Origin: the human T2T-CHM13v2.0 reference genome, Homo sapiens
Assembly: GCF_009914755.1 (NCBI RefSeq)
Contig: NC_060937.1
DNA: 64,000 bases
Reading direction: 5' to 3' (one strand)
Shown here: piece by piece, positions 1 through 64,000 of the stretch
Layout: every line of letters begins with the position of its first letter
Position numbering within the stretch: position 1 is the stretch's first letter
Notes under the pieces: model-generated
What the model was told of the DNA's origin: nothing
The model's input: only the letters and a program-made list of their open reading frames with translations
Databases searched by the model: none
Translations under genes and position numbers: made by a program

Positions 1-89
1 GTCGGTCAGGCTAGTCTCAAACTAGGTGATCCGCCCACCTCAGCCTCACAAAGTGCTGGGATTACAGGCGTGAGCCACCGTGCCTGGCC
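1..89 (-). mobile_element. Alu (5' part of left arm, cut by window edge)
   Basis: gatccgcccacctcagcctc..aaagtgctgggattacaggcgtgagccaccgtgcctggcc is the reverse complement of the Alu 5' end. Confidence 0.95.
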
Positions 90-720
90 CATGCTCTCCA
101 TTCCTTCTGCCCTCAGGCTTAGTAGACATGGTCTCCCTCTTTTGTTCAAGGTCAAATCTTCCCCCTCTGCTTTGAATCTCATCTCTTTCCACCTCCTCAA
201 GGTTCTTTCTTTACCAATTTTCTCCTTTCGTTTCTACATTTTCAACTTCTTCCTTTGTACTTGGATTCTTTCCTCAAATGACATCTTTCATTTGCTAAAG
301 CCACCAACAAATTTCATATTCCCACATCCAATGTCTTTATTTCTCTTGAACTCTGCAGGAGCTGACATTGTGGACCCCTTCTCTCTATTTTAATTCCTCC
401 CCCCATCTTTAGTGATAACACTCTTTGCTGGAACTATACCACCCTTTTTCCCCCACTTCCATAAATATTTTTCCCAGCCTACTTTGTGTTCTCTGTGCTT
501 TCTTTTGCTCTTTATGCATCACCCCCTAGGTTCTGCCTCTTGCCCTTGTCATCATCCCATGTGAACTTCATCTATCACCAGAGCATCAACTATCCTTTGC
601 ACTAATATGACTTCCAAATCCATATTTTTAAATGAGAACTCCCTACTACCCTCTAGCCATTATATTCATTTATCTCCACACCATCTTCACTGAGTGTTCT
701 TTAAGTATTTACACCTCACC
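90..720 (+). mobile_element. L2 LINE fragment (degraded); likely resumes at ~2585-2670
   Basis: Pyrimidine-rich L2-like motifs (ctctgcaggagctgacattgtggacc, atgacttccaaatcc; ggcatttcaaactcatcttgtccaaaact at ~2600). Confidence 0.55.
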
Positions 721-751
721 TTTTTCCATGGAACATTGAAACAGGTCATTT

Positions 752-1890
752 TATATATATATATATATATTATATATATAATATATATATAATATATATA
801 AAATGTACATATTATATATAATATATAAAATGTACATATTATATATAATATATGAAATGTATATATTATATAATATATAAAATGTATATATTACATAATA
901 TATAAAATGTATATATTATATAATATATAAAATGTATATATTATATAAAATATATAATATATAAAAAATAAACAATATATATAAAATATATATATTATAT
1001 AAAAATATATGTTATATATAATATATAAAAATATATAATATATATTATATAAAATATATTGTAGATTATATAAAATATGTAATATATAATATATTATATA
1101 AAATATATAATATATAATATATTATATAAAATATATTATATATAATATATTTTATATATTATATAAAAAATATATATTATATATTATATATAATATAAAA
1201 TATATTATATACTATATAAAATATATTATATATTATATAAAATATATTATATACTATATAAAATATATTATATATATTATATATTATATAAAATATATTA
1301 TATATTATATAAAATATATTATATATTATATAAAATATATTATATATTATATAAAATATATTATATATTATATAAAATATATTATATATTATATAAAATA
1401 TATTATATATATTATATATTATATAAAATATATTATATATTATATAAAATATATTATATATTATATATTATATAAAATATTTTATATAATATATAAAATA
1501 TATTATATAAAATATATTATATATTATATAAAATATATTATATATTATATATTATATAAAATATATTATATATTATATATTATATAAAATATATTATATA
1601 TTATATAAAATAGATTATTATATATTATATAAAATAGATTATATATTATATAAAATAGATTATATATTATATATTATATAATATATATTCTATATTATAT
1701 ATTATATAATATAGATTATATATTATATATTATATAATATAGATTATATAATATATAATATATAATACAGATTATATATTATATATTATATAATACATAT
1801 TATATATTATATATTATATAATATAGATTCTATATTATATATTATATAATATATATTATATATAATATAATATATAATATACATTTTATA
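752..1890. repeat. ~1.1 kb AT-rich low-complexity/minisatellite (units such as tatattatataaaata)
   Basis: Directly visible; almost exclusively A/T with nested 7-18 bp periodicities. Confidence 0.97.
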
Positions 1891-2714
1891 TTTTGATGAA
1901 GGATTAAAATATCAAAGGGAAGATATAGCGAAGAAAATCATAAAGTCACAGGAGCCCATGTAACCCTAAACAGTTGAATTATCTCAGCTTCATTATCAGC
2001 CAGTTCAAAGGGAAATATTATAGTTACTAGATTTACTAAATCTAAATAAAAAGCAAACTAAATATTTATTCTCTTTAGATCCTAAACAATTTCTTGCAGG
2101 GAACCTGGCTTTGTAATATTTTGGATATTTCGGAGGAAGTTTTGGACTTCATCCCTACCCTAGAATCAACAACAGGTTGCACATAGATGTGGTTTAAAAA
2201 TCTTCTTCTATAAAGCTGAGACATAATGCCAAGGCATAATACAATAAAGCGAGCGTTTAAGAGTCCAAAACAATACAGCTCTACCATGCAACTATGTGAT
2301 GGTCTGGCTTGTTTGCAAGTGAAGATCTGAACATCTAAAGAAATATATTTACTGCAAATTATTAAAAAATATCTTCCTATACTTATTGTTTCTCACAACC
2401 AAGTTATTCATGGGATCAGATAATAAAGGCTTCTCTGTTTCAGTATTTGGCCCACAACCTAAAATGTAGACAGCAAGTGGTGTTAATAATTAAGGCATAG
2501 ATGCATAGATCTTGACAATAGCCAAGATGTTGTCCTCTTAAAAAAAAGTAGAAACTTAACCAAGATAGTCTCTATGGAATCTGCTTCTGAATATCCCTCA
2601 GGCATTTCAAACTCATCTTGTCCAAAACTCAGTTCACCATCACTTCCCTTGAACTTTCACATCCTCCTGTTACCTCAAGACGCAGACTGAAAGGAAACAC
2701 TTTCAGCACAGACA

Positions 2715-2840
2715 CTTGACAAGAGAAATATACAAAGTACATAAAGAACTCCTACAACTCAATAAGAAAAAGAAGATCAACCAAATAAAATAGGCAAAAG
2801 ATTTGAAAAGACATTTTCCTAAAAGAGGAACTACAAATAG
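2715..2840 (+). mobile_element. Old L1 (L1M) ORF2 3' fragment
   Basis: aaagaactcctacaactcaataagaaaaa...ggcaaaagatttgaaaagacatttt, typical of the L1 ORF2 end. Confidence 0.8.
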
Positions 2841-3149
2841 AGTCATCATGGAACCCTTCTCCCAAAGTGGGTCCTGCCAAACAGTAGTTCAAGAAGGGCC
2901 TCAAGGTCAAAGGCAAGGAATTTGAACTTTACCCAAAAATTACTGAATGATTTTAAGCAGGGACAAATATGCTCAGCTTTTAAATTCAGCAAGATCACTC
3001 TGGATGTTAGTAAACGTTGTAATACATTAAAAATAGAAATGGTTCTATGGTCAAAGATATCTGGAGAACCTAAACCATCCATCAGGAAGCTGGGCTGCAG
3101 GAGTCCTCAAGGACACTGCGGAGTGAAGCTCTGTCACTGTTGAGTGACT

Positions 3150-4150
3150 GTGGTGAAGATTCTTGTCCTTGACTTCCCTCTCATACTCTTCCACTCAGGT
3201 GCAGTCAGTCACTCCATCTCGCAGGGTCATTCCAAAGTTGCCTTCTCTCCTATCTGCACTCTTGATGCTTTCTATGTTAGCTCCTAATGTGGCTCCTGAC
3301 CTCCCATCTAGCCCACATTCAGCCCACTCCTGCCAGAGGGAGATCTCTCTAGTGCAGATCTCATCACTTCACTCCCTTAACTAAAATCCCTCCATAATTC
3401 TCCACAGAAAATAGGATCGAGTTCAAGTTCCTTACTGTAACTTACAAGGCTCTTTCTAACTTGGCCACTGCCACTCCTCAACAGGTCCCTGCACCCCGGA
3501 TTTGAAAAGCTGCTTGTCCTTTCTCAAAGGGATGCTTCAGCAACCTGCACCTTCGCACGCAATGTCCCCTCTTTATTTTCCTCCCCAGCCCCCTTGCCAT
3601 TCATCTTCTAATCCCACTCTTGCTTCAGAGCCGTTCAAACGCCCCAGACAGTCTGACTTCCTTGGAGACTTTGCGGGTAAGATTCCATGCCCCAGCCCTC
3701 CTCCTCCCTCCATCTACACCCCCTGCTGCGGGGTGCTGTCACCACTGGTGTGTTTGTTCATCTCCCTGATGGGAGTAGGTGAGCCTTGAGATCAGGGCTA
3801 TGCTGTCGGTTCTATTCATCTCTGCATCCCACACACCTAGCACAGAAAATGCCCACCGGCCATCCTGTTCACTCCTGCTTGTCTTTCAGACTCACTGCAA
3901 ACTCACATCCTCAGGGAGCCTTCTTTAACCTCATCCTACTGGGTCACAGACTTCTGTCGTGAGCTTTCCCACTTCCGTTCAATTTTCCTCAACACTCTTG
4001 TCATCCCTCATCACAGCTTAATTATTTAGCAGTGTGATTACTTCACAGCGAGTGTCTCCATGAGGTAGGGATCACATCCATTGTGCTCCCCGTGTTAGAG
4101 CAGCACTTGGCACAGAGCTAATATTCCATCATTATGAACAAAGGAGTGGA
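3150..4150 (+). mobile_element. L2 fragments (two 3' ends)
   Basis: L2 3' motifs: tcatcacttcactcccttaactaaaatcc, tattcatctctgcatccc..cctagcacag, agcacttggcacagag. Confidence 0.6.
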
Positions 4151-4210
4151 TGGGAAAGCATATGTGAATCTACAGTAGTGCCTGCCTGGGATAGAAGAGG
4201 CCAAGGGCTT

Positions 4211-4236
4211 GTTTGTTGTTGTTGTTGTTGTTGTTT
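4211..4236. repeat. (TTG)n microsatellite
   Basis: gtttgttgttgttgttgttgttgttt. Confidence 0.9.
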
Positions 4237-4310
4237 AATTCAAGAGGGCATGTGTGGTGGTCACCTACAATCTGATAAAGGGTGAAGAAATCAAGAAGCA
4301 GAAATCCTAC

Positions 4311-4725
4311 CGATCAGGTTTGGATGTTTGTCCTGTCAAAATCTCATGTTGAAATGTGAGCTCCATGTTGGAGGTGGGGCCCGGCAGGAGGTGGCTGGAT
4401 CATGGGAGTGAATGCCTCATGAATGGTTTAGCACCGTAGCCTCGGTGATACGTGAGTTCTCAGTTAGTTCAAGTGAAATCTGACTGTTTAAAAGTCTGGG
4501 ACCTCCCCCATTTTCTCTCTCTTGCTCCCACTCTCACCATTTGAAGCACCTGCTCCCTACTTCACCTCTGCCATGACTGGAAGTTTCCTGAGACCCTCAC
4601 CAGAAGCAGATGCCGGAGCCATGCTTGTACAGCCTACAAAACTGTGAGCCAATTAAACCTCTATTCTCTATAAACTACCCAGACTCAGATATTTCTTCAT
4701 GGCAACAGAAAAACTGACTGATACA
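4311..4725 (+). mobile_element. MaLR solo LTR (MST family, MSTA/MSTB-like)
   Basis: ggtttggatgtttgtcc..aaatctcatgttgaaatgtg start, attaaacctct polyA signal, ..gactgataca end; 5-bp TSD cctac at 4306-4310 and 4726-4730. Confidence 0.9.
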
Positions 4726-4764
4726 CCTACCTACAAAAATCATACCAAGATGCTCCTGTTTGGA

Positions 4765-4921
4765 GCCGATCATTGTGGTGCATGCCTGTAATCCCAGCTA
4801 CTCAGGATGCTGAGGCAAGAGAATCACTTGAACCCAGGAGGTGGAGGTTGCAGTGAGCCGAGATCATGCCACATAATTCCAGCCCGGGTGACAGAGCAAG
4901 ATTCTGAAAAAAAAAAAAAAA
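4765..4921 (+). mobile_element. Alu right arm only (5'-truncated Alu or FRAM)
   Basis: gcctgtaatcccagctactcagga..gcagtgagccgagatc..A-tail; flanked by near-identical agatgctc(c/t)tgt(t/c)tggag TSD. Confidence 0.9.
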
Positions 4922-5419
4922 GAGATGCTCTTGTCTGGAGAGAAGGGGAAAGGGGATGTGGTGACATACAGAGAGTTTCTCTTTCTCTGTCCCTTTCCCA
5001 TGTCCATGACTGAGTGCAAGCAGATGGAGGAGAAGAATACGACATGCTGAGTTTGTCAATGAAGGAGTCAGGCTGACTCAGAGATGAAACCTATGGTGTA
5101 CTTTTTCCCCTGGTTCCCCAGTGGTGTTTAATTACCATCATTATTAATTTATCACAGTAATTCTCTTTCAAAATCATATAGTGCTAAAAATAGTGTTTCA
5201 TAAACGTGTGAAAATTGAATCTAGAAATTATTTACCAGGTTCCACATCCTCCCCAGAACTCCTCATCAATGAAAATTGATTTGAAGCTGATTTTTTTGCA
5301 AATCCATTGCCCATTCACCAACCAGTCCATGGAAATAGAATAAGCAGAAGGTCCTCCCTTTCTCCTAATAGCACTCCAAACTCCCTTTCCTCAGCTCCTT
5401 TGATCTGAAAATCTTTATC

Positions 5420-5845
5420 TTAAAGCACTTTATACACGGTCATTAATTTTCACAGCACTCCTGCTAAGAAGATTCTATTACTTCCATTAAACCATAGAGT
5501 AAACCAAGAAGCCAAATTAAGTGATTTGCCCACTCAGGAAATTAGTGGCCTGACTCAGTTCAAACATAGCAGCTAAGATTTCCAAGGCCTCGCAGCCAGC
5601 TGCCACCCTGACATTTCCTAGCTCCATAGAGTGGATAAGGGCCTGGGCTTCTGTGTCAGTACAACCTGGGTTCAAGTCCTACTTCTGAAATTTCCTTGGC
5701 AAATTACTCAACTTCCTTAAATGTGTGAAAATCTGCGATAAGAACACTTGTTTCATAAAGTCGCTACGAGGATTAAAGATGATAATGTACACAGAAGTAC
5801 TTAATACATAACCTGGAACAAATAAAGAGCTATGTTATTATTATT
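5420..5845. mobile_element. Two MIR SINEs (minus ~5420-5590, plus ~5625-5845)
   Basis: MIR core attaagtgatttgccca; cctgggttcaagtcct..cttggcaaattactcaac..gaggattaaagatgataatg. Confidence 0.7.
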
Positions 5846-6060
5846 GTACACACCTGGAAGGGTATACTCTTCACCCAGCCCCCTCTCATAATCTTTTCTT
5901 CACCACATCAGAAAATGAGCAAGCCACACCTGCAGCTCTATTTACCTCTGCTATATGACACACACATTTGCAGATAAAGTCTTCTATGGGAATAATAGGA
6001 CACCTGAGCACATTCCTGGGGCACTGCTACATCAGCAATTATCCAAAGACTCATTGACAT

Positions 6061-6176
6061 ATCCACCCACCCACACATCCTCCCATCCATCCATCCACCC
6101 ATTCATCCGTTTGACCACCCACCCATCCATCCATCCACCCACCCATCCATCCATCCATCCATCCATTCATTCATTC
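6061..6176. repeat. (CCAT/CCAC)n tetranucleotide repeat grown from an L2 3' tail
   Basis: catccatccacccatcc.. merging into cattcattcattca, followed by an L2 3' end (6170-6290, minus). Confidence 0.9.
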
Positions 6177-7259
6177 AAGCTTAGTACACATAGTAAGCAC
6201 CTACCATGTGTAAGCCTGTGTTAAATATTGTGGGATACACTAAAATGATTCAGACATGGTCTCTGCCCTCAGAGCTATAAATACAATTAAAAGAAATTGT
6301 AAAACAAAATGGAATGTAAAAAGTGTTTTAAGGGAAGTTATTGAAAGTGAATGAAGGGCATTGCCACATGGAAAGAATAGTGAATTAAGAACCAGGAGAT
6401 TTTTTTCTCAGCCCTGGTTTTAATGTTGGTCTAACATAAACCCTGTCACCTCCCTAGGCTTTGGTTTCCCCGAAGTAAGGAGGCAGAAGTGGAAGATCCC
6501 GAGGTCCCTGTAACTTCTAACATTTCATTCCCTCTGCCTCTACGTAAGTGAAGGTAACATTCAAACTGAGCACTGAGTAGCAGGGTATTGCATTCCAGGA
6601 GTGGAGACTCATACAAGCAAGTTTATGAAGATAGAAATACATCAATATTAATGGAATGGCAAGTGGTACCATTTGAATACAGCGAATGGCAAAAGAAGGT
6701 AATGTCTTGAGAGTTAGATTCAGAATAATTTGTGAAGGGCCTTATTTTTAGGCCAGAGAAATAAAAGAATTAGTTACTATTGAGCAAGTGCAAAAGAGCC
6801 TTCTTATGTGTCTGTGCAAGGAGCCTACTTTCTCAGAGTTACCTTCTCCCTACACTTCTCACACCTCCTTACACCTGCGCACCCTACAAGCAAGGGCTGG
6901 ACATGGCCGAAGTCAATCACTTTGCAGAAAGTCAAAGTCCCTATTGAGAAAGGCCCCTGAAGAAGCTGAGCTGGGGTGCAGGGCCTCCCCCATATTCCCT
7001 GTAAGCCCTGTGATCACCAACACGGAGTTATCTTGGAGGGCTGTTCTCGTCTCCAATTACGCCCTGTACATGGTCATATTCCCCCACCCTCGGCAAACCA
7101 AAATGAGGCGGCAGCAAGGGCGAGTAAATAGTCTGTTTAGGGGCGTGCAGGCAATGCTCCAGGTTGTGCCACCAGGCCTCACTGCCAGGCCCTCTGTGAT
7201 GGGTGCTCAAGCAAGCAGGGGGAAAGGGGTGCTTTCCTGTCCCCGCTGGAACGGCCTTC

Positions 7260-7730
7260 CCACCCATCTGCCTGGTAAACGCCTACTCATACTTCAAGCC
7301 TTAGCTCCAGAGTTGTCTGATCTAGAAGCCCTTCTTGACCACCCTCAAACCCTTCCCAGGCACAGTGGGCCCCTCACTCTACCCTACTCAGAATTTTCAC
7401 AGCACCCGTGATTCTTAATCGTATTTATTCACATATCTTTCCCCCAAACAAGCTGCAAACAATCCCTTGGGCAGGATACTCTGTCTTAGTTATCTTCGTA
7501 CTCAGTCACCTAGCCTTTACCTGACACGTGGTTGTACCTCATGAGCATTTGTCAGTAACAAGAGTAGCTGACTTTCGCAGAGCACTCACCCCGAGGCAGG
7601 CACCACACTGGCAGCTTCACATGCACTAGTCATTCAATCCCCACAGCAACTGTTTATGTTTGGTGCTATTATCCCCACTTTATAGATGAAGAAACTAAGG
7701 CATAGATGAGCTAAGCAACTTGCCCCAAAG
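7260..7730. mobile_element. L2 3' end (+, ~7260-7555) followed by MIR (-, ~7560-7730)
   Basis: cctactcatacttcaagccttagctc..; cccactttatagatgaagaaactaaggcatag..taagcaacttgccc. Confidence 0.7.
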
Positions 7731-7914
7731 TGAAAGCACTACTTTCTTTTCCAAGATCTTTATCACTTTAGATATACAGTAGGTAAAGCAATCTGAAATT
7801 GAGAAAACCTCTAACGCCATTGCAGAACTGGGGGTTGTAAAAACGTTAGTCCAAGCTGACGCTGAAACAGTGGGAAATGTGTAGACACCACAGACTCAAA
7901 TTCTGAGAATTCTT

Positions 7915-8085
7915 TATTTTTGGAGTCAGTGTCTCACTCTGTTTCACAGACTGGAATGCAGTGGTGCAATCATAACTCGCTGCAGCACCCAGCTAACTGT
8001 TTTTATTTTTTTGTAGAGATGGGGTCTTGCTATGCCGTCCAAGCTGGTCTCGAGCTCCTGGCCTCAAGCGATCGTCTCACTTCCA
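7915..8085 (-). mobile_element. AluJ-type element, internally deleted and 5'-truncated
   Basis: Right arm jumps from tgcagc to acccagctaa; TSD tgagaattctt at 7904-7914 and 8093-8103. Confidence 0.85.
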
Positions 8086-9177
8086 CAGATGGTGAGAATT
8101 CTTCCTTATTCACCCCTAGTAAGGATTCACTAGTAATTTAATGATAACACCATAATACCCAAGTCACATAGTCCGATCATTAAGCCCAGTTCATGCTTAT
8201 GGAACATCTGATAAAATAAATTTTAAACTATGACCTGCTCCTCTCCCTCCCACACTAACTCTGTGGACAGAGATTCATTTGCAACAACTTTTCTCCCACT
8301 GACTCCCAGTGACCTTTCCCACCACTGTCCCTTTTCAAATACAGAGTGCGTGTAGGTAAGCCCTCCCCAGGAGGGAAGAAAGAGGCCATTAGGCAGAGAG
8401 GAGATTTGCAGGGTGGAAGTACTAACTGGTTCTATCCCACTGTCCACCTCTGAAAATAGCCTCCTTGATGGCCACAAGCCCAGACATCTCATGAGAGCAC
8501 CAAGTAGATTACATTCTTATTTATTTAAAAGGAAACAGCCCACCTGGGCCTGGATTCTCCACAGAAAAACAAAAGAGAAGCAGAGAGAATCAAACTAGCT
8601 CTCTGGAACAAAGGTGTACAGTTTAAATGATTGCACAACAACTGCTGCAAACCAGAACATTCTGTACGGTCGGAAGAGGCTTAATTAGCCTGAACCAAAA
8701 GTCTAAGGTCATGTGATTCAGAACATTTCACAGCCTGGGTTGTGACATTAGAGGTGCTATGGGCCATCCTACCAGACCACTGTGGGGCCCCAAACTGGAC
8801 AGCCTTTTGTTTTCTCCAACCGAGGCTTAATTTAAATTAAAAACATCGAGGGGTAGTGGGGAGCCTCTGCCTGTCCTTTGGAAGCCACAGTTGTTTCATT
8901 TGTATGCGTATCTGTGTGTATTCTGAGAGTGTGTGTGTCTGTGGGTTTGTTGGTGTTCTATGCTCCTAATCAAAGAAAGCTTATGAAAGAGAAAAAGAAG
9001 TTTAAATAGCAAAGTAGTGACATCATTTCCAAGTGTTCTGGGATGAGAAGATTGTTCCATAGTTTACATATTCATTTATTCATTCATTCTTTCTTTCTTT
9101 CAATCAAACTCTGAGCGAGCATCCATTTAGCCTTAGACTCTGTTACAGGAAACAGACCGCGAAAGACGCATGTTCCT

Positions 9178-9704
9178 GCTATTAGTTCCTATCATTGCTG
9201 TAATAGATTACCACAAACCTGGTGTCTTCAAACCACAAAAATTTATTATCTTGCAGATCAGAGTGTCAGAAGTCAAAACTGGGTCTCACTGGGTGAAAAT
9301 CAAGTTGTCAGCAGGGCTGGCCTGCTTCTGGAGACTTCAAGGAAAACCCATTTTCTTACCATTTCCAGCTTTTAGAGGCCACAGACAATCCTTGTTCATG
9401 GCCCCTTCCCCTATATTCAAAGCCAGCATGTCAGACCGGGTCTTTCTCATGCTACAAGCTCTCTCTCATACTACCAGCTCTCTGGTTCTCTACTCTTCTG
9501 TTCTCTCTTCCACTGTTTAGGATTCCTGTGATTACATTGGGCCTACCCAGATCACCCAGGAAATCCCCCCACTCCAAGATCCTTAACTTCATCACACCTG
9601 CGAAGTCCGTTTACCAGGTAGTGCCAAAATATGAGGTGATATATTCACAGGTTCCAGGGATTAGGACTTGGACATCTTTGGGGGACTATTATTTTGCTTC
9701 CCAC
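9178..9704 (-). mobile_element. MaLR LTR (MLT1 family)
   Basis: attgctgtaatagattaccacaaac..atttattatcttgcag..ggttccagggattaggacttggacatctttggggg..ccaca. Confidence 0.85.
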
Positions 9705-10261
9705 AGTCCCCATGTCAATAGTTCTTATTTTTTAGACCTGACTGAAACTGACTAACCTTCATTTTGGCCTATTGTTCCTCATTAGACTCCTTGGCTATGC
9801 TTTCAGGGTGTATTCACAGACATCATTTTTGTAAACTGTCCTCAGGCCTCTCCTGGTTTCCTTTTAACCATTAGCATGCACATTTATCTCCCTTGAAGTC
9901 TCCTTCCAAGACACCCTACGCAAGGAAATAATTTATTATTTAAGACACATTAGTCCAACTTTGGATTTGGAACTAAACACAAACACTAAGATGAATATTC
10001 ATAGACTCTTGAAGCAATGGCCTGGCCCTTACCTTTCCCCAGAATGGGTTCTCTGGGCCAAGCCCAGAAAGGTACTTACATGGCTGGCTTCCTGCTCACA
10101 GTTGAAATGTGTCTCAGTTCTCTGCTTGCAGTGCGTCTCCAGTTTCTCCTTATTCTTGGCCTGCTGAATCCCAGCAGCTTGGATCAGCCATTTTCCCTTT
10201 TGCATTCATTTCCATCTGGGGGATGGAGTTTTACCTGGCTCTGATTTCTAATCCCTTTACC

Positions 10262-10765
10262 TGTGCAGTGAACAGAAGAATGCTGCCACCCCACAAAGAT
10301 AACCTCATTCTAATCCCTAGGACGTGTAGATATAGTCACCACACATGGCAAACCTCAGCAGATGCAACTGAGGTTAAGGACATTGAGATGGGACAGTGTC
10401 CTAGATTAAATGAGTGGGTGTAATATAATCATAAGGGCCCTGGTGAGGTAAGAGGCTTTCCTGGCTGCAGAGAGCCCAAGAGAGACAACAGCGTCAGAAA
10501 GAGTTGATGTCCCAGTCCTGGTCCCAAAATGTAGCAGGCTATTTGTAAGGACCAGACAGAGATCTGCAGATGCTGGAAAGGGTGGGGAAAGAAGTCCTTC
10601 CCTAAGGCCTCCAGAGAGGAATGCAGCCCCCTCGACACCCTGAATTTAGCCCAGCAAGACCCTTGTCAGATTTCTGACCTGCACAACTGTAAGATAATAA
10701 ATACACATTGTTTTAAACCATTAAATTGTGGTAATGTGTTACAGCGGCAATAGAAAGTTAATACA
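10262..10765 (+). mobile_element. MaLR LTR (MLT1D-like)
   Basis: ctaatccctagga..ttaaggacattgagatggg..aactgtaagataataaat..gttacagcggcaatagaaagttaataca. Confidence 0.85.
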
Positions 10766-11148
10766 ATGTGCATTCTTTTGCAGTCTATGCTGATGATTTA
10801 AGCCCTCAAAATTAATGTGATTCAGAGTCATTAGTGGACTGGCAACACCCTCCTCCAGATCATTAGCCAGAATTCAAATAAGCCCAGGCCTAATGGGGAC
10901 CCCTGCAGGACTCCATCTGAGAGCGCCTTGGGTTGAAGTGGGCATGACATTAATTAATCTTCTGTAGGCCTTGCGATTCCAGGGCCTGATTTTATATCTG
11001 AAGCAATCTGTATTTTCCCTCCCAGACATGACACTGGACAGGTTTTGCCTTTGTAAGGAAGATTATCTTCCCCGTCCTTCCTCCACTGATGTGGCAGTCA
11101 GTGCCCCCTCCCCACTCCATACCACCACCTCTCCCCTGATGCATGTGT

Positions 11149-11184
<36 letters not shown>

Positions 11185-11255
11185 ACACATAGACACATGT
11201 GCAGAGACACATGCATACAGAGACACAAACACACACATAATCACATACATATACA
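11149..11255. repeat. (CA)n microsatellite with degenerate tail
   Basis: Directly visible. Confidence 0.95.
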
Positions 11256-11742
11256 CTTCTTTCTTTTTTGAAAATAAAGCAGTCCAGATTTTGAAAAATA
11301 TTTGCTCCCTCAGTGCTCTGCTGGGGATTGCCCCAGGGTTTGTGAATTTCTTTTACCTGCTAAGTAATTTATTATGTAATAAAACATTGGGTACTTAAAG
11401 GAACAGTAGATTGAACCAGTCAGTTTTCAAGCTTTATAGAAGAGAAGACTTAGGTTGAATTTTTTCTTTTAAGGGATACCAAGAACTTCATGGATTTTTG
11501 CCATTAAGTCTTTGAAGATGCCAGCATGTGCCAGGTGAGGGGCAGTAATCCTAAAATGTACCATCATTTTGCCTGATTGGAAGCACTTCTTGCTTCAGAC
11601 TTAGAGTTTTCGAGATGATCTGTTTGGTCTTCTGATTCTTGTGTTCTCAGTATTCACGCCTCTGCACTATATTCCAGACACTATTCTGGGTATTGGGGAT
11701 GCCGGGGGTCCCTGGGTGAAAGATTGAAGTTGTAGATACAGA

Positions 11743-12056
<314 letters not shown>

Positions 12057-12061
12057 CAGAG

Positions 12062-12190
12062 ATTTTATTTTTTTATGTGCACAAATTTATGAAGTACATG
12101 TGCAATTTTGTTACATGTGTAGATTGTATAGTGGTCAAGTCAGGGCTTTTAGGGTATCCAAATAACATACATGGTACCCATTAACCAATG
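12062..12190 (-). mobile_element. L1 3' end fragment (L1PB-like)
   Basis: T-rich tail then gtacatgtgcaattttgttacatg..tagtggtcaagtcagggcttttagggtatcca. Confidence 0.85.
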
Positions 12191-12191
12191 A

Positions 12192-12990
12192 AGATACAGA
12201 TTTGAAAGTCATTGACCATGATTAGCATTAAAAGCCATTGGAATACAGCATCACCCTGGGGTGTGTGTAGGCAGAGAAGAGAAGGGGAATCTAGTCCAGA
12301 ACCCAGAGCACGACAAAACTTAAAGGTCCAGCAGAGGAGGAGGAATTAAGAACAGAGGATGCTTTCATGGTAGGAGGAAAACCAGCAGGGTGGGGGATAC
12401 CATGCAAGCCGCAAAAGAAAGTGTTTCAAGGAGAAAGAATAGTTAGTTAGTGGTGCCAAATGCTGGCAGAGGTCAAGCATGGAAAGGACTGATTGGTGAT
12501 CACTGGTCTTGATGACACAAAGGTGATGTTGACATGAGCAATTGGAAGAGATGGAAACCCAGTTGGAATGGTTGAAGATAAAACATGGAAAAAAGGAGTA
12601 GAGACCATGGCTTCAATAAATTTTCAATTAGTTGCTACAAAGAGCAGCAGATGCAAGTAGTAGCTGGAGGTGGAGGTGGGGTCATAGGGAGGAATTTCTT
12701 AAGTGGGAACACTAGTGATAAGGATAAAATACAGTGGAGAGACAGAAATAGTGAGGCAGCAAATAAAATGGATAAATGCAAGGAGGAAATCCAGGACATA
12801 GTGAGAAGGAAGGGACCCAAAGTGCAAGGAGAAAAGGCTGACTTGGGTAAAAGCAGAAAGTTCACCCACGGAACCAGAAGGCAGGGCAGTGAAGATGTGA
12901 GCACAGAAGCAGGTGTGTTGGCAGATTTGGCAGGGAGAAGATGAGGGATTTCCTATCTAATTAACTCTGTGTTCTCAAAGAAGTATGAAG
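12192..12990 (-). mobile_element. L2 LINE (interrupted at 11745-12191; left part ~11710-11745)
   Basis: gatacagatttgaaagtca..agagaagagaagg..gaaagtgtttcaaggag..caaatgctggcagaggtcaag. Confidence 0.75.
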
Positions 12991-13983
12991 CAAGGTCATC
13001 ATCTGCCTTTTGTATATCTTCAGCATCTGAGCTAGTACAAATGCTGCTGCCTTGTCAGCTAAGGTGATACCTAGGATCCTGGCGCAGGATCTGGTGTAGA
13101 CACTGATTACTTATCAAGAAAATCACTTCTCCTGTTGATGCATGCGCTTCTCAGCTTTGAGATGGTAAAGACAACTATCGTATTAATCAGACATGGAAGG
13201 AGTCACTCTTGAAATTTCTGCTCCGGGAAATATGGCTAACTAGAGATCCAGAGATATCTGAAACACTGAATACCTTTAAAATATGTTTTGATACGTATGG
13301 CAGAGCTGGCAGGAAGTAAGGACAATTCTGAGAGGCTGGAAACAGTGAGAAGATATGAGCGCAGGGAGGTAAGCTACAATTGGAGCCAGTGCTGTCCTGT
13401 GTTGTCTGAAGACCACTGGATACCTCGAGCCTGGGTTTTAACTGGCTCTGTGCCTAAAAGACAGGAGACAATGCCTCAGCTAGAGATGAAAAGTCAGACT
13501 GAACCCTGGCAACAAACAAACAACAGGACCTCAGAAGGGAAACGCTCTCAAAAACTGAACTTAAAAAATAAAATCTACCGAAGAAGAAGCTGGATATAAG
13601 TCTGTCTCATTCTTGGCCCTTGATGGCGGGGAGCATCAGTAGGAAAAACATCTCCTCAGAGAATATCTATCCAAAGCCTACACTTAAGAGGTTTGGGGGC
13701 TGGAATTCATTCCAAAAATGCAAGACAAACACGCAGTTAAAAAGGAATAGACTTCAACCCATGTCTCAGAAAATTGCTGCAATAAAGTTCTAGTAACTGG
13801 TGTTTACAGAGACAGAGACAGAGATAGAGAGATCCCAAAACACGAAAGAAAACAAGTCACCATGAGAAGGATCAATAGAACCAATAAATTGCAAAACCAG
13901 ACCATATAAGAATACAGGAACAGGATTATCAGATGAGAATGTAAGATATGTTTGTTTGATATGTTTAAAAACTGAAAGGCGGC

Positions 13984-14087
13984 GGCTGGTCCAATTGAGT
14001 GCAGTGGTGTTTACAACTAATCAATTACAACCAGTTACAAATGTCTTTGTTCTTTTTCCACTCCCACTGCTTCACTCGATTAGCCTT
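13984..14087 (+). pseudogene. RNY3: Y3 RNA (RNY3) retropseudogene
   Basis: ggctggtcc[aatt]gagtgcagtggtgtttacaactaa..acaaccagttaca..ccactcccactgcttcact..tagcctt matches hY3 full length; A-rich tail; TSD aaagg(c/t)ggc at 13975-13983 and 14123-14131. Confidence 0.93.
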
Positions 14088-14419
14088 AAACAAAACATAA
14101 AGTAAAATAAAACATGAAGGTAAAAGGTGGCAAGATTAAAAAGTTCTAGAGGTCTGCTGGACAACATTGTGCTTATAGTTAACAATACACTCTACCCTAA
14201 AAATGTATTGAGGATAATTAATTTCATGTTTTTATAACAATGAAAAAGAAACATCGTATAGAAAAGTTGGCAGAGAAAAAGAGACTACCAAATACAATCA
14301 GACAGATTTTGATAAAAATATCAGTTAGAAATTTGAGAAACAAAAGCTAAAGTAACTAGTCAGAACTACAGAGAAAATTTGTAAAGTCAAATATCAAGCT
14401 GAAGAAATTACCCAAAATG

Positions 14420-14879
<460 letters not shown>

Positions 14880-16254
14880 TCATGAATGAGACCTTCCAGA
14901 GCTGATTAATGACAATGATCCTCGGATTCATAAAGCCCAATGAACATCAAGATTTCCTAATGAAATCTTCACCCATACACACCCAATGAGAATGCAGAAT
15001 CACAAAAGACAAAGAAGTACTCAGAGAAAAAGACAGATAACCTACAAACAATATTAGCTCAACAGCTAATTCATGAACAGCAACAACACTGAGAGAAAGT
15101 CATTGTCAACCCAGAAAAACTCTCCTTCAAATATGAGGGTGAAATTAACACATTTTTTCAAATAAGAAAAACCTGAGAGATTTTTACCAACAAACACTCA
15201 GTACAGGAACTTCTAAAGGATGAATTTCAGGAAGAAGAAAATGATCTCAAAAGGAATTAAATGGTTCTCAAGAAGAAATCAGAAGTAAAGAAAATAATAA
15301 ACATATGGGTAAATATTTTAAGGTACAAAATACTAAATGTGATATCCAATTTGTGAAGTTAAAAAAAGAGATAGAAATAAAATACTAAACAAAAATAGCG
15401 TATGAGTCAGAAACAGGTAATTAGGCAACTTATCTCACCCTAGGAGTGACAGTTCTCTACCACCATAAATGTGAAGTAGCAGCCATTTTCAAAATGATCT
15501 CTGGAATCTAGTTGTTTCTACCTCAGATCAGTTTTTGATATCTTGCTCGAAGCGTTAATGGTTGCATTTTCTATGAGCCAAATTTCCTAATTGTGGCACT
15601 TGGGTACAAACCCAAAGCATTTAAGTAGCTCAACCAAGTGCAACACATCCAAAAACTCCTAGATTTTTGCTTTTTCCATTTCCGTCTCCATTTAATTTTG
15701 AAGAGTGATGAGATAACTGCAATGACAGCAATCTAAGTGGTTGTATATTTTGTCTAAAATGCCCTGAAATCATTCTGAGATATTATGTAAATACTCACAT
15801 CTGCTCATTACGTCTTTAGAGGGGAGGCTCCACAGTCCTCCTGCCAGTGCTGTTTCTTAAGATGAGATCATTAGAAAAGGATTAGTGGTGTAATGTCTGC
15901 GGGGCTCAAACAATAATTTGAGACTTTCAGATGTGCACAAGGTAATTTTAAATAAATTCCAGGGTTTTTCTGATGATAGCCCTCAGTTCAATCATAGCTG
16001 CCTTTAAAGAAATGCTAATTGGATGAGGTAATATTTAATGCAAAACTTGACGCATGCCAGGCCCTCAATAAATATAGCTATCATTATTCTTAGTATAATT
16101 TCTGGGTATAAATAAAACAAACACAGAAAGTGTGGCACCATGATGGACTTTAGAAGTCTTGGTTCCCAGCAGTGACTTATAACTTTCCAAGGCCACAAAA
16201 TGGAGGGGACAGAGAGAGACTTAGATATCACTACATTTGATTTCTGGGGATTGC

Positions 16255-17360
16255 TGATTCATTGAGTTAATAAATATTTAGAGAGCACTTATGCTTGGCA
16301 ATGATGACACAATAATATACAAGATGTGATCCCTCCTCTAAAGGAATTCACAGTTGACTAGTAAAACTGTTGCCAGACCCTGGAGACAGAGATGAACAAG
16401 GTATGTGTCTTCGGTATCTCACCATCTATTAGAGAACACAGATAAATTTTAAACCCATAAATTACAAAACATCACTGTTGTAAAAGAGTCATAGACAAAG
16501 CATTGGAGGGTACAAGAGACAGGATACCTAATCCAGATTAATGGTGTTGTGGAAAATTTTAAAAGGAGTTGACTTTTGAAACTGGACTTGGAAGATGAAT
16601 AGAAAATAAAAAGAAAAGAAGGAGCATCCTGGACAGAGGGGAAAATGCCTCTAGAGCCACAAAATGGGATGCCAGCTTTGAGGAATGGCGAGCAGTTCTG
16701 CTGGCTTGATTGTCGAGTATGTAGGTGAAAACTGGCAAAAGTATGGGCTGGACAACTAGATTGGACTCAGTCTGGGACAAATCTTGCAACATTTACAAAG
16801 AATGTACACCTTATCCTAGAGCAGCAGGGGTCAACATGGAATTGGAAGCAAGAGATGGCTATATTGAATCTTAAAAAAAATAATAATAATTTCAGGAAGA
16901 TGGTGTTAAAGTCACCCCAGATATGAAAGAGAGAAATGGTCAGAAGAAAAAAAAAAAACACAGTGTAAAGGCCATAGCAATAGTCTAGACAGGACATGAT
17001 AATGATATGAATCAAATCATAGCAGTGAGAATGTTACCAGACATATAAGGAGAAATTTGGCAAGACAGGCAACAAATTGAATGTGGTAGGAGAGAAAGAA
17101 GAGAAAGCAAAGATGGTGAAGGATTATCTAACTTGAGAAACTGAGTGAGCCAGTTTCACTACTTTCTGAGAGAAAATGTGTAAGATATAGAACAGGTTTG
17201 GGAGAAACACAACAAATTCTGTTTAGCAAATTTTACCTTTGAGATGCTTATGTTATCTCAATAGGGAGGATGTATTTGGTAGGCAATTCAAAATATGGGG
17301 GTGATGTTTTGGGGACACAAGAATTTGGAAGAGTGATAGTTGAAACTATCTATGAGTTTG
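16255..17360 (-). mobile_element. L2 LINE
   Basis: 3' end attcattgagttaataaatatttagagagcactt; body gacttttgaaactggacttggaagatgaatag..tttgagatgctt. Confidence 0.7.
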
Positions 17361-18759
17361 AGGATGTCATCTGATGAATTCAAGATTTAAAACCAAACCA
17401 TAAAACAAAATATAGGAAGGAGACCGAAGGGACCCAAAGATCCGTTCAGAGCAACCCTGTAAGATCAATCACTCAGGACAACCCACGAGGCACTGCGTCC
17501 TGCGTCAATCACTGTGGAGGAGGACAATAGACATGCAAAGCCTCCCACATTTTCCTCACCTCTCCTCTAAGCAGAAAATGCTCAGGCTACATTGCTACTG
17601 CTTTTCTGCTACTACCTCTCTTAAGCCATGACGAGCTACAAACTCACTGTCAGGATTCTTGAACTTTTCTTTACATCCTTTAACTGACTAGAAGTCTTTG
17701 AGATAAAAAGGAGATAACGCAAAATACATAGATAATAAGTTGGTTCACCGAGAAGCCACAGAGCAACAAAACCGACCCAGGACTAAAAGCTCATGGCTTC
17801 TCTTTGTGACAGTGGCCTACCTTTGATCCCAGCTTCCCCCTTCAAGGTATATGTCCATGCACTAGAATATCCATCACAACACTCCCCACATTGACCTGCC
17901 TAAAGAACATGCTATGGAAAGATGACCTACATCCATTTTTACTATCTCCCCACAGCACAGTTTCCTTCCTCATGACTTCCATAACATCTGCTGTGTCTTT
18001 TCCTTTGAAGACAAAAGCAGCCTTGGAAAACAATGGCATTCAAACAGCCAGGGACTGATTGATCTCTCTTTGCTCCTGGTTATAGTCTCTGCTTTACCCT
18101 ATCTCTGTATTTATGCCCTTGACATATTTTAAATTCAAGGATAATAAGACAGGATCCAAGTTCATGCCCCCAAACTGCTCACATCTTCCTGGAAATGACT
18201 AGAAATCCTGACATTCCCAAGCAAGAAGTCTCCTCTCTAGCTGTTAAATGATGGTAAGTGGGAATGGCAGATAACTTTAAATCGACCATTAAAATCGTTT
18301 GCCATGCATCATCAGCACTTTTCAAACTGGAGTCTGAGGTGCCCAATGATAGGAGCTGTGGGCCAGATGACTCATGAAACCACGAGATAAAACTGTTGCT
18401 TCTCTTTAAAACTTCAGTTTTACTAGATTTGAAGGGGAATTTTGTCTTAATATTAAATAAGCACAAATATATTAAAGAATAGGCTGCCAAGTTTGCATGG
18501 GTTTTTTTTTTAAAGATAAAATATGAGACTTCAAAGAAATTTTAGACCTCTAGACAGACTGCTTCCAGCCCCCTAAATCAAAGAGCAAAGATTCTCTCTC
18601 TTCTCCCACGGGGGTACTTCAGATGCTTGGGCAAGATTCCTGCTTCCTGGAAGAATAAGACGAGTGGATAAACTCTGTCAGTCTGACAAAAGAAAAGTGT
18701 CTGGAGGATAAAAATAGATACTGTCTAGAATGAGAATATACAGAACTAATATGGATACT

Positions 18760-18895
18760 GATTTCAAGATGAGAGGGTAGACCTAGAATCCTAAACCAGG
18801 GAAGCCTGGCTCACTCATTTCCTTCATAGCCTTGGAGAAGACTTGGAATTTCCCTGAGTCTCAGTTTCCTCGCCAGTAAAATGGAGTTGTACTAG
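18760..18895 (+). mobile_element. MIR
   Basis: ccttggagaagacttggaatttccctgagtctcagtttcctcgccagtaaaatgg. Confidence 0.7.
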
Positions 18896-18899
18896 AAGA

Positions 18900-19165
18900 A
18901 AAGTCACAAGTGATTTACAATTTTTGAATAGTTTCCAACATTTAAAACTCAGTAGATTTCAAATAAAAATCTAAATTGTTGTCTTCTCTTAAAAAATTAG
19001 AATATCTCATCCCTAAGCCTATCGCCTTCCTAGATGGCAACTGTTTGTTGCAGTTGTGAGGAGTCGTTCTTTAGACAGGACACGAGTCCCTACCACATCC
19101 TGAGTGGGAGCTTATCTGAGCCCCCAGCTCACCTCAAACATTGACCTGCTCTGCCTGACTCTATA
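18900..19165. mobile_element. hAT-Charlie DNA transposon fragment (MER102-like)
   Basis: agatttcaaataaaaatct..tcttctcttaaaaaattagaatatct..atggcaac..ctttagacagg. Confidence 0.5.
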
Positions 19166-19171
19166 GAGACC

Positions 19172-19384
19172 TACTGTGCCCATCCAATCCAGTAGCTCCT
19201 AGCTACATGGGGCTACTTACATTTAAGTTTAAATTAATTAAAATTAAATAAACTTTAAAATTCAGTTCTTCAGTCACACTAGCCATTTCAAGTGCTCAAG
19301 GGTCACAGGCAGCTGGTGGCCACCGCACGGGACACAGCTTTAGAACGTTTTCATTGCCGCAAAAAGTTCCATTAGACGGGGCTG
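19172..19384. mobile_element. MER3-like hAT-Charlie MITE
   Basis: tagctacatg..aaattaattaaaattaaataa..aaaattcagttcttcagtcacactagccatttcaagtgctcaa. Confidence 0.8.
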
Positions 19385-20259
19385 CATACACATTCGAATA
19401 TATAACTCCAGGCTAGGTGACATTTCGGATCTCTCAGCCCTGATACCCTAGATTCTTTATGGGGCATCACAGCCACTGCACAAGTGTCCCTTTAAAAAAT
19501 CTTTCCTTCTCCATCTGTTGCCATAGTTGGAGATGATGTCTAAGGGCACAAAGAGGACTTGTGGCTTCCACTGTGAGCAAGGAAAGACAGGCATGTTGAC
19601 TTGTCTTTGAGGCCAGTTTGATGGGGACAGCTGGAAGCAGCAGAGGTTTGGGATTCCACAGGCAGGAGTCCTCAGCTCCTCCTCTCCCCACAGCCTCAAT
19701 CAGCTCAGCTAAGAGTGGCAGTTCCCATTCTCCTCTTAAGGAAAAGGGTAATTAAGACAGACACACAAATAGTAGCCATTCCAGAGGTGTTCCCCTGCAG
19801 AAGAATTAGGCAAATCTAAAAGCTATTAGCTAGAGACACAACATAATTGAATACGCAATGGAGAGTTTGCCCCCAGCACAGAGACTGGCCTCAGAGACAC
19901 TCAGTAAGGAGAGCTGTAGGTGTGAGCAGCACTTCAGCTGTACTAATGTATAATTACAAATGAGCCGGATTCCTCCATCTTTTTCATTACAGCCAGCCCC
20001 TCCGGGAGCACTCTCAGGCAACACTTAGTTAGCAGTTAATAAGCCACTGCATGTGCCAGGCAGCAGCCAAATTGCATTTTCCCCAACACTTTCATTCACA
20101 CTGGCCTTCCCCCATTGGATCAGCAAACATGAGATTATCCTGCTCCCTTTTACATGGACTCTAGAATTTGAATTCAGGAAGTAGCATACCCACTGTCTTG
20201 GAGATAGGGGTTTGGCGATTTGACACTCTTTAAGACCCTACCCAAGGAAGGTGGAACAG

Positions 20260-20418
20260 CAGTGCCTCTCAAACTAGCCCACAGCTTATGAAAAAATACT
20301 GACACCCGACATCAACCCAGCCCAATAAGGTCAGAATCCCAGGAGTGGGGCCCAGGAATTTAAATGTTTTTAAAATATCTTGGAGAATTCTGAAATATAC
20401 CAGGATTGAGAACCGCTG
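20260..20418. mobile_element. MER5-family hAT MITE
   Basis: TIR-like cagtgcctctcaaa...ttgagaaccgctg; tcagaatcccaggagtggggcccaggaat. Confidence 0.75.
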
Positions 20419-21750
20419 GCTTTTGTTATCTGGGGGCCACTTGACCACGCCATCCCAATCCCACTGTTAGACATGCAGAGAGATCAGGACTCTTCCTCGC
20501 CTTGGCCTCTTCTTTATCAGATGGATGATCACACCCCTGACGGGCCGTGCAGTAGTCAAGGACAGCCAATTTATGTGGAGAGATTAAGCATCGAAGACTC
20601 CAGGAACCAAGAGCCCAAAACCTGCTATGCCTCTAGCCCAAGATCCAAGAGAAGTTCTACCCCGGTCTTTCCTGGTTCTCTGGATCCTGAGCATGGGAGG
20701 GAGAGTGGGAGACTTTTCTGTAGGAATTGGATGGTGCCCTGAGTAGATGGGTCAGGAAGAAACAAGAGAGAGGTAATGAGAGACATCCAAGAAGTTTTAG
20801 GAGGGGAAAATAAAATAATTAGCCATGCAGCTGCTAAGCCATGAAGCAGAGAGTGAAGGAGAAAGGAACAGCAGTGAGCAAAGTGAGACATGAGCAGGCA
20901 CAAGTGTGGCAGCCAGGAATGGCGACAGCTGCCCATTTGTGTGTGTGTGGCACCCAGATTAAGCACATGTCCTCACATGTCCAGTGTGAGGCCTGACAAG
21001 CACAGATGTCAGATGAAAATATGAGCACCCGGGCTTGCCTTAACACTAGTAGGGCAGGCCTCTACAAGAAACCCCCATCAATTTCTAGACTGTTTTGCCA
21101 AACCCAGTAAATCAGTCTGGGTCCCACTGCCTGGCGTCATCCCTGCATATCTAAAAAAGCAGTGAAATATGGGACATCTAGAATTACGAGCTCCTTCACA
21201 CATGGGCTGGCTCGGTGGCCTCGGCTGTACAGCTGTCCTCTCCTGACCCGGGCTTAATCTCTCCCTAATGAATTTTCTTTCTTGATATTCAAGCAGATGG
21301 CTCCACAGGAGAGTGAACGCATTCCCAAATCTTACAGCATGACTCTGTACACATGGGAAAATGTAGGTTGTGTTTTGGTTTTTGCTTTTTTCCTTAAGAG
21401 GTGCAATGAACACAATAATGTCTTTGAGGCTTTCAATGCCTAACCAAAACCAGCCAGGCTTTCCCTGGGATCTGGCTCTCATGGTGTTCTTAGTGGCACT
21501 GGCAATATACTGACTGTTCCACCAATCCTGAGACATTTGAGAGCTTCACCTAAAGAGTGGACTGTGCGGGTCCTTCCTCCTGATCCCAGGGGCTTCTGCA
21601 TGAAACTTTACGCCTCTCACAGGTCCTCAGATAGAAGCAGAGAGCCTGGGACCTGCTTGACATTTTAACTTTGTTGCCCTGGGAGAGGAAGGGAATCAAA
21701 TACCCCATCTAATCTGTATAGTTACCACATGAGGTTGACCTACTCAGGGA

Positions 21751-22040
21751 TTTTTTTTTTTTTTTTTTTGAGACAGAGTCTCCCTCTGTCACCCAGGCTG
21801 GAGTGCGGTGGCTCACTGCAAGCTCCACCTCCCGGGTTCACGCCATTCTCCTGCCTCAGCCTCCCAAGAAGCTGGGACTACAGGAACCCACCACCATACC
21901 CGGCTAATTTTTTTGTATTTTTAGTAGAGATGGAGTTTCACCATGTTAGCCAGGATAGTCTGGATCTCCTGACCTTGTGATCCGCCCACCTCAACCTCCC
22001 AGAGTGCTGGGATTACAGGTGTGAGCCACCGCGCCCGGCC
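21751..22040 (-). mobile_element. AluY-like full-length element
   Basis: AluY diagnostics gcaagctcc, ggttcacgccattc, ttagccaggat; TSD tcagggat; ~11-bp deletion between two ggc motifs. Confidence 0.93.
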
Positions 22041-22229
22041 TCAGGGATGCTTTTTAAAGTCAAGTCTCTGGGCAGAAGGAAAAAGGCTGGGTTCAGTACA
22101 AAATGCTCTACCAATGCTGAAATGTCAATAAAGCACTAGATGGGGGTGATGCATATATAGGCCCATTCCCTAAAGACCAGGCTCACAGACTCAGAAAAGA
22201 TGGGAAGAAACCTCAGAGATGATCCGTTC

Positions 22230-22600
22230 ACATGGTTCTCAAGTCTGGCTGCATATGAGAACCACCAGGAGAGTTTTCTAAGCAAGTTAATCCAACTCCC
22301 ATTCCAGAGGTAGAACTGCAGGCATGGGATCCTGGCATAATCATTTTCTTAGTTCCCCAGATTATGCAGTTCTGGCCCTTAGGGGCTCTCGAGTGTGGCA
22401 GAAATGAGACTGAAACCCTAGCTCCCTCCTCCAGGGTGACCCAAACTTGACTAAACCCATGAATCACCAGAGGCGATTCTGTAAACATGCGGATTAAAAA
22501 TCAGAAGGTCTGGGGTGGGCCTGAGATTCTGCATTTCTAAATGACTTCCAGGTGAAGCGGATGTTGCTGCCGGCCCTCAGACCACACTTCGAGGTATCAG
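22230..22600. mobile_element. MER5A-type fragments
   Basis: tggttctcaagtctggctgcatatgagaacc; ggtctggggtgggcctgagattctgcatttctaa..ccaggtga..gaccacactt. Confidence 0.75.
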
Positions 22601-22679
22601 GTCCTGGCATCTAGTCCTATAAATAGATGAGTCACATGCCTATTGGCCTTCAGTCTTTCTAACATCAAGACTAGAGAGC

Positions 22680-22905
22680 CAATGTGGCAGAGAGGTTAGA
22701 TGGGGAGGAGCCATGTTTTTCACCCTGATTTTGGAACTTAATTGCTGTGCAATCTTGAGCAAGTCACTTAACCTCTCTGATCTTTAATTTCCTCAGATGT
22801 TAAAATAGAGAAAAAACTAATACATACACAAAGTTGTAAGGCTGATCAGATGAGATGTGAAGTTGTTCTATAAACTGTAAAATACTACAAAGTTTAAGAG
22901 TTTAT
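22680..22905 (+). mobile_element. MIR
   Basis: tcttgagcaagtcacttaacctctctgatctttaatttcctcagatgttaaaatag. Confidence 0.75.
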
Positions 22906-23063
22906 TATAAAATTGGCCTTTGAAAGATACCATTTTAGCCTTTAAAATGTTGGTCATTTATATGTGCACACTTTTTGTAGTCCTGTATTTCTCCTAGTGG
23001 TAGCACATGTATGTGGACACACATGCAATAGATGAGTTTTATCTCCTAAAAGGTTTAAACTCT

Positions 23064-23064
<1 letters not shown>

Positions 23065-23102
<38 letters not shown>
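23065..23102. repeat. (GT)~19 microsatellite
   Basis: Pure GT run. Confidence 0.97.
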
Positions 23103-23103
<1 letters not shown>

Positions 23104-24211
23104 CTTATACCATTGCCTGGAGTGTAAGGACTTGCAAGGAAATTCTCTTTGACCAGGAGGATTCAAGAATGCAGAGCAAATGTCCAGGAGTCGCAGCCAA
23201 ATTGGTAGCTTTTCTTGCTCCTTTCCACTGCATTAGCATGCCCCTAGCCAAAACAAGATGGCACCATGCCCCGGCCAACTTGATCTCAATGTTCTCCACA
23301 GCTGTGTGTCCCCACTGGGGTGAGTATTGGAGCAATGTCTCATGTCTAGTCTAGCCAGGAAGATTGTCACTTTGGACCCTAACCCTTTCTGAGGTTTGAG
23401 CCTCCAATTCACTCATGTCTGGCCAGCACGAGTCATGCCATCCATGTATCCTCACTCCCAAAAGAAATGACACCCTTGGCAAATTCTTGAACTACGTTTT
23501 GGAAGCCGCTGCTGAGGTTGCGCAAACACATTTGGCACAGGCTTCAGGGACCAAGCAGTTCTCTGGGTTGAATCGCAGAAACAAAATGTACTTGTCCTGC
23601 TTCCGAGATGGTGTCTGAGGACTTGGCTCCCTCGGCCGAGGAACTGCCTCCTCGCTGATGTCATCCTGCCACGGAAAGGCAAACATCTCTGGGTTCAGCA
23701 GTTCAGAACCAGAAGTGAGAAAAGTTGGGGATCCAAAGGGCATCCACCCAGGCTTAACTCCATCGGGACAACCTAGAGAGACATGCACTCAATTCTTAAC
23801 AACTAAATCATCTTAAAATAAAATGTATTGAAGCAGTTTGTGAGGAGGAATCATGCTGCTGAAATGCCCTCGGGCAAGGATTACTGGTCGTGATGCTACC
23901 TCCATCCAGTGGGGTTTTGTGGGGCTCCAGGTGCTGCCACATGCACCCCATAGGAGCACAAGTTCCCAGAGGCCCAGGAGAATATTCAACATCCAACCCT
24001 AAGGAAGAAATAATTTCCATGTAGCACTCGTGCCTCACATTCATGTCACTGCGTAATATCTCAGACATCCAGTGACTGCACTTTCCTGGCCAAATTGAGG
24101 CGGGTGCTTCTGGAGTCTGGTACATTTCTCAACTCCAGGTTATTTCTCAGCACACAAAGTACCAGGGCTGCTTCAGTCTCCTCAGAGGAGCCATTCTCGA
24201 GATGGAGTTTC

Positions 24212-24316
24212 TTTTTTGTTTTATTTTACTTTAAGTTCTGGGATACATGTGCCGAACGTGCAGGTTTGTTATATAGGTATACGTGTGCCATGGTGGTTTG
24301 CTGCACCTATCAACCC
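24212..24316 (-). mobile_element. Short 5'-truncated L1PA (L1PA7/8-like) 3' end
   Basis: tactttaagttctgggatacatgtg..aacgtgcaggtttgtta..ccatggtggtttgctgcacctatcaaccc; TSD aga(t/c)ggag(c)ttctttt on both sides. Confidence 0.9.
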
Positions 24317-24599
24317 AAGACGGAGCTTCTTTTACCCAGAAAAAAAAAATGAATCCTCTTTCCCATATTCATAATTTTCAAATGTAAAATCTGAAATTTT
24401 TCTTACCAGATCAGAACTCCCTAATGCCCAATGCTGCAGACCACAGAGCCACTCAGCTTTGTGACCAGAATAAAAGCCTTCATGAAATCATGAAATTTGT
24501 TCTGGTGGTCACAAGAGTCAGACATGCACATCATGCAGAGATTTGTATGATGAAGTCTTAGGAAGACAGTGGAAGGTGTGGACCTTCCTTAAAGAGTGA

Positions 24600-25270
24600 T
24601 CAATCTTCTGGGGCCTCATCCTTGGCTGTCCACTGGAATCCCTTGGAAACTATTTCACAGCTCGAATGCCTCGGCCGTCCACCAAACTATGCGAATGGAA
24701 CTTCTGAAGAGGAAGCATAAGTATTTGTGAAAGTCCCCTCCATTGATTCTAATGGATATCAGGGATTGAGAAAGCACTCTCTCATCCAATTCTCTGTTTT
24801 CCTAGATGAGAAAATTTTGTCCCAAAGAATTCAAGTACTTTACTTAAGGTCACACTGATCACTAGGGGCAGAGCTAGGACTGGAGCCTAGATATCCCAAT
24901 TGCTGGGCCAAGTTTTTTCACTCCAGGTAAGCAGAACAGTAATTTTGTAGATGTGCAGCCAGGGAAACCATTTCACAAATGGTTGAGGTGAGGCTGCTGG
25001 AACCAGACTCCCAGGGCTTGCTTGTTGAAAGAATTACTTGATGGATTGATCAGAATTCTAGTTCTGCCACCCTATTGTGGGGACGCGGCAAACCACTGAA
25101 CCTTGCAAAACTTCATGTTCTTATTAATAAAATGGGGGTGGGTGGTGTTTAGGATGGGGAGGGGTAATAATAATACCTTCCTCCTCGTATTGTGAGCTTT
25201 TAATGAAATAATATCCATAAAATGCTTAGAAGAGTGCTAGGCACATAACAAATGCTCAATAATGTGGCCT
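24600..25270. mobile_element. MER5 fragment (~24600-24775), MIR (-, ~24780-24920), MIR (+, ~25040-25270)
   Basis: gattgagaaagcact; tagatgagaaaatt..taaggtcacac; ataatatccataaaatgcttagaagagtgctaggcacataac. Confidence 0.6.
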
Positions 25271-25904
25271 CTCATTAATATTAGTATACAGATGCACTGG
25301 TACTAGTTCTGAGGGTTTATGGCATTAATGTCTGAAGCCAGCAGCACGTCATGTGTTGGAGAGAGGAATGGGGATTGGCCTTGTAGGACACTCAGCAGTA
25401 CATAGGCATGGACTAAGACTCCACAGTCCACGAAAACTTGGCCTTTCTTGACTTCCAAGATGATTTACTGTTCAAATTCCAATCACATTGCTTGGAACGA
25501 GGGTCTCCATCCTCCTTCCACTTGGGGCTGTCTAAATACATGCAGTCTCTGTGGTCTAACAGAGAGGAGTTGAAGATGCAAACTTGACCCTTCATCCCTC
25601 CAGACAAAACTGAATAGATGAGGGGTGTTTCCCAACCCAGGTACCCAAGTCAGATCCCAAGCTGTAACACAAGAAAAAATAACTGGGCCTAGAAAATTCC
25701 TTCCCCAAACCTCCTCCTGATTTCAGTATTTATATGATTTACCCCATCATTTATTGCTCAACTTGATTTAAAACATCATCTTTTTAAATGATTCTCTTCT
25801 GTTCTTCAATCTCTACCTCCACTACAAAAGAAAAGTCTCTCTTTACTCACACTCCCGACCCAGTTTAAGCCCTCCTTAACTTATGCCTGAATTATCCTCC
25901 TGAA

Positions 25905-26072
25905 CCCTTTGCTACTGGAAGTGTGGCCTACAGACCAGCAGCTTTGGCATCACCTGGAAACTTGCTACAAATGCAGGATCTTGAATCTCACCCTAGATCT
26001 ACAGAATCAGAATCGGCATTTTAACAAGATCCTCAGATGATTCATGTGCCAGTTCAAGGTGAGAACCACTGG
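25905..26072. mobile_element. MER5A
   Basis: accagcagctttggcatcacctggaaacttgct..aaatgcag..gcattttaacaagatcctcagatgattc..gagaaccactg. Confidence 0.85.
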
Positions 26073-26337
26073 GCAGATTCATGTTCTCCTTCCTGGGTTA
26101 TGCCTCTTCTCTTTGTGCTGTGTGGTGTTACCTGATTCACTCCCCGAGGTGCTGCTTCATGCCACTCCCAAACTCATAATCTTCAACTTTCAGTATTTCA
26201 AGTCAGGCAATGCTAATACTTCATATGCATGTAGACAGGACTTTCAGATCATAACGCATTCTCATTTAGCATTTTATCTAAGGTCACATCTAATCAGCAA
26301 TTTTATGGTAATACCCCAAATATCCCAAATCCAACTA

Positions 26338-26399
26338 TGTTGAATTAGGGTTCCCCAGAGGAATAGAACCAACAGGAAACAGATGGACAGACAGACAGA

Positions 26400-26431
<32 letters not shown>

Positions 26432-26990
26432 TATACATATATACATATATATGTGTATATATATGTATGTGTGTATGTATATATTTACATATATAGAGAG
26501 AGAGAGAGAAGAAGAAGAGACAGAGAGAGAGAGATTTATTGTAGGAATTGGCCCACATGATTATGGTGGCCATGAAGTTTCACCATCTGCCATTTGCAAG
26601 CTGGAGAACCAGGAAAGCTAGTGGTGTAATTCAATCTAAATCCAAAGGCCTGAGGACCAGCAAAGACAATGGTGTAGGTCCCAGTCCAACTCTAAAGGGA
26701 TGGGGTGGGTGCAGTGTCTCAGGGCAGGCAGGAGAAGATGGATGGCCCAGATCAGATGAGGAGAAAATTCACCCTTCGTTCACTCTTCCTTATTTTGTTC
26801 CATTCATGTCCTTGGCAGATTGGATGAGGCCCACCCACTCTGGGGAGTGCAATCTTCTTTACTTCTTTACTTTACCAATTCAAACGCTAACCTCTTCCAG
26901 AAACACCCTCACAGACACACCCAATAATGTTGTACCAGCTATCTGGGATCCCTTAGCCCAGTCAAGTTGCACGTACAATTCACCATCACA
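26338..26990 (-). mobile_element. MLT2 (ERVL) solo LTR containing its characteristic compound microsatellite (GACA/CA/TA/GA, 26385-26532)
   Basis: tagggttccccagag..agaaccaacagga..gagatttattgtaggaattggc..gcaagctggagaaccaggaaagc..cccagtcaagttg..accatcaca. Confidence 0.9.
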
Positions 26991-27019
26991 CCATGTATTT
27001 CAGTCTCCCAACAACCACT

Positions 27020-28410
27020 CTTTTTAAGCCACCACTATTCCTTGCCTAAATTATTACAAGTCTCCTGGCTATCTCCTCCTTCCATTCTCATCCCATTATA
27101 ATTCTCTTCTCACAGAATAAATTGGATTGTGCCTTTCCCCTGCTTTAAACCAGCCAGTGTCTCTCACTGGTCTTGGAATGGGAAAAAAAGCTCCTTTCCC
27201 AAGACCTCATGGTCTTAAGACATCCATTCTGACCATCTGAAGAAGCTCATCTCCTCCATTCTCTTCCCCCTGCCCTCCCTCCACACTGGCCTTCCTGCTG
27301 ATCCTAAAACATGGGCTTGGGCTTGCTGTTATCACTGCCTGGAGCTCCAGTGCCCCAGATCATCACATTTCTGACTTGTTTTCATCAGTCATCTACTCCT
27401 CCATGAAGCCTTCCTTGACTGTTGCAGCTAAAGCACCAAAAATCTAGGTCTTCTACCCGTATCTCATTACTCTTTATCCAGTTGTCAGTTCTCCCCACTT
27501 TGCAGCAATTATTACTATCTGAAATTATCTTATTATTTCTTTTGGGCAGGTCTGTGCATGTTTCATCTGGTTCTCTGCACCAACATGCCAACTCTTTGAG
27601 AACATAAACTTGTATGCCTGATTCCCTCGATATCCCTACACTAAATATGTGTTTCTGGCAAGCATTAATGACCAAACATGATTTCCTCTATTTTGATCCT
27701 CATCATAATCCTGTAACCACCACTTCAGACATTACCCTACCATTCTACTGGGCAGCCTCCAAGTATTTAACAATTTGCCCAAGTCAGTTCACAAGTCATA
27801 ACATCAGAATCCAACTCAGACCTCCTCATTCCATGCTTTCTAATTTCCTCAACATAGCACACTCCTTTTCATATCACCTGTTAAGCCCAATACTTTAAGG
27901 CCATTCATAATTGCTACCTAATTTATTCTTTCTAATTTAAAAAAACTATTTCCCAATATATTCTCCCACATTGCAGCTAAGCTACGTGCTCACTTTTCCC
28001 TGGACATGCCCCCATGCTCCTCTGATTCTCTTCTTTTGCTCATGCTGTGCTTGTTGCCTGGAATGTTGCTCTTTTTCCTCCTCTCCCAGCCCATCTATGT
28101 ATGCTGAAATCCTACCTCTTTTTAAAGTTCCATAGAACATATTACCCTCTTCGTGCAGAATATATAATTCAATGCGCTGTTTATCCCTCTTGAATTCTTG
28201 TAGCTCTCTACACACCCTACATCCCAAAAGCTTTGTTTTAACTTTCCTTGTTATACATCATTGTTATCTGCTTGGTCTTATAGCTCTACAATACATTTGC
28301 CATTCTCCTCTGCCCTCTCCAGAGCACATGCTCCCCGCAGGGTTCCATGTCTATCCAAATTCCCTGTTAACATCCTTTGTACAATGCCATACACTGTATG
28401 TTTGCTGAAT
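27020..28410 (+). mobile_element. L2 fragments with a MIR (-, ~27670-27830)
   Basis: ccacactggccttcctgctgatcctaaaacat; gttgcctggaatg; tgtttgctgaat. Confidence 0.6.
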
Positions 28411-29067
28411 TCACTTGATCTACATGACTGCACCTACAGAGCTTTTTATCTCAGAAATATTATGGAAGAGGCCTATAACATCCAATGTGTGTGATGCAAA
28501 TGTGGTCTTACAGATCTATGAAAGAATTGGGAAGACGTAAGGAGAGAAAAGCAAACAGAACTATCATGTGTTCCTATAAATCACTCTGAGAAGCTTCTTT
28601 TCAGGTTTCAGAAGAGGAACAAAGAACATAGATACTCATCTATTATTCCCCTCTCTGAGAAGATAAAACATCGGATGAAAGAGAGAGAGAAAGAACAACT
28701 GACCTTACATTAGCCCCATTGATTGCTGACAAATAGATTACAAAGCATGGGAATTTATTCAACTCTATGTATGCCTGAGGCTTGACTGAATAGCCACCCA
28801 AAGGTATGATGTTGGTGGCTGCCAAGCCCTGGTCACAAGAGTCAGGGCAAGTCAGAAACCATGGCAGTGGCCAAAAAGAATCCTGTGTAGTGTCATGGTG
28901 TCAGTGCATTTCTGGGCTGGAGACTGGTTAGGGCCTCAAATTGTTTCTACAGTTTCTTAGAAAGTCAATGGCCTACCTTGGTCAAAAACTTCATCCTCTT
29001 TCATTCCACCCATTCCCACCCCCTTTTTTTTTTTTTAGGGTCTTTTCAGGTTCTCAAGACCAATAGT

Positions 29068-29424
29068 CAGAGATAGGTTCACTATGAAGCTAATGAAGAT
29101 TAAGATTTGGAACCCCTCAGGTGCATAAGCCCTGTAGTACAGAGAATAACTAACACTTTTAAAGAATTCTAAATGAGGAGGGAAAGACAGTTTAGAAGAG
29201 GGAAGTATTCCTAAGAAAGCATTTCTGGCAAAATGGCCAAAAAGAGCTTGAAAAGAAGAGATATGAATTTCTGAGCTTCCAGTAATTTGTTACAATATCT
29301 TTACTCATTCCAAATAAATATTTATATTCATATCTAATTTGTAATTTTGTATTATTTTTCTTAAAGATGATCCCTCCCACAAAGTAGGTAGGCTTCAGGC
29401 TCCGCAAAACCTGAAACTGCCCCT
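29068..29424. mobile_element. hAT-Tip100-type DNA transposon (MER69/Arthur-like)
   Basis: tgaagctaatgaagattaag..cccctca..; cttcaggctccgcaaaacctgaaactgcccct. Confidence 0.55.
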
Positions 29425-31699
29425 AAAATAGTGTTAACACGAAAAAAGAATGAATGACTTCACTCATTTGACAACATTTGCCAAATACCAACTCATGCTC
29501 ACAGAGCACAGTGAATGTTGTTGAAGAGAAGAATGCCCAGCACTGGGGCCACACAGGCGAGCAAGGTAGATGTGGTCCTTGTGTTTGAGAACTTGTAGGA
29601 CTGTCAGGACATCAGTGAGCTCATGGTAGATTCACATTCCCTATAATTCACGTTCACTATAATGAGGTAAATTCCTCAGTTCAGCTCTTACAGCTTAGGA
29701 AAGAGCCAGTTGACCATCCATCCAATCTCTTTTGATCCTGTGACTCACAGAAGATGTGGACATGGATCTCCACAGTGATCCTTGACCAAGCCAAAAATCA
29801 TAGTTGACTGCCCTCCCCAAACCCCAAACCCAAAACAGTATTTGTGCCCACTCAACTCACCAGTCTACAAAAAAATGGGACAGACTGGATCAGGTTCATA
29901 AGACACGGGGGTCATCCAAGCCACTGGCCACCTTGGGAGGACCACCCACCAGTCAAGCTGGAAGAAGTGCCAGTTATTAGCTACAGCAGAGCTCATCCAC
30001 CCATTTAAACAATAAATAAATAAAGCATCTATTCCTGGGCTTCACTACAAAACTCAAAGGTTTTGTAGAGTTAGGGTTTAACAGGTTGGGGGAGGATAAA
30101 AATGAAATTGTTTCAAAATCACAAAAACAGCAAGGCCAGCAAGGTACATTGAGTTCTTTAGTACTACTAAAACCGGGGAGGGGGGGGCGCGGCTGCTAAC
30201 TTAAATAGCAAGGCCAAGATCAGCATATTGATTCATTAAATCATTCAGCAAATATTTATTGAGTGCCTAGCATGTGTTAGAGCACACATCTATGAAAAAA
30301 ACAGGATCGCTGTCCTCTTGATGCTGACACTCTAGCAGAAGGAGATAGACAACCAGTGACAGCTGAGAGATCAGGGAGATGGCATGTGCAGGATACAGAA
30401 GATCTGGAGTGTTGGGGCAAAGAGAGGTATGTGTTTCCTGAGAATAGGCATTTCTTTGGCTTTGCCCTGATATGCATCAGAAGGGCTGCAGCAAGGGCAG
30501 GGACTGGTGTTTTCAAACAGAAGCAGGTAACCCCACAACAAGAAAGGGTCGCTCAAACACAACACACATTGACACGATCACTCAGCAGGAGGTACACAAT
30601 AAACAAGTATTTTTGAAATGTAATTTTTCCAGCCAGAGAAAAGATTTCATTGATCATCATTTAAAATAGATTTTCATTTCACATCATCTAACTAACTTAA
30701 AAGGCAACGACCATAAATTCCATTTAATAGGTGGTTCCACTGGGGAGGACTGGTGGGGCAATTGTCAATTAGGTATTGCATAAAAGGATGCAAATATCTC
30801 ATAAAAGTGATGGGAGATTATATTATTGCATTAACCATGTCGTTCTTGCCATGCTGTTACACACCATAGAATAATAACTAACACATTTACAAGGTGGAAA
30901 TCATTCCGAATGTGCTTTTAAACTGTGTGCAAATGCAAATTGTCTTGAATCAGTTCTTAGCACCTTTGGTCAGCCACTTTCTAATCTTCTATTTGCAGGG
31001 GAAAATAATTAATGGGTGAAGTATCTGATAGCATAGGTTATGGGCTCCAGCAAGACATTTTCCAATATGTGTTGTTTTACAGCTGTGCCTTTGAAAGCTA
31101 GGCTGTCAAATCTATAAAAATATAAAAGTGATTAATCCCAACCATAAAAACTTCTAATGATGCCATGCTTCAGCCTCCAATTTTTTCCCAGCTTCTAAGG
31201 TAAAGAATTTCAAAATGCCAACAGAATAATTTGGCAGGAGGGCAGGCTAGTATAATATGAAGTAGATGTGGAAGAGTAGAAAACAGAGAGAGCCTAGGCT
31301 TGTTTACACGGAGGGGGTCAGTCTCAAAAAGAAGAAAACAGGATGGGATGTACCCAATAATTCACTCGAAACAGTAAACAGCCAAGAAGTCAGAAGCAAT
31401 ACTGATGACATCAGATTTTAATGTTCATTTATGAGTTATGAATAAGGGAATTGGTTAATACAACTTAGCTTGTGCCCCCCTCCCCCACTCAGAAAAAAAA
31501 AAAAAACCTTGGTTGTCTGGAGCTCCTAGTTGAGATGCAGTTGCAGAAGGTACGCTCAAACTCAAGTCAAAAGAAATAGCTTTGTTGGGAGGGGAAGCAG
31601 AGTCACATTACATATCAAGAAGAAATATAACTCTATGGATATTCTCAAACTTGAGGGAGAGGCATTCAGGAAAGTATGTTAAAGAAAAGATAGTATAGG

Positions 31700-33210
31700 G
31701 ATCTAGCAGTGACAAAAATCACTGTTTTTCTGGATGGAGATAGTAAACAAGTAGGCAAAACGTAGTAGTATAACAGATAAGTGCTATGGAGAAAAATAAA
31801 ACAGGGAATGGGAAAAGGGAGTACTATTAAAATGGGGGTGGGGGGGTTGCTAACTTAAATTGGGTTGCTGGTGGAACCTCACCGAGAAGGCAGCATTTGA
31901 GCAGAGACCGGAATAAGTGATCCATGCCAATATCAGAGGAAAGAGCCAAAAATCATAGTTGACTGCCATCCCCGAACCCAAAACAGTATTTGTGCTCACT
32001 CACCTCACCAGTCTACAAAAAAATGGGACAGACTGGATCAGGTTCATAAGACATGGGAGCCATCCAAGCCACTGGCCACCTTGGGAGGACCACCCATCAA
32101 TATGATGTTGGTGGCTGCCAAGCCCCGATCACAGGAGTCAGGGCAAGTCAGAAACCATAGCAGTGGCCAGAAAGAATCCTATGTAGCATCATGGTGTCAG
32201 TGCATTTCTGGGCTGGAGCCTAGTTTTGTCTTGTCAGGTTCTCAAGACCAATAGTCAGAGGTAGGTTTACTGTAAAGCTAATGAAAATTAAGATTTGGAA
32301 TCTCTCAGGTGCATAAGCCCTGTAAGCAACAACAGCAGGTGCAAAAGCATGAGGTGAGAAAATGCCTGGCACTTTGGGCATCCAGCAAAGAAGCTGGTAT
32401 GGCTGGAACAGGATGGGAGTAGGTGAGATGGCAGGAGGTGCACCTAGAGAGGTAATGGGGACAGTCAGGAAGGGGCTTGTAGGCTATGGTAAGGACTCTG
32501 GCCATTGGCAGATTCTGAGCAGCCAGCAGAATTATGGCTGTGTTGAGAACAGGCTGAAGAGGGCAAGAGTGGATGTAGGGCAGCTGATGTAACAATTCCA
32601 GGTGTGGCATGGCAATGGCAATGTCCAGGGGGTAACAGTGGAGATGATGAGAAGTGGCTGGATTCTGAATATGTTTATGAGGTAGAGCCAACAGGATTTG
32701 CTGATGAATTGGCAATGGGAGTTGAAAGAGAAATAAAGAGTAACTCTGAAATTTTTGACTTGAGCACTGAAAAGAATTGAATTGCTATAAATGGGGTGGG
32801 GAAGATCTCAGGTATAGCAGGTTTGGAGACAAAAGTAGCAAGAGTTTGGTTTTGACTAAAACATTTTGCATGTTTACTATACAGAGAAGTGAAGATTTTA
32901 TTTAGGTAGTTAGATACACAAATCTTGAACTGAGAGAAGAGGTCAGGCTGGAGATACAAATTGAGAAGTTGTGAGCACATACACAGTTGTTAAAGCTATC
33001 AGACTGGATGAGATAATATAGACAATGGTATGGAGAGAGAAGAGAAGAGGTCCAAGGTTTCAGCCTTACGTGCTTCAACATTTAGCAGTCAGGGCTGAGG
33101 GTGAAGAAGCAGTGGAAGCCCAGAAGGAGTGAACAATGAGGCAGAAGGAAAACTAGATGAATATGGTGTCCTAGAAGGCTCATAAAGAAAGTGCATCAAG
33201 GAGAAGAACA
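31700..33210 (-). mobile_element. L2a LINE interrupted by a non-L2 insert at 31944-32324
   Basis: aagtgctatggagaaaaataaa..gcatttgagcagagac..ccatgccaatatcagaggaaagagc [insert] aacagcaggtgcaaaag..gagaagtggctggattctgaatatg. Confidence 0.85.
31944..32324 (+). repeat. Composite local duplication: copies of 29789-29948, ~28794-28933 and 29035-29136
   Basis: Aligned by eye, ~92-95% identity per segment. Confidence 0.93.
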
Positions 33211-33364
33211 GGAGTCCAAAGCATTGTTGAAGTCATGGAAATAGAGGAAATGAGTTGCAAATAGGTGGTAATTTAAGAATGGGATTCCTGAAGTTGGGAA
33301 GATGGAGGGAGTGGCAGGCAGAATTCTAAGGAAGGAATACACATGGAAATGGATTGCTTAAAAC

Positions 33365-33459
33365 TCTTCATGGTCTTGTACCTCATTAAAAAAAAAGGTC
33401 TTGTACCCCATTTAAAAAAAAAGGTCTTCATGGTCTTGTACCCCATTAAAAAAATGGTC
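33365..33459. repeat. Imperfect triple tandem repeat of ggtcttgtacc(t/c)catt(A)n
   Basis: Directly visible. Confidence 0.9.
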
Positions 33460-33734
33460 AAGGGGGGTTCTCCACCCCAGACACAAGTTCACTGGTCAAT
33501 ATGACTCATACTTTCTCATCTTTTTATAAACATCCAACAACTCCTCCTCCTTCCTCCTGATTCCTCTTTCACATACACAAAAAAATAGAAGCTTCCATAT
33601 GTCCCCCACCACATTTTGCCCACCATCTGTATCATGTCCATGCACTCTGCCTTCCCTTGTATTATTATGGACGCATGTCCTTACTGCCATTTGAACAGTC
33701 TCAAAAGGTTCCATGGAAAAAGAAAACTAGAGAG

Positions 33735-33865
33735 AGAGAGAGAGGATGCAAATACAAGAAAATGTTAACAATTGTTGAATTTATGTGAAGAATATATGGG
33801 TGTTCATTGTGCCATCCTTGCAACTTTGTGAATTTAAAATTTTCCAAAATAAAATTTTGGGAAAT
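33735..33865 (+). mobile_element. L1ME-type 3' end
   Basis: aaaatgttaacaattgttgaat..tatatgggtgttcattgt..tttccaaaataaaa. Confidence 0.75.
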
Positions 33866-33869
33866 ACAC

Positions 33870-34703
<834 letters not shown>

Positions 34704-34709
34704 TCTACG

Positions 34710-36300
34710 TCTAAAAGTTTGGGTATCTAATTGTAGGGAAATGTCTTATGAGTGCTAGGCAGCTTTAAGAATCTGTTTGAATTAGTACTCACAGGTTTAA
34801 AGGATGATCAGTCAGTGTAGGAGTATGCTTTTCTCTAGCCACTTTTATCTACATGGATACAGGGATGAGAAAAAAGTAGAGTCAGATTTAACCATTTTGG
34901 AGTTTTGTCAGGCAAATTAAACAAACGGAGAGAAGAAAAGAGAGCTAATGGTATATTTAAATGAGTGATTATGGTGATTGATCATATGCTGATAAAGGAG
35001 GGCAGTAGAGAGAGGATGGGGATGAGGGACATAAAAATGTGGGAGATTGTGAGTTCAAAGTATCATTGAAGTCATGGAGACAGAGGAAGTGAGCTAGAGA
35101 TAGTAGGTGGTAGTTTAAGAATAGAACTCTTCAAGTTAAGAACATTGAGGGTGTGGTAGGCAGAATTCTAAAATGACCCCCCCTTCTCTCATGACTCAGC
35201 CCTTGGATAGTCTTCTCTGTTTGAGTGTGGGAGGAACCTATGAAGATATGAATATTGCATAGGTGATTGGGTGATGTTACATAGCACAGCTGACTTTAAG
35301 TAAAGAAAGTTAGCCTCAGATAGTCTGACCTAATCAGACATGTAGAACTGACCAATAAGAACTGACCTAACCAGGTGAGTCCTTACAAGGGACAGAGCTC
35401 TCCCTGATAAAAGACATTCAAAACATGAGAAGCACCCTATAGAAAAGAGAATCTCCGTTGTTGCCTATGAAGATTTAGGGGGTCACGTGTCAAGGAATGT
35501 GGGTGGCATCTAGGAGCAGAGAATGGCCCAGACTGACAGCCAGCAAGGCAATGGGGACCTCAGTTCACAACGTCAAGTAACGGAAGTCTGCCACAACCAT
35601 GTGAGGGCCATTTGAGAATGCAGACTGGTGAGACACTGAGCCGAGAATCCCAGCAGTGCGCCCAGATGTCTAACCTACACAACCTTGAGCTAATCAATGG
35701 GTCTTGTTTTAAGCCACTCACTTGTGCTTATTTCCTTTCCAATCCTTTGTGGTAATGTCAAGTTTTAAGATATATGAGCAAAGGATTGAGAGTATAAGGT
35801 TGGGTAAAAGACGATAAACTTGAGGAACTAAAATGCATTGGGATATCTACTTGAATTTACCTGTAATTATAAAAGGACTATGGTGAGGAGAGGGTCAGTG
35901 AACCAGGAGTTAAAATCTTCAGAAAATGAAAGAGAATGACCTAGGGGAAGGGGTCTATGGATGACAGAAACTAGGAGAGATGGGTGTGGAATATGCTGAT
36001 GGTATAAATTACATAGCTGGGGTGAGGGAGCAAAGAGGACAGATAGGAATGGTTTAGAACAGTAATGTGGAGCAAGAAGGACAGCACCCCACCTCTAGGC
36101 GCAGTGGTAGGAGGGCTGTCAGAAAGAAAACAACACCCACTTGAAAAAACTGCTGGAAAAATATTGACTTCAGCAGAGAGTCAAATTTCAGGTAGAGGAA
36201 GAAGGTGGAGAGAATTAGAAGTGGTGGAAATATGGGAGGTCTTTCTAATAACTGACCCAGAACTCTGGAAATCACAGTAGAAAATGTAGAAGGTGTTGAG
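34710..36300 (-). mobile_element. L2 body interrupted by an MLT1 LTR
   Basis: Purine-rich L2 ORF2 antisense-like sequence (gaaccaggagttaaaatcttca, gtttagaacagtaatgtggagcaagaagga). Confidence 0.55.
35152..35730 (+). mobile_element. MaLR LTR (MLT1E/F-like)
   Basis: tgtggtaggcagaattctaaaatgacccc..tctaggagcagagaatggccca..gacagccagcaagg..gttttaagccact. Confidence 0.85.
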
Positions 36301-36759
36301 ACATAGGATATGGGATTAGAGAAGGGAATGGGAGACCCTTAGGGGATGAGAATCCCGCAACGAGCACTGACTTAGGAAGTCTTCATATCTAGTGGTAACT
36401 GATAAGTAAGGATAATAAAAGGCACACATCATGATGATCTCAAGGAGATAATGGCAGACAAGCTTTGAATATTGAAAAGAAGAACTGTTCTCTTACTAAA
36501 GAATGTGATACATGAGGAGTCTTTATTTCTGCTGATGAAGGTGCAAAAGCTTGGAGAGAGGCAGAGCACCCAGACCACTGGGGAACCCTCTCCAATGGGA
36601 TAGAGGTGGATATGAGGTTACCATACACTCTGCACACTCAGGAAATGTAGGTTGAAAATTTGGGTTGAGCTTTCTGCAGCCCAAGCAAAGAGGAAAATGT
36701 AACATTTAAATGAGCCAAAGAGTCCACAAGATAATAATAGAGAAAGCCAGCTATGGTAC

Positions 36760-37194
36760 TGTCTCAGTCTATTTTGTGTTGCTATAATAGAATACCCAAG
36801 GCTGCATAATTTATAAAGAAAAGAGGTTTATTTGGCTCATAATTCTGGTGTCTGGGAAGTCCAAGAGCATGGTGCTGGCATCTGCTTAGCTTCCAGGAAG
36901 GACTATGTCCTGCATCACAACATGGCGAAGAAGCAGAAAGGTGTGCAGCATGTGCAAAGAAACCTAACACAAGAGGCAGCCTCACCTATTACAACCCACT
37001 CTTGCAGGAACTAACCTATTTCTGTGAGAGTGAGAACTCACTTACTCCCATGATATGGCATTAATCATTCATGAGGGTGGTGCTTTCATGATCCAACCAC
37101 CACCTTTCATTAGGTCCCACCTCCCAACATTGCCACATTGGGAATCCTGTTTCAACATGAGATTCGATGTGGACAAACCATATTCAAACCATCA
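36760..37194 (-). mobile_element. MaLR LTR (MST family)
   Basis: tgtctcagtctattttgtgttgctataa..aatttataaagaaaagaggtttatttggctca..tttcaacatgagatt..attcaaaccat. Confidence 0.88.
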
Positions 37195-38474
37195 ATCCAC
37201 GGCAAATGCCTTATCCTAAGAACTAAGAGAAAGTTCTCCCTTGTCTTCTAAAGAGGACAAGTAGTGATGAAGTGAATACTGTTCTCAGCAATAGTATCTA
37301 TAGTAAATACAGCAGTAAATTCTACATGTCTGCTTTTCTCAATGTCCTTCAACACAGAGTGATAGTGTAATGCTTCAGGAACTTTAAATCTTTAGCTTAA
37401 ACCAAGGAAAGATTTTAGTGTATCAAATACAATGGGTTGCACACCTTCTCAGCAATGCTTCATAAATATTGTCCCTCTCATTTATGTATGTTCTAATTAT
37501 TGAGCAGCAGTAAGTTTGAAGTTAAATTTAACAACAAATCTCTATAAAGGAGCTCTTCTCTGTTGCAGGTCAGAAGCACAACCACTGTGGGCAAAAGACA
37601 AGTATTTAATTTATAAATGGAGGTGGACCAAGGAGAATATTGATTCTCTTCAATGCAGATCCCACATTATATACAAATAAATGGATGATTAAAGTCATGC
37701 ACTGTAGAATACAGACATAATAATTTTAACTTAAAAAATGTTTTAAGTACATGTTACCAAATACTCACTTCGGCTAGAAAATAATAAGGGGCAGCAGCAC
37801 CCATTTAACTTTGAGTTACATAACTTCCTGATAAAATTTCCATAAAAAATGGGCTGCAAAATGTTACATCAAAAGAGAGGAATGTTTCATTGGAAGAAGA
37901 AAAAGAGAGAGAGATGAATGTTGTTTCACTGTATCCAGTTGTTATTCGACAAAAGCTATTGAGAAATATCTATAAAAAAATAAATTTTAAAATAGTCAAT
38001 ATGAAAGGCTTTTTGGGGGGAAATAATTAGATGGCAGGGCCAGTTGCCATTGAGTCTACTCTAACTTATGAAATTAAAGATTATGGGCTTGTGTTATAAG
38101 GAACATGGCCATTCCTGATGGACATCACAAAATGGCCCCAAGGAAGCCTGTGGCAGTGGTTAGGGCATCTTCTAGAAAAGGTGTCCCAGAAACAGATCAT
38201 CAGCCAAGTTTCCAGTCTTGCCCTGATGATAATTTCAACTGTGATCTAATAAAGGAAGCAACAAAAGAGTGGATTCTCTGAACTTCATTGAGAAAAACTA
38301 AGAGGTTTTCATTGAAATTGCTGGACATCTTGAGGAGAAGCAAACCTGCCATCTTAGAATTTCTGATATGCAGGAAAGGAAGCCTGGTCATAGCAGGGCA
38401 CAGGCTTTCACCTGCAACATTTTGCTCACATGATTTTATGGCTCAAGACTCTGTGAACTGTTGGGAGGGCAGGC

Positions 38475-38720
38475 AGCTGAATTAAGCATGTGGTAACACT
38501 TGCCATGTGCCTACTATGTTCATGTGCTTTATACACATGATTGTTTTTCATGTTCACAACACACCCATGAGAGGGCATCATCACCATCCCTATTGTCAGG
38601 AAGGGTGGAAGCCAAGTGACTGGGTAGAGGTCACAGAGACAACAAAGGACAGTACCAGGACTGGGACCTTGGTCAGCTTGGCTCCACTGCTGACCCTGGT
38701 TCAACCACACTTTCTCAGAA
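38475..38720 (-). mobile_element. MIR
   Basis: cctactatgttcatgtgctttatacacatg..aagtgactgggtagaggtcacagag. Confidence 0.65.
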
Positions 38721-39154
38721 AAGCCACGCTGTCTATACAAGGGAAAAGCACCCAATAACAAAGGTACAGTAGTGCTATCTTCATAAATGTGTGTATTTAT
38801 GCAGGGAGCTGTCCAAAAAGCTGAAAATATTTAAAAGCTGCTCAAAGGAATGAGAAGAGCACATAACCAAGGCAAGGAGAACATATTCTGAGGGGTAGAG
38901 TGAGCTTTATAGTGGCTGAGGCTAGTTTAAAATGCACAGGAAAACTAGGGGGAAACATTGTCTCATCTTCTTAGTCAGAACATGGCAACCAAGGAAATAG
39001 GCAGATTTCTCAAGGCCAGTGATGCAAGTGAAAGAATGACAAAGAGAAAGCAAAACTCTTCCACTCAAAGGTTGCATCCATTTTTCTGTCTCTAGAGAAA
39101 TTCAGAGATTTTTTTTTCTGGCAAATGCTTCAGCACTATAAAAGTTCCTATTCT

Positions 39155-39486
<332 letters not shown>

Positions 39487-40447
39487 TCAACAGCTTCTGT
39501 AGAAGTTCTGTATTACCAGTTCTGTAGAAGTTCTGTATTACCAGTTCTCTAGCAGCTTCAATTACATGTACGTGGAGTAAGTATTACGGGGCATGCCTGT
39601 GCATGTGTGCATGTGTGTGGGTGTGTGCACATGTATTTGCCATGGAAATGCCTGATTTTATAAATTACTACTAAGTTGAGAGGAATACAGATGAAAATTA
39701 TTTCAAGTCCCTTAGAAACAGAAGTCACTTTTTTTTCTGATATTTGAGAGAAATTGAGCATTTGGCTTTTATCTCCACCTGTTGTCTGCCTGCAAAGCTG
39801 GTGCTTGATATCGCTGCTCTAATTTTGTTTTGTTTTGATTCCTCTGAGAGATTCAAAGGCTCATAGAAATGTTCGTTGTAATTCAGCAATTAGTGTGTCT
39901 GCTGCTTTCCTTTTCTCCTGACCAAAAATGCAAGGTCACTCTGTCCTGTGAAAGTCATTTTCTGCCGACATCTTACACATTAATTTGCTGGCATTAAAAT
40001 CCAGAGGCAAAGAAGAGCAAAATGTCAAAAGTTCCAGTAGATTTTGGGCACAGAACAGTAGGAAAAAGTGAGTGAAAAAAAGCCTTCCAGGCAACTGCTC
40101 TTCTTTGATCCAAAAAAAGTGTTCCTTCAGTTTTTATGTATGAAAACAACAAAAAAGAACAGTTGAAAGGCACAAGCTTCTAAAAGACATCTCACTGGAA
40201 ATTACTTCTTCTAAAATACCGAGTTCACCTTGTCACTCCCCAGCTCTCCAGTCTTCTCTATAGATGATGTCTTCTCTATAGATGAATCCCCAATCTGGTT
40301 TCTCTAAAGTTAGTGTTCAACCTGCCTCCTAAGCTCGTTTCTCATTCCCCTACAGAACCATTCTATCTACTCAAAGTGTTTTGTACAAAAAAAAAAAAAA
40401 AAGGTTCTCATTTCCAGTCTTTCAAACACTATTTTCTAGCCTCAAAT

Positions 40448-41063
40448 CCAGGTCAGCTTTGTGGGTGTAAGACCAGGGCCCTCGCACAGGGTTCCACTTT
40501 CAGAAGGGAAAGTGACTTAATGCTCCATGCTCACCATCTTGAAGTTATTTGCAGTTTAATGCTCCATGGTCGCCATCTTGAAGTTCTTAAGAATTGTGCC
40601 TGTGAACTTGCATTTTGTCAGTCCATGGGCCAATGGAGCCTCAGTTCCTGCACAGTCCCACCTCCCACCACCGCCCTGCCTCCCTGAGATGGGTTCCTGG
40701 TCCCACTCAACTCCACTTCCCTGTCCTTGCCCCACAGCCAACTTCACCCTCAGCAAGGGCCTTGGCATGGGCCAGGGAGAGCTGAGGTCAAGCATGTACC
40801 CTATAGAAACTTGGGCCATGGCAAGGTGGAAGCGTCCTACCCTGGGCTCACAGTGCCACAGCACAGTCAGCCTTTTAACTACTCAAGCATGAAAAATATC
40901 CTGGAACCAAGGCTGCAGTCTCTTGAGGATCTTCCCCAACCCCCAACCCCTGGTGTGGATTGGGGCAGTGAGCCTGTTTGACAGGGAGACAATTTCCCTG
41001 TCCTGGCTGGGGCCCTGCATTCTCATGTTGCACTGGGCCCTGCAAATTCTGTAGCCTGCTCTG
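40448..41063 (+). mobile_element. hAT-Tip100 DNA transposon (MER91/Zaphod-related) with internal 39-bp tandem duplication
   Basis: MER91-like ends: tcgcacaggg..cagaaggg..ttaatgctc..gtcgccatcttgaa and gggccctgcattctcatgttgcactgggccctgcaaatt.tgtagcc. Confidence 0.7.
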
Positions 41064-41513
41064 CCTAGAATATTAGATTCCCCACCCTTCTGTTTCCTTT
41101 AGATTTCATCCTGACAATTTTAGCTCTTTATTCAAACTGTTAAGATTATTTGGAATTATAATCATGCCATCATGACTGCTACACACATGGCTTTTAAACA
41201 GTTCTCTAAACTACTGATACAAAGGGTAACAGAGCTAAAGATAGAGTTTTGTATGACCACTGGAGGCCACTTGTTGGCTTGTCTTAATTTATGAGCTCTT
41301 TTTTTGTTATCAACTCATTGATCTGACACCCTGCCTCTTATTGCCAGGCTGGCATCTATCCAGCTTGTCCTCAAGGTGGATCATTGCTAAATACTACCTC
41401 CTTCCTCCTCCTTCTGCCACCTTGGCCCACCTCAGCTGGATCCACTTTTACCTCCCATCCCATAAAGTTTGGTTCTACCCCAGTATCTCAGACCAGTAAT
41501 CATTTGAATTCCT

Positions 41514-42067
41514 TGTCAAAGAGAGAACGTTCACCAGACAGTTGTTTAAAAAAAACAAGGCTGGTTTTATTCAGACCACTGCAACAAGGGAGAAAGACTC
41601 CAGCATAAACTGAGGTAACCCTCAGTGAAAGAAAAGGCGGAGGCTTTTTCAATGCTGGGGTGCACCAAGCGAAAAGTCCTGGGGGGTGTTCCAGGGAGAT
41701 TGGGCAGGGTAATTAGGCATCTCCCACAGAGACTAGGAGCAGCAGCCCTCTCCTTCCTGATGATTTCACTGCAAAGGTATGGCTCCCAGGTCCTTGAGAA
41801 AGGCATTCCTGGGTTGCAGAAGATACATCTTAAAGAGACAGAGGAAGAGTTTACAGTCATAAGTTTTCTAAGGTAAATGCTCTAAGAAAAGGGCAGTCAG
41901 GAGCCTGTAGTCAGATTTTGGCTGGAACAAGCAGCAAATGCTTTTGGCATGGTGGAGCTTTCTCAGGCAGGCATTTAAGGAAGTTGGTGTCCTCATCTTA
42001 GGGATGTGGCGTTGAGCTGATAGAAGATGTTCTAGAGTTTGGTCAAGTCTCTTAGTGTGAGTGGTCA
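41514..42067 (-). mobile_element. ERV1 solo LTR (MER67/MER31 family)
   Basis: ttttattcagaccactgcaa..ggctcccaggtccttgagaaaggcattcctgggttg..aaatgctctaagaaaaggg..ggtca. Confidence 0.75.
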
Positions 42068-44204
42068 AACGAGTCATTTGTATCAAGACTTTTACTGTTC
42101 TCATCTTAAGCCACTCTAGTCCCACATTCATGTGACTGAGGATGCAGTGTCCCACCAGCGACCACTGGTCTCCCTGAGTCTCAGCACCCCTGCCCCCCAT
42201 CATGGGGCACCCTTTTGGTGTTCAAGAGCCAAGCCTGACTCCTTTCAACAAAACCCTCAGGAACTGGGACTTTGTGTCAGTCTTTCTCAGGAACTGAAAC
42301 CTTGTCCTTGACCTTTCCTGGAAGCAACAACAGGATGGGCAGAGACACTATTTGCCTAAAGAGCTGTTGCTCTTTAGGGAGAAAGGTTATACCCCTTACT
42401 CCCTGACAGAACCTGCTCTATCAGTGGTGTCCACGCCAGGGATTAACCTGCTAGGGGCAGTGGTTCTGGGGCAATGCCCAGCAATCACTACCATCTTGCC
42501 TTACACAAAGTACTTTGCCCATACCATCTCTTTTGATCCCTCACAAAAGGCCCACAAGGGGAAAATGATGCTCCAGGGATTCAGTCATGCAGGGAATTCA
42601 GGAAGTTAATAATTATATTTTCATTTTGTTTCTAACTTCTGCACCAAGGATAATGAGACTCAGATGGAGGAAACTAATGCCCCAAGTAGATGAGAATGTA
42701 TTCGGAGAGCATTAAGTGTCTTAAAATGAGTATAAGTCTTTAGGCTCCAAAAGTAACTACCAGAAGCATTGAAGAAGTGATCAGAGAGCCACGTTAGTGG
42801 GTTTCTAAATACCCTGGAGAATGGAGGAAATGCCAAAAGGTTAAATATAGCAAATGGTTTCCTGATGGTCATAAAAGGGAGAATTGGTTGTTCATAGCAA
42901 GGCAAGGGCTCCCAATCCGTAAGCTTCCTGTGGATTTCCAGGGAAATTCCCAAACTAGTATTAGGCATACCTTGGTGAGCTCTTAGGAGGACACCACGAC
43001 AGATATAGATGCACATGAAAAAGCGTTTTTTCTACTTTATTGATGATTAAACTAATAGATGAAACTGAACTGAGAAGAGTACCACAGATAACAGAATACG
43101 GATTCAATGGTCTTCTAAACCATCAGAAAGGGGAAAAATATCAGAATTTAATTGAACAGCAATAAATGCACATTTTTTTAGGGGTTGAAACTGTCACCTG
43201 CAAAAGCATTTGATGAAGAAAACCCAGCTTGATGGCAATTTATATTTTAAAATCCAGGTTTAGTTTTAATTCATTGCCTTCATGCTTAATATAAGGCAAC
43301 AACTAAGACAGCCACCAAAGTGTCTAACCCAACTTTATGCCATATTAATTAAAGTTGAAAAAAATAAAATGAAACTAGGTCAGAGCTTCAATATACTAGG
43401 CAAGAGTATGTACTGGAATATTGGGAAATAGGAAAGTCCAGGCTGACTTTCATTAAGAGTAATATTGACAACTTGAAAATATATAGACTGGTGGGTGTTC
43501 TTACAGAAACTGCCCCCTTTTGATATAAGAGGCAGCCTGATTACGGTGAATACAATTTTTTTAATCCTAATTTATGAAGTTTTTTTGGTTGGAATTGGAA
43601 GAAACTTAACTGTAACTTCTCAACAAAAAGTAAAATTGTGTTACTTTATTGGCTCAAGAAACTGGGAATTATGGGGTAAGGAGGTGGAGAATGATTGGCA
43701 GATTTCTGAGGCCAGAGACTTCGTACTTCTGGACCTTCTCTCTCTCTTCCTCCTTTTATTGTGGCTTCTTTGTACCAGTTCAGCATTATTATCTTCTACT
43801 GTGGGTCAACGTTCTCCATGTGCTCCCAGTGGCAGAGTTGGAAGGTGTAAAGGCGGGATGCAAAGGGGGTGGGGTTAGGCAAAGCGGGTGGGGTTTGGCA
43901 AGAAGTCCATTACAATTGGAAGACCACCTAAAAATATGTGGCTGGAATGAGAAAGAAGCAGTTCACCAAAAGAAGGAAAAAGAGGGAATGCTACTTGCAG
44001 AAGATGGATAAAAGGCACTAGGGAAGAAAAAAAAAAAAACATAGACATCTCCCCAACTTCCCAGTGGTAAATGGGTAGATTCTACTACCTTCCACAGATG
44101 TTACAATCAAACTTTATTTAGAGTAAATGTAAAAATATAAACTCATTCAAAAAGGTAACCTTTGCTTTATGCCATAGATTACTAAACAGTTGTTTGCAAC
44201 TGAA

Positions 44205-46010
44205 CTTTTAAATAAATTTTATTGAGATATAATTTACATGTGTTCAGTTTGGTAATGTTCAGTTCAGTGAGTTTTGACAAACTTATACACTTTTGTGACC
44301 ACTGCTAAAACTAAAATATAGAATATTTCCATCTCTACAAAAAGTACCTAATGCCAATTTGCAATCAGTCCAACAATTCCGTGCTCCCTTGATCCCAACC
44401 CCAGGCAAACATTAATCTGCTTTTTGAGAGATTTCTAGATCAGATTGGTCATTTCTAGAATTTCATGTATATGAAATTATACAGTGTGTACTCTTTGGTT
44501 TTTGCTTCTTGGACTCAGCAAAACCTTTTGAGATTCATCTGTTATTATATAGAAATTCAATTTCTATGTAATATTCTATTATGTGGATATATCAGAATTG
44601 GTTATGCATTCACCAGCTGATGGGCATTGGGGTGTTTCCAACAAAGCTGCTGTCTACATTTGTTGTGGGTTGAATTGTGTCCCCCAAAAAGACAGGATGA
44701 AGTCCTAACCCCTGGTACCTGTGAATGCCACAGATAGGCACAGACAGAAATAGGGTCTTTGAAGATGTAATTGAATTAAGATGAAGTCATCAGGATGGGC
44801 CCTAATCCTATATGACTGTATCCTTATAAGAAGAGAAGAGACACAGACACAGGGGCCTGCATGGAGAATGCCATGAGATGATGAGGCAGAGCTGGGAATA
44901 ACGCATCTACAAGTCAAAGGGCACCAAGGGTTGCCACGAACACCAGAAGCTAAGAGAGAGCCAGGGAACAGATTCTCCCCTAAGCCTTCAGAGAGAGCAT
45001 GGCCCTGCCCACACCTTGGTTTTGGACTTCTTTCTCAATTACTGTGAGAAAATATGTTTCTCTGCTGTTTAAAGCCACTCAGTTTATCGTAATTTGAGTT
45101 TGTTACAGCAACCCAGGAAATAAGCCAGCATTCAAGTACCCATCTTTGTGTGAATATATTTTTATTTCTTTTGCATAAACACCCAGAAGTGGGATTGCTA
45201 GGGGTTGTGTGGTATGTTTAATTTTACAATAAATGCCTAATCTGTTTTCCAAAGTGCAGTAAATTTTACATTTCAGCTACCAATGTAAAGAGTTACAGTT
45301 GCTTCATATCCTTACCAACACTTAGTATTTTCAGTCATCTTAATTTCCCATTATGGCTTGAATTTGCATTTCTCTGATGGCTATTGATGTTGGGCATCTT
45401 TCCATGAGCTTATTGGCCATTGGTGTATCTTCTTGATGAAGTATCTCTTCAAGTATTTTGCCCATATTCTAGGGTGCAATGTTTTTACTACATATATGCT
45501 TTGCATGTATTTTCTCCCAGTCTGTGGCTTGCTTTCCATTATCTTAATGATGCTTTTTGAAAAGCAGAAGTTTCTGTTTCCATAAAGTCCATTTTTTTCT
45601 TTTTTTTCACTTTATGGTTTTGCTTTTTGTGTCCTATGAAATCTTTGCCTACCCAAGGTCACAATGATCTTATCCAATTTTCATTTCTACAAGTTTTATC
45701 ATTTTAGCTTTTACATTTAGGTCTATGTTTCATTTTGAGTTAATTTGGCGTTTGTCATGCTAGGTAAATGTCAAAGTTCTTTTCCTGGTGGAATCTAGTT
45801 GTTGGAATGAGTTAACTTCACAACTTTGTCAAAACTCAAGTAGCCATATGTGTGGGGGTCTATTTTTGGATTCTGTATCTGTTCCATTGATCTATATTTG
45901 TCTCCTTACCCCAATACCACACTATCTGAATACTTCAACTTTATAGTAAGTCTTAGAATCATGTTGTGCAAGACTTCCAATTTTATTCCTTTTCAAAATT
46001 GCATTGAGAT
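44205..46010 (-). mobile_element. L1MB/L1MC 3' region interrupted by an MLT1 LTR
   Basis: taattttattgagatataatttaca..gagttttgacaa..ccagaagtgggattgcta..tttgcatttctctgatggcta..gttccattgatctata. Confidence 0.85.
44661..45130 (+). mobile_element. MaLR LTR (MLT1B/C-like)
   Basis: tgttgtgggttgaattgtgtcccccaaaa..gtcctaacccctggtacctgtgaatg..gaaatagggtctttg..tttgttacagca. Confidence 0.9.
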
Positions 46011-47884
46011 TTATCTGTTTGTTTGCTTATGTCTTTATCTTGAAATAGGTAATAAATGCACGCAAAGAGGTTTTCAGTAAGAAATAAGTCTTTCTGCCAT
46101 TCCTGGCACCTCGGCTCCCAGTTCTCCTCCCCAGAAGAGGCCACTTACAAAAGTTTCTTATTGTTTTCTTTTTCAGAGATTATAATTAAATTTTCAAAAA
46201 CAGAGTCAGACTTTAAATTTACTATTTAAAGTCATGTTATTTATAGGCACTTTTAAAAGGGAAAACATAATGGCCTAATTTTATTTTCCATATCAATCCA
46301 AATTGCCAGTAAGTGTACTTGCCTCTGAGGCCAGTGAATATTGGAAAGATTCAGCCTTTCCTAATGATACACTTAATTTCATCCCCAAGAAAAGAGGAGC
46401 AGGGACGTTTGTGTGAATCACCCAGTCACCTTAATTCTGCTAGAGTTATTTAAAAATGCTGCTTATTTTTAGTTTAATTGCAGCATAATCATATAACATC
46501 AACTAATCAGAGCTTGGTGACACTAACAAATTGATCTTCAGTACAATCCCAGAAGCCTAGCTAAGAATCATCTGAGTATGTGACTCAGAGGTCACTCACC
46601 TCAAAGATCAAGATATTCCAAAGCTACAAATGCATGGATAGAATTCCATTTAACAAACACTTATCAGTTATCACATGAGTATAAAATCTTACACTAGGCA
46701 ATGTAAGGGAATACAGAGACAGATCAAAGCCTACTGATCCCCTCTAGGAATTTATAATCTAGAAGGAAGGCAGGTACATACATGCAAACATATCTGGTAC
46801 AATTAAAAGTTCTAGTACTGAGGTTTTCATAGGAAGGGAGGCACATTCTGGAAACTAGATGATGATACCAAGCAAACACTTGTTGGAGTCAAACTGCTCA
46901 GAAATTCTCATTTCAGGAAGATGTCTATGCAGTGTATGGTTCTCCAGACTTGTATTTCACTCTTACTACAAGGAATTATTTTATCTCTAAACTAGGTCAG
47001 TGGTTTTTCGGAATATAGGTACATAGAAAAAGAAGATAGTGTTAGAAACTGGGAATCTGTCTTTGTTAATTCCTAAGTTTGTCCTGTTGATCACATTTAA
47101 TGACTATCCTGTGTATACTAAAGAAAAGTAACAGAGTTCTCCTCCCACTGGTGAAATAAAAAATGGATTTGGTGACTTGTTTTCTTTGGAGGGAGAGAGA
47201 TAAGCAATGACTATTGCCAAGCCTAAGAAAGTAGGGAGGGGAAAAGAAGAGATAGTCCTACTGGAGCAAGACTGAGAGAGATTCCTGGCTTCCTCTGAGA
47301 CTTGGCGTTTCCTCTAGATTCTTCAGAAACCATGAAGGCTGAACACAAAAAGAACTGTATCTCAGAACTCACATGCCTGATTCAGAAAAGAAATAACATA
47401 TTGTTGATTGTGGGTAAAATATGCAGGTTTGTGAACCTTAATGGCCCAGAATTTCTTGTTGTTTGTGTGTACAACTAACACTCGATGATTAATATGTGTA
47501 GTATAAGGTATTTTTCATTAAAACTTCCTATAACTTAGGAGAAAAGGTGCTTCTCCTATGATAAAGGTACTCTTGGGGACCCTGAGAGAGAAGATTATGC
47601 TTTACTAAACAAGCTGTGCTGAGGAAGTTCACAAGAAAGTATTCAATTAAAGTGCTACATTTGTGTGTATCTTGGTGTCATCATTAATTACTGAATAATG
47701 TATTAAGTACTCCACAAGGATCACAAAGGTCAGAGCTTACAAACTCTAAAGGTTGATTTACAATTTTATTTATATGCTCATTGATTAAATAAATAAAAAA
47801 CTAGTGCCTTGCCAGGGTCACACAAATTTAAAGTAGAAGTCAAAAACCCTCCTGCTCTTACCATTGATTTGCTATTTTATTTAC

Positions 47885-48387
47885 ATGAGTTAAGAATGCA
47901 TTCAGCTGCAAGTAACAGAAAACCCAACTAATAGGAGCTGAAACAAGTAGAGATTTATTTTTTTCATGTATCAAAGCAGTCCAAAGACTAGTTGCAAATA
48001 ATGTTGGTATACCTGTTCAATAAAACCATCAAGGACCTAGGCTCTTCCTATCTTTTCCTTCCACCATCTCTAATATCCTTAGCATGTCTTTGTAATTGTC
48101 ACTGATTCATCACAAAATGGCTGTAGAGGATCCAGTCATCTTATCTACATATAAGACAGGAAAAAGAAGGAAAAGCTGGCACCATCTCAACTGTCCCCTT
48201 TATCAAGGAAAGCAAAAGGTTTCCCAAAAGCCAGCAGGACTACGATCAACATTGGCTAGAAATGGGCTATGTGGCCACCCTAGCTGTGAAGGCAGCTGGG
48301 AAAGTGAATAACTGGCTCATTTGCCATTGCTGGAGAAAGAAGGTTGAGAATGGCTGTGAAGTTAGCCACTTAGTGGTTGCCACCACA
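47885..48387 (-). mobile_element. Old MaLR LTR (MLT1J/K-like)
   Basis: gcattcagctgcaagtaacagaaaaccc..caaaatggctg..attggctagaa..ggccaccctagctg. Confidence 0.75.
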
Positions 48388-49239
48388 GTATATAATCAAA
48401 CCATTACACTTCCTTAAGCGCCAATTTTCACACCAAAAAGCAGTGTCAAAAGGCACGTGATTATAACTAAATCAAAATAAGGAGAAGTGCACAGATGCCT
48501 GAATATATAACGAACTGGACTGGTTAGCATCTCTAGCTTCATTGGAAATTTAGCCCTTTCTGCCTGTAAAAGATAACCTGGGGTAAGTCAGAGCACCAGG
48601 GGGCCTTGTTTGCTTTGCAGCTGGAAATCAAAAGCTTGGAATAATAGAGTAGCTGCACCGAGGGGTGAGCTTCCTCTCATCATCACACCACCCATCTCAC
48701 TTCAAAGCCTCATTTATTGGGCGGTAAGCCTTTGAAGCCTTTTGATCCAAAACTGAAGCATCTCCCAGCAAGTCCCTGATTTTCATGTGCTCAAAAGTAC
48801 AACACATTAGCATGTATTCGGCACTGGGAGGACAGTGATCTTTTGGGTTTGCAAACTTCTGTGGCTGGTAGTTGTAGTGTGTTTTTCATGTTGTCATTGT
48901 CATTGTTTAATCCAGTATTTTGGGAAACCACTAAAAAGGGCACCAAGTGCAATGAGATTCTTTTCCCACTGTTCTGCATTTCCTGGGATCTTCACTCTAA
49001 CAATAAAACAGGAATGCTGGGATAAGACAACAATGAGTATAACTGTAAAAGATAAGTTGTCTGTATACCTTGGTTTTTTTTTAAATCAAGAATGATAACC
49101 ACAATTATTTGGGGATGCAGGTATATGTTAAAGACTACTGAGAAAAACATAACGCAGACAAGACAGACTCAGTGGCGCAACAGACACAATGACAGTAGGA
49201 GAACACAGTCCATTGAATAGTATTAAAACCTGGAATTTT

Positions 49240-49265
49240 GATAGATAGATAGATAGATAGATAGG

Positions 49266-49318
<53 letters not shown>
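49240..49318. repeat. (GATA)6 GGTA (GATA)12 STR
   Basis: Counted directly. Confidence 0.97.
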
Positions 49319-49455
49319 GAAGGAAGGAAGGAAGGAGAAGGGAAGGGAAGGGAAGAGGGAGGGAGGGAAGGAAGGAGAGAGGGAGAAAGAGAAAAAGGAG
49401 AAAAGGGGAAAATAGAAGAAATAAACAAAACAGCAAGAAAGAAAGGCAAAAAAGA
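49319..49455. repeat. GA-rich polypurine tract (GGAA/GGGA)
   Basis: Directly visible. Confidence 0.9.
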
Positions 49456-50172
49456 ATCTGAACTTGTACTTTGTTTTGAAAAGAAGATAGAAACAAATAG
49501 CAAATGCAGTTATTTGGTCTTAGAAAACTCAACCTTAAAAATCCGAAAACGAATATGATTTGTTCCCCTATTTCCATTCCCTTCTGGCCTGAGTAATACA
49601 ACCTGGACACAAGGGGATTGTGAATTACTGAGATAGTCTTCTTTAACATCTTCCCTTAACAATCTGACTACCCTGAGGATGGCTGTAAGTGCAGAAAAGA
49701 GGTGACCATTTTTTTAAAACTCAGTGTGGTTCATATTGACTTACCACAACAAAGACAAACACTACAACAAGAAAAATTATTATTTTAACTCCCATTCAAA
49801 TTTCCTTTTAGCTTACATTGAGACTACAATTTGTATTAAAATTACTACTGAATGAAAATATTGGTACATCCAGGTGAGTGGTTATTTCTAAAGTAAGATC
49901 TCTGATATTTAGTTATACATGACATTGCAAGTGCATTATTCACCGATTGTTCTAATGAGTATAAGAAAAGAAGAAATGTGATAATTAATAAACTTAACTG
50001 CAGAATTTCAGCTAAGATCATAAGACCAGAAATACGAACTTGCTACCATCAGTCTTTCTTGTCAGGAGCATTACATTCTGTTTAGTTTTTCATGCACCAG
50101 AGTTGTTATGTTAATAACTGTATGATGGTGGAGTGGAAAGAACACAAACTCAGTGTCAGAAAGACCAACGGG

Positions 50173-50501
<329 letters not shown>

Positions 50502-50940
50502 CTATCTGTGACCATGGATCAATTATTTAACCTCCTGTGCCTCAGTATCCTCATTTGAAAAATGGAAATGCTAACATCATACCACAAAGGATAATTGTAT
50601 TTAATGAAGTGACATACAATGTATAGGATACCTGGCACACAGAAGGTACTCAAATCAATGACAGCTGTGTTTCCTGCCCATGATGGACAACAGGACTCAT
50701 CTGCCCTAGAAAGATCTGGTTTATCAAGAGGGCTGTTTGTGGCAATTCTGGAGTTGTGCAATGCATTATCTGCATGTCCTTAAGCGGTAGCCCTCTGCTT
50801 TAATCAGTTCTTCAACAGAGGCAATGCACTCTTTTTTCAGACTATTGGCCAGGGTTAGAAATGCTAGTATTGCAACTAAGCTAATGAATAGGGACACAAA
50901 GGGAGTCAGATATGGGTCTCGTTAACACCATACTATAAGC

Positions 50941-51147
50941 CAGGGGTCAGAAAACAGCCCTCTAGCCAAAATTATTTTTGTAAATAAAGTTTTATTGGAA
51001 CACAGTCACATTGATTCATTTACATAGTGTCTATGGCTTCTTTCACACTACAACAGCAGATTTGACTAGTTGTGGCAGAGACCATATGGCCCACAAGCCT
51101 AAAATACTTACTATCTGTCTCTTTGCAGAAAAAGTTTGCTGAGCTTC
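50941..51147. mobile_element. MER58A (hAT-Charlie)
   Basis: caggggtcag..tttttgtaaataaagttttattggaacacag..gagaccatatggcccacaagcctaaaata..agaaaaagtttgc. Confidence 0.9.
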
Positions 51148-51219
51148 TCTCTAAGAACCCAAACTACAACTATATTCATAGATTCAGTTCATCAGTGGGT
51201 CACATTTTACAGCCTATCA

Positions 51220-52020
51220 TTATAGTAAGCTTGGTGTTGTTTACAAATAAAATGGACAGCAGCCCCTGACAAGAGGTTCATGGTCTTATAAGAAGACTTG
51301 AGGACATGAAAGCAAGCAAGGACTTGTATTAAATTATAAAGTACCCAATTATATAATGGAGGCTACAAATGATACAAGAATCCCAGGATGGGAGAATTCA
51401 AGATATGCTGGAGTCTCAAGAGAATCCTTTCCAGAAGAACTGGGAGAGGAAGCAAACTTTTCAGGAGGATACATGCAACATATATGGAAAGGAAGCAAAG
51501 GTTTCCAGGCAAGAGAGGAGGCAGAGGAAAGCCACAAAAGCAAGAAAAAGTATGATGACCAGCAAATAAATGAGCCCTAATACAGGACGTCAGGAGAGGC
51601 TGTACAGGCAGGGGGAGGAGAGTGGTAAAAATGAGGGTGTACAATCTGACTGGGGGAAACTGGAAAGATCTGGGTCTAGAGAGATTGGACTTGACTCTAG
51701 GCAGGAGAGAGCCATGATCGCTCCCTGTGCAGTACATCCACAGTGTGATTAAAGTCATTTGGGAAGAAAAGAGATTAGAGATAAGAACCCCAATCAGAGT
51801 TTTTTGCATTAATTCAAGTGTAATATGATGACATGATTATTTGAGTAGAAGTAGGGGAAAGAGACAGATCTGAGAGACTTAGTAAGCCAAAACTTGGTGA
51901 CTGGTCTATATGACATGTAATGGACTGGAAAAAGTCTCAAGGATGATTCCAGAATTTCCTGATGGGAAGCCTGGTAGCATGGTGGTACCATCAACAGAAA
52001 GGGGAGCCAATTAAGAAGAA
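51220..52020 (-). mobile_element. L2
   Basis: aagtctcaaggatgattccagaatttc..tggtggtaccatcaacagaaagggg. Confidence 0.6.
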
Positions 52021-52049
52021 AATATCTATACTCCCCTTTTTGGCCCCTC

Positions 52050-52225
52050 CTTTTTATTGTGGTACAAGATATATAACATAAACTTTACCATCTTAGCCAT
52101 TTTTAAGTGTGCAGTTCAGTAGCGTTAAGTATATTCACATTGTTGTGAAACCGATCCCCAGAACTTTTTCATCTTGCAAATCTGAAACTCTATTAACAAC
52201 AACCCTCCCTTTCTCCCTCACCTCA
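52050..52225 (-). mobile_element. L1MA/MB 3' end
   Basis: tttttattgtggta..aacataaactttaccatcttagccatttttaagtgtgcagttcagtagcgttaagtatattcacattgttgtg. Confidence 0.85.
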
Positions 52226-52999
52226 GCATTTATGCTCCTTTTAAATAGACTCAATATTGCAGAATTTCAAGTAATCAGAAATGATGAGTTTGGACCTCGA
52301 ATCTTATATTTATGAGATTTGCAGGCTGAAGCACATCACATGCTACATTCATTCATTCATTCAACAAATGTTAATTGAGTACCTGCTAGTAGATGATAAT
52401 TGGGGTATGCTCTGGAGATAATAAGATGAATAGCATATGACTCCTGCTTTTAAGGCAGACAATAATAAATTTGGTAAAGAAGTTCCCACTAGTAGTGGAG
52501 ACAGAATTGAAAAAAATAATCCCAGCTAGGTGGTATAAAGACTAAATCAGAAATGGGTTCAAGGCACAGTGGTCAAACAACCAATGATCATCAAACAATC
52601 CTAACTTAACTGGTGTCAGATGATGTTGTAATTATAAATGGTAAGAATGCAGGAGAAGAGAGTAAATTTCTTAATATTGGAAGTATGGAAACAAGAGATC
52701 TCCTAAGCAAGGAGAATATTACTAGGGTCAGAATGAATAATAGGTAAAAATATTTAAAACTGACATAAAAAAGACAAGTAACATTTGAGAAAACGCAACC
52801 CATATCTCAAAGATCATAAAATTGTTTACCTTTGTATATTCATTTAACATTTAATTCTTTCCCAATTTAAAGTTAGTGACTTTCCTCCTAATGCTACAAA
52901 TTGTTAATTACAGGGAGCAAATTCACTTTAGAATAATTAGCTTTAGACAATTTGGGTGAAGTACACTTTTTTCCATAGAATAGGGATATTTAGACAGCA

Positions 53000-54205
53000 T
53001 TTCATCACCGTACAACCCGTTACAGCTCATCTAGTTCCCTAGAAAGCATGTAGAAGGTGTTTTGGAAATTTGTTTGTGTAGGTATTTTTCTATGTTTCAT
53101 TGATGCAAGGGGCTCTACTACCCTTTAATGTGGGAGGGCCGGAAATGCTAGCCATCCTGCAATGTGCAGGGTAGCCCCACACCACAGAGAATTGTGCTAC
53201 CTCCAGCATGACTTTCTAACATGCTACACATTCGTGTAGGTGAAAAACCTCTTTGTGATTAACTTAGCCTACAGCCTAACTTCATTCTATATATAAATGC
53301 ACTTTTTTGCACTATTTTAGTAAATACTGAATTTTCTAGGAATGCAAGTACACTGAAAATCCAAAGACAATTGTGATGTCTTGCTTGAAACTTTACCAAT
53401 AGTTGTCTACCATTTTGGACATTCATTTAGAAAACTGCGTTACCAGCAGCATTGCCTCTCGTGGTATATGAGAATAACCAATACGAAAACGTCTTTAACA
53501 GTCTGCACTTTCAGCTGTTTGTTCCAAGTTATTCCATTTTAATTTACAAATATTTTTATGTCACCCTTATTCCAAATGACAAATTTAAAGAAAAAGTATA
53601 AACATAGCTTAGTCTTACTGCTCTGAAAACCAAAGTTATTCATTATAAGCATGTGCAAGTATCTGACCACTTTATTATGAGAAGTGGAGGTAACAGTGAG
53701 CTGAGATCACGCCACAGCACTCCAGCCTGGGTGACAGAGCAAGATCCTGTCTCAAAAAGAAAAAAAAGACCAACCAATCCAGGATCCCCCATGTCCTATC
53801 TGTGACCATGGATCAATTATTTAACCTCCTGTGCCTCATTGTTTACGGAATGAGTGACGAGTATTGAAGGTGACTCTTAAAGAGCCCGGCTCATAGAAGG
53901 AGCTCAGTAAAACAATCTTTACCAATTTCTCAATATTGAAAGTACGGAAACAAGAGATCTCCTAAGCAAGGAGAATATTACTAGGGTCAGAATGAATAAT
54001 AGGTAAAAATATTTAAAATTGACATAAAAAACACAAGTAACATTTGAGAAAACACAGTACCTTTGTATAGGCACGCCTTTACCTATGGAATACAGGCAAT
54101 TTTATTATAAATTACTTTCCATTTATTTCTTACTGATTTACAGATTTATATTATATTGATTTTGAAATTTTATGTTTGTTAAATTAGTTATGAATTTCAT
54201 TTCAC
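53000..54205. mobile_element. MER20B-like hAT-Charlie element interrupted by a non-native insert at 53678-~54069
   Basis: catcctgcaatgtgcagggtagcccc..gaattg..tgtaggtgaaaaacct..ctgaattttctaggaatgcaa..atctgaccactttattatg [insert] .. Confidence 0.7.
53678..54069. repeat. Composite local duplication: copy of 50381-50544 (+), inverted copy of 54281-54360, copy of 52665-52797 (+), possibly 52827-52838
   Basis: Aligned by eye, ~90-95% identity per segment. Confidence 0.93.
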
Positions 54206-54339
54206 ATGAAAAACTTGAGGCCTGGAGAGGTGATAGGTCTTACCCAAGTTAGCTAGCTATTTAGTGGAAAAATCAGAGAGAAGATTGTTTTACTGAGCTC
54301 GTCCCATGAGCCGGGCTCTTTAGGAGACACCTTCAATAC

Positions 54340-55280
54340 TCGTCACTCATTCTGTAAACATGTACTGCATGTTCACCAGCGCCTGGCTTGTGCTAGGGCC
54401 TGATCTTGCCGAGCTGCACAGTTCTTGCCCTCAAGTGAAGGCAGACCAGAAAAAAATCAACTCTCATAAATGCATAAGTACATGAAGTGGTGGTGTTACA
54501 GAGAGGAGGAATCCAACTAAGCCTGTAGGGTTCAAGATCCTCTTCCAAGAGGAACTGACACTCAAGCTTCAATGGCAGGTAGGAATAAATGAGGTGAACA
54601 GGGAGTAGAAAATATTTCAAGCCGAGAGAACAGATAATCTTGGAGGAAAGTCCAGGAGACCATGGCACTCCTACAGAACACGAAGTACTTCAGTTGGTGT
54701 CAGCTGAGGGTAAGAACACAGAAGTGGTGGCAAATGGAGCTGGACAGAAGGGAAGCACACAGCTCATGGAGAGCCTGTTCTCCCTGGTCAAAGAAATTAA
54801 ATGTTCCCTTGAAGTTCACAAAGGAAATGGTGAGGATTTTTAATAGATGTGTGACACCAGGTAATTCACTCTGGTGGCAGTATAAATTTTTAAATGGAAC
54901 ATTTTGCAATAACCCAGACAAGAAGTGAACTGGATTAAGGGAGTGGCCTTGGGTGGGGAGGATGAAATAGACAGCAATGATATAGGGGAAGCAGAATTCA
55001 CAGAATTTGGTGACTGATGGAATTTTCCAGGTTGAGGGAGAGGGGAGACTTGAGAGTGACTTGCTACTGGCTTGGACAATGTGAATAATAAAACCCTTCA
55101 CTACCGTGAACATGGAGGAGGAAGTGGGTAGTTTGGAGGGTGAGGGAGAGAAAGAGTGAGTGTGGACTGGGATATGCTGGGTACATGCATGGATGGGCAT
55201 CCCGGTGGAGACACAGATCTGAACTCAGGAGGCATTTCTGGACTAGAGGGATTAGGGATGCTTATCTAAGAAGTATCAGC
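54340..55280 (-). mobile_element. L2 (followed by MIR, -, ~55285-55430)
   Basis: cactcattctgtaaacatgtactg..ttcttgccctcaag..agaatttggtgactgatgg..tctgaactcaggag. Confidence 0.7.
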
Positions 55281-57303
55281 ATAGACCGTCCCTCATTTAA
55301 TCCCCACAACTGCCTTATGAAGCAGTTGTTATAGCCTTATTTGATAGACAAGAAAGCCAAAGCTTGCCCAGTCACAGTGTTGGAGAGCTAGGATTTTCTC
55401 CTTGGTCTGTCTGAGTCCAAAGCCTACACTGACCCCATGGGCCCTCCACATCAGGAGTTTTATGATTTGCAGTGAAGCATCTTCCATTATCGCAACCTGT
55501 TCTCCATAATGGTTGCATGGAGAAGTACATCTTTCCAGAAATCACTATAAATGACTTCCAGGTTTCCCAAGAAATCTGGGAATACCTGATTGTCAGAAAC
55601 AGAGCAGTACCTTGATATATGTGATAGCAAGACAATGGGAAGCCTCTGTTACTGCATTCTTGGAGTTCACATTACTAAGTTACAGCTCTAGACAAAAAGT
55701 GGGCAAAGGAGGGTCCCCCAGCTCTCCTTAAGGACCCCAGCATCCAGGAAAATGCCCTCGTTGTTTTACACAAAGAACAACCACCACCCTCAGCTAATGG
55801 GTAAAATCCACTTCAGATAATAAACTGCTGCATTTATTTGATATCTTATTAGATTTGCTTCAAAGACACTAAATCAAAGAGTGGCATTACTGTTCATCTC
55901 CTGAATTTCACATCAGGGAAAGAAGGGGGGGTGGGTAGGTGGATAACTGTACAGAGGACTTACTTGAAAGTCACAGATGGGCTTAATGAGAACAAAGAAA
56001 TAAGCAGCCAGCAGGCCCCTGCCCTCCTGTGTCTGCACACGGCTCTCCCCGGCCAGGTGCTGACTCTTTCTGCAGCCCTAACACCAAGGAGGTTCAAGAC
56101 TGATGGCAACACAAGGTCCAAATATCTATCATGTGCCAAAGTGAAGGAGTTTACATGTGATTAAAAACACTTTCACATTACCATAAGACAGCAATATGAA
56201 CTGTGACCTAAAGCCTCAGCATACTCTGCCCCCATCATACCCCAGCCCACCCATGCCCTATGTTCTTAAAGAGCTCATGAAAAATTCCCCACCTGGCTCC
56301 ACTCATTCCAGGCTTAAACCATCCATAAGCTTCCTGGAAGCCGCAAGACTTGAAACACACCCTTGACCCTCAGCAGACTCATGACACTGGCCAGAGCTGC
56401 AGGGAGAAGCCCTCACTGAGAGCTCTGTGCTGACTCCCAGATGGCCAGTCCTTCCAGGACTGACCAGATGGTTCAGACAGCAAGGTCTCTCTGTCTGGAC
56501 ATACTAGTCATTTGATGAAAGTCAAAATATGTGATGGCTGCAGTCATTACCCAAGGCTTCTGTCATCATCGCATTCCCAGATTCTTTGGATTTGGCTGGG
56601 CAAACAGACTGGACAAGGCTCGGCTGCTGCTTTTGCTATTCACAGACACCACTTAAACTGAGTGATCCCCTTTCAAAACCTGCTCCCATGATCCAAATTC
56701 TTCTGGAAGATGAGATTTCTGGTTAAGCAAAAGTCAGCTGTGCACGGATGGTTTGAAAATTCTTCCCTCCCCTCATCTTCATGTACACCCATCATTGCCA
56801 CGTCATTGCCCCTCCCAGACCCTTCCTTATAGCAGTGATTATCTATCCCACCAGGCCACCCTCCTGGGCTGGAAGATAGAAGCATGACCCATGACATGAC
56901 TGAAGGTGCAGGGTCTTCAGTCTGGGCAGTTTAAACCATGATTTAACAGGATGTAGACAAAGAACCCTGCAGCTGGGGACTCAAGTTTCTTGCTCCAACT
57001 AAACCCAGAATCTGCCCTTTCCTAGTAAAGTAAACTGTAACCTGAATTTCTCAACTACAAAATTAGGACAATACTAGTCACTCTCTCTGTCCTGCTAACC
57101 TCTCATGCATAATGTGAGGATAAAATGAAAGTAGAGATGTGATTATGGTTTAACAAAGCGACTATGGTTTAACAAAGCCAAAAATATAATATACAGTATT
57201 ATTACCAAGAGCAGATCACGTCCTCTGCACCATGTATCCCACCTAAGCAGGATTAATGTTTTTAACACTCAGTTTTTCCCACTCAAATATCAGATCCTTG
57301 GTT

Positions 57304-57478
<175 letters not shown>

Positions 57479-58324
57479 TGATTCTAACAGTCAGTAGTAT
57501 CTGGAGGAAGTCTTTAACTGAACCCCATATGAAATTGACAATAAGACTTTTTGAGAAGACTGGACTGGTATTCTGTAATGAGAATTGTCTATTATTTCAC
57601 TAGATATTCTAGACAATTGAACCTGATCCTAAATTTTCTCCCCCTAAGAAACTAGTGATAACCTTCAACCAGTGTAGCTAAGATACAGCTGTTTCTTGGA
57701 TCAGTTTCTTATTTCTTTACATCCTGAGCAGTCTATGTGCCAGGACATTTTCTTCTATTAATAAAGCCATCTTAGTTTGTGTCTCTGCAATTGCCCAAAG
57801 CAAGTCCCCAAGAACCAAATTAATATCCTGTGATAGCAAGCTCCATTTCCCTTGACTGTGCTCGGCACAACATGAGTTGCAGCTTGACGCAGGAATCGAC
57901 ATGGGGCCCTCAGCTCTGTGCTCCTCCATCATCACTTTCTTCGCCTCAAAATGAGTCCCCATGATATGCCATACTCTGCATAGGACAAAGTAGTGCACAA
58001 AAGCAAATGAGGTTTTTCCCTTAGAGGAGCTTATACTCCACAGCTGAGTTTGCTAAGGAGGCTGGGTTCTCTTTTTGAGAGCTGGTCCATGGGGTTTGTT
58101 ATAAACACCATCAGCAGAAAGAGCCACTTCCTGTTGGTATCTGGGTCTAACACAGATCCCTAATTGCCCAGAAATTTGGGTGCCATAACAATGGTGACAT
58201 CTCCCCAGAAGTGGGCACAGGGGAGCAACTTAGGGTATTCCCATTTCATCACTTCCCAGGATTCCACTTCCAGAGATTTCTTAAACCTGACTCCATGGTA
58301 AGTCTCTTAATTACATCAATACTC

Positions 58325-58510
58325 CCTTTGAGCACCTCCTATGTGCCAGGCCATGTGCTAAGAACTTTGCAATTAATCCTCTTAACAACTGTTATATTTT
58401 TTTTCAACAAATGAGGGAAAAATGGCTCAGGAATATTAAGTAACAAATCCAAGCTCACTAGAGGCAAGTGCTAGTAGAGTCAAGACTCTAACCTAACCTG
58501 ACTCCAGAGA
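58325..58510 (-). mobile_element. MIR
   Basis: gagcacctcctatgtgccaggccatgtgctaagaactttg..ttaagtaacaaatccaag. Confidence 0.75.
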
Positions 58511-60139
58511 CTCCCCCCAGATTGAAGAAGGTGAATACAACACAGCCAGGAGGCTCCAACATGTTTACAGCAATGAGATTTTTCCTTTTTGATCCATCTG
58601 TGGCTGAGAACAGAATTGACTCCCTTCCAGAAAAATCTAGTCTGGTCTCTGTGACTTGGAAAAATAGTCAAGTGCTAAGTGAGCCATTCAGGACCCAAGA
58701 GGGTAAAATTAACAAGCACGACAGCAGCATTCATTTTTCAGTGTCAGCAATGTTCCAGGTGTAAGGAAGGACCCTAATTATTATCAGGCCACACACACGG
58801 TTTTCCTTCCTGCCTTGTGGCTCAGAGTGGTCGGCAAGAGCTACAGGCATCTTCCTGCCACATGAGTGGAGCTAGCGGAGGCCAAACGTCACTCAGAGAC
58901 ACCCAGGCCCCACCCCAGAGACTGACAGGAGCAACTACCACACTCAGTCCTCTCTCGGTTCCAGGAGCCACCATGTCCAAGCCAGTCCAAGCCAGAGAAA
59001 GGGGCCAGGCATGCCTCACGCCACCTCCCGAGATAGGCTTTGTTATTTGAATTTAAGGCCACCCCGAACTGCATGGCAGTTTTCTTAGTGGCCTTCCACA
59101 GAGCCACCTGTCTCAAGGCAGCACTCTCAGGGTTCTTGCTTCCTACAACCGAAGCTGGAAGGAGGAACCTCAGATTCCTTTATGGGTAGGAAAGAGATTG
59201 CAGAGAAAAACAGCCTCTTTGTGAAAGGCTGATTTGAAAAGGCATGCACAGATGAGTTAGAATCTGGGACTGTGTCCAGGTGGAAGTCTTGCCTGGAATT
59301 CCTAATGCATTCTTTCTGTTATTAAAATAATATAAGCAACCGGGGTGGCTTGTTGCTTCTCTGCATGTAGTCAATTTGGCTCATGCTGTGTGACCATTTA
59401 AAATCTGACCTCAAGTGGTGCCAATTTAAAAATCTTTTCATTCTGGGTATGTTTCCATTCCACACAACAAGCCCATGGCTATTCCCTAAACTATTTTCTC
59501 CAAGCAAAGAGTAACTCAGTAGAACCAAGCTTCTTGCCAGACGTGATGCAATCAGCCAAGCCACCCAATGTCTTGTGTCCCTGGCTCCACCCCACTTTTC
59601 TCCCCACGGCCAGCTGTCTGCTTCCAACAGGTCCACTTTTCTGGTCTGTCCTGTCTTTCCCTAGAGCACAGTCCTCCCTTTATTGTCAGGGAAGGTGTTT
59701 TCAGGTGGCTGGGTAGACATGGCATTTTCTCCTTCTCACACAGGGAGAGAAGCTCTGCCCTGCCTCCCCCACCGAGCTGTGAGTCATCAACACACAAGAT
59801 GACAGAGTCTTTTGCAAAGATAAATGATGGAGGTGGAAGATCAAGATGTACCTAGATTTGCCTTCTAAGAGCTAGTTTGCAACTTCCTTTGACCTCTATA
59901 TTCTCCCAAAGAAACATGAGGTAAAACACAGAAAAAGCATCATGTTTTTCCTGAGGCATTCAGCCTTCCAAGATGTAGCTAAGAAGAAAGATTATATATG
60001 TATATAAATCTATAAAACCCTTATCTTGGTAGCTCTGATTCACCCACTTGTGTTGCCAAAATAACCTATTCAGGCTTTTAGGCATCTGGAGAAGTGAGAG
60101 TCACCCCTGGAACTCCTAAAGACCAAAGAGATGAGCTCA

Positions 60140-60495
<356 letters not shown>

Positions 60496-60949
60496 AGAAG
60501 CTGAGGAGCCCAGCACCTCCGCCTTCCTGCCATCACTGCCAGTTCCTTTGCCAGGGCTTTCCTCTGGCCCTCTAAGGACATCCTATTTTATCTGAGGCTC
60601 AGAGCAGATGAAAACGCAATTGTAGCACTTACAGCATCCACATAGGAACAGCCAGTTGTCATGATCTCTGAGAGGAAGGAAATAAGATGGTGTTTTATTT
60701 TTAAGTAGCCCAAGAGATTTCAATGATGGCATTAAAATTTTAATCACAAACTCCTTAAGTTAGGGGGAAAAAAATTAAAAAGCCCACAAAGGACTCATTG
60801 TATAAGAGAGTTTCACCATTTGGAGTTCTTTTATAAATTTGTGTCAGATCACAATTTGCTGTCTGAGAAATGTAAATTAGTTATTAATGAGCCAAAATTC
60901 TAACATCAAAGGCTGTGCAGCCACATGCCAGGGAGAAACAAAGAGCTCT

Positions 60950-61330
60950 CCCAGCACCGTCAACTGCTCCCCACCCTGGCCTGAATGCGGCATTCATCCT
61001 GAGGCGCTTTACTGCCTTATTAAGGAGATCACTTTTCTCAAATGTGATGGCACAGGGCACCTGGATCATTAGCGTCACCTCCACCTGAGCACTACGTGAC
61101 TGTCAGAATCCCAGGCAGTAGGCAGTGTGCGTGCACCAAAAGGCAGCTTTCCACAAAGCTGCGCCGAGGCCCCCTTTCTGCCTCACTCGCGCAGCTGACC
61201 GTTTTCAAAGCACATTTAATGTTTGCAGCATAGCCCGACCCGAGGGCCATGGGGAACGCGGGTCTGTTTTTGAAGTATTCACATACAGTCTTCATATCCG
61301 CAGCCCTTTTTATTTCTATTCCAATCAACA
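60950..61330. promoter_or_regulatory. Candidate enhancer: CpG-enriched unique sequence
   Basis: About 15 CpGs in ~380 bp, no recognisable repeat, in an otherwise CpG-depleted window. Confidence 0.35.
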
Positions 61331-61439
61331 GCCTAGATATAAAATGCACACACAGAATGAAAAAGAAGGACAGTTGTTTTTGAGCCTGTGGAAATGGCAG
61401 TAAGAGTCATCTCACGGAAGTCCTGCAGGCATTTGGAAA

Positions 61440-61790
61440 TATTCATTTATTCATTCTTTCAGCAGATATTGTCATGCTCCTGTTGGGTGCTGACAGTGGA
61501 AATATAATGATTAGCAGAATAGACAGACCCTCCCCTCATTGGGCTCCCTGCCTAGTGAGGACAGACTGAAGTAACTGCTCTGATAACTCTACAGACAGTG
61601 CTGAGGGAAACCCCAGAGGCATGGGAACCCACAGCAAGGGGTCCCTGGCCTCGCTAGGGGACTGGGAATGGCTTCAATGAGGAGACATTCAGGCTGAGAG
61701 CAGAAGGAAGAGAGAGAGTTCACTAGGCAGAGAAGCCTAACAGGGGAGAGGTCAAGGCTGACAGCATCCAATAAAGAGGTGAGAGTTGGA
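61440..61790 (-). mobile_element. L2 3' end
   Basis: attcatttattcattctttcagcagatatt..agacagaccctcccctcat..gaggagacattcaggctgag. Confidence 0.7.
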
Positions 61791-63824
61791 AGCAGAAAAA
61801 TGAATGCCCTCCATGGCTCCCTGGCCTAGATTCCTTCTCTCTTCAGAGCGAGGCCCCTGACCTCCACTGCCAGGCTTGGCCGGGTTAGAATCTCTGGTTG
61901 TCCTTAACCAGAAGCTTGGAGCACCCTGGGTTCCCAAGTTCAAATGACTCAGCCTCAGGTCACACTCGCTGGTGTCCCTTTTCCCTCTATGAGATTCTCA
62001 TTCCTATGATCCCAGATCCAGTAAGAAGGACCCACTGTACCATGGTCCCAATGGCCAGCCCTCCTGCCACAGCCAACAGACTACCTGTCTGTTTCCTCCT
62101 GTTGTCTGCACTTAGTTTCCCTGTTGCCACGTTTCACCTGTCCTCTGGACGATCCCCACCCTTGTGAAACCTTCCTGATAGGCCATCTGCCTCAGGTGAC
62201 TCCTACAAACCAGGACCATCACTTCCCAGCCCAGGGTCCACCTACCTGGCTGCTGTCCTCCCACCACAGTGGGAAGGTCACTCCCAGGGTGACCCCCAAA
62301 CCCTCTGTCCCTACAGGATGAGTCAAGCTCTCTGCAGGGCAGATTTAAGGGTGGGGAAAGTGAAAGGGAGCTGGAGAGGAGAACAAAGCAGGCAAAATCA
62401 GTGTAGGAAGAAAGCAGAAAGTATCAGAGCCTCCGAGAGCAAGGCCCAGCTTGGTAGTTTCGCTGTGCGGGCTGAGATCTCTGGCCTGTGATCTGGGCTG
62501 TGCCTGCCTAGGCCTTGTCTCTCTCACTCTCCCATCCCCACCCTGACTTCTCACCCAGGACTCTATGTTTACCCATGTTGAATGTCTTTCAGTTCCTTCA
62601 ACAGAGTATCATTTCTCTCACCTCTGGATCTTCGAAAATATTCTTTTCTGGGCCTAGAATTTATACATCCTCCACCTTACCTGTCTAATCCATCTTTCAG
62701 CCCTCAGCCTGGACAGCAGTCTCCTGCCCCCCAGCACATCCACCCTAAATTACCCTCTGAGATGGTGCCTTTCCTAGGCATCTCATATCTCCCTGAACTT
62801 CCTGTGCCAGGGATCTCATTCCACTCATTTCAGCTGTAGGGTTATTTGTCTCCTCTGCTAGAATCCAAGTTTATAAGATCTAGGACTGCTTTTTTGTTCA
62901 CTTTCTGTCAATTTCATCTCGTTCCTGGTTACTGGGTGCTCAAACACACAGTAAAAACCCAGTAAATATTTGTTCCATGAGTCAGTTGATGAATATCCAC
63001 ACTAACATCTCCGTTTTTATCACCATCCAAGGAAGAAGCAGAATTCTCTTCCCTAGACCATGGCCCTGAATGAGGAGCATACACTACTGTCACCTGGGCA
63101 CCCTCCTCTCTGAAAGTAGCTTGGGAACATGGCAAATGTGTAGGGGTGCATGGGCGCCTCCACTACAACAAGCAGAACCCAGGGTCTCCCTGGTAAAAGG
63201 GCAGACGGCAACCACTTAGCATTATTAGAGTTGACTTCTTCCAGCCTCACCCACAGGGCCTCCTTAGGCTATGTCCTTCCCTGAGCAATCTCAGTTCCAA
63301 GGCCTTACAGAAAATAAAGTTCCTTCCACTTCTATTCCTGGATGAGATTGCTGACATCCCCCCGGGCAGCCTCCCTGCACCACTGGGCTGAAACTTTCTC
63401 CCTGTTTTCAGAGGTACCTACCGTTCCTGGCACACTCAGCCACAAGAGGCTCCCAGAGCAGCCGTTCCTCCTCCCGCTCTTCATTCAAATACATTTTATA
63501 CATTTTCTAAAGAAACTTCCTGTCATTTTCATCTCATTTATAACCTTCCCAAAGTGTGATTCACAGAACAGGCAACAGAAGGAGCCCGGTGAAGGAGGAC
63601 TCCCATGGTCACATGAATTTGGGAAATAGAGCATGGGTTGTTCCCGTCTTGGACAGTCACAGAGCATAAAACTGCAAAATGTCCTAAAGGAAAGAATTCT
63701 GCCAAGAACTTGTGGCCCAAAAGGCACAGTTGGGTCAATCTTGAACATGTCCCTCTGCACCACATTCATACACAGCAATGACAGACAAAATATAAGAAAA
63801 TAACAAAGGCATAGCCCAGCGCGT

Positions 63825-63852
63825 ACACACACACACACACACATACACACAC
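63825..63852. repeat. (CA)n microsatellite
   Basis: Directly visible. Confidence 0.9.
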
Positions 63853-64000
63853 AAAACCCTCAGTAAACCAGAAATGAAGTGGAAATACAAAGGACAGACC
63901 TGCTGGTCCCCTGTTCAGGATGCAGGCAATGGACTCAGAGAATTCCTCTCCTGTGGGACAGAGAGGACTCAAACCATTTTGTAAGAAAGGACAGACTCAG

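What the first reader, a model, noticed from the sequence alone, without database searches (positions are those of the whole stretch)
28794..54360. Cluster of fossil locally templated insertions: a possible template-switching repair hotspot
Seen: four separate places within ~25 kb where short segments are copied from DNA 0.4-3.3 kb away: 30160-30206, 31944-32324, 33212-33329 and 53678-~54069. The two large inserts are patchworks of at least three segments of almost the same total size (~380 and ~380-390 bp). Both interrupt an older transposon and have no polyA or TSD. Established: multi-segment nearby-templated inserts with microhomology junctions are the signature of MMBIR/FoSTeS or polymerase theta-mediated end joining. 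Inference: divergences of ~5-10% and ~20% imply germline events of at least two ages, so the locus may be repeatedly prone to this repair. The matching ~380-bp size may be coincidence or a synthesis-length limit.
Basis: partly seen in the sequence, partly recalled or inferred. Interest (0 to 1): 0.8.

Follow-up and report, generated by a model that had tools for sequence, protein, structure and literature searches.

The report
Two ancient patchwork repair insertions
Two roughly 380-base inserts, each stitched from three pieces copied from DNA a few kilobases away, are old scars of sloppy DNA-break repair of a kind already catalogued in primate genomes, and a local "hotspot" is not shown.

Summary
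The core observation is real. Insert 1 (31944-32324, 381 bp) is three direct copies of 29789-29951, 28794-28929 and 29040-29136. Insert 2 (53678-54056, 379 bp) copies 50381-50544, 54360-54281 (inverted) and 52665-52797. Every base is accounted for, apart from 1-4 nt fillers.

- **Local origin:** the non-Alu segments match nothing else in the genome.
- **Insertion sites:** both inserts split old interspersed repeats whose flanks are colinear in other copies.
- **Not retroposition:** neither insert has a target-site duplication (TSD) or poly-A tail.
- **Third pair:** 33212-33329 / 35051-35171 is real, single-segment and older (19.5% against about 7% mismatch).
- **Fourth place:** 30160-30206 is not established.

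These fit "repair-mediated duplications" (Pace et al. 2009: 824 proximal cases in the human genome, no clustering seen). They are a rare three-donor form, made by microhomology-primed copying of nearby templates at a break.

The hotspot claim is untested. One oddity remains: the two patches have equal size, segment number and age (7.0% against 6.7%, p=0.89), which could mean one shared episode.

Verdict: a new member of a known kind, of modest interest.

The parts
31944..32324 (+). Insert 1, a 381-bp three-segment patchwork. 31944-32099 copies source C. 32100-32225 copies source A (overlap zone 32090-32099). 32226-32227 is TT. 32228-32324 copies source B.
   Evidence: The whole-genome search finds only the three local sources.
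29789..29951 (+). Source C of insert 1, 2.16 kb upstream of the insertion site. It ends in CCACCCACCA.
   Evidence: There are 7 mismatches in 146 aligned nt plus one 7-nt gap.
28794..28929 (+). Source A of insert 1, 3.3 kb upstream. It starts with CCACCCA, the in-register microhomology with the end of source C.
   Evidence: 11 of 126 nt are mismatched.
29040..29136 (+). Source B of insert 1, 110 bp downstream of source A.
   Evidence: 8 of 97 nt are mismatched.
31722..31943 (.). Left part of the old interspersed repeat split by insert 1.
   Evidence: Alignments to copies L024, L025 and L027 reach window 31907, 31945 and 31965, that is, about the insert start.
32325..33208 (.). Right part of the same old repeat: blocks at 32331-32502 and 32660-32802, and 32824-33208 aligned to L049.
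   Evidence: L029 carries 31775-31819, 32331-32502 and 32660-32802 colinearly once its own Alu insertions are discounted. The Alu at L029 1740-2057 was predicted before it was looked for, then found.
53678..54056 (+). Insert 2, a 379-bp three-segment patchwork. 53678-53838 is seg1. 53839 is a T. 53840-53919 is seg2 (inverted). 53920-53923 is TACC. 53924-54056 is seg3.
50381..50544 (+). Source of seg1: the 3' end of an Alu, its poly-A, and 63 bp of an adjoining older repeat that runs on past 50544.
   Evidence: The flank is 99% identical to the copy over 67 nt, whereas 24 other family hits are 75-91% identical and extend beyond the segment end.
54281..54360 (-). Source of seg2, 225 bp downstream of the insert and copied in inverse orientation. 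Together with 53840-53919 it now forms an 80-nt inverted repeat with a 361-nt spacer.
52665..52797 (+). Source of seg3, 1.26 kb upstream (start to start).
   Evidence: It is unique in the genome apart from its copy (2 of 2 matches).
53056..53677 (.). Left part of the old interspersed repeat split by insert 2.
   Evidence: L038 aligns 53224-53678 to its 1688-1223, ending exactly at the insert start.
54057..54205 (.). Right part of the same old repeat.
   Evidence: L038 continues at 1175-1102 for window 54099-54172. The gap is 47 nt in L038 against 42 nt in the window after the insert is removed. Flanks are colinear in 9 of 13 loci compared (L032, L033, L034, L037, L038, L040, L042, L043, L044); the other 4 matched one side only.
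33212..33329 (+). Older single-segment local copy (pair 3), probably the acceptor.
   Evidence: 78.5% identity to 35051-35171. The pair is unique in the genome. 23 of 118 nt are mismatched. It begins 4 nt after the old-repeat alignment ends at 33208.
35051..35171 (+). Probable donor of pair 3. Its last 20 nt run into another old repeat (35152-35248) that the copy truncates.
   Evidence: 7 genome hits cover query 453-549.
30160..30206 (+). Not established.
   Evidence: score 24. It is absent from the scans.

Best explanation
Each large insert is the scar of one ancient germline DNA break inside an old transposon.

Proposed mechanism:
1. The break was repaired by copying short stretches (80-164 nt) of nearby DNA, 0.2-3.3 kb away on the same chromosome or sister chromatid.
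2. The growing 3' end(s) switched template twice.
3. The ends were then rejoined.

Insert 1: the left end copied source C. The other end, or the same end after switching, copied sources B and A. The products met at a 7-10 nt in-register microhomology (CCACCCA).

Insert 2: the pieces came from 3.3 kb upstream, from 0.2 kb downstream in reverse, and from 1.3 kb upstream. They are joined with a 1-nt and a 4-nt filler.

The donors stayed intact, so this is copying, not cut-and-paste. It is the chimeric, three-donor form of 'repair-mediated duplication'. That process is synthesis-dependent strand annealing (SDSA) from ectopic proximal templates, mechanistically the same family as microhomology-mediated template switching (MMBIR, microhomology-mediated break-induced replication, and FoSTeS, fork stalling and template switching).

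Shown:
- the anatomy of both inserts;
- that the templates are unique in the genome;
- the direction of copying;
- that each insert interrupts an old repeat;
- the absence of TSD and poly-A;
- the equal age of the two inserts.

Inferred:
- that a break started each event;
- which end copied which piece;
- the polymerases involved;
- that the events were germline (they are fixed in this assembly at about 7% divergence).
For: - All 381 and 379 bases are accounted for by local templates plus 2, 1 and 4 filler bases.
- The templates are unique in the 3.1-Gb genome. Where a template touches a repeat, the copy is far closer to the local source than to any other family member: 99% against at most 91%.
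- The flanks of each insert are colinear in other copies of an old repeat.
- There is no TSD and no poly-A.
- Divergence is homogeneous within each insert (chi-square p=0.39 and 0.45), as expected for single events.
- Segment sizes and junction types match published repair products. Proximal RDs have mean 162, median 147 and maximum 619 bp, with donors mostly under 3 kb away, microhomology of 2-9 nt, filler of 1-68 nt and no poly-A. MM-BIR insertions have medians of 77-234 bp and junction overlaps with a median of 2-3 bp.
Against: - No outgroup genome could be consulted, so the empty sites are inferred from diverged paralogous repeat copies (63-75% identity). These fix the breakpoints only to within about 10 bp.
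- Only one of the four internal junctions has microhomology beyond chance. The outer junctions have 0-3 nt.
- The published catalogue lists chimeras of two donors only (20 of 1,136). No three-donor case is mentioned in the sections read.
- The C-A-B order of insert 1 is also what a re-opened DNA circle would give.
Confidence: 0.8

Rival explanations
1. Persistent local hotspot: this 25-kb stretch is intrinsically prone to breaks repaired by template switching, so events recur there over time.
For: - Three local copy events fall within 25.6 kb and none in the other 38.4 kb of the window.
- Two of them (insert 1 and the pair-3 copy) lie about 0.9 kb apart in the same old repeat and differ in age (p=5e-5).
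- In 42 unrelated 3.1-kb loci (130,166 bp), only 1 non-tandem, non-family local pair was found, 66 bp long.
Against: - The window was picked because of these events, so the comparisons are ascertained.
- The two large inserts are the same age, so they do not show recurrence.
- Pace et al. saw no trend for 824 proximal RDs to cluster (passage).
- Their 33 chr13 rows show 1 adjacent gap of 25.6 kb or less against 0.28 expected (P=0.25).
- At their density, 5-25 chance pairs within 21.7 kb are expected genome-wide.
Confidence: 0.2
2. One shared episode: both patches arose in the same germline event or generation. An example would be one long repair-replication tract of at least 21.7 kb with two bursts of template switching, or one cell with a transient repair defect.
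For: - The sizes are equal: 381 against 379 bp.
- Both have three segments.
- The divergence is indistinguishable: 26/369 = 7.0% against 25/374 = 6.7%, Fisher p=0.89. Without the Alu part of insert 2 the figure is 15/284 = 5.3% (my count).
- Five of the six donors lie upstream in direct orientation.
- If multi-donor events number a few hundred or fewer genome-wide, under 0.4 chance pairs within 21.7 kb are expected.
Against: - All of these coincidences were noticed after the fact.
- The age test has low power, at about 25 differences each.
- The scan found no further small template switches between the two sites.
- Multi-donor events may be common. In 15 of 101 distinct catalogue rows that I read, 40 bp or more is unexplained 'filler' that could hide extra donors. 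That puts the expected number of chance pairs near 0.4-0.5.
Confidence: 0.25
3. Capture of free DNA: small circular or linear by-product DNA from the neighbourhood (microDNA or eccDNA, extrachromosomal circular DNA) was ligated into a break by end joining.
For: - Insert 1 is a rotation (C-A-B) of the genomic order.
- The 1,158-bp source span begins and ends with the same 7-mer, as expected for circle closure at microhomology.
- MicroDNA is 100-400 bp long and depends on microhomology-mediated end joining. Chimeric circles and reintegration are described (review passages).
Against: - Insert 1 would still need two internal losses, of 110 and 652 bp.
- Insert 2 needs three dispersed pieces, one of them inverted.
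- The donors are intact, so copying is needed in any case.
Confidence: 0.1
4. RNA-mediated origin: reverse-transcribed local transcripts (spliced, circular or chimeric) were inserted by LINE-1 machinery or used as a patch at a break.
For: - The insert sizes fall within the 73-414 bp range of experimental templated patches.
- In the sources, GT follows segments B and C, and AG precedes segment A (read).
Against: - There is no TSD and no poly-A.
- The C/A junction is an in-register overlap, not an exon-exon join.
- The A/B junction carries two extra T bases and does not sit at an AG.
- The boundaries of insert 2 lack splice signals, apart from a GT after the seg1 source, and one piece is inverted.
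- Published RNA-derived patches come from distant loci.
Confidence: 0.03
5. Not a real feature: the segments are independent members of repeat families, or an assembly artefact.
For: The first 100 nt of seg1 are Alu sequence that matches many loci at 84-91%.
Against: - The other five segments and the seg1 flank match only their local partner.
- Five to ten per cent divergence between copy and source cannot come from mis-assembly of reads.
Confidence: 0.01

Closest known systems
[quoted passage not shown] Read here: abstract, sections 6, 7, 11 and 14, passages, and Table S1 part 1 plus all chr13 rows.
   Same: - Non-repeat inserts of at least 50 bp inside transposons.
- A unique donor within 5 kb on the same chromosome.
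- No poly-A.
- Microhomology or filler at the breakpoints.
- Ages spread over primate evolution.
- Attributed to SDSA from ectopic templates, with chimeric acceptors predicted and seen.
   Different: - Here there are three proximal donors per insert. The paper reports 20 two-donor chimeras, and only 5 of those have both donors proximal.
- The inserts are about 380 bp, against a mean of 162 and a maximum of 619.
- Two such inserts lie 21.7 kb apart.
- Neither appears among the 33 proximal chr13 rows of Table S1. No row lies between hg18 36.8 and 41.4 Mb, and none has these lengths and distances. The window's hg18 position, about 39.7 Mb, is my rough estimate from recall.
Germline MMBIR-type templated insertions (MMB-TIs; Osia et al. 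2021, PMC8421209; abstract and passages read)
   Same: - Germline, microhomology-primed template switching.
[quoted passage not shown]
- About 100 events per person, 26-33 of them complex.
   Different: Those events are defined as inserts of 10 bp up to read length, with templates within 100 bp. Here the segments are 80-164 nt and the templates are 0.2-3.3 kb away.
MM-BIR complex insertions and chromoanasynthesis at telomeric breaks (PMC13065848; abstract and passages read)
   Same: - Chains of three or more short templated pieces, with medians of 77-234 bp.
- About half of the junctions have a 2-3 nt overlap; the others are blunt or carry filler.
   Different: - Those are somatic events in cultured cells.
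- Their donors are scattered over all chromosomes.
- They involve many more pieces and amplification.
Class 2 templated sequence insertion polymorphisms (PMC5110952; abstract and passages read)
   Same: Break-repair patches of 73-414 bp without TSD or poly-A, with microhomology and non-templated bases.
   Different: Their templates are distant and RNA-derived, and each patch is a single piece.
'Doublets', short paired local duplications (Thomas et al. 2004). Known to me only through the passage in Pace et al..
   Same: Short, low-copy duplications lying close together.
   Different: They are nearly identical pairs under 100 bp. No patchwork structure is described in the passage read.

Membership tests
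Repair-mediated duplication (Pace et al. 2009) | An insert of at least 50 bp interrupts a transposon whose two parts are colinear in the family. | tested here: met
   - Insert 1: L029 is colinear across the site after its own Alu is removed.
- Insert 2: L038 is contiguous, and 9 of 13 loci are colinear on both sides.
- No repeat library was available, so paralogous copies were used in place of a consensus.
Repair-mediated duplication (Pace et al. 2009) | The inserted sequence has one parental copy and is otherwise unique in the genome. | tested here: met
   The search is word-based and scores only the best candidates. In one search, 40 of 872 candidates were scored, so searches were run to close that gap.
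Repair-mediated duplication (Pace et al. 2009) | The donor lies within 5 kb on the same chromosome and more than 50 bp away. | tested here: met
   The start-to-start distances are 2155, 3296, 3188, 3297, 441 and 1259 bp.
Repair-mediated duplication (Pace et al. 2009) | No poly-A/T tail. Breakpoints show microhomology, filler or a small deletion. | tested here: met
   - No poly-A and no TSD.
- A 7-10 nt microhomology at the C/A junction.
- Fillers TT, T and TACC.
- 0-3 nt at the outer junctions.
Repair-mediated duplication (Pace et al. 2009) | An empty orthologous site in an outgroup species. | not testable with these tools
   No primate genomes are held.
MMBIR / FoSTeS complex templated insertion | Two or more template switches with microhomology at the joins, templates nearby, and either orientation. 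| tested here: inconclusive
   - Each insert has two internal switches.
- One of the six pieces is inverted.
- Only one of the four internal joins has microhomology above chance.
- A one-ended break or replication dependence cannot be read from the sequence.
Short templated inserts as operationally defined for MMB-TI / polymerase-theta end joining | The insert is at most read length and its template lies within about 100 bp of the break. | tested here: not met
   The templates are 225 bp to 3.3 kb away and the inserts are about 380 bp. The definition is from the passage.
LINE-1-mediated retroposition / class 1 TSIP | A target-site duplication of at least 5 bp and a poly-A tail. | tested here: not met
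.
Interspersed repeat family copies | Many diverged copies across the genome, none privileged. | tested here: not met
Reintegrated eccDNA / microDNA | The insert is a rotation of one contiguous source, closed at a short direct repeat. | tested here: inconclusive
   - Insert 1 is a rotation with a 7-nt repeat at the ends of the span, but it lacks 110 and 652 bp of that span.
- Insert 2 does not fit: it has three dispersed donors, one of them inverted.

The most novel reading that the evidence does not exclude
The two patches are twins from one germline repair episode. A single long, switch-prone repair-replication tract (or one cell generation with faulty repair) left two three-donor patches 21.7 kb apart. 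Their near-identical length (381 and 379 bp, roughly two nucleosome repeats) reflects a physical limit on how much ectopic synthesis is tolerated before the end returns home. That would make this a fossil of a small-scale germline 'chromoanasynthesis' with quantised patch length.
Probability: 0.15. Interest if true: 0.6.

Novelty: new member of a known kind. Interest (0 to 1): 0.35.

Why it matters
Local capture of nearby DNA during break repair is a documented but little-studied source of new sequence in primate genomes. These two cases are clean, fully resolved three-donor examples, larger than most catalogued ones. The 2009 catalogue's rule of a single parental copy could miss such cases; 15 of the 101 of its rows that I read carry 40 bp or more of unexplained 'filler'.

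If the pair proves to share one branch of the primate tree, it would show that multi-site, template-switching repair episodes occur and get fixed in the germline. If patch lengths prove quantised genome-wide, that would give a handle on what limits ectopic synthesis.

As it stands the locus has no annotated function, and the events look neutral.

Tried and rejected
- **Splice or circular-RNA origin of insert 1.** AG precedes source A, and GT follows sources B and C. The junctions in the copy are not exon-exon joins, so this was rejected.
- **Target-site duplication.** The left and right flanks of insert 1 seemed to overlap on L029 (the left alignment scores only 16). The flanks are not similar to each other and the common string is at null length, so this was rejected.
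- **Global alignment across insert 2 against L038**. It was uninformative because the sequence is AT-rich. Separate local alignments were used instead.
- **Error-prone synthesis.** In the Alu part of seg1, 7 of 10 differences are derived in the copy and 3 in the source (56 other Alu copies served as reference). This is not significant. One adjacent double change was noted.
- **More small template switches between the two inserts.** None were found.
- **Naming the interrupted repeats by protein domains.** The family names that came to mind are recalled only and are left out.
- **Mb-scale background sample.** It was replaced by a weak control on 42 loci already held and by published densities. 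My first pooled pipeline missed known segments in the window and was redone per locus.

Full report
**What is there**

Insert 1 (31944-32324, 381 bp) consists of three parts:
- 31944-32099, copied from 29789-29951 (source C, 91%);
- 32090/32100-32225, copied from 28794-28929 (source A, 90%);
- two T bases, then 32228-32324, copied from 29040-29136 (source B, 92%).

All three are in direct orientation, but in the order C-A-B, whereas the genome has A-B-C.

Insert 2 (53678-54056, 379 bp) consists of:
- 53678-53838, copied from 50381-50544 (90%);
- one T;
- 53840-53919, the reverse complement of 54281-54360 (93%);
- the filler TACC;
- 53924-54056, copied from 52665-52797 (95%).

Every base of both inserts is accounted for.

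**More than chance, and not repeat families**

BLAST E-values are 1e-27 to 1e-48. Whole-genome searches give the following:
- Insert 1 matches itself and its three sources only (4 matches, 3 of 3 candidates scored).
- The source region 28500-30300 matches the insert and, elsewhere in the genome, only an old repeat lying between B and C plus three short hits (33-43 nt) at 30227-30276, outside all three source segments.
- In one search only 40 of 872 candidates were scored, because of the Alu part of seg1, so I ran dedicated searches.
- The seg3 source matches itself and its copy (2 of 2).
- The seg2 source region matches only its copy.
- The 67-nt non-Alu flank of seg1 is 99% identical to its copy. 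The 24 other hits of an old repeat family are 75-91% identical and run on past the point where the copy stops.

That last result also gives the direction of copying: the source carries the whole old repeat and the insert a truncated piece. The genome search is word-based and scores only its best candidates, so 'unique' holds within that sensitivity.

**The insertion sites**

No repeat library was on hand, so I used paralogous copies of the flanking repeats as stand-ins for empty sites.

For insert 1:
- Left-flank alignments to L024, L025 and L027 reach window 31907, 31945 and 31965.
- Right-flank alignments to L029 and L030 start at 32331 and 32394.
- In L029 the blocks 31775-31819, 32331-32502 and 32660-32802 are colinear.
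- The extra 300 bp in L029 between the first two blocks should, I predicted, be an Alu. It is one, at L029 1740-2057.

For insert 2:
- L038 aligns 53224-53678 and then 54099-54172, with 47 nt between the blocks. The window has 42 nt there once the insert is removed.
- 9 of 13 loci compared carry both flanks colinearly; the other 4 matched one side only.

So both inserts split old interspersed repeats whose copies are 63-75% identical, with no large target loss. The resolution is about 10 bp. There is no target-site duplication and no poly-A tail: the longest flank-to-flank common strings are 4 and 5 nt, against a null mean of 4.4 and a 95th percentile of 6.

**Junctions**

- *C/A in insert 1.* Source C ends in CCACCCACCA and source A begins with CCACCCAAAG. 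The copy reads through in register with both, which gives a 7-nt perfect and 10-nt imperfect microhomology.
- *Other internal joins.* These carry TT, T and TACC.
- *Outer joins.* These have 0-3 nt of ambiguity.

This mix of microhomology, short filler and blunt joins is what is published for break repair with ectopic synthesis.

**Ages**

- Insert 1: 26 mismatches in 369 aligned positions (7.0%).
- Insert 2: 25 in 374 (6.7%).
- The two do not differ (Fisher p=0.89).
- Divergence is homogeneous among the three segments of each insert (p=0.39 and 0.45), as expected for single events.
- The Alu part of seg1 is the most diverged. Without it insert 2 stands at 15/284 (5.3%), by my count, which is still compatible with insert 1.
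- Pair 3 (33212-33329 against 35051-35171) has 23/118 (19.5%) and is older (p=5e-5).

**The other two places**

Pair 3 is unique in the genome. The 35051-35171 member runs 20 nt into another old repeat (35152-35248, 7 genome hits) that the other member truncates. So 35051-35171 is probably the donor and 33212-33329 the copy. The copy sits 4 nt beyond the end of the same old repeat that insert 1 splits.

The 47-nt similarity of 30160-30206 to 31820-31860 scores 24. That is above every non-duplicated tile in the region, but it fails the two window-wide scans. I treat it as not established.

**What it is**

The closest description in print is 'repair-mediated duplication' (Pace et al. 2009, PMC2671141). 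I read the abstract, sections 6, 7, 11 and 14, passages, Table S1 part 1, and every chr13 row of Table S1. Their findings:
- 824 inserts of at least 50 bp inside human transposons have a unique donor within 5 kb.
- Mean length is 162 bp, median 147 and maximum 619.
- None of the 39 inspected proximal cases has poly-A.
- Breakpoints show microhomology of 2-9 nt, filler of 1-68 nt or small deletions.
- The events are attributed to synthesis-dependent strand annealing from an ectopic nearby template.
- In 20 of 1,136 cases the acceptor is a chimera of two donors; in 5 of those both donors are proximal.

The present inserts meet every feature I could test, but each has three proximal donors. They are not among the 33 proximal chr13 rows of Table S1.

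Related literature describes:
- germline multi-template insertions at a smaller scale (Osia et al. 2021);

The mechanism I commit to is as follows. A break inside the old repeat was repaired by 3' ends that copied 80-164 nt from nearby DNA, switched template twice, and were rejoined. In insert 1 the rejoining was by annealing at the CCACCCA overlap. Which end copied which piece, and which polymerases acted, is inference.

**Hotspot or not**

What I could do:
- In the 38.4 kb of the window outside the finding there are no such events.
- In 42 unrelated 3.1-kb loci already held (130,166 bp) there is one 66-bp inverted low-copy pair, in L041. The other candidates are tandem arrays or repeat families. 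That control can only see donors within 3 kb, and the window was chosen for its events, so it shows only that such events are not everywhere.
- Pace et al. state that they saw no trend for RDs to cluster.
- Their 33 chr13 rows have 1 adjacent gap of 25.6 kb or less against 0.28 expected (P=0.25), and 2 of 64 kb or less against 0.69 expected (P=0.15).
- With 824 to 1,800 events genome-wide, 5 to 25 chance pairs within 21.7 kb are expected. A pair found by a whole-genome scan is therefore not surprising in itself.

For multi-donor events the expectation depends on their unknown number: 0.02 pairs for 50 events, 0.37 for 220, and 1.9 for 500. In the catalogue rows I read, 15 of 101 distinct rows have 40 bp or more of unexplained filler that could hide further donors. 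This argues for the hundreds. So chance remains a live explanation.

**The residual oddity**

The two patches agree in length (381 and 379 bp), in segment number (three) and in age. These agreements were noticed after the fact. Together with the 21.7-kb spacing they make a shared origin worth testing: one repair episode, or a length limit on ectopic synthesis. I give a shared episode about one chance in four. It is directly testable by asking whether both inserts appear on the same primate branch.

**Verdict**

- The hotspot inference is not supported by what could be tested.
- This is a new, unusually complex member of a known kind, at a locus with no annotated function.

Noticed in passing
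window 25944-26041 (-): An Rfam mir-544 precursor model matches just above its gathering score (67.3 against 66.5 bits). The stretch also has a 69% inverted partner at 22458-22593, so it is probably a hairpin-forming old repeat, not a microRNA gene.
   Followed up: no
window 13984-14089 (+): Full-length Y RNA match (65.1 bits). This agrees with the annotated RNY3P9 pseudogene.
   Followed up: no
window 53840-53919 and 54281-54360: Insert 2 created an 80-nt inverted repeat, 93% complementary, with a 361-nt spacer. This is a potential hairpin or cruciform that did not exist before the insertion.
   Followed up: partly
window 53692-53693 (source 50395-50396): There is an adjacent double substitution (TG in the source and in 53 of 54 other Alu copies, AA in the copy) within seg1. 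A tandem change of this kind is sometimes linked to error-prone synthesis. This is a single case only.
   Followed up: partly
window 33360-33454: A small tandem array of a 26-35 nt unit ending in an A-run lies 30 nt after the pair-3 copy. Its origin was not examined.
   Followed up: no
window 748-1938: A long tandem array gives many offset self-matches at 76-82% identity. It coincides with a stretch that NCBI masks (743-1901).
   Followed up: no
window 49240-49385: Adjacent GATA (about 20 copies) and GAAG-type microsatellites.
   Followed up: no
L041 2367-2432 and 2896-2832 (chromosome 2 locus fetched as a flank relative): A 66-bp inverted low-copy local pair at 85% identity. It is the only such pair in 130 kb of unrelated loci and is possibly another small repair-mediated duplication.
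   Followed up: no
Pace et al. 2009 Table S1: Many catalogued events carry large 'filler' (for example 73, 78, 87, 90 and 111 bp). In the light of the present patchworks, these may be unrecognised second or third donors.
   Followed up: partly

What the first reader, a model, noticed from the sequence alone, without database searches (positions are those of the whole stretch)
31944..32324. Three-piece scrambled templated insertion with microhomology at each switch
Seen: an L2 is interrupted by A (copy of 29789-29948), then B (copy of ~28794/28805-28933), then C (copy of 29035-29136), so donor order is scrambled. The left junction shares agc. The A-to-B switch uses ccaccca, present at both 29942-29948 and 28794-28800. 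The B-to-C switch skips ~105 bp between two ttaggg hexamers (28928-28933, 29035-29040). The L2 resumes with only a few bases lost; no TSD or polyA. Inference: serial template switching during break repair.
Basis: partly seen in the sequence, partly recalled or inferred. Interest (0 to 1): 0.75.

Follow-up and report, generated by a model that had tools for sequence, protein, structure and literature searches.

The report
Old permuted patch copied from nearby DNA
A 381-base patch sitting inside an ancient repeat is a reshuffled copy of three unique stretches lying 2-3 kb upstream, most likely the neutral scar of a break repaired tens of millions of years ago by copying nearby DNA with jumps between short matching sequences.

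Summary
Window 31944-32324 is a three-piece copy, in the order A-B-C, of 29789-29951, 28804-28929 and 29040-29136, which lie in the order B-C-A (BLAST E 5e-62, 2e-48, 2e-35). The T2T genome holds no other copy, so it is not a repeat family.

The patch interrupts an old multi-copy, L2-like repeat. That repeat is continuous across this point in 13 of 34 other loci. A profile of 14 copies puts the loss at about 6-16 repeat bases.

The direction is upstream region to patch:
- The short matches (AGC, CCACCCA..GT, TTAGGG) occur twice in the parent sequences and once in the product.
- An old repeat sits between donors C and A.

The copies differ at 27 of 379 sites (K2P 0.076). The event is therefore old, roughly 17-38 Myr using recalled substitution rates. 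It is not recent and not an assembly artefact.

Best reading (0.6): DNA-level repair or replication with microhomology-primed template switching (MMBIR, FoSTeS or serial slippage). This is a known kind of event. The B-to-C skip may be a later deletion.

Rivals are a circular or stem-closed template and an RNA intermediate. GT/AG dinucleotides flank every piece, but their surrounding sequence looks random. Interest is low to moderate.

The parts
31772..31946 (+). Left flank: old multi-copy (L2-like) interspersed repeat, ending in AGC
   Evidence: nhmmer with a profile of 14 genomic copies gives model 33-207, E 7.7e-29. Other genomic copies are 70-100% identical over parts of it.
31944..31946 (+). 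Left junction: 3-base match AGC shared by the repeat and donor A
   Evidence: The repeat profile reads ..gaagagc at model 201-207. The donor has AGC at 29789-29791.
31944..32099 (+). Piece A', a copy of 29789-29951
   Evidence: E 5e-62. 148 of 156 aligned sites are identical, with one 7-base gap at a CCCCAAA tandem.
32090..32101 (+). A-to-B junction: one copy of the imperfect 12-base match (CCACCCA + 3 bases + GT in the donors)
   Evidence: Mismatches at 32097 and 32100.
32100..32225 (+). Piece B', a copy of 28804-28929
   Evidence: E 2e-48 for 32090-32225 against 28794-28929. 115 of 126 sites are identical.
32226..32227 (+). Two bases at the B-to-C junction that cannot be assigned
   Evidence: They lie between the BLAST segments. 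Sequences printed.
32228..32324 (+). Piece C', a copy of 29040-29136
   Evidence: E 2e-35. 89 of 97 sites are identical.
32325..33200 (+). Right flank: the same old repeat resumes
   Evidence: nhmmer model 202-390, E 2e-17, confident from about model 220. Collinear hits in other copies reach 33200.
29789..29951 (+). Donor A (unique sequence), 2.0-2.2 kb upstream of the insertion point
28794..28929 (+). Donor B, including the CCACCCA..GT match at its start (the copy most likely starts at 28804)
28930..29039 (+). Donor stretch absent from the copy, bounded by TTAGGG at 28928 and 29035 and ending in a T13 run plus AG
   Evidence: No other genomic match.
29040..29136 (+). Donor C
29165..29425 (+). 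Old interspersed repeat inside the 652-base spacer between donors C and A; not copied
   Evidence: About 17 genomic hits at 66-92% identity to query positions 866-1126 of 28300-30300.
28780..28788 (+). Left arm of a 9-base inverted repeat, just outside the start of donor B
   Evidence: Chance of an inverted match of 9 or more in such windows is 0.0043 (tested post hoc).
29950..29958 (+). Right arm of the 9-base inverted repeat, at the end of donor A
   Evidence: Stem pair probability is about 0.05-0.06 in the single-strand DNA ensemble.

Best explanation
This is a fixed, neutral mutational scar with no evident present function.

Proposed sequence of events, on the lineage leading to humans:
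1. Some tens of millions of years ago a break or collapsed fork arose inside an old L2-like repeat.
2. The left 3' end (..AGC) annealed to the AGC at 29789, about 2.2 kb upstream on the same strand (sister chromatid or the same molecule), and copied about 160 bases (A).
3. The low-processivity synthesis came off its template. It re-annealed 1.15 kb further upstream through an imperfect 12-base match (CCACCCA + 3 + GT) and copied B and C.
4. The roughly 105-base stretch between B and C was lost either by a further slip between two TTAGGG or by a later deletion.
5. The new strand rejoined the other side of the break, with a loss of about 6-16 bases of the repeat.

Shown here: the three homologies, the donor-to-insert direction, the interrupted repeat, the short matches, and the age.
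Inferred: that the template was DNA, that the process was replicative or repair template switching (MMBIR, FoSTeS or serial replication slippage type), and that it was a single event.
For: - Homologies have E 5e-62, 2e-48 and 2e-35, all on the + strand.
- The whole genome holds only these local matches (3 candidates, all local).
- The interrupted repeat is continuous across the site in 13 of 34 other loci examined. The profile places the flanks at model positions 207 and about 214-223.
- AGC at the left junction is in both the repeat profile and the donor.
- CCACCCA..GT and TTAGGG are each present twice in the donor region and once or less in the insert. This is the parent/product pattern.
- Chance of a direct match of 7 or more is 0.027 (24-base windows). 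Chance of 6 or more is 0.034 (16-base windows).
- The donors lie 2.0-3.1 kb away in the same orientation.
- There is no poly(A) and no convincing TSD.
- An old repeat sits in the uncopied spacer.
- Mismatches are denser next to the internal junctions: 5 of 25 sites against 22 of 354, Fisher P 0.025. This fits error-prone synthesis but is weak evidence.
- Literature: the MMBIR model describes 3' tails annealing at microhomology to nearby single-stranded DNA, low-processivity synthesis and multiple template switches (PMC2621351, abstract and passages). Multi-template templated insertions are described in PMC8421209 (passages).
Against: - The right junction shows no clear match (0-1 base, by eye).
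- The B-to-C junction is degenerate, so one of the claimed switches cannot be verified.
- The order of the pieces is exactly a single turn round a circle. This is equally expected from a circular or looped template.
- AG precedes and GT follows every donor piece, which by itself would suggest splicing.
- No outgroup genome could be examined. The empty site, the single-event assumption and the date are therefore all inferred.
- The microhomology P values are modest, and the windows were chosen after seeing the data.
Confidence: 0.6

Rival explanations
1. The template was a DNA circle or a stem-closed loop. Either the 1.15-kb segment 28804-29951 was circularised at the CCACCCA..GT direct repeat (eccDNA), or it was held as a loop in single-stranded DNA by the 9-base inverted repeat at its base. 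A polymerase then copied from 29789 round the junction to 29136, or a broken circle was captured at the break.
For: - The pieces form one non-overlapping turn of a circle, from start 29789 through the junction to end 29136.
- Direct repeats sit exactly at the two ends of the would-be circle.
- A 9-base inverted repeat (28780-28788 and 29950-29958) lies just outside them. Its chance is 0.0043, and together with the direct repeat 1 in 20,000 random site pairs.
- Forcing the stem costs only 1.9 kcal/mol over the free single-strand fold.
- Reviews state that eccDNA can reintegrate (PMC9527254, abstract in the search listing only).
Against: - The stem's equilibrium probability is only about 5-6%.
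- The inverted repeat was noticed post hoc.
- With three same-strand pieces, a cyclic order is expected by chance about half the time (my own count: 3 of the 6 possible orders of three pieces).
- Capture of a circle would need loss of 652 bases (57% of it).
- A plain backward switch explains the same product.
Confidence: 0.17
2. The intermediate was RNA. A + strand transcript of 28.8-30 kb, either back-spliced into a circle or copied with reverse-transcriptase template jumps, was turned into a cDNA patch and used to fill a break. This corresponds to a class 2 templated sequence insertion or a circRNA-derived pseudogene.
For: - AG precedes and GT follows each donor piece: AG|29791, 29951|GT; AG|28804, 28926|GT; AG|29039, 29136|GT. 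Given AG frequency 0.077 and GT frequency 0.047 in the window, I estimate by hand that this is improbable by chance, of order 1e-4.
- The stretch skipped between B and C ends in a pyrimidine tract of 0.95, above the 99th percentile of 4,944 AG sites.
- There is no poly(A), as reported for circRNA-derived pseudogenes (PMC4897178, main text part 1 of 2 read).
- Class 2 insertions show microhomology without TSD or poly(A) (PMC5110952, passages).
Against: - Beyond the GT itself, the three 5' sites match the consensus at 2, 4 and 1 of 7 positions, summing to 7. Random GT in the window averages 2.35 (n=3010), which would sum to 7.05. The donors have changed only a few percent since the event, so real sites should still be recognisable.
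- Pyrimidine tracts before A and B are ordinary (0.60 and 0.50).
- The insert ends exactly at the C|A 'exon' boundary, which is unexpected for a randomly opened circle.
- The observed B-C junction does not equal the spliced prediction (it needs a 4-base gap, by eye).
- Splicing does not explain the 7-base CCACCCA match.
- A donor only 2-3 kb away is expected for DNA switching, not for retro-insertion.
- No gene is annotated on the + strand here (hub table). Rfam finds nothing above its gathering threshold.
Confidence: 0.1
3. The insert was built in several steps, for example an A+B..C insertion followed by later deletions, or separate insertions.
For: - 7.6% divergence leaves ample time for later indels. 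One 7-base slippage indel is visible in A.
- The 105-base skip lies between direct TTAGGG repeats, a classic slippage-deletion setting.
Against: - The permuted A-to-B junction still needs a backward switch or a circle.
- The three pieces have similar divergence (5.1%, 8.7%, 8.2%), which is compatible with one age. With 8-11 mismatches each this is not discriminating.
Confidence: 0.1
4. Both places are independent copies of an interspersed repeat, or the duplication is an assembly artefact.
For: None beyond the general abundance of repeats in the region.
Against: - The whole-genome search finds only the local matches. That tool says its repeat counts are lower bounds.
- One search found no hits to A, B or C outside this locus.
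- 27 substitutions between the copies exclude a collapsed or duplicated assembly.
Confidence: 0.03

Closest known systems
MMBIR / FoSTeS / serial replication slippage templated insertions (Hastings et al. 2009, PMC2621351; Osia et al. 2021, PMC8421209)
   Same: Templated pieces are copied from nearby sequence and the donors are kept. Short matches sit at the switch points and there are several switches. There is no TSD or poly(A), and a small loss at the target.
   Different: This case is an ancient, fixed germline event with no associated copy-number change. Its pieces are 97-163 bases, taken from 2-3 kb away in direct orientation. The MMB-TI events screened in PMC8421209 are inverted copies from within 100 bp (passage). 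Human MMBIR copy-number variants usually involve switches of tens to hundreds of kb (PMC2621351 passage).
Class 2 templated sequence insertions (Onozawa and Aplan, PMC5110952)
   Same: A patch at a presumed double-strand break, with microhomology and a micro-deletion, and no TSD or poly(A).
   Different: Those are described as coming from distant regions and from RNA (passages). Here the donor is 2-3 kb away, the patch is permuted, and the splice-site context is random.
circRNA-derived pseudogenes (Dong et al. 2016, PMC4897178)
   Same: Non-colinear order of the pieces and no poly(A).
   Different: There is no known parent circRNA or exons, the splice context is no better than random, and the insertion lies next to its source. 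The paper itself notes that non-colinear junctions can also arise when a polymerase passes across the close ends of a structured template.
eccDNA / microDNA formation and reintegration
   Same: Direct repeats flank a roughly 1.15-kb segment, and the product contains the circle junction.
   Different: Only 34-43% of the would-be circle is present. No circle can be observed. My knowledge of eccDNA junction features is partly recalled; for I saw only the search listing.

Membership tests
Microhomology-mediated template-switch insertion (MMBIR/FoSTeS/SRS type) | The inserted sequence is templated from elsewhere and the donor is retained | tested here: met
   Three homologies with E 5e-62 to 2e-35, with the donors still present.
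Microhomology-mediated template-switch insertion (MMBIR/FoSTeS/SRS type) | Microhomology at the junctions | tested here: met
   Left junction: AGC, 3 bases. A-to-B: GT plus CCACCCA, 9 of 12 (P 0.027). B-to-C: TTAGGG in both donors (P 0.034), but the junction in the insert is degenerate. Right junction: unclear.
Microhomology-mediated template-switch insertion (MMBIR/FoSTeS/SRS type) | More than one template switch in a single event | tested here: inconclusive
   The A-to-B switch is certain. The B-to-C skip could be a later deletion. A single event cannot be shown without outgroups.
Microhomology-mediated template-switch insertion (MMBIR/FoSTeS/SRS type) | Dependence on replication or repair polymerases, with DNA as the template | not testable with these tools
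   This is a historical event. Only the indirect argument against RNA is available.
L1-mediated retrocopy (processed pseudogene / class 1 TSI) | Target-site duplication of 5 bases or more and a 3' poly(A) | tested here: not met
   There is no A or T run at either end. The only shared edge motif is AGC (3 bases), and the right-hand one aligns to the repeat's own sequence.
circRNA-derived pseudogene | A non-colinear junction that coincides with genuine splice sites of a known circRNA | tested here: not met
   GT/AG are present, but the consensus context is 2, 4 and 1 of 7 against a random mean of 2.35. Two of three pyrimidine tracts are ordinary. No + strand gene is annotated (hub table). No circRNA database was available.
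Interspersed repeat family (the insert as a mobile element) | Multiple dispersed copies in the genome | tested here: not met
   The own-genome search returns only the three local donors. The tool states that its counts are lower bounds.
L2 LINE (identity of the interrupted repeat) | Match to the L2 consensus in a repeat library | not testable with these tools
No Dfam or RepeatMasker here. What was shown is that it is old, multi-copy and on both strands: 181 candidates, of which 40 were scored, at 70-87% identity.

The most novel reading that the evidence does not exclude
The backward jump was guided by DNA structure. A 9-base inverted repeat at the base of the 1.15-kb donor segment closed it into a loop in single-stranded DNA, placing the two CCACCCA..GT direct repeats side by side. 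The repair polymerase then ran 'round the loop' and produced a circularly permuted copy. That would be a eukaryotic, kilobase-scale, duplicative counterpart of the palindrome-assisted slippage known from bacterial deletions (recalled). Alternatively, the patch is a rare germline-fixed copy of a circular molecule (eccDNA or circRNA).
Probability: 0.15. Interest if true: 0.55.

Novelty: new member of a known kind. Interest (0 to 1): 0.3.

Why it matters
This is a clean, readable fossil of a multi-step templated repair event in the primate germline. The donors, the target and most junctions are still legible after roughly 7.6% divergence. Such cases help calibrate how often replication- or repair-based template switching, rather than transposition, creates small local duplications. 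They also warn annotators that a 'novel insertion' inside a repeat can be a patch copied from next door. It has no evident functional consequence: the region is intergenic and no RefSeq feature lies there. The mechanism class is well established, so the value is illustrative rather than conceptual. The inverted-repeat/direct-repeat geometry at the back-jump is the one aspect worth a genome-wide test.

Tried and rejected
- Repeat family. The own-genome search with the insert and with the donor region found no dispersed copies of A, B or C. Rejected.
- Assembly artefact. Rejected, because the copies differ at 27 substitutions.
- Spliced-RNA or circRNA origin. I noticed that AG and GT flank every piece and tested the context. 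It was no better than random GT/AG sites, except for the pyrimidine tract before C. Kept only as a minor rival.
- Known structured RNA. An Rfam scan of 28000-33500 gave a single sub-threshold SCARNA7 hit (19.9 bits against a gathering score of 65, E 0.095). Rejected.
- Extra homology around the pieces. A sensitive self-comparison of 26000-36000 found nothing beyond the three pieces. The similarity I suspected between the sequence right of A and the start of B was not supported.
- Editing signature. Transitions outnumber transversions 23 to 4 (P 0.028), and G>A/C>T changes run 15 to 8 in the donor-to-insert direction (P 0.105). This is too weak to claim deaminase editing.
- Exact reading of the B-to-C junction. 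Three models (TTAGGG match, TT match plus a 3-base deletion, canonical splice) each need 2-3 extra changes by eye. None is preferred.
- Earlier findings of this scan were not open.
- No primate outgroup sequence is reachable with these tools, so the empty-site test was not done.
- Naming the flanking repeat against a library was not possible.

Full report
**What is there**

Reading the window and running BLAST of 31900-32400 against the whole window shows that 31944-32324 is made of three + strand copies of upstream sequence:

| Piece | Insert | Donor | E-value |
|---|---|---|---|
| A | 31944-32099 | 29789-29951 | 5e-62 |
| B | 32090-32225 | 28794-28929 | 2e-48 |
| C | 32228-32324 | 29040-29136 | 2e-35 |

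In the insert the order is A-B-C. Upstream it is B, a 110-base gap, C, a 652-base spacer, then A. Piecewise global alignment gives 148/156, 115/126 and 89/97 identical sites.

**Not a repeat family, not an artefact**

A search of the window's own assembly (3.1 Gb) with the insert found only the insert and its three local donors (3 candidates, all scored). A search with 28300-30300 found no other match to A, B or C. The tool warns that repeat counts are lower bounds, but a family with copies this similar would have been seen. Twenty-seven substitutions exclude a mis-assembly.

**The target**

The flanks belong to one old, multi-copy repeat:
- A search with 31300-33000 gave 181 candidates, of which 40 were scored, on both strands at 70-87% identity.
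- Searches with each flank found further copies.
- In one copy (L026) both flanks align collinearly, with the 381 bases absent.
- Using L026 as the query, 13 of 34 other loci have a single alignment running straight across the insertion point, whereas the window is split there.
- A profile built from 14 copies places the left flank at model 33-207 (E 7.7e-29), ending ..gaagAGC. The right flank is at model 202-390 (E 2e-17), but confidently only from about 214-223.

I could not name the family against a library.

**Direction**

Three arguments make the upstream region the source and the insert the product.
1. The insert interrupts a repeat that is continuous elsewhere.
2. Each short match is present in both parent sequences and once in the product. 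AGC is in the repeat profile and at 29789. CCACCCA+3+GT is at 29942-29953 and 28794-28805. TTAGGG is at 28928 and 29035.
3. The uncopied spacer holds an old interspersed repeat at 29165-29425 whose genomic relatives are 66-92% identical. This is much older than the 7% divergence of the copies, so the B..C..A layout is ancestral.

**Junctions**

- Left junction: a 3-base match, AGC.
- A-to-B: the insert's three bases after CCACCCA agree with A at 2 of 3 and with B at 0 of 3 (by eye). The switch most likely happened at the shared GT (29951|28804), with CCACCCA as an upstream anchor, giving 9 of 12 identical. A direct match of 7 or more in 24-base windows around random site pairs occurs with P 0.027.
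- B-to-C: the donors share TTAGGG (a match of 6 or more in 16-base windows has P 0.034). The insert shows no clean hexamer there, and two bases are unassigned. Three ways of reading the junction each need 2-3 extra changes. It may be a third switch, a later slippage deletion in the copy, or a later insertion in the donor.
- Right junction: no convincing match.
- Mismatches are denser within about 6 bases of the internal junctions (5/25 against 22/354, Fisher P 0.025). This is suggestive of error-prone synthesis but weak.

**Age**

The K2P distance is 0.076. With recalled neutral rates of 1-2.2e-9 per site per year this gives about 17-38 Myr, with wide Poisson error. That falls around or before the ape/Old World monkey split. 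All apes should therefore carry the insert, and an empty site must be sought in more distant primates. No outgroup sequence was available here.

**RNA or DNA?**

I noticed that every donor piece is preceded by AG and followed by GT, in the pattern expected of three exons B-C-A with a back-splice from A to B. This would make the insert a circRNA-type retrocopy lacking poly(A), as described in PMC4897178 (main text part 1 of 2 read). I tested the context:
- The three GT sites match the 5' splice consensus at 2, 4 and 1 of 7 variable positions. The mean for all 3,010 GT in the window is 2.35.
- The pyrimidine fractions before the three AG are 0.60, 0.50 and 0.95. The mean of 4,944 AG sites is 0.46 and the 99th percentile is 0.80.

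Only the site before C looks like a real acceptor.

Other points against RNA:
- The donors have changed by only a few percent since the event, so genuine sites should still be visible.
- The observed B-C junction does not equal the spliced prediction.
- The insert would have to be opened exactly at an exon boundary.
- Splicing does not explain the CCACCCA match.
- A source only 2-3 kb away is what DNA template switching predicts.
- Rfam found nothing above its gathering threshold.

I keep RNA at about 0.1.

**Linear or circular template?**

The copied path (29789 to 29951, then 28804 to 29136) is one non-overlapping turn of a circle made from 28804-29951. Just outside the two direct repeats lies a perfect 9-base inverted repeat (28780-28788 and 29950-29958).
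- Chance of such an inverted match is 0.0043.
- Together with the direct repeat it occurred in 1 of 20,000 random site pairs (a post hoc test).
- In a single-strand DNA fold of 28760-29980 the stem has a pair probability of about 0.05-0.06.
- Enforcing the stem costs 1.9 kcal/mol.

A loop closed by this stem would put the end of A beside the start of B and could guide the backward jump. A true eccDNA is another option. The sequence cannot separate these from a plain backward switch, so I give the circle or loop variants about 0.17.

**Comparison with known kinds**

The event has the defining marks of microhomology-mediated, low-processivity template switching during break or fork repair (MMBIR model, PMC2621351, abstract and passages; multi-template templated insertions, PMC8421209, passages; the review context of SRS, FoSTeS and MMBIR in PMC5453318, outline and introduction). 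It also resembles class 2 templated sequence insertions (PMC5110952, passages), except that those are described as distant and RNA-derived. It fails the tests for an L1-mediated retrocopy (no TSD or poly(A)) and for a dispersed repeat.

**Verdict**

This is a new example of a known kind of mutation: old, fixed and apparently neutral. Interest is modest (0.3). The only unusual feature is the direct-plus-inverted repeat geometry at the back-jump.

Noticed in passing
window 28780-28788 and 29950-29958: A perfect 9-base inverted repeat sits immediately outside the two CCACCCA direct repeats that bound the back-jump. Chance is 0.0043 (post hoc). The stem is accessible but a minority state in the single-strand DNA fold.
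   Followed up: partly
window 28926-29039, 29136-29138, 29789-29791, 28802-28804, 29951-29953: AG precedes and GT follows every donor piece. The skipped 110 bases end in a T13 run plus AG (pyrimidine fraction 0.95). Otherwise the context is no better than random.
   Followed up: yes
window 31944-32324 vs donors: Transitions outnumber transversions 23 to 4 (P 0.028 against a 2:1 expectation). G>A/C>T changes run 15 to 8 in the donor-to-insert direction (P 0.105).
   Followed up: partly
window 29813-29835 vs 31968-31983: A 7-base indel lies at a CCCCAAA tandem in piece A. It is ordinary slippage after the duplication.
   Followed up: no
window 33212-33329 and 35051-35171: A direct similarity of about 120 bases at 78.5% identity, probably two copies of an interspersed repeat.
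   Followed up: no
window 26383-26495: A self-complementary (palindromic) low-complexity stretch, lying within a region NCBI masks as repeat (26378-26543).
   Followed up: no
window 30526-30692 (-): A weak Rfam SCARNA7 match (19.9 bits, gathering score 65, E 0.095). Most likely chance.
   Followed up: no
window 29006-29012: A third CCACCCA lies inside the stretch skipped between B and C.
   Followed up: no

What the first reader, a model, noticed from the sequence alone, without database searches (positions are those of the whole stretch)
53678..54069. Second patchwork insertion: upstream Alu-tail/MIR junction, inverted downstream piece, and another upstream piece
Seen: inside a MER20B-like element, 53678-53838 copies 50381-50544 (Alu 3' end, A-tail and the locus-specific flank beyond it). 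53840-53919 is the reverse complement of 54281-54360, with a ca(t) junction. After a 4-nt tacc linker, 53924-54056 copies 52665-52797 (~95%), and tacctttgtata matches 52827-52838. Donors lie on both sides of the insert and on both strands. Inference: multi-switch templated repair postdating the AluS insertion.
Basis: partly seen in the sequence, partly recalled or inferred. Interest (0 to 1): 0.75.

Follow-up and report, generated by a model that had tools for sequence, protein, structure and literature searches.

The report
Three-donor DNA repair patch fossil
A 390-base insertion on human chromosome 13 is stitched from three nearby pieces of DNA, one of them flipped; it is likely the old scar of a germline chromosome break patched by copying, a known kind of event with more donors than the catalogue we read describes and no sign of function.

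Summary
53678-54069 interrupts an old interspersed repeat and consists of copies of 50381-50544 (+), 54281-54360 (inverted) and 52665-52797 (+), ending in a 12-mer that matches 52827-52838. Copies differ from donors at 25 of 374 sites (6.7%), evenly across pieces. The non-Alu part matched only these donors in the genome search. Paralogues show the host continues across the insert with 0-7 bases lost, and that 5 or all 12 bases of the last piece may be host DNA acting as microhomology. There is no terminal poly(A) or target-site duplication. It works like the repair-mediated duplications of Pace et al. 2009 (824 human cases, median 147 bp), whose text describes at most two donors; no chr13 row of their table lies near this locus by my recalled coordinate. 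A second three-donor patch of equal divergence (24 of 371) lies 21 kb upstream; these two account for all 6 local duplicates of 80 bases or more in 104 kb. Likely template-switching repair in an ancestral primate germline. Orthologues and reads could not be checked.

The parts
53155..53679 (+). Left part of the interrupted host repeat (DNA-transposon fossil; MER20B by recall, untested)
   Evidence: 24 non-self matches at 68-83% identity in the genome search; paralogue alignments reach 53677-53679
53678..53838 (+). Piece a: copy of 50381-50544 (Alu 3' end, A-tail, target-site duplication, flank); first 2 nt shared with host
   Evidence: 13 substitutions in 161 aligned sites
53840..53919 (-). 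Piece b: inverted copy of 54281-54360, after one extra T at 53839
   Evidence: 6 substitutions in 80
53920..53923 (.). 4-nt filler; possibly copied from 53391-53400 with 3-nt overlaps on each side
   Evidence: 10-mer match spanning the filler; reached by 3-4% of 144 alternative fillers within 300-500 nt, 9% within 1 kb, 18% within 3.5 kb: weak
53924..54056 (+). Piece c: copy of 52665-52797
   Evidence: 6 substitutions in 133
54058..54069 (+). Piece d: exact match to 52827-52838, 29 nt further along donor c; last 5 nt (possibly all 12) are host DNA serving as junction homology
54065..54204 (+). Right part of the interrupted host repeat
   Evidence: 8 non-self matches; collinear with the left part in the same paralogues, e.g. 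L015, L016, L018, L021
50381..50544 (+). Donor a, 3.1-3.3 kb upstream; 3' end of the Alu that starts near 50173, and its flank
52665..52838 (+). Donor c/d, 0.84-1.0 kb upstream; 52798-52826 is absent from the copy
54281..54360 (+). Donor b, 0.2-0.3 kb downstream, copied from the opposite strand
31944..32324 (+). Companion three-donor patch (donors 29789-29951, 28805-28922, 29040-29136) inside another old repeat (L2 by recall)
   Evidence: 24 substitutions in 371 sites; host continuous in 9 paralogues with about 9-11 nt lost

Best explanation
The insert is a patchwork of three local DNA copies inside an old repeat, likely made in one germline break-repair event in a primate ancestor when a broken end copied short tracts from nearby templates and switched between them. 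Shown: the pieces, their donors on both sides and strands, a continuous host with 0-7 nt lost, equal divergence of the pieces, junctions with 2-nt and 5-12-nt homology or 1-4-nt fillers, and a 29-nt skip along one donor. Inferred: a double-strand break at about 53679; one end primed on donor a through 2 nt and switched to the opposite strand of donor b; piece c/d came either from a further switch or from the other broken end annealing at 52827-52838 and copying leftwards; the ends were then joined (synthesis-dependent annealing or polymerase-theta-type joining; the enzyme cannot be told from sequence). Inferred age: after the donor Alu inserted, probably before apes and Old World monkeys split. 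It is most likely a neutral scar.
For: Matches far above chance. Non-Alu part matches only the three local donors, 3 of 3 candidates scored. Host collinear in paralogues, 5 of 6 with 20 nt across the site. Divergence homogeneous, 13/161, 6/80, 6/133, chi-square p=0.45; 18 transitions, 7 transversions. Copy keeps the Alu's original target-site duplication while the donor has two later changes. Piece sizes 80-164 nt and distances 0.2-3.3 kb fit the 824 proximal repair duplications (median 147 bp, within 5 kb; PMC2671141). The companion patch shows the same pattern: a host-like 9-nt match next to a donor, then an 85-nt skip through a 5-nt microhomology. 6.7% divergence fits the human-to-rhesus class (mean 5.9%, median 5.8%, the 79 rows of part 9 of 15 of Table S1).
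Against: Inner junctions have little homology (0-2 nt plus fillers), which also fits plain ligation. The 29-nt skip could be a later deletion in the copy. The filler template is only weakly supported (p 0.03-0.18 by radius). The empty site rests on 6 of 18 paralogues that also scored against the left flank, not on orthologues, and the host is poorly conserved just right of the junction (44-54% of cells at 54070-54098). The confidence interval on divergence (4.4-9.7%) spans several age classes, and the paper's own rate of 2.2e-9 would give only about 15 million years.
Confidence: 0.7

Rival explanations
1. Free fragments (cut from the sister chromatid or homologue, for example by paired meiotic breaks, or released as replication flaps) were ligated into the break by end joining, with no strand invasion.
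For: Inner junctions have 0-2 nt homology with short fillers. In ATM-null mouse testis 27 of 243 deletions held inserts, 15-349 bp from other hotspots with median 1-nt microhomology, and local inverted inserts of 16-709 bp (10.1101/2020.06.23.168138, passages). In yeast flap-nuclease and RPA mutants 5-7% of insertions have two or more fragments (PMC11724301, passages).
Against: The 5-12-nt homology at the right end and the short skips along a donor in both patches (29 and 85 nt) point to primer-template re-annealing. All donors are local; in the mouse data only 2 of 27 events had two inserts.
Confidence: 0.2
2. Three independent single-donor duplications landed at the same spot at different times.
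For: Piece c is less diverged (4.5%) than a and b (8.1%, 7.5%).
Against: The difference is not significant (p=0.45); no host DNA lies between the pieces; the companion patch has the same three-piece form.
Confidence: 0.05
3. An L1-driven retrocopy, such as an Alu 3' transduction or a spliced local transcript, with reverse-transcriptase template switches.
For: The insert begins with a 5'-truncated Alu end, A-tail and its 3' flank.
Against: Pieces come from both strands and out of order; no poly(A) at either end; longest repeat shared by the flanks is 5 nt and out of register; read in insert orientation, 0 of 4 donors has AG before it and 1 of 4 has GT after it; no other copy found. In PMC2671141, 0 of 39 proximal cases had poly(A) tails.
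Confidence: 0.04
4. Assembly artefact.
For: Reads were not available.
Against: Copies differ from donors at 6.7% of sites, mostly transitions, 6 at CpG contexts, and the copy keeps an older state of the Alu target-site duplication than the donor.
Confidence: 0.01

Closest known systems
Repair-mediated duplications (Pace, Sen, Batzer, Feschotte 2009, PMC2671141; main text parts 1-6 of 8 read, plus all 82 chr13 places, the MER20 rows and part 9 of 15 of Table S1)
   Same: Insert interrupts an old repeat; donors within 5 kb and intact; pieces near 150 bp; microhomology, filler, small or no deletion; no poly(A) or target-site duplication; divergence near 6%.
   Different: Their text describes 20 chimeric cases, all of two donors, only 5 with both local, and their model allows one template per broken end. 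Here three donors are used, on both strands, and the largest covers 41% of the insert, below their 80% query-coverage filter.
Tandem short template (TST) jumps (10.1101/835058; passages)
   Same: Chains of short insertions in tandem, median 183-199 bp, drawn from small breakpoint clusters, ascribed to template switching.
   Different: Those are somatic, tied to chromosome bridges and chromothripsis, and link hotspots megabases apart; this one is local, copy-only, in the reference genome and old.
FoSTeS/MMBIR templated insertions at germline breakpoints (PMC3638133; passages)
   Same: Template switching through microhomology; small templated insertions found at 2.2% of germline breakpoints.
   Different: There the insertions sit at junctions of larger variants; here the host is continuous and no larger rearrangement is evident.
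Insertion of SPO11 double-cut fragments (10.1101/2020.06.23.168138; passages)
   Same: Germline, similar sizes, local inverted inserts.
   Different: Inserts sit in kilobase deletions between hotspots, mostly singly, mostly without ATM.

Membership tests
Repair-mediated duplication (Pace 2009) | Insertion of 50 bp or more interrupting an older repeat, halves collinear within 30 bp | tested here: met
   Paralogues continuous across the site, 0-7 nt lost; family name recalled only
Repair-mediated duplication (Pace 2009) | Donor within 5 kb and more than 50 bp away, still present | tested here: met
   0.2-3.3 kb
Repair-mediated duplication (Pace 2009) | [quoted passage not shown] | tested here: met
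   Met for 53760-54075, each piece one donor (the search skips very common words); the 76-nt Alu part is multicopy but its best match is the local donor
Repair-mediated duplication (Pace 2009) | Microhomology, filler or small deletion; no poly(A) tail or target-site duplication | tested here: met
Repair-mediated duplication (Pace 2009) | One donor covering 80% of the query, or at most two donors (one per end) | tested here: not met
   Three donors; largest piece 161 of 392 nt. So it works like the class but falls outside its operational definition
Repair-mediated duplication (Pace 2009) | Empty orthologous site in an outgroup primate | not testable with these tools
   No relatives held for this genome
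TST jumps | Tandem chain of roughly 100-300-bp insertions | tested here: met
   161, 80, 133(+12) nt
TST jumps | Donors from several distant hotspots, with chromothripsis | tested here: not met
   All donors within 3.3 kb; neither patch uses donors from the other's neighbourhood
L1-mediated transduction or retrocopy | 3' poly(A), target-site duplication, single-strand collinear source | tested here: not met

The most novel reading that the evidence does not exclude
The two three-donor patches 21 kb apart are one event: two breaks in the same ancestral germ cell, both repaired by short-template jumping and inherited together, a fossil germline counterpart of cancer TST-jump chains and the tip of a class of multi-donor patches that coverage filters have hidden from catalogues.
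Probability: 0.3. Interest if true: 0.55.

Novelty: new variant of a known kind. Interest (0 to 1): 0.3.

Why it matters
The locus itself has no sign of function: no annotated gene or element covers it and Rfam found 0 matches in 49000-56000. Its value is as a record of germline repair. Three local donors exceed the one-template-per-end model used for fixed repair duplications, so at least one end must have switched template or fragments were chained. Two such patches of equal size and divergence within 22 kb mean either one clustered event or that multi-donor patches are commoner than listed: by chance a pair this close is expected 0.07 times if 100 exist genome-wide, 0.6 times if 300, 4.8 times if 824. 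Either answer is testable with existing primate assemblies.

Tried and rejected
Genome-wide or megabase-scale background count: not done; only 104 kb around the window and 30 other loci of about 3 kb (93.8 kb) were scanned, too little for a rate. In those 30 loci the 6 local pairs were 5 Alu-Alu pairs and one 66-nt inverted pair in L033, not followed. Inversion between the two patches: rejected, both hosts are continuous. Distant composite source: none found. Structured RNA: none. Filler template at 54077-54083 (7-mer): 6-17% of alternative fillers do as well, not used. A recalled paper on template distances at 1000 Genomes deletion breakpoints was not held and is not relied on. Searches for prior description: (listings and abstract starts only, except the papers named as read); none of the listings names this locus, but most subscription journals are not searched and only one supplement was opened. 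PMC7615360 (passages) supports template switching for short germline insertions but gives nothing on patches of this size.

Full report
Observation. Repeat finding, self-BLAST and exact-match mapping confirm each match. Piece a (53678-53838) copies 50381-50544 with 13 substitutions in 161 sites; piece b (53840-53919) is the reverse complement of 54281-54360 with 6 in 80; piece c (53924-54056) copies 52665-52797 with 6 in 133; 54058-54069 equals 52827-52838. Scores of 118-223 bits compare with a maximum of 31 bits for 100 random sequences of the same length and composition. The substitutions are 18 transitions and 7 transversions, so these are aged copies and not an assembly echo.

Direction and empty site. 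The flanks belong to one interspersed repeat: the left flank has 24 non-self matches, the right 8, and several paralogues match both flanks in order about 40-50 bases apart. Of 18 paralogues with a right-flank anchor, 6 also scored against the left flank and were aligned. The host runs to 53679, so the first two bases of piece a are shared with it. Five of the six paralogues have 20 bases where the window has 54058-54077; agreement is 13 of 42 cells for 54058-54064 and 22 of 30 for 54065-54069. Either 7 host bases were replaced and 5 bases are junction homology, or the whole 12-mer is diverged host DNA that paired with 52827-52838 and led the right end to donor c. I favour the first, but cannot exclude the second. 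The family names MER20B, AluS, MIR and L2 are recalled.

Junctions. Host to a: 2-nt overlap. a to b: CA overlap plus one extra T. b to c: 4-nt filler; a 10-mer at 53391-53400 spans it with 3 bases on each side, but 3-18% of alternative fillers do as well depending on radius. c to d: 29 donor bases skipped, one base in their place. d to host: 5-12-nt overlap. There is no terminal poly(A), no target-site duplication and no set of splice signals. The non-Alu part matches only its three local donors in the genome search.

Timing. The copy includes the Alu's tail, target-site duplication and flank. At 53765-53774 it is identical to the Alu's 5' duplication (50160-50169), whereas the donor's own 3' duplication has two changes. 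Against 37 other Alus, the 76-nt Alu part has 6 changes shared by donor and copy, 3 donor-only and 6 copy-only: the copy was made well after the Alu inserted; the sample is small. Overall divergence is 6.7% (95% interval 4.4-9.7%), homogeneous among pieces (p=0.45). The 79 rows in part 9 of Table S1 of PMC2671141, all of the class shared by human to rhesus, average 5.9%, which suggests an origin before the ape-Old World monkey split; a simple clock at that paper's rate would give about 15 million years, so the date is loose.

Known class. PMC2671141 found 824 human insertions inside old repeats copied from within 5 kb, median 147 bp, with microhomology, filler and small deletions and no poly(A) in 39 of 39 inspected, and ascribed them to synthesis-dependent strand annealing. 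Twenty were chimeras of two donors, five with both local. Their filter needed a hit covering 80% of the query, which this insert would fail, and 11 of those 79 rows carry unexplained fillers of 40 bases or more. All 82 chr13 places in their table were read; none lies between hg18 36.8 and 41.1 Mb, and I place this locus near 39.7 Mb from recalled offsets, not from a tool. I did not read the whole table for three-donor rows. Chains of short templated insertions are known from broken chromosome bridges and tumours, yeast mutants and germline breakpoints, and capture of cut fragments from mouse meiosis; these were seen as passages only.

Companion. 31944-32324 is a second three-donor patch, 381 nt, 24 substitutions in 371 sites (6.5%; p=1.0 against this one), 21,354 nt away, in a host that nine paralogues show to be continuous apart from about 9-11 bases. 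Its left flank matches 29697-29708, of which 9 bases are host-like (7 of 9 majority matches), followed by an 85-nt skip through a 5-nt overlap. In 104 kb, all 6 local pairs of 80 nt or more at 84% or better belong to these two patches; the seventh pair listed is a 47-nt Alu-internal match. Against a single episode: about 6% divergence is typical of the whole class, close pairs occur in the 2009 table (for example two chr11 rows 38 kb apart), neither patch borrows from the other's neighbourhood, the window was chosen because of the patches, and the genome-wide rate is unknown.

Verdict. A real, old, probably neutral multi-template repair scar: a variant of a described class, with three donors where the catalogue's text describes two. 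Copying by template switching 0.7, ligation of free fragments 0.2. Interest 0.3; 0.55 if the two patches prove to be one event or part of a large hidden class.

Noticed in passing
window 31944-32324: Second three-donor patch of the same size and divergence; donors 29789-29951, 28805-28922, 29040-29136; 7-nt shared word at its first inner junction and an unexplained filler of about 9 nt at the second.
   Followed up: partly
window 33212-33329 and 35051-35171: A 121-nt local pair at 78.5% identity, 1.7 kb apart; may be an older single-donor repair copy (it seems to cross a repeat boundary, by recall) or two repeat paralogues.
   Followed up: partly
window 33365-33454: Short rearranged tandem copies of a 30-nt word with A-runs, just right of the pair above.
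   Followed up: no
window 30160-30206 and 31820-31860: Marginal 47-nt match (77%, 37 bits) between the companion's left flank and a site 1.6 kb upstream.
   Followed up: no
window 748-1897: Long self-complementary simple repeat, about 1.1 kb, matching itself on both strands.
   Followed up: no
window 49236-49320: GATA tetranucleotide array followed by purine-rich repeats, about 0.9 kb upstream of the donor Alu.
   Followed up: no
L033 2367-2432 and 2832-2896: 66-nt inverted pair at 85%, 400 nt apart; possibly transposon ends.
   Followed up: no
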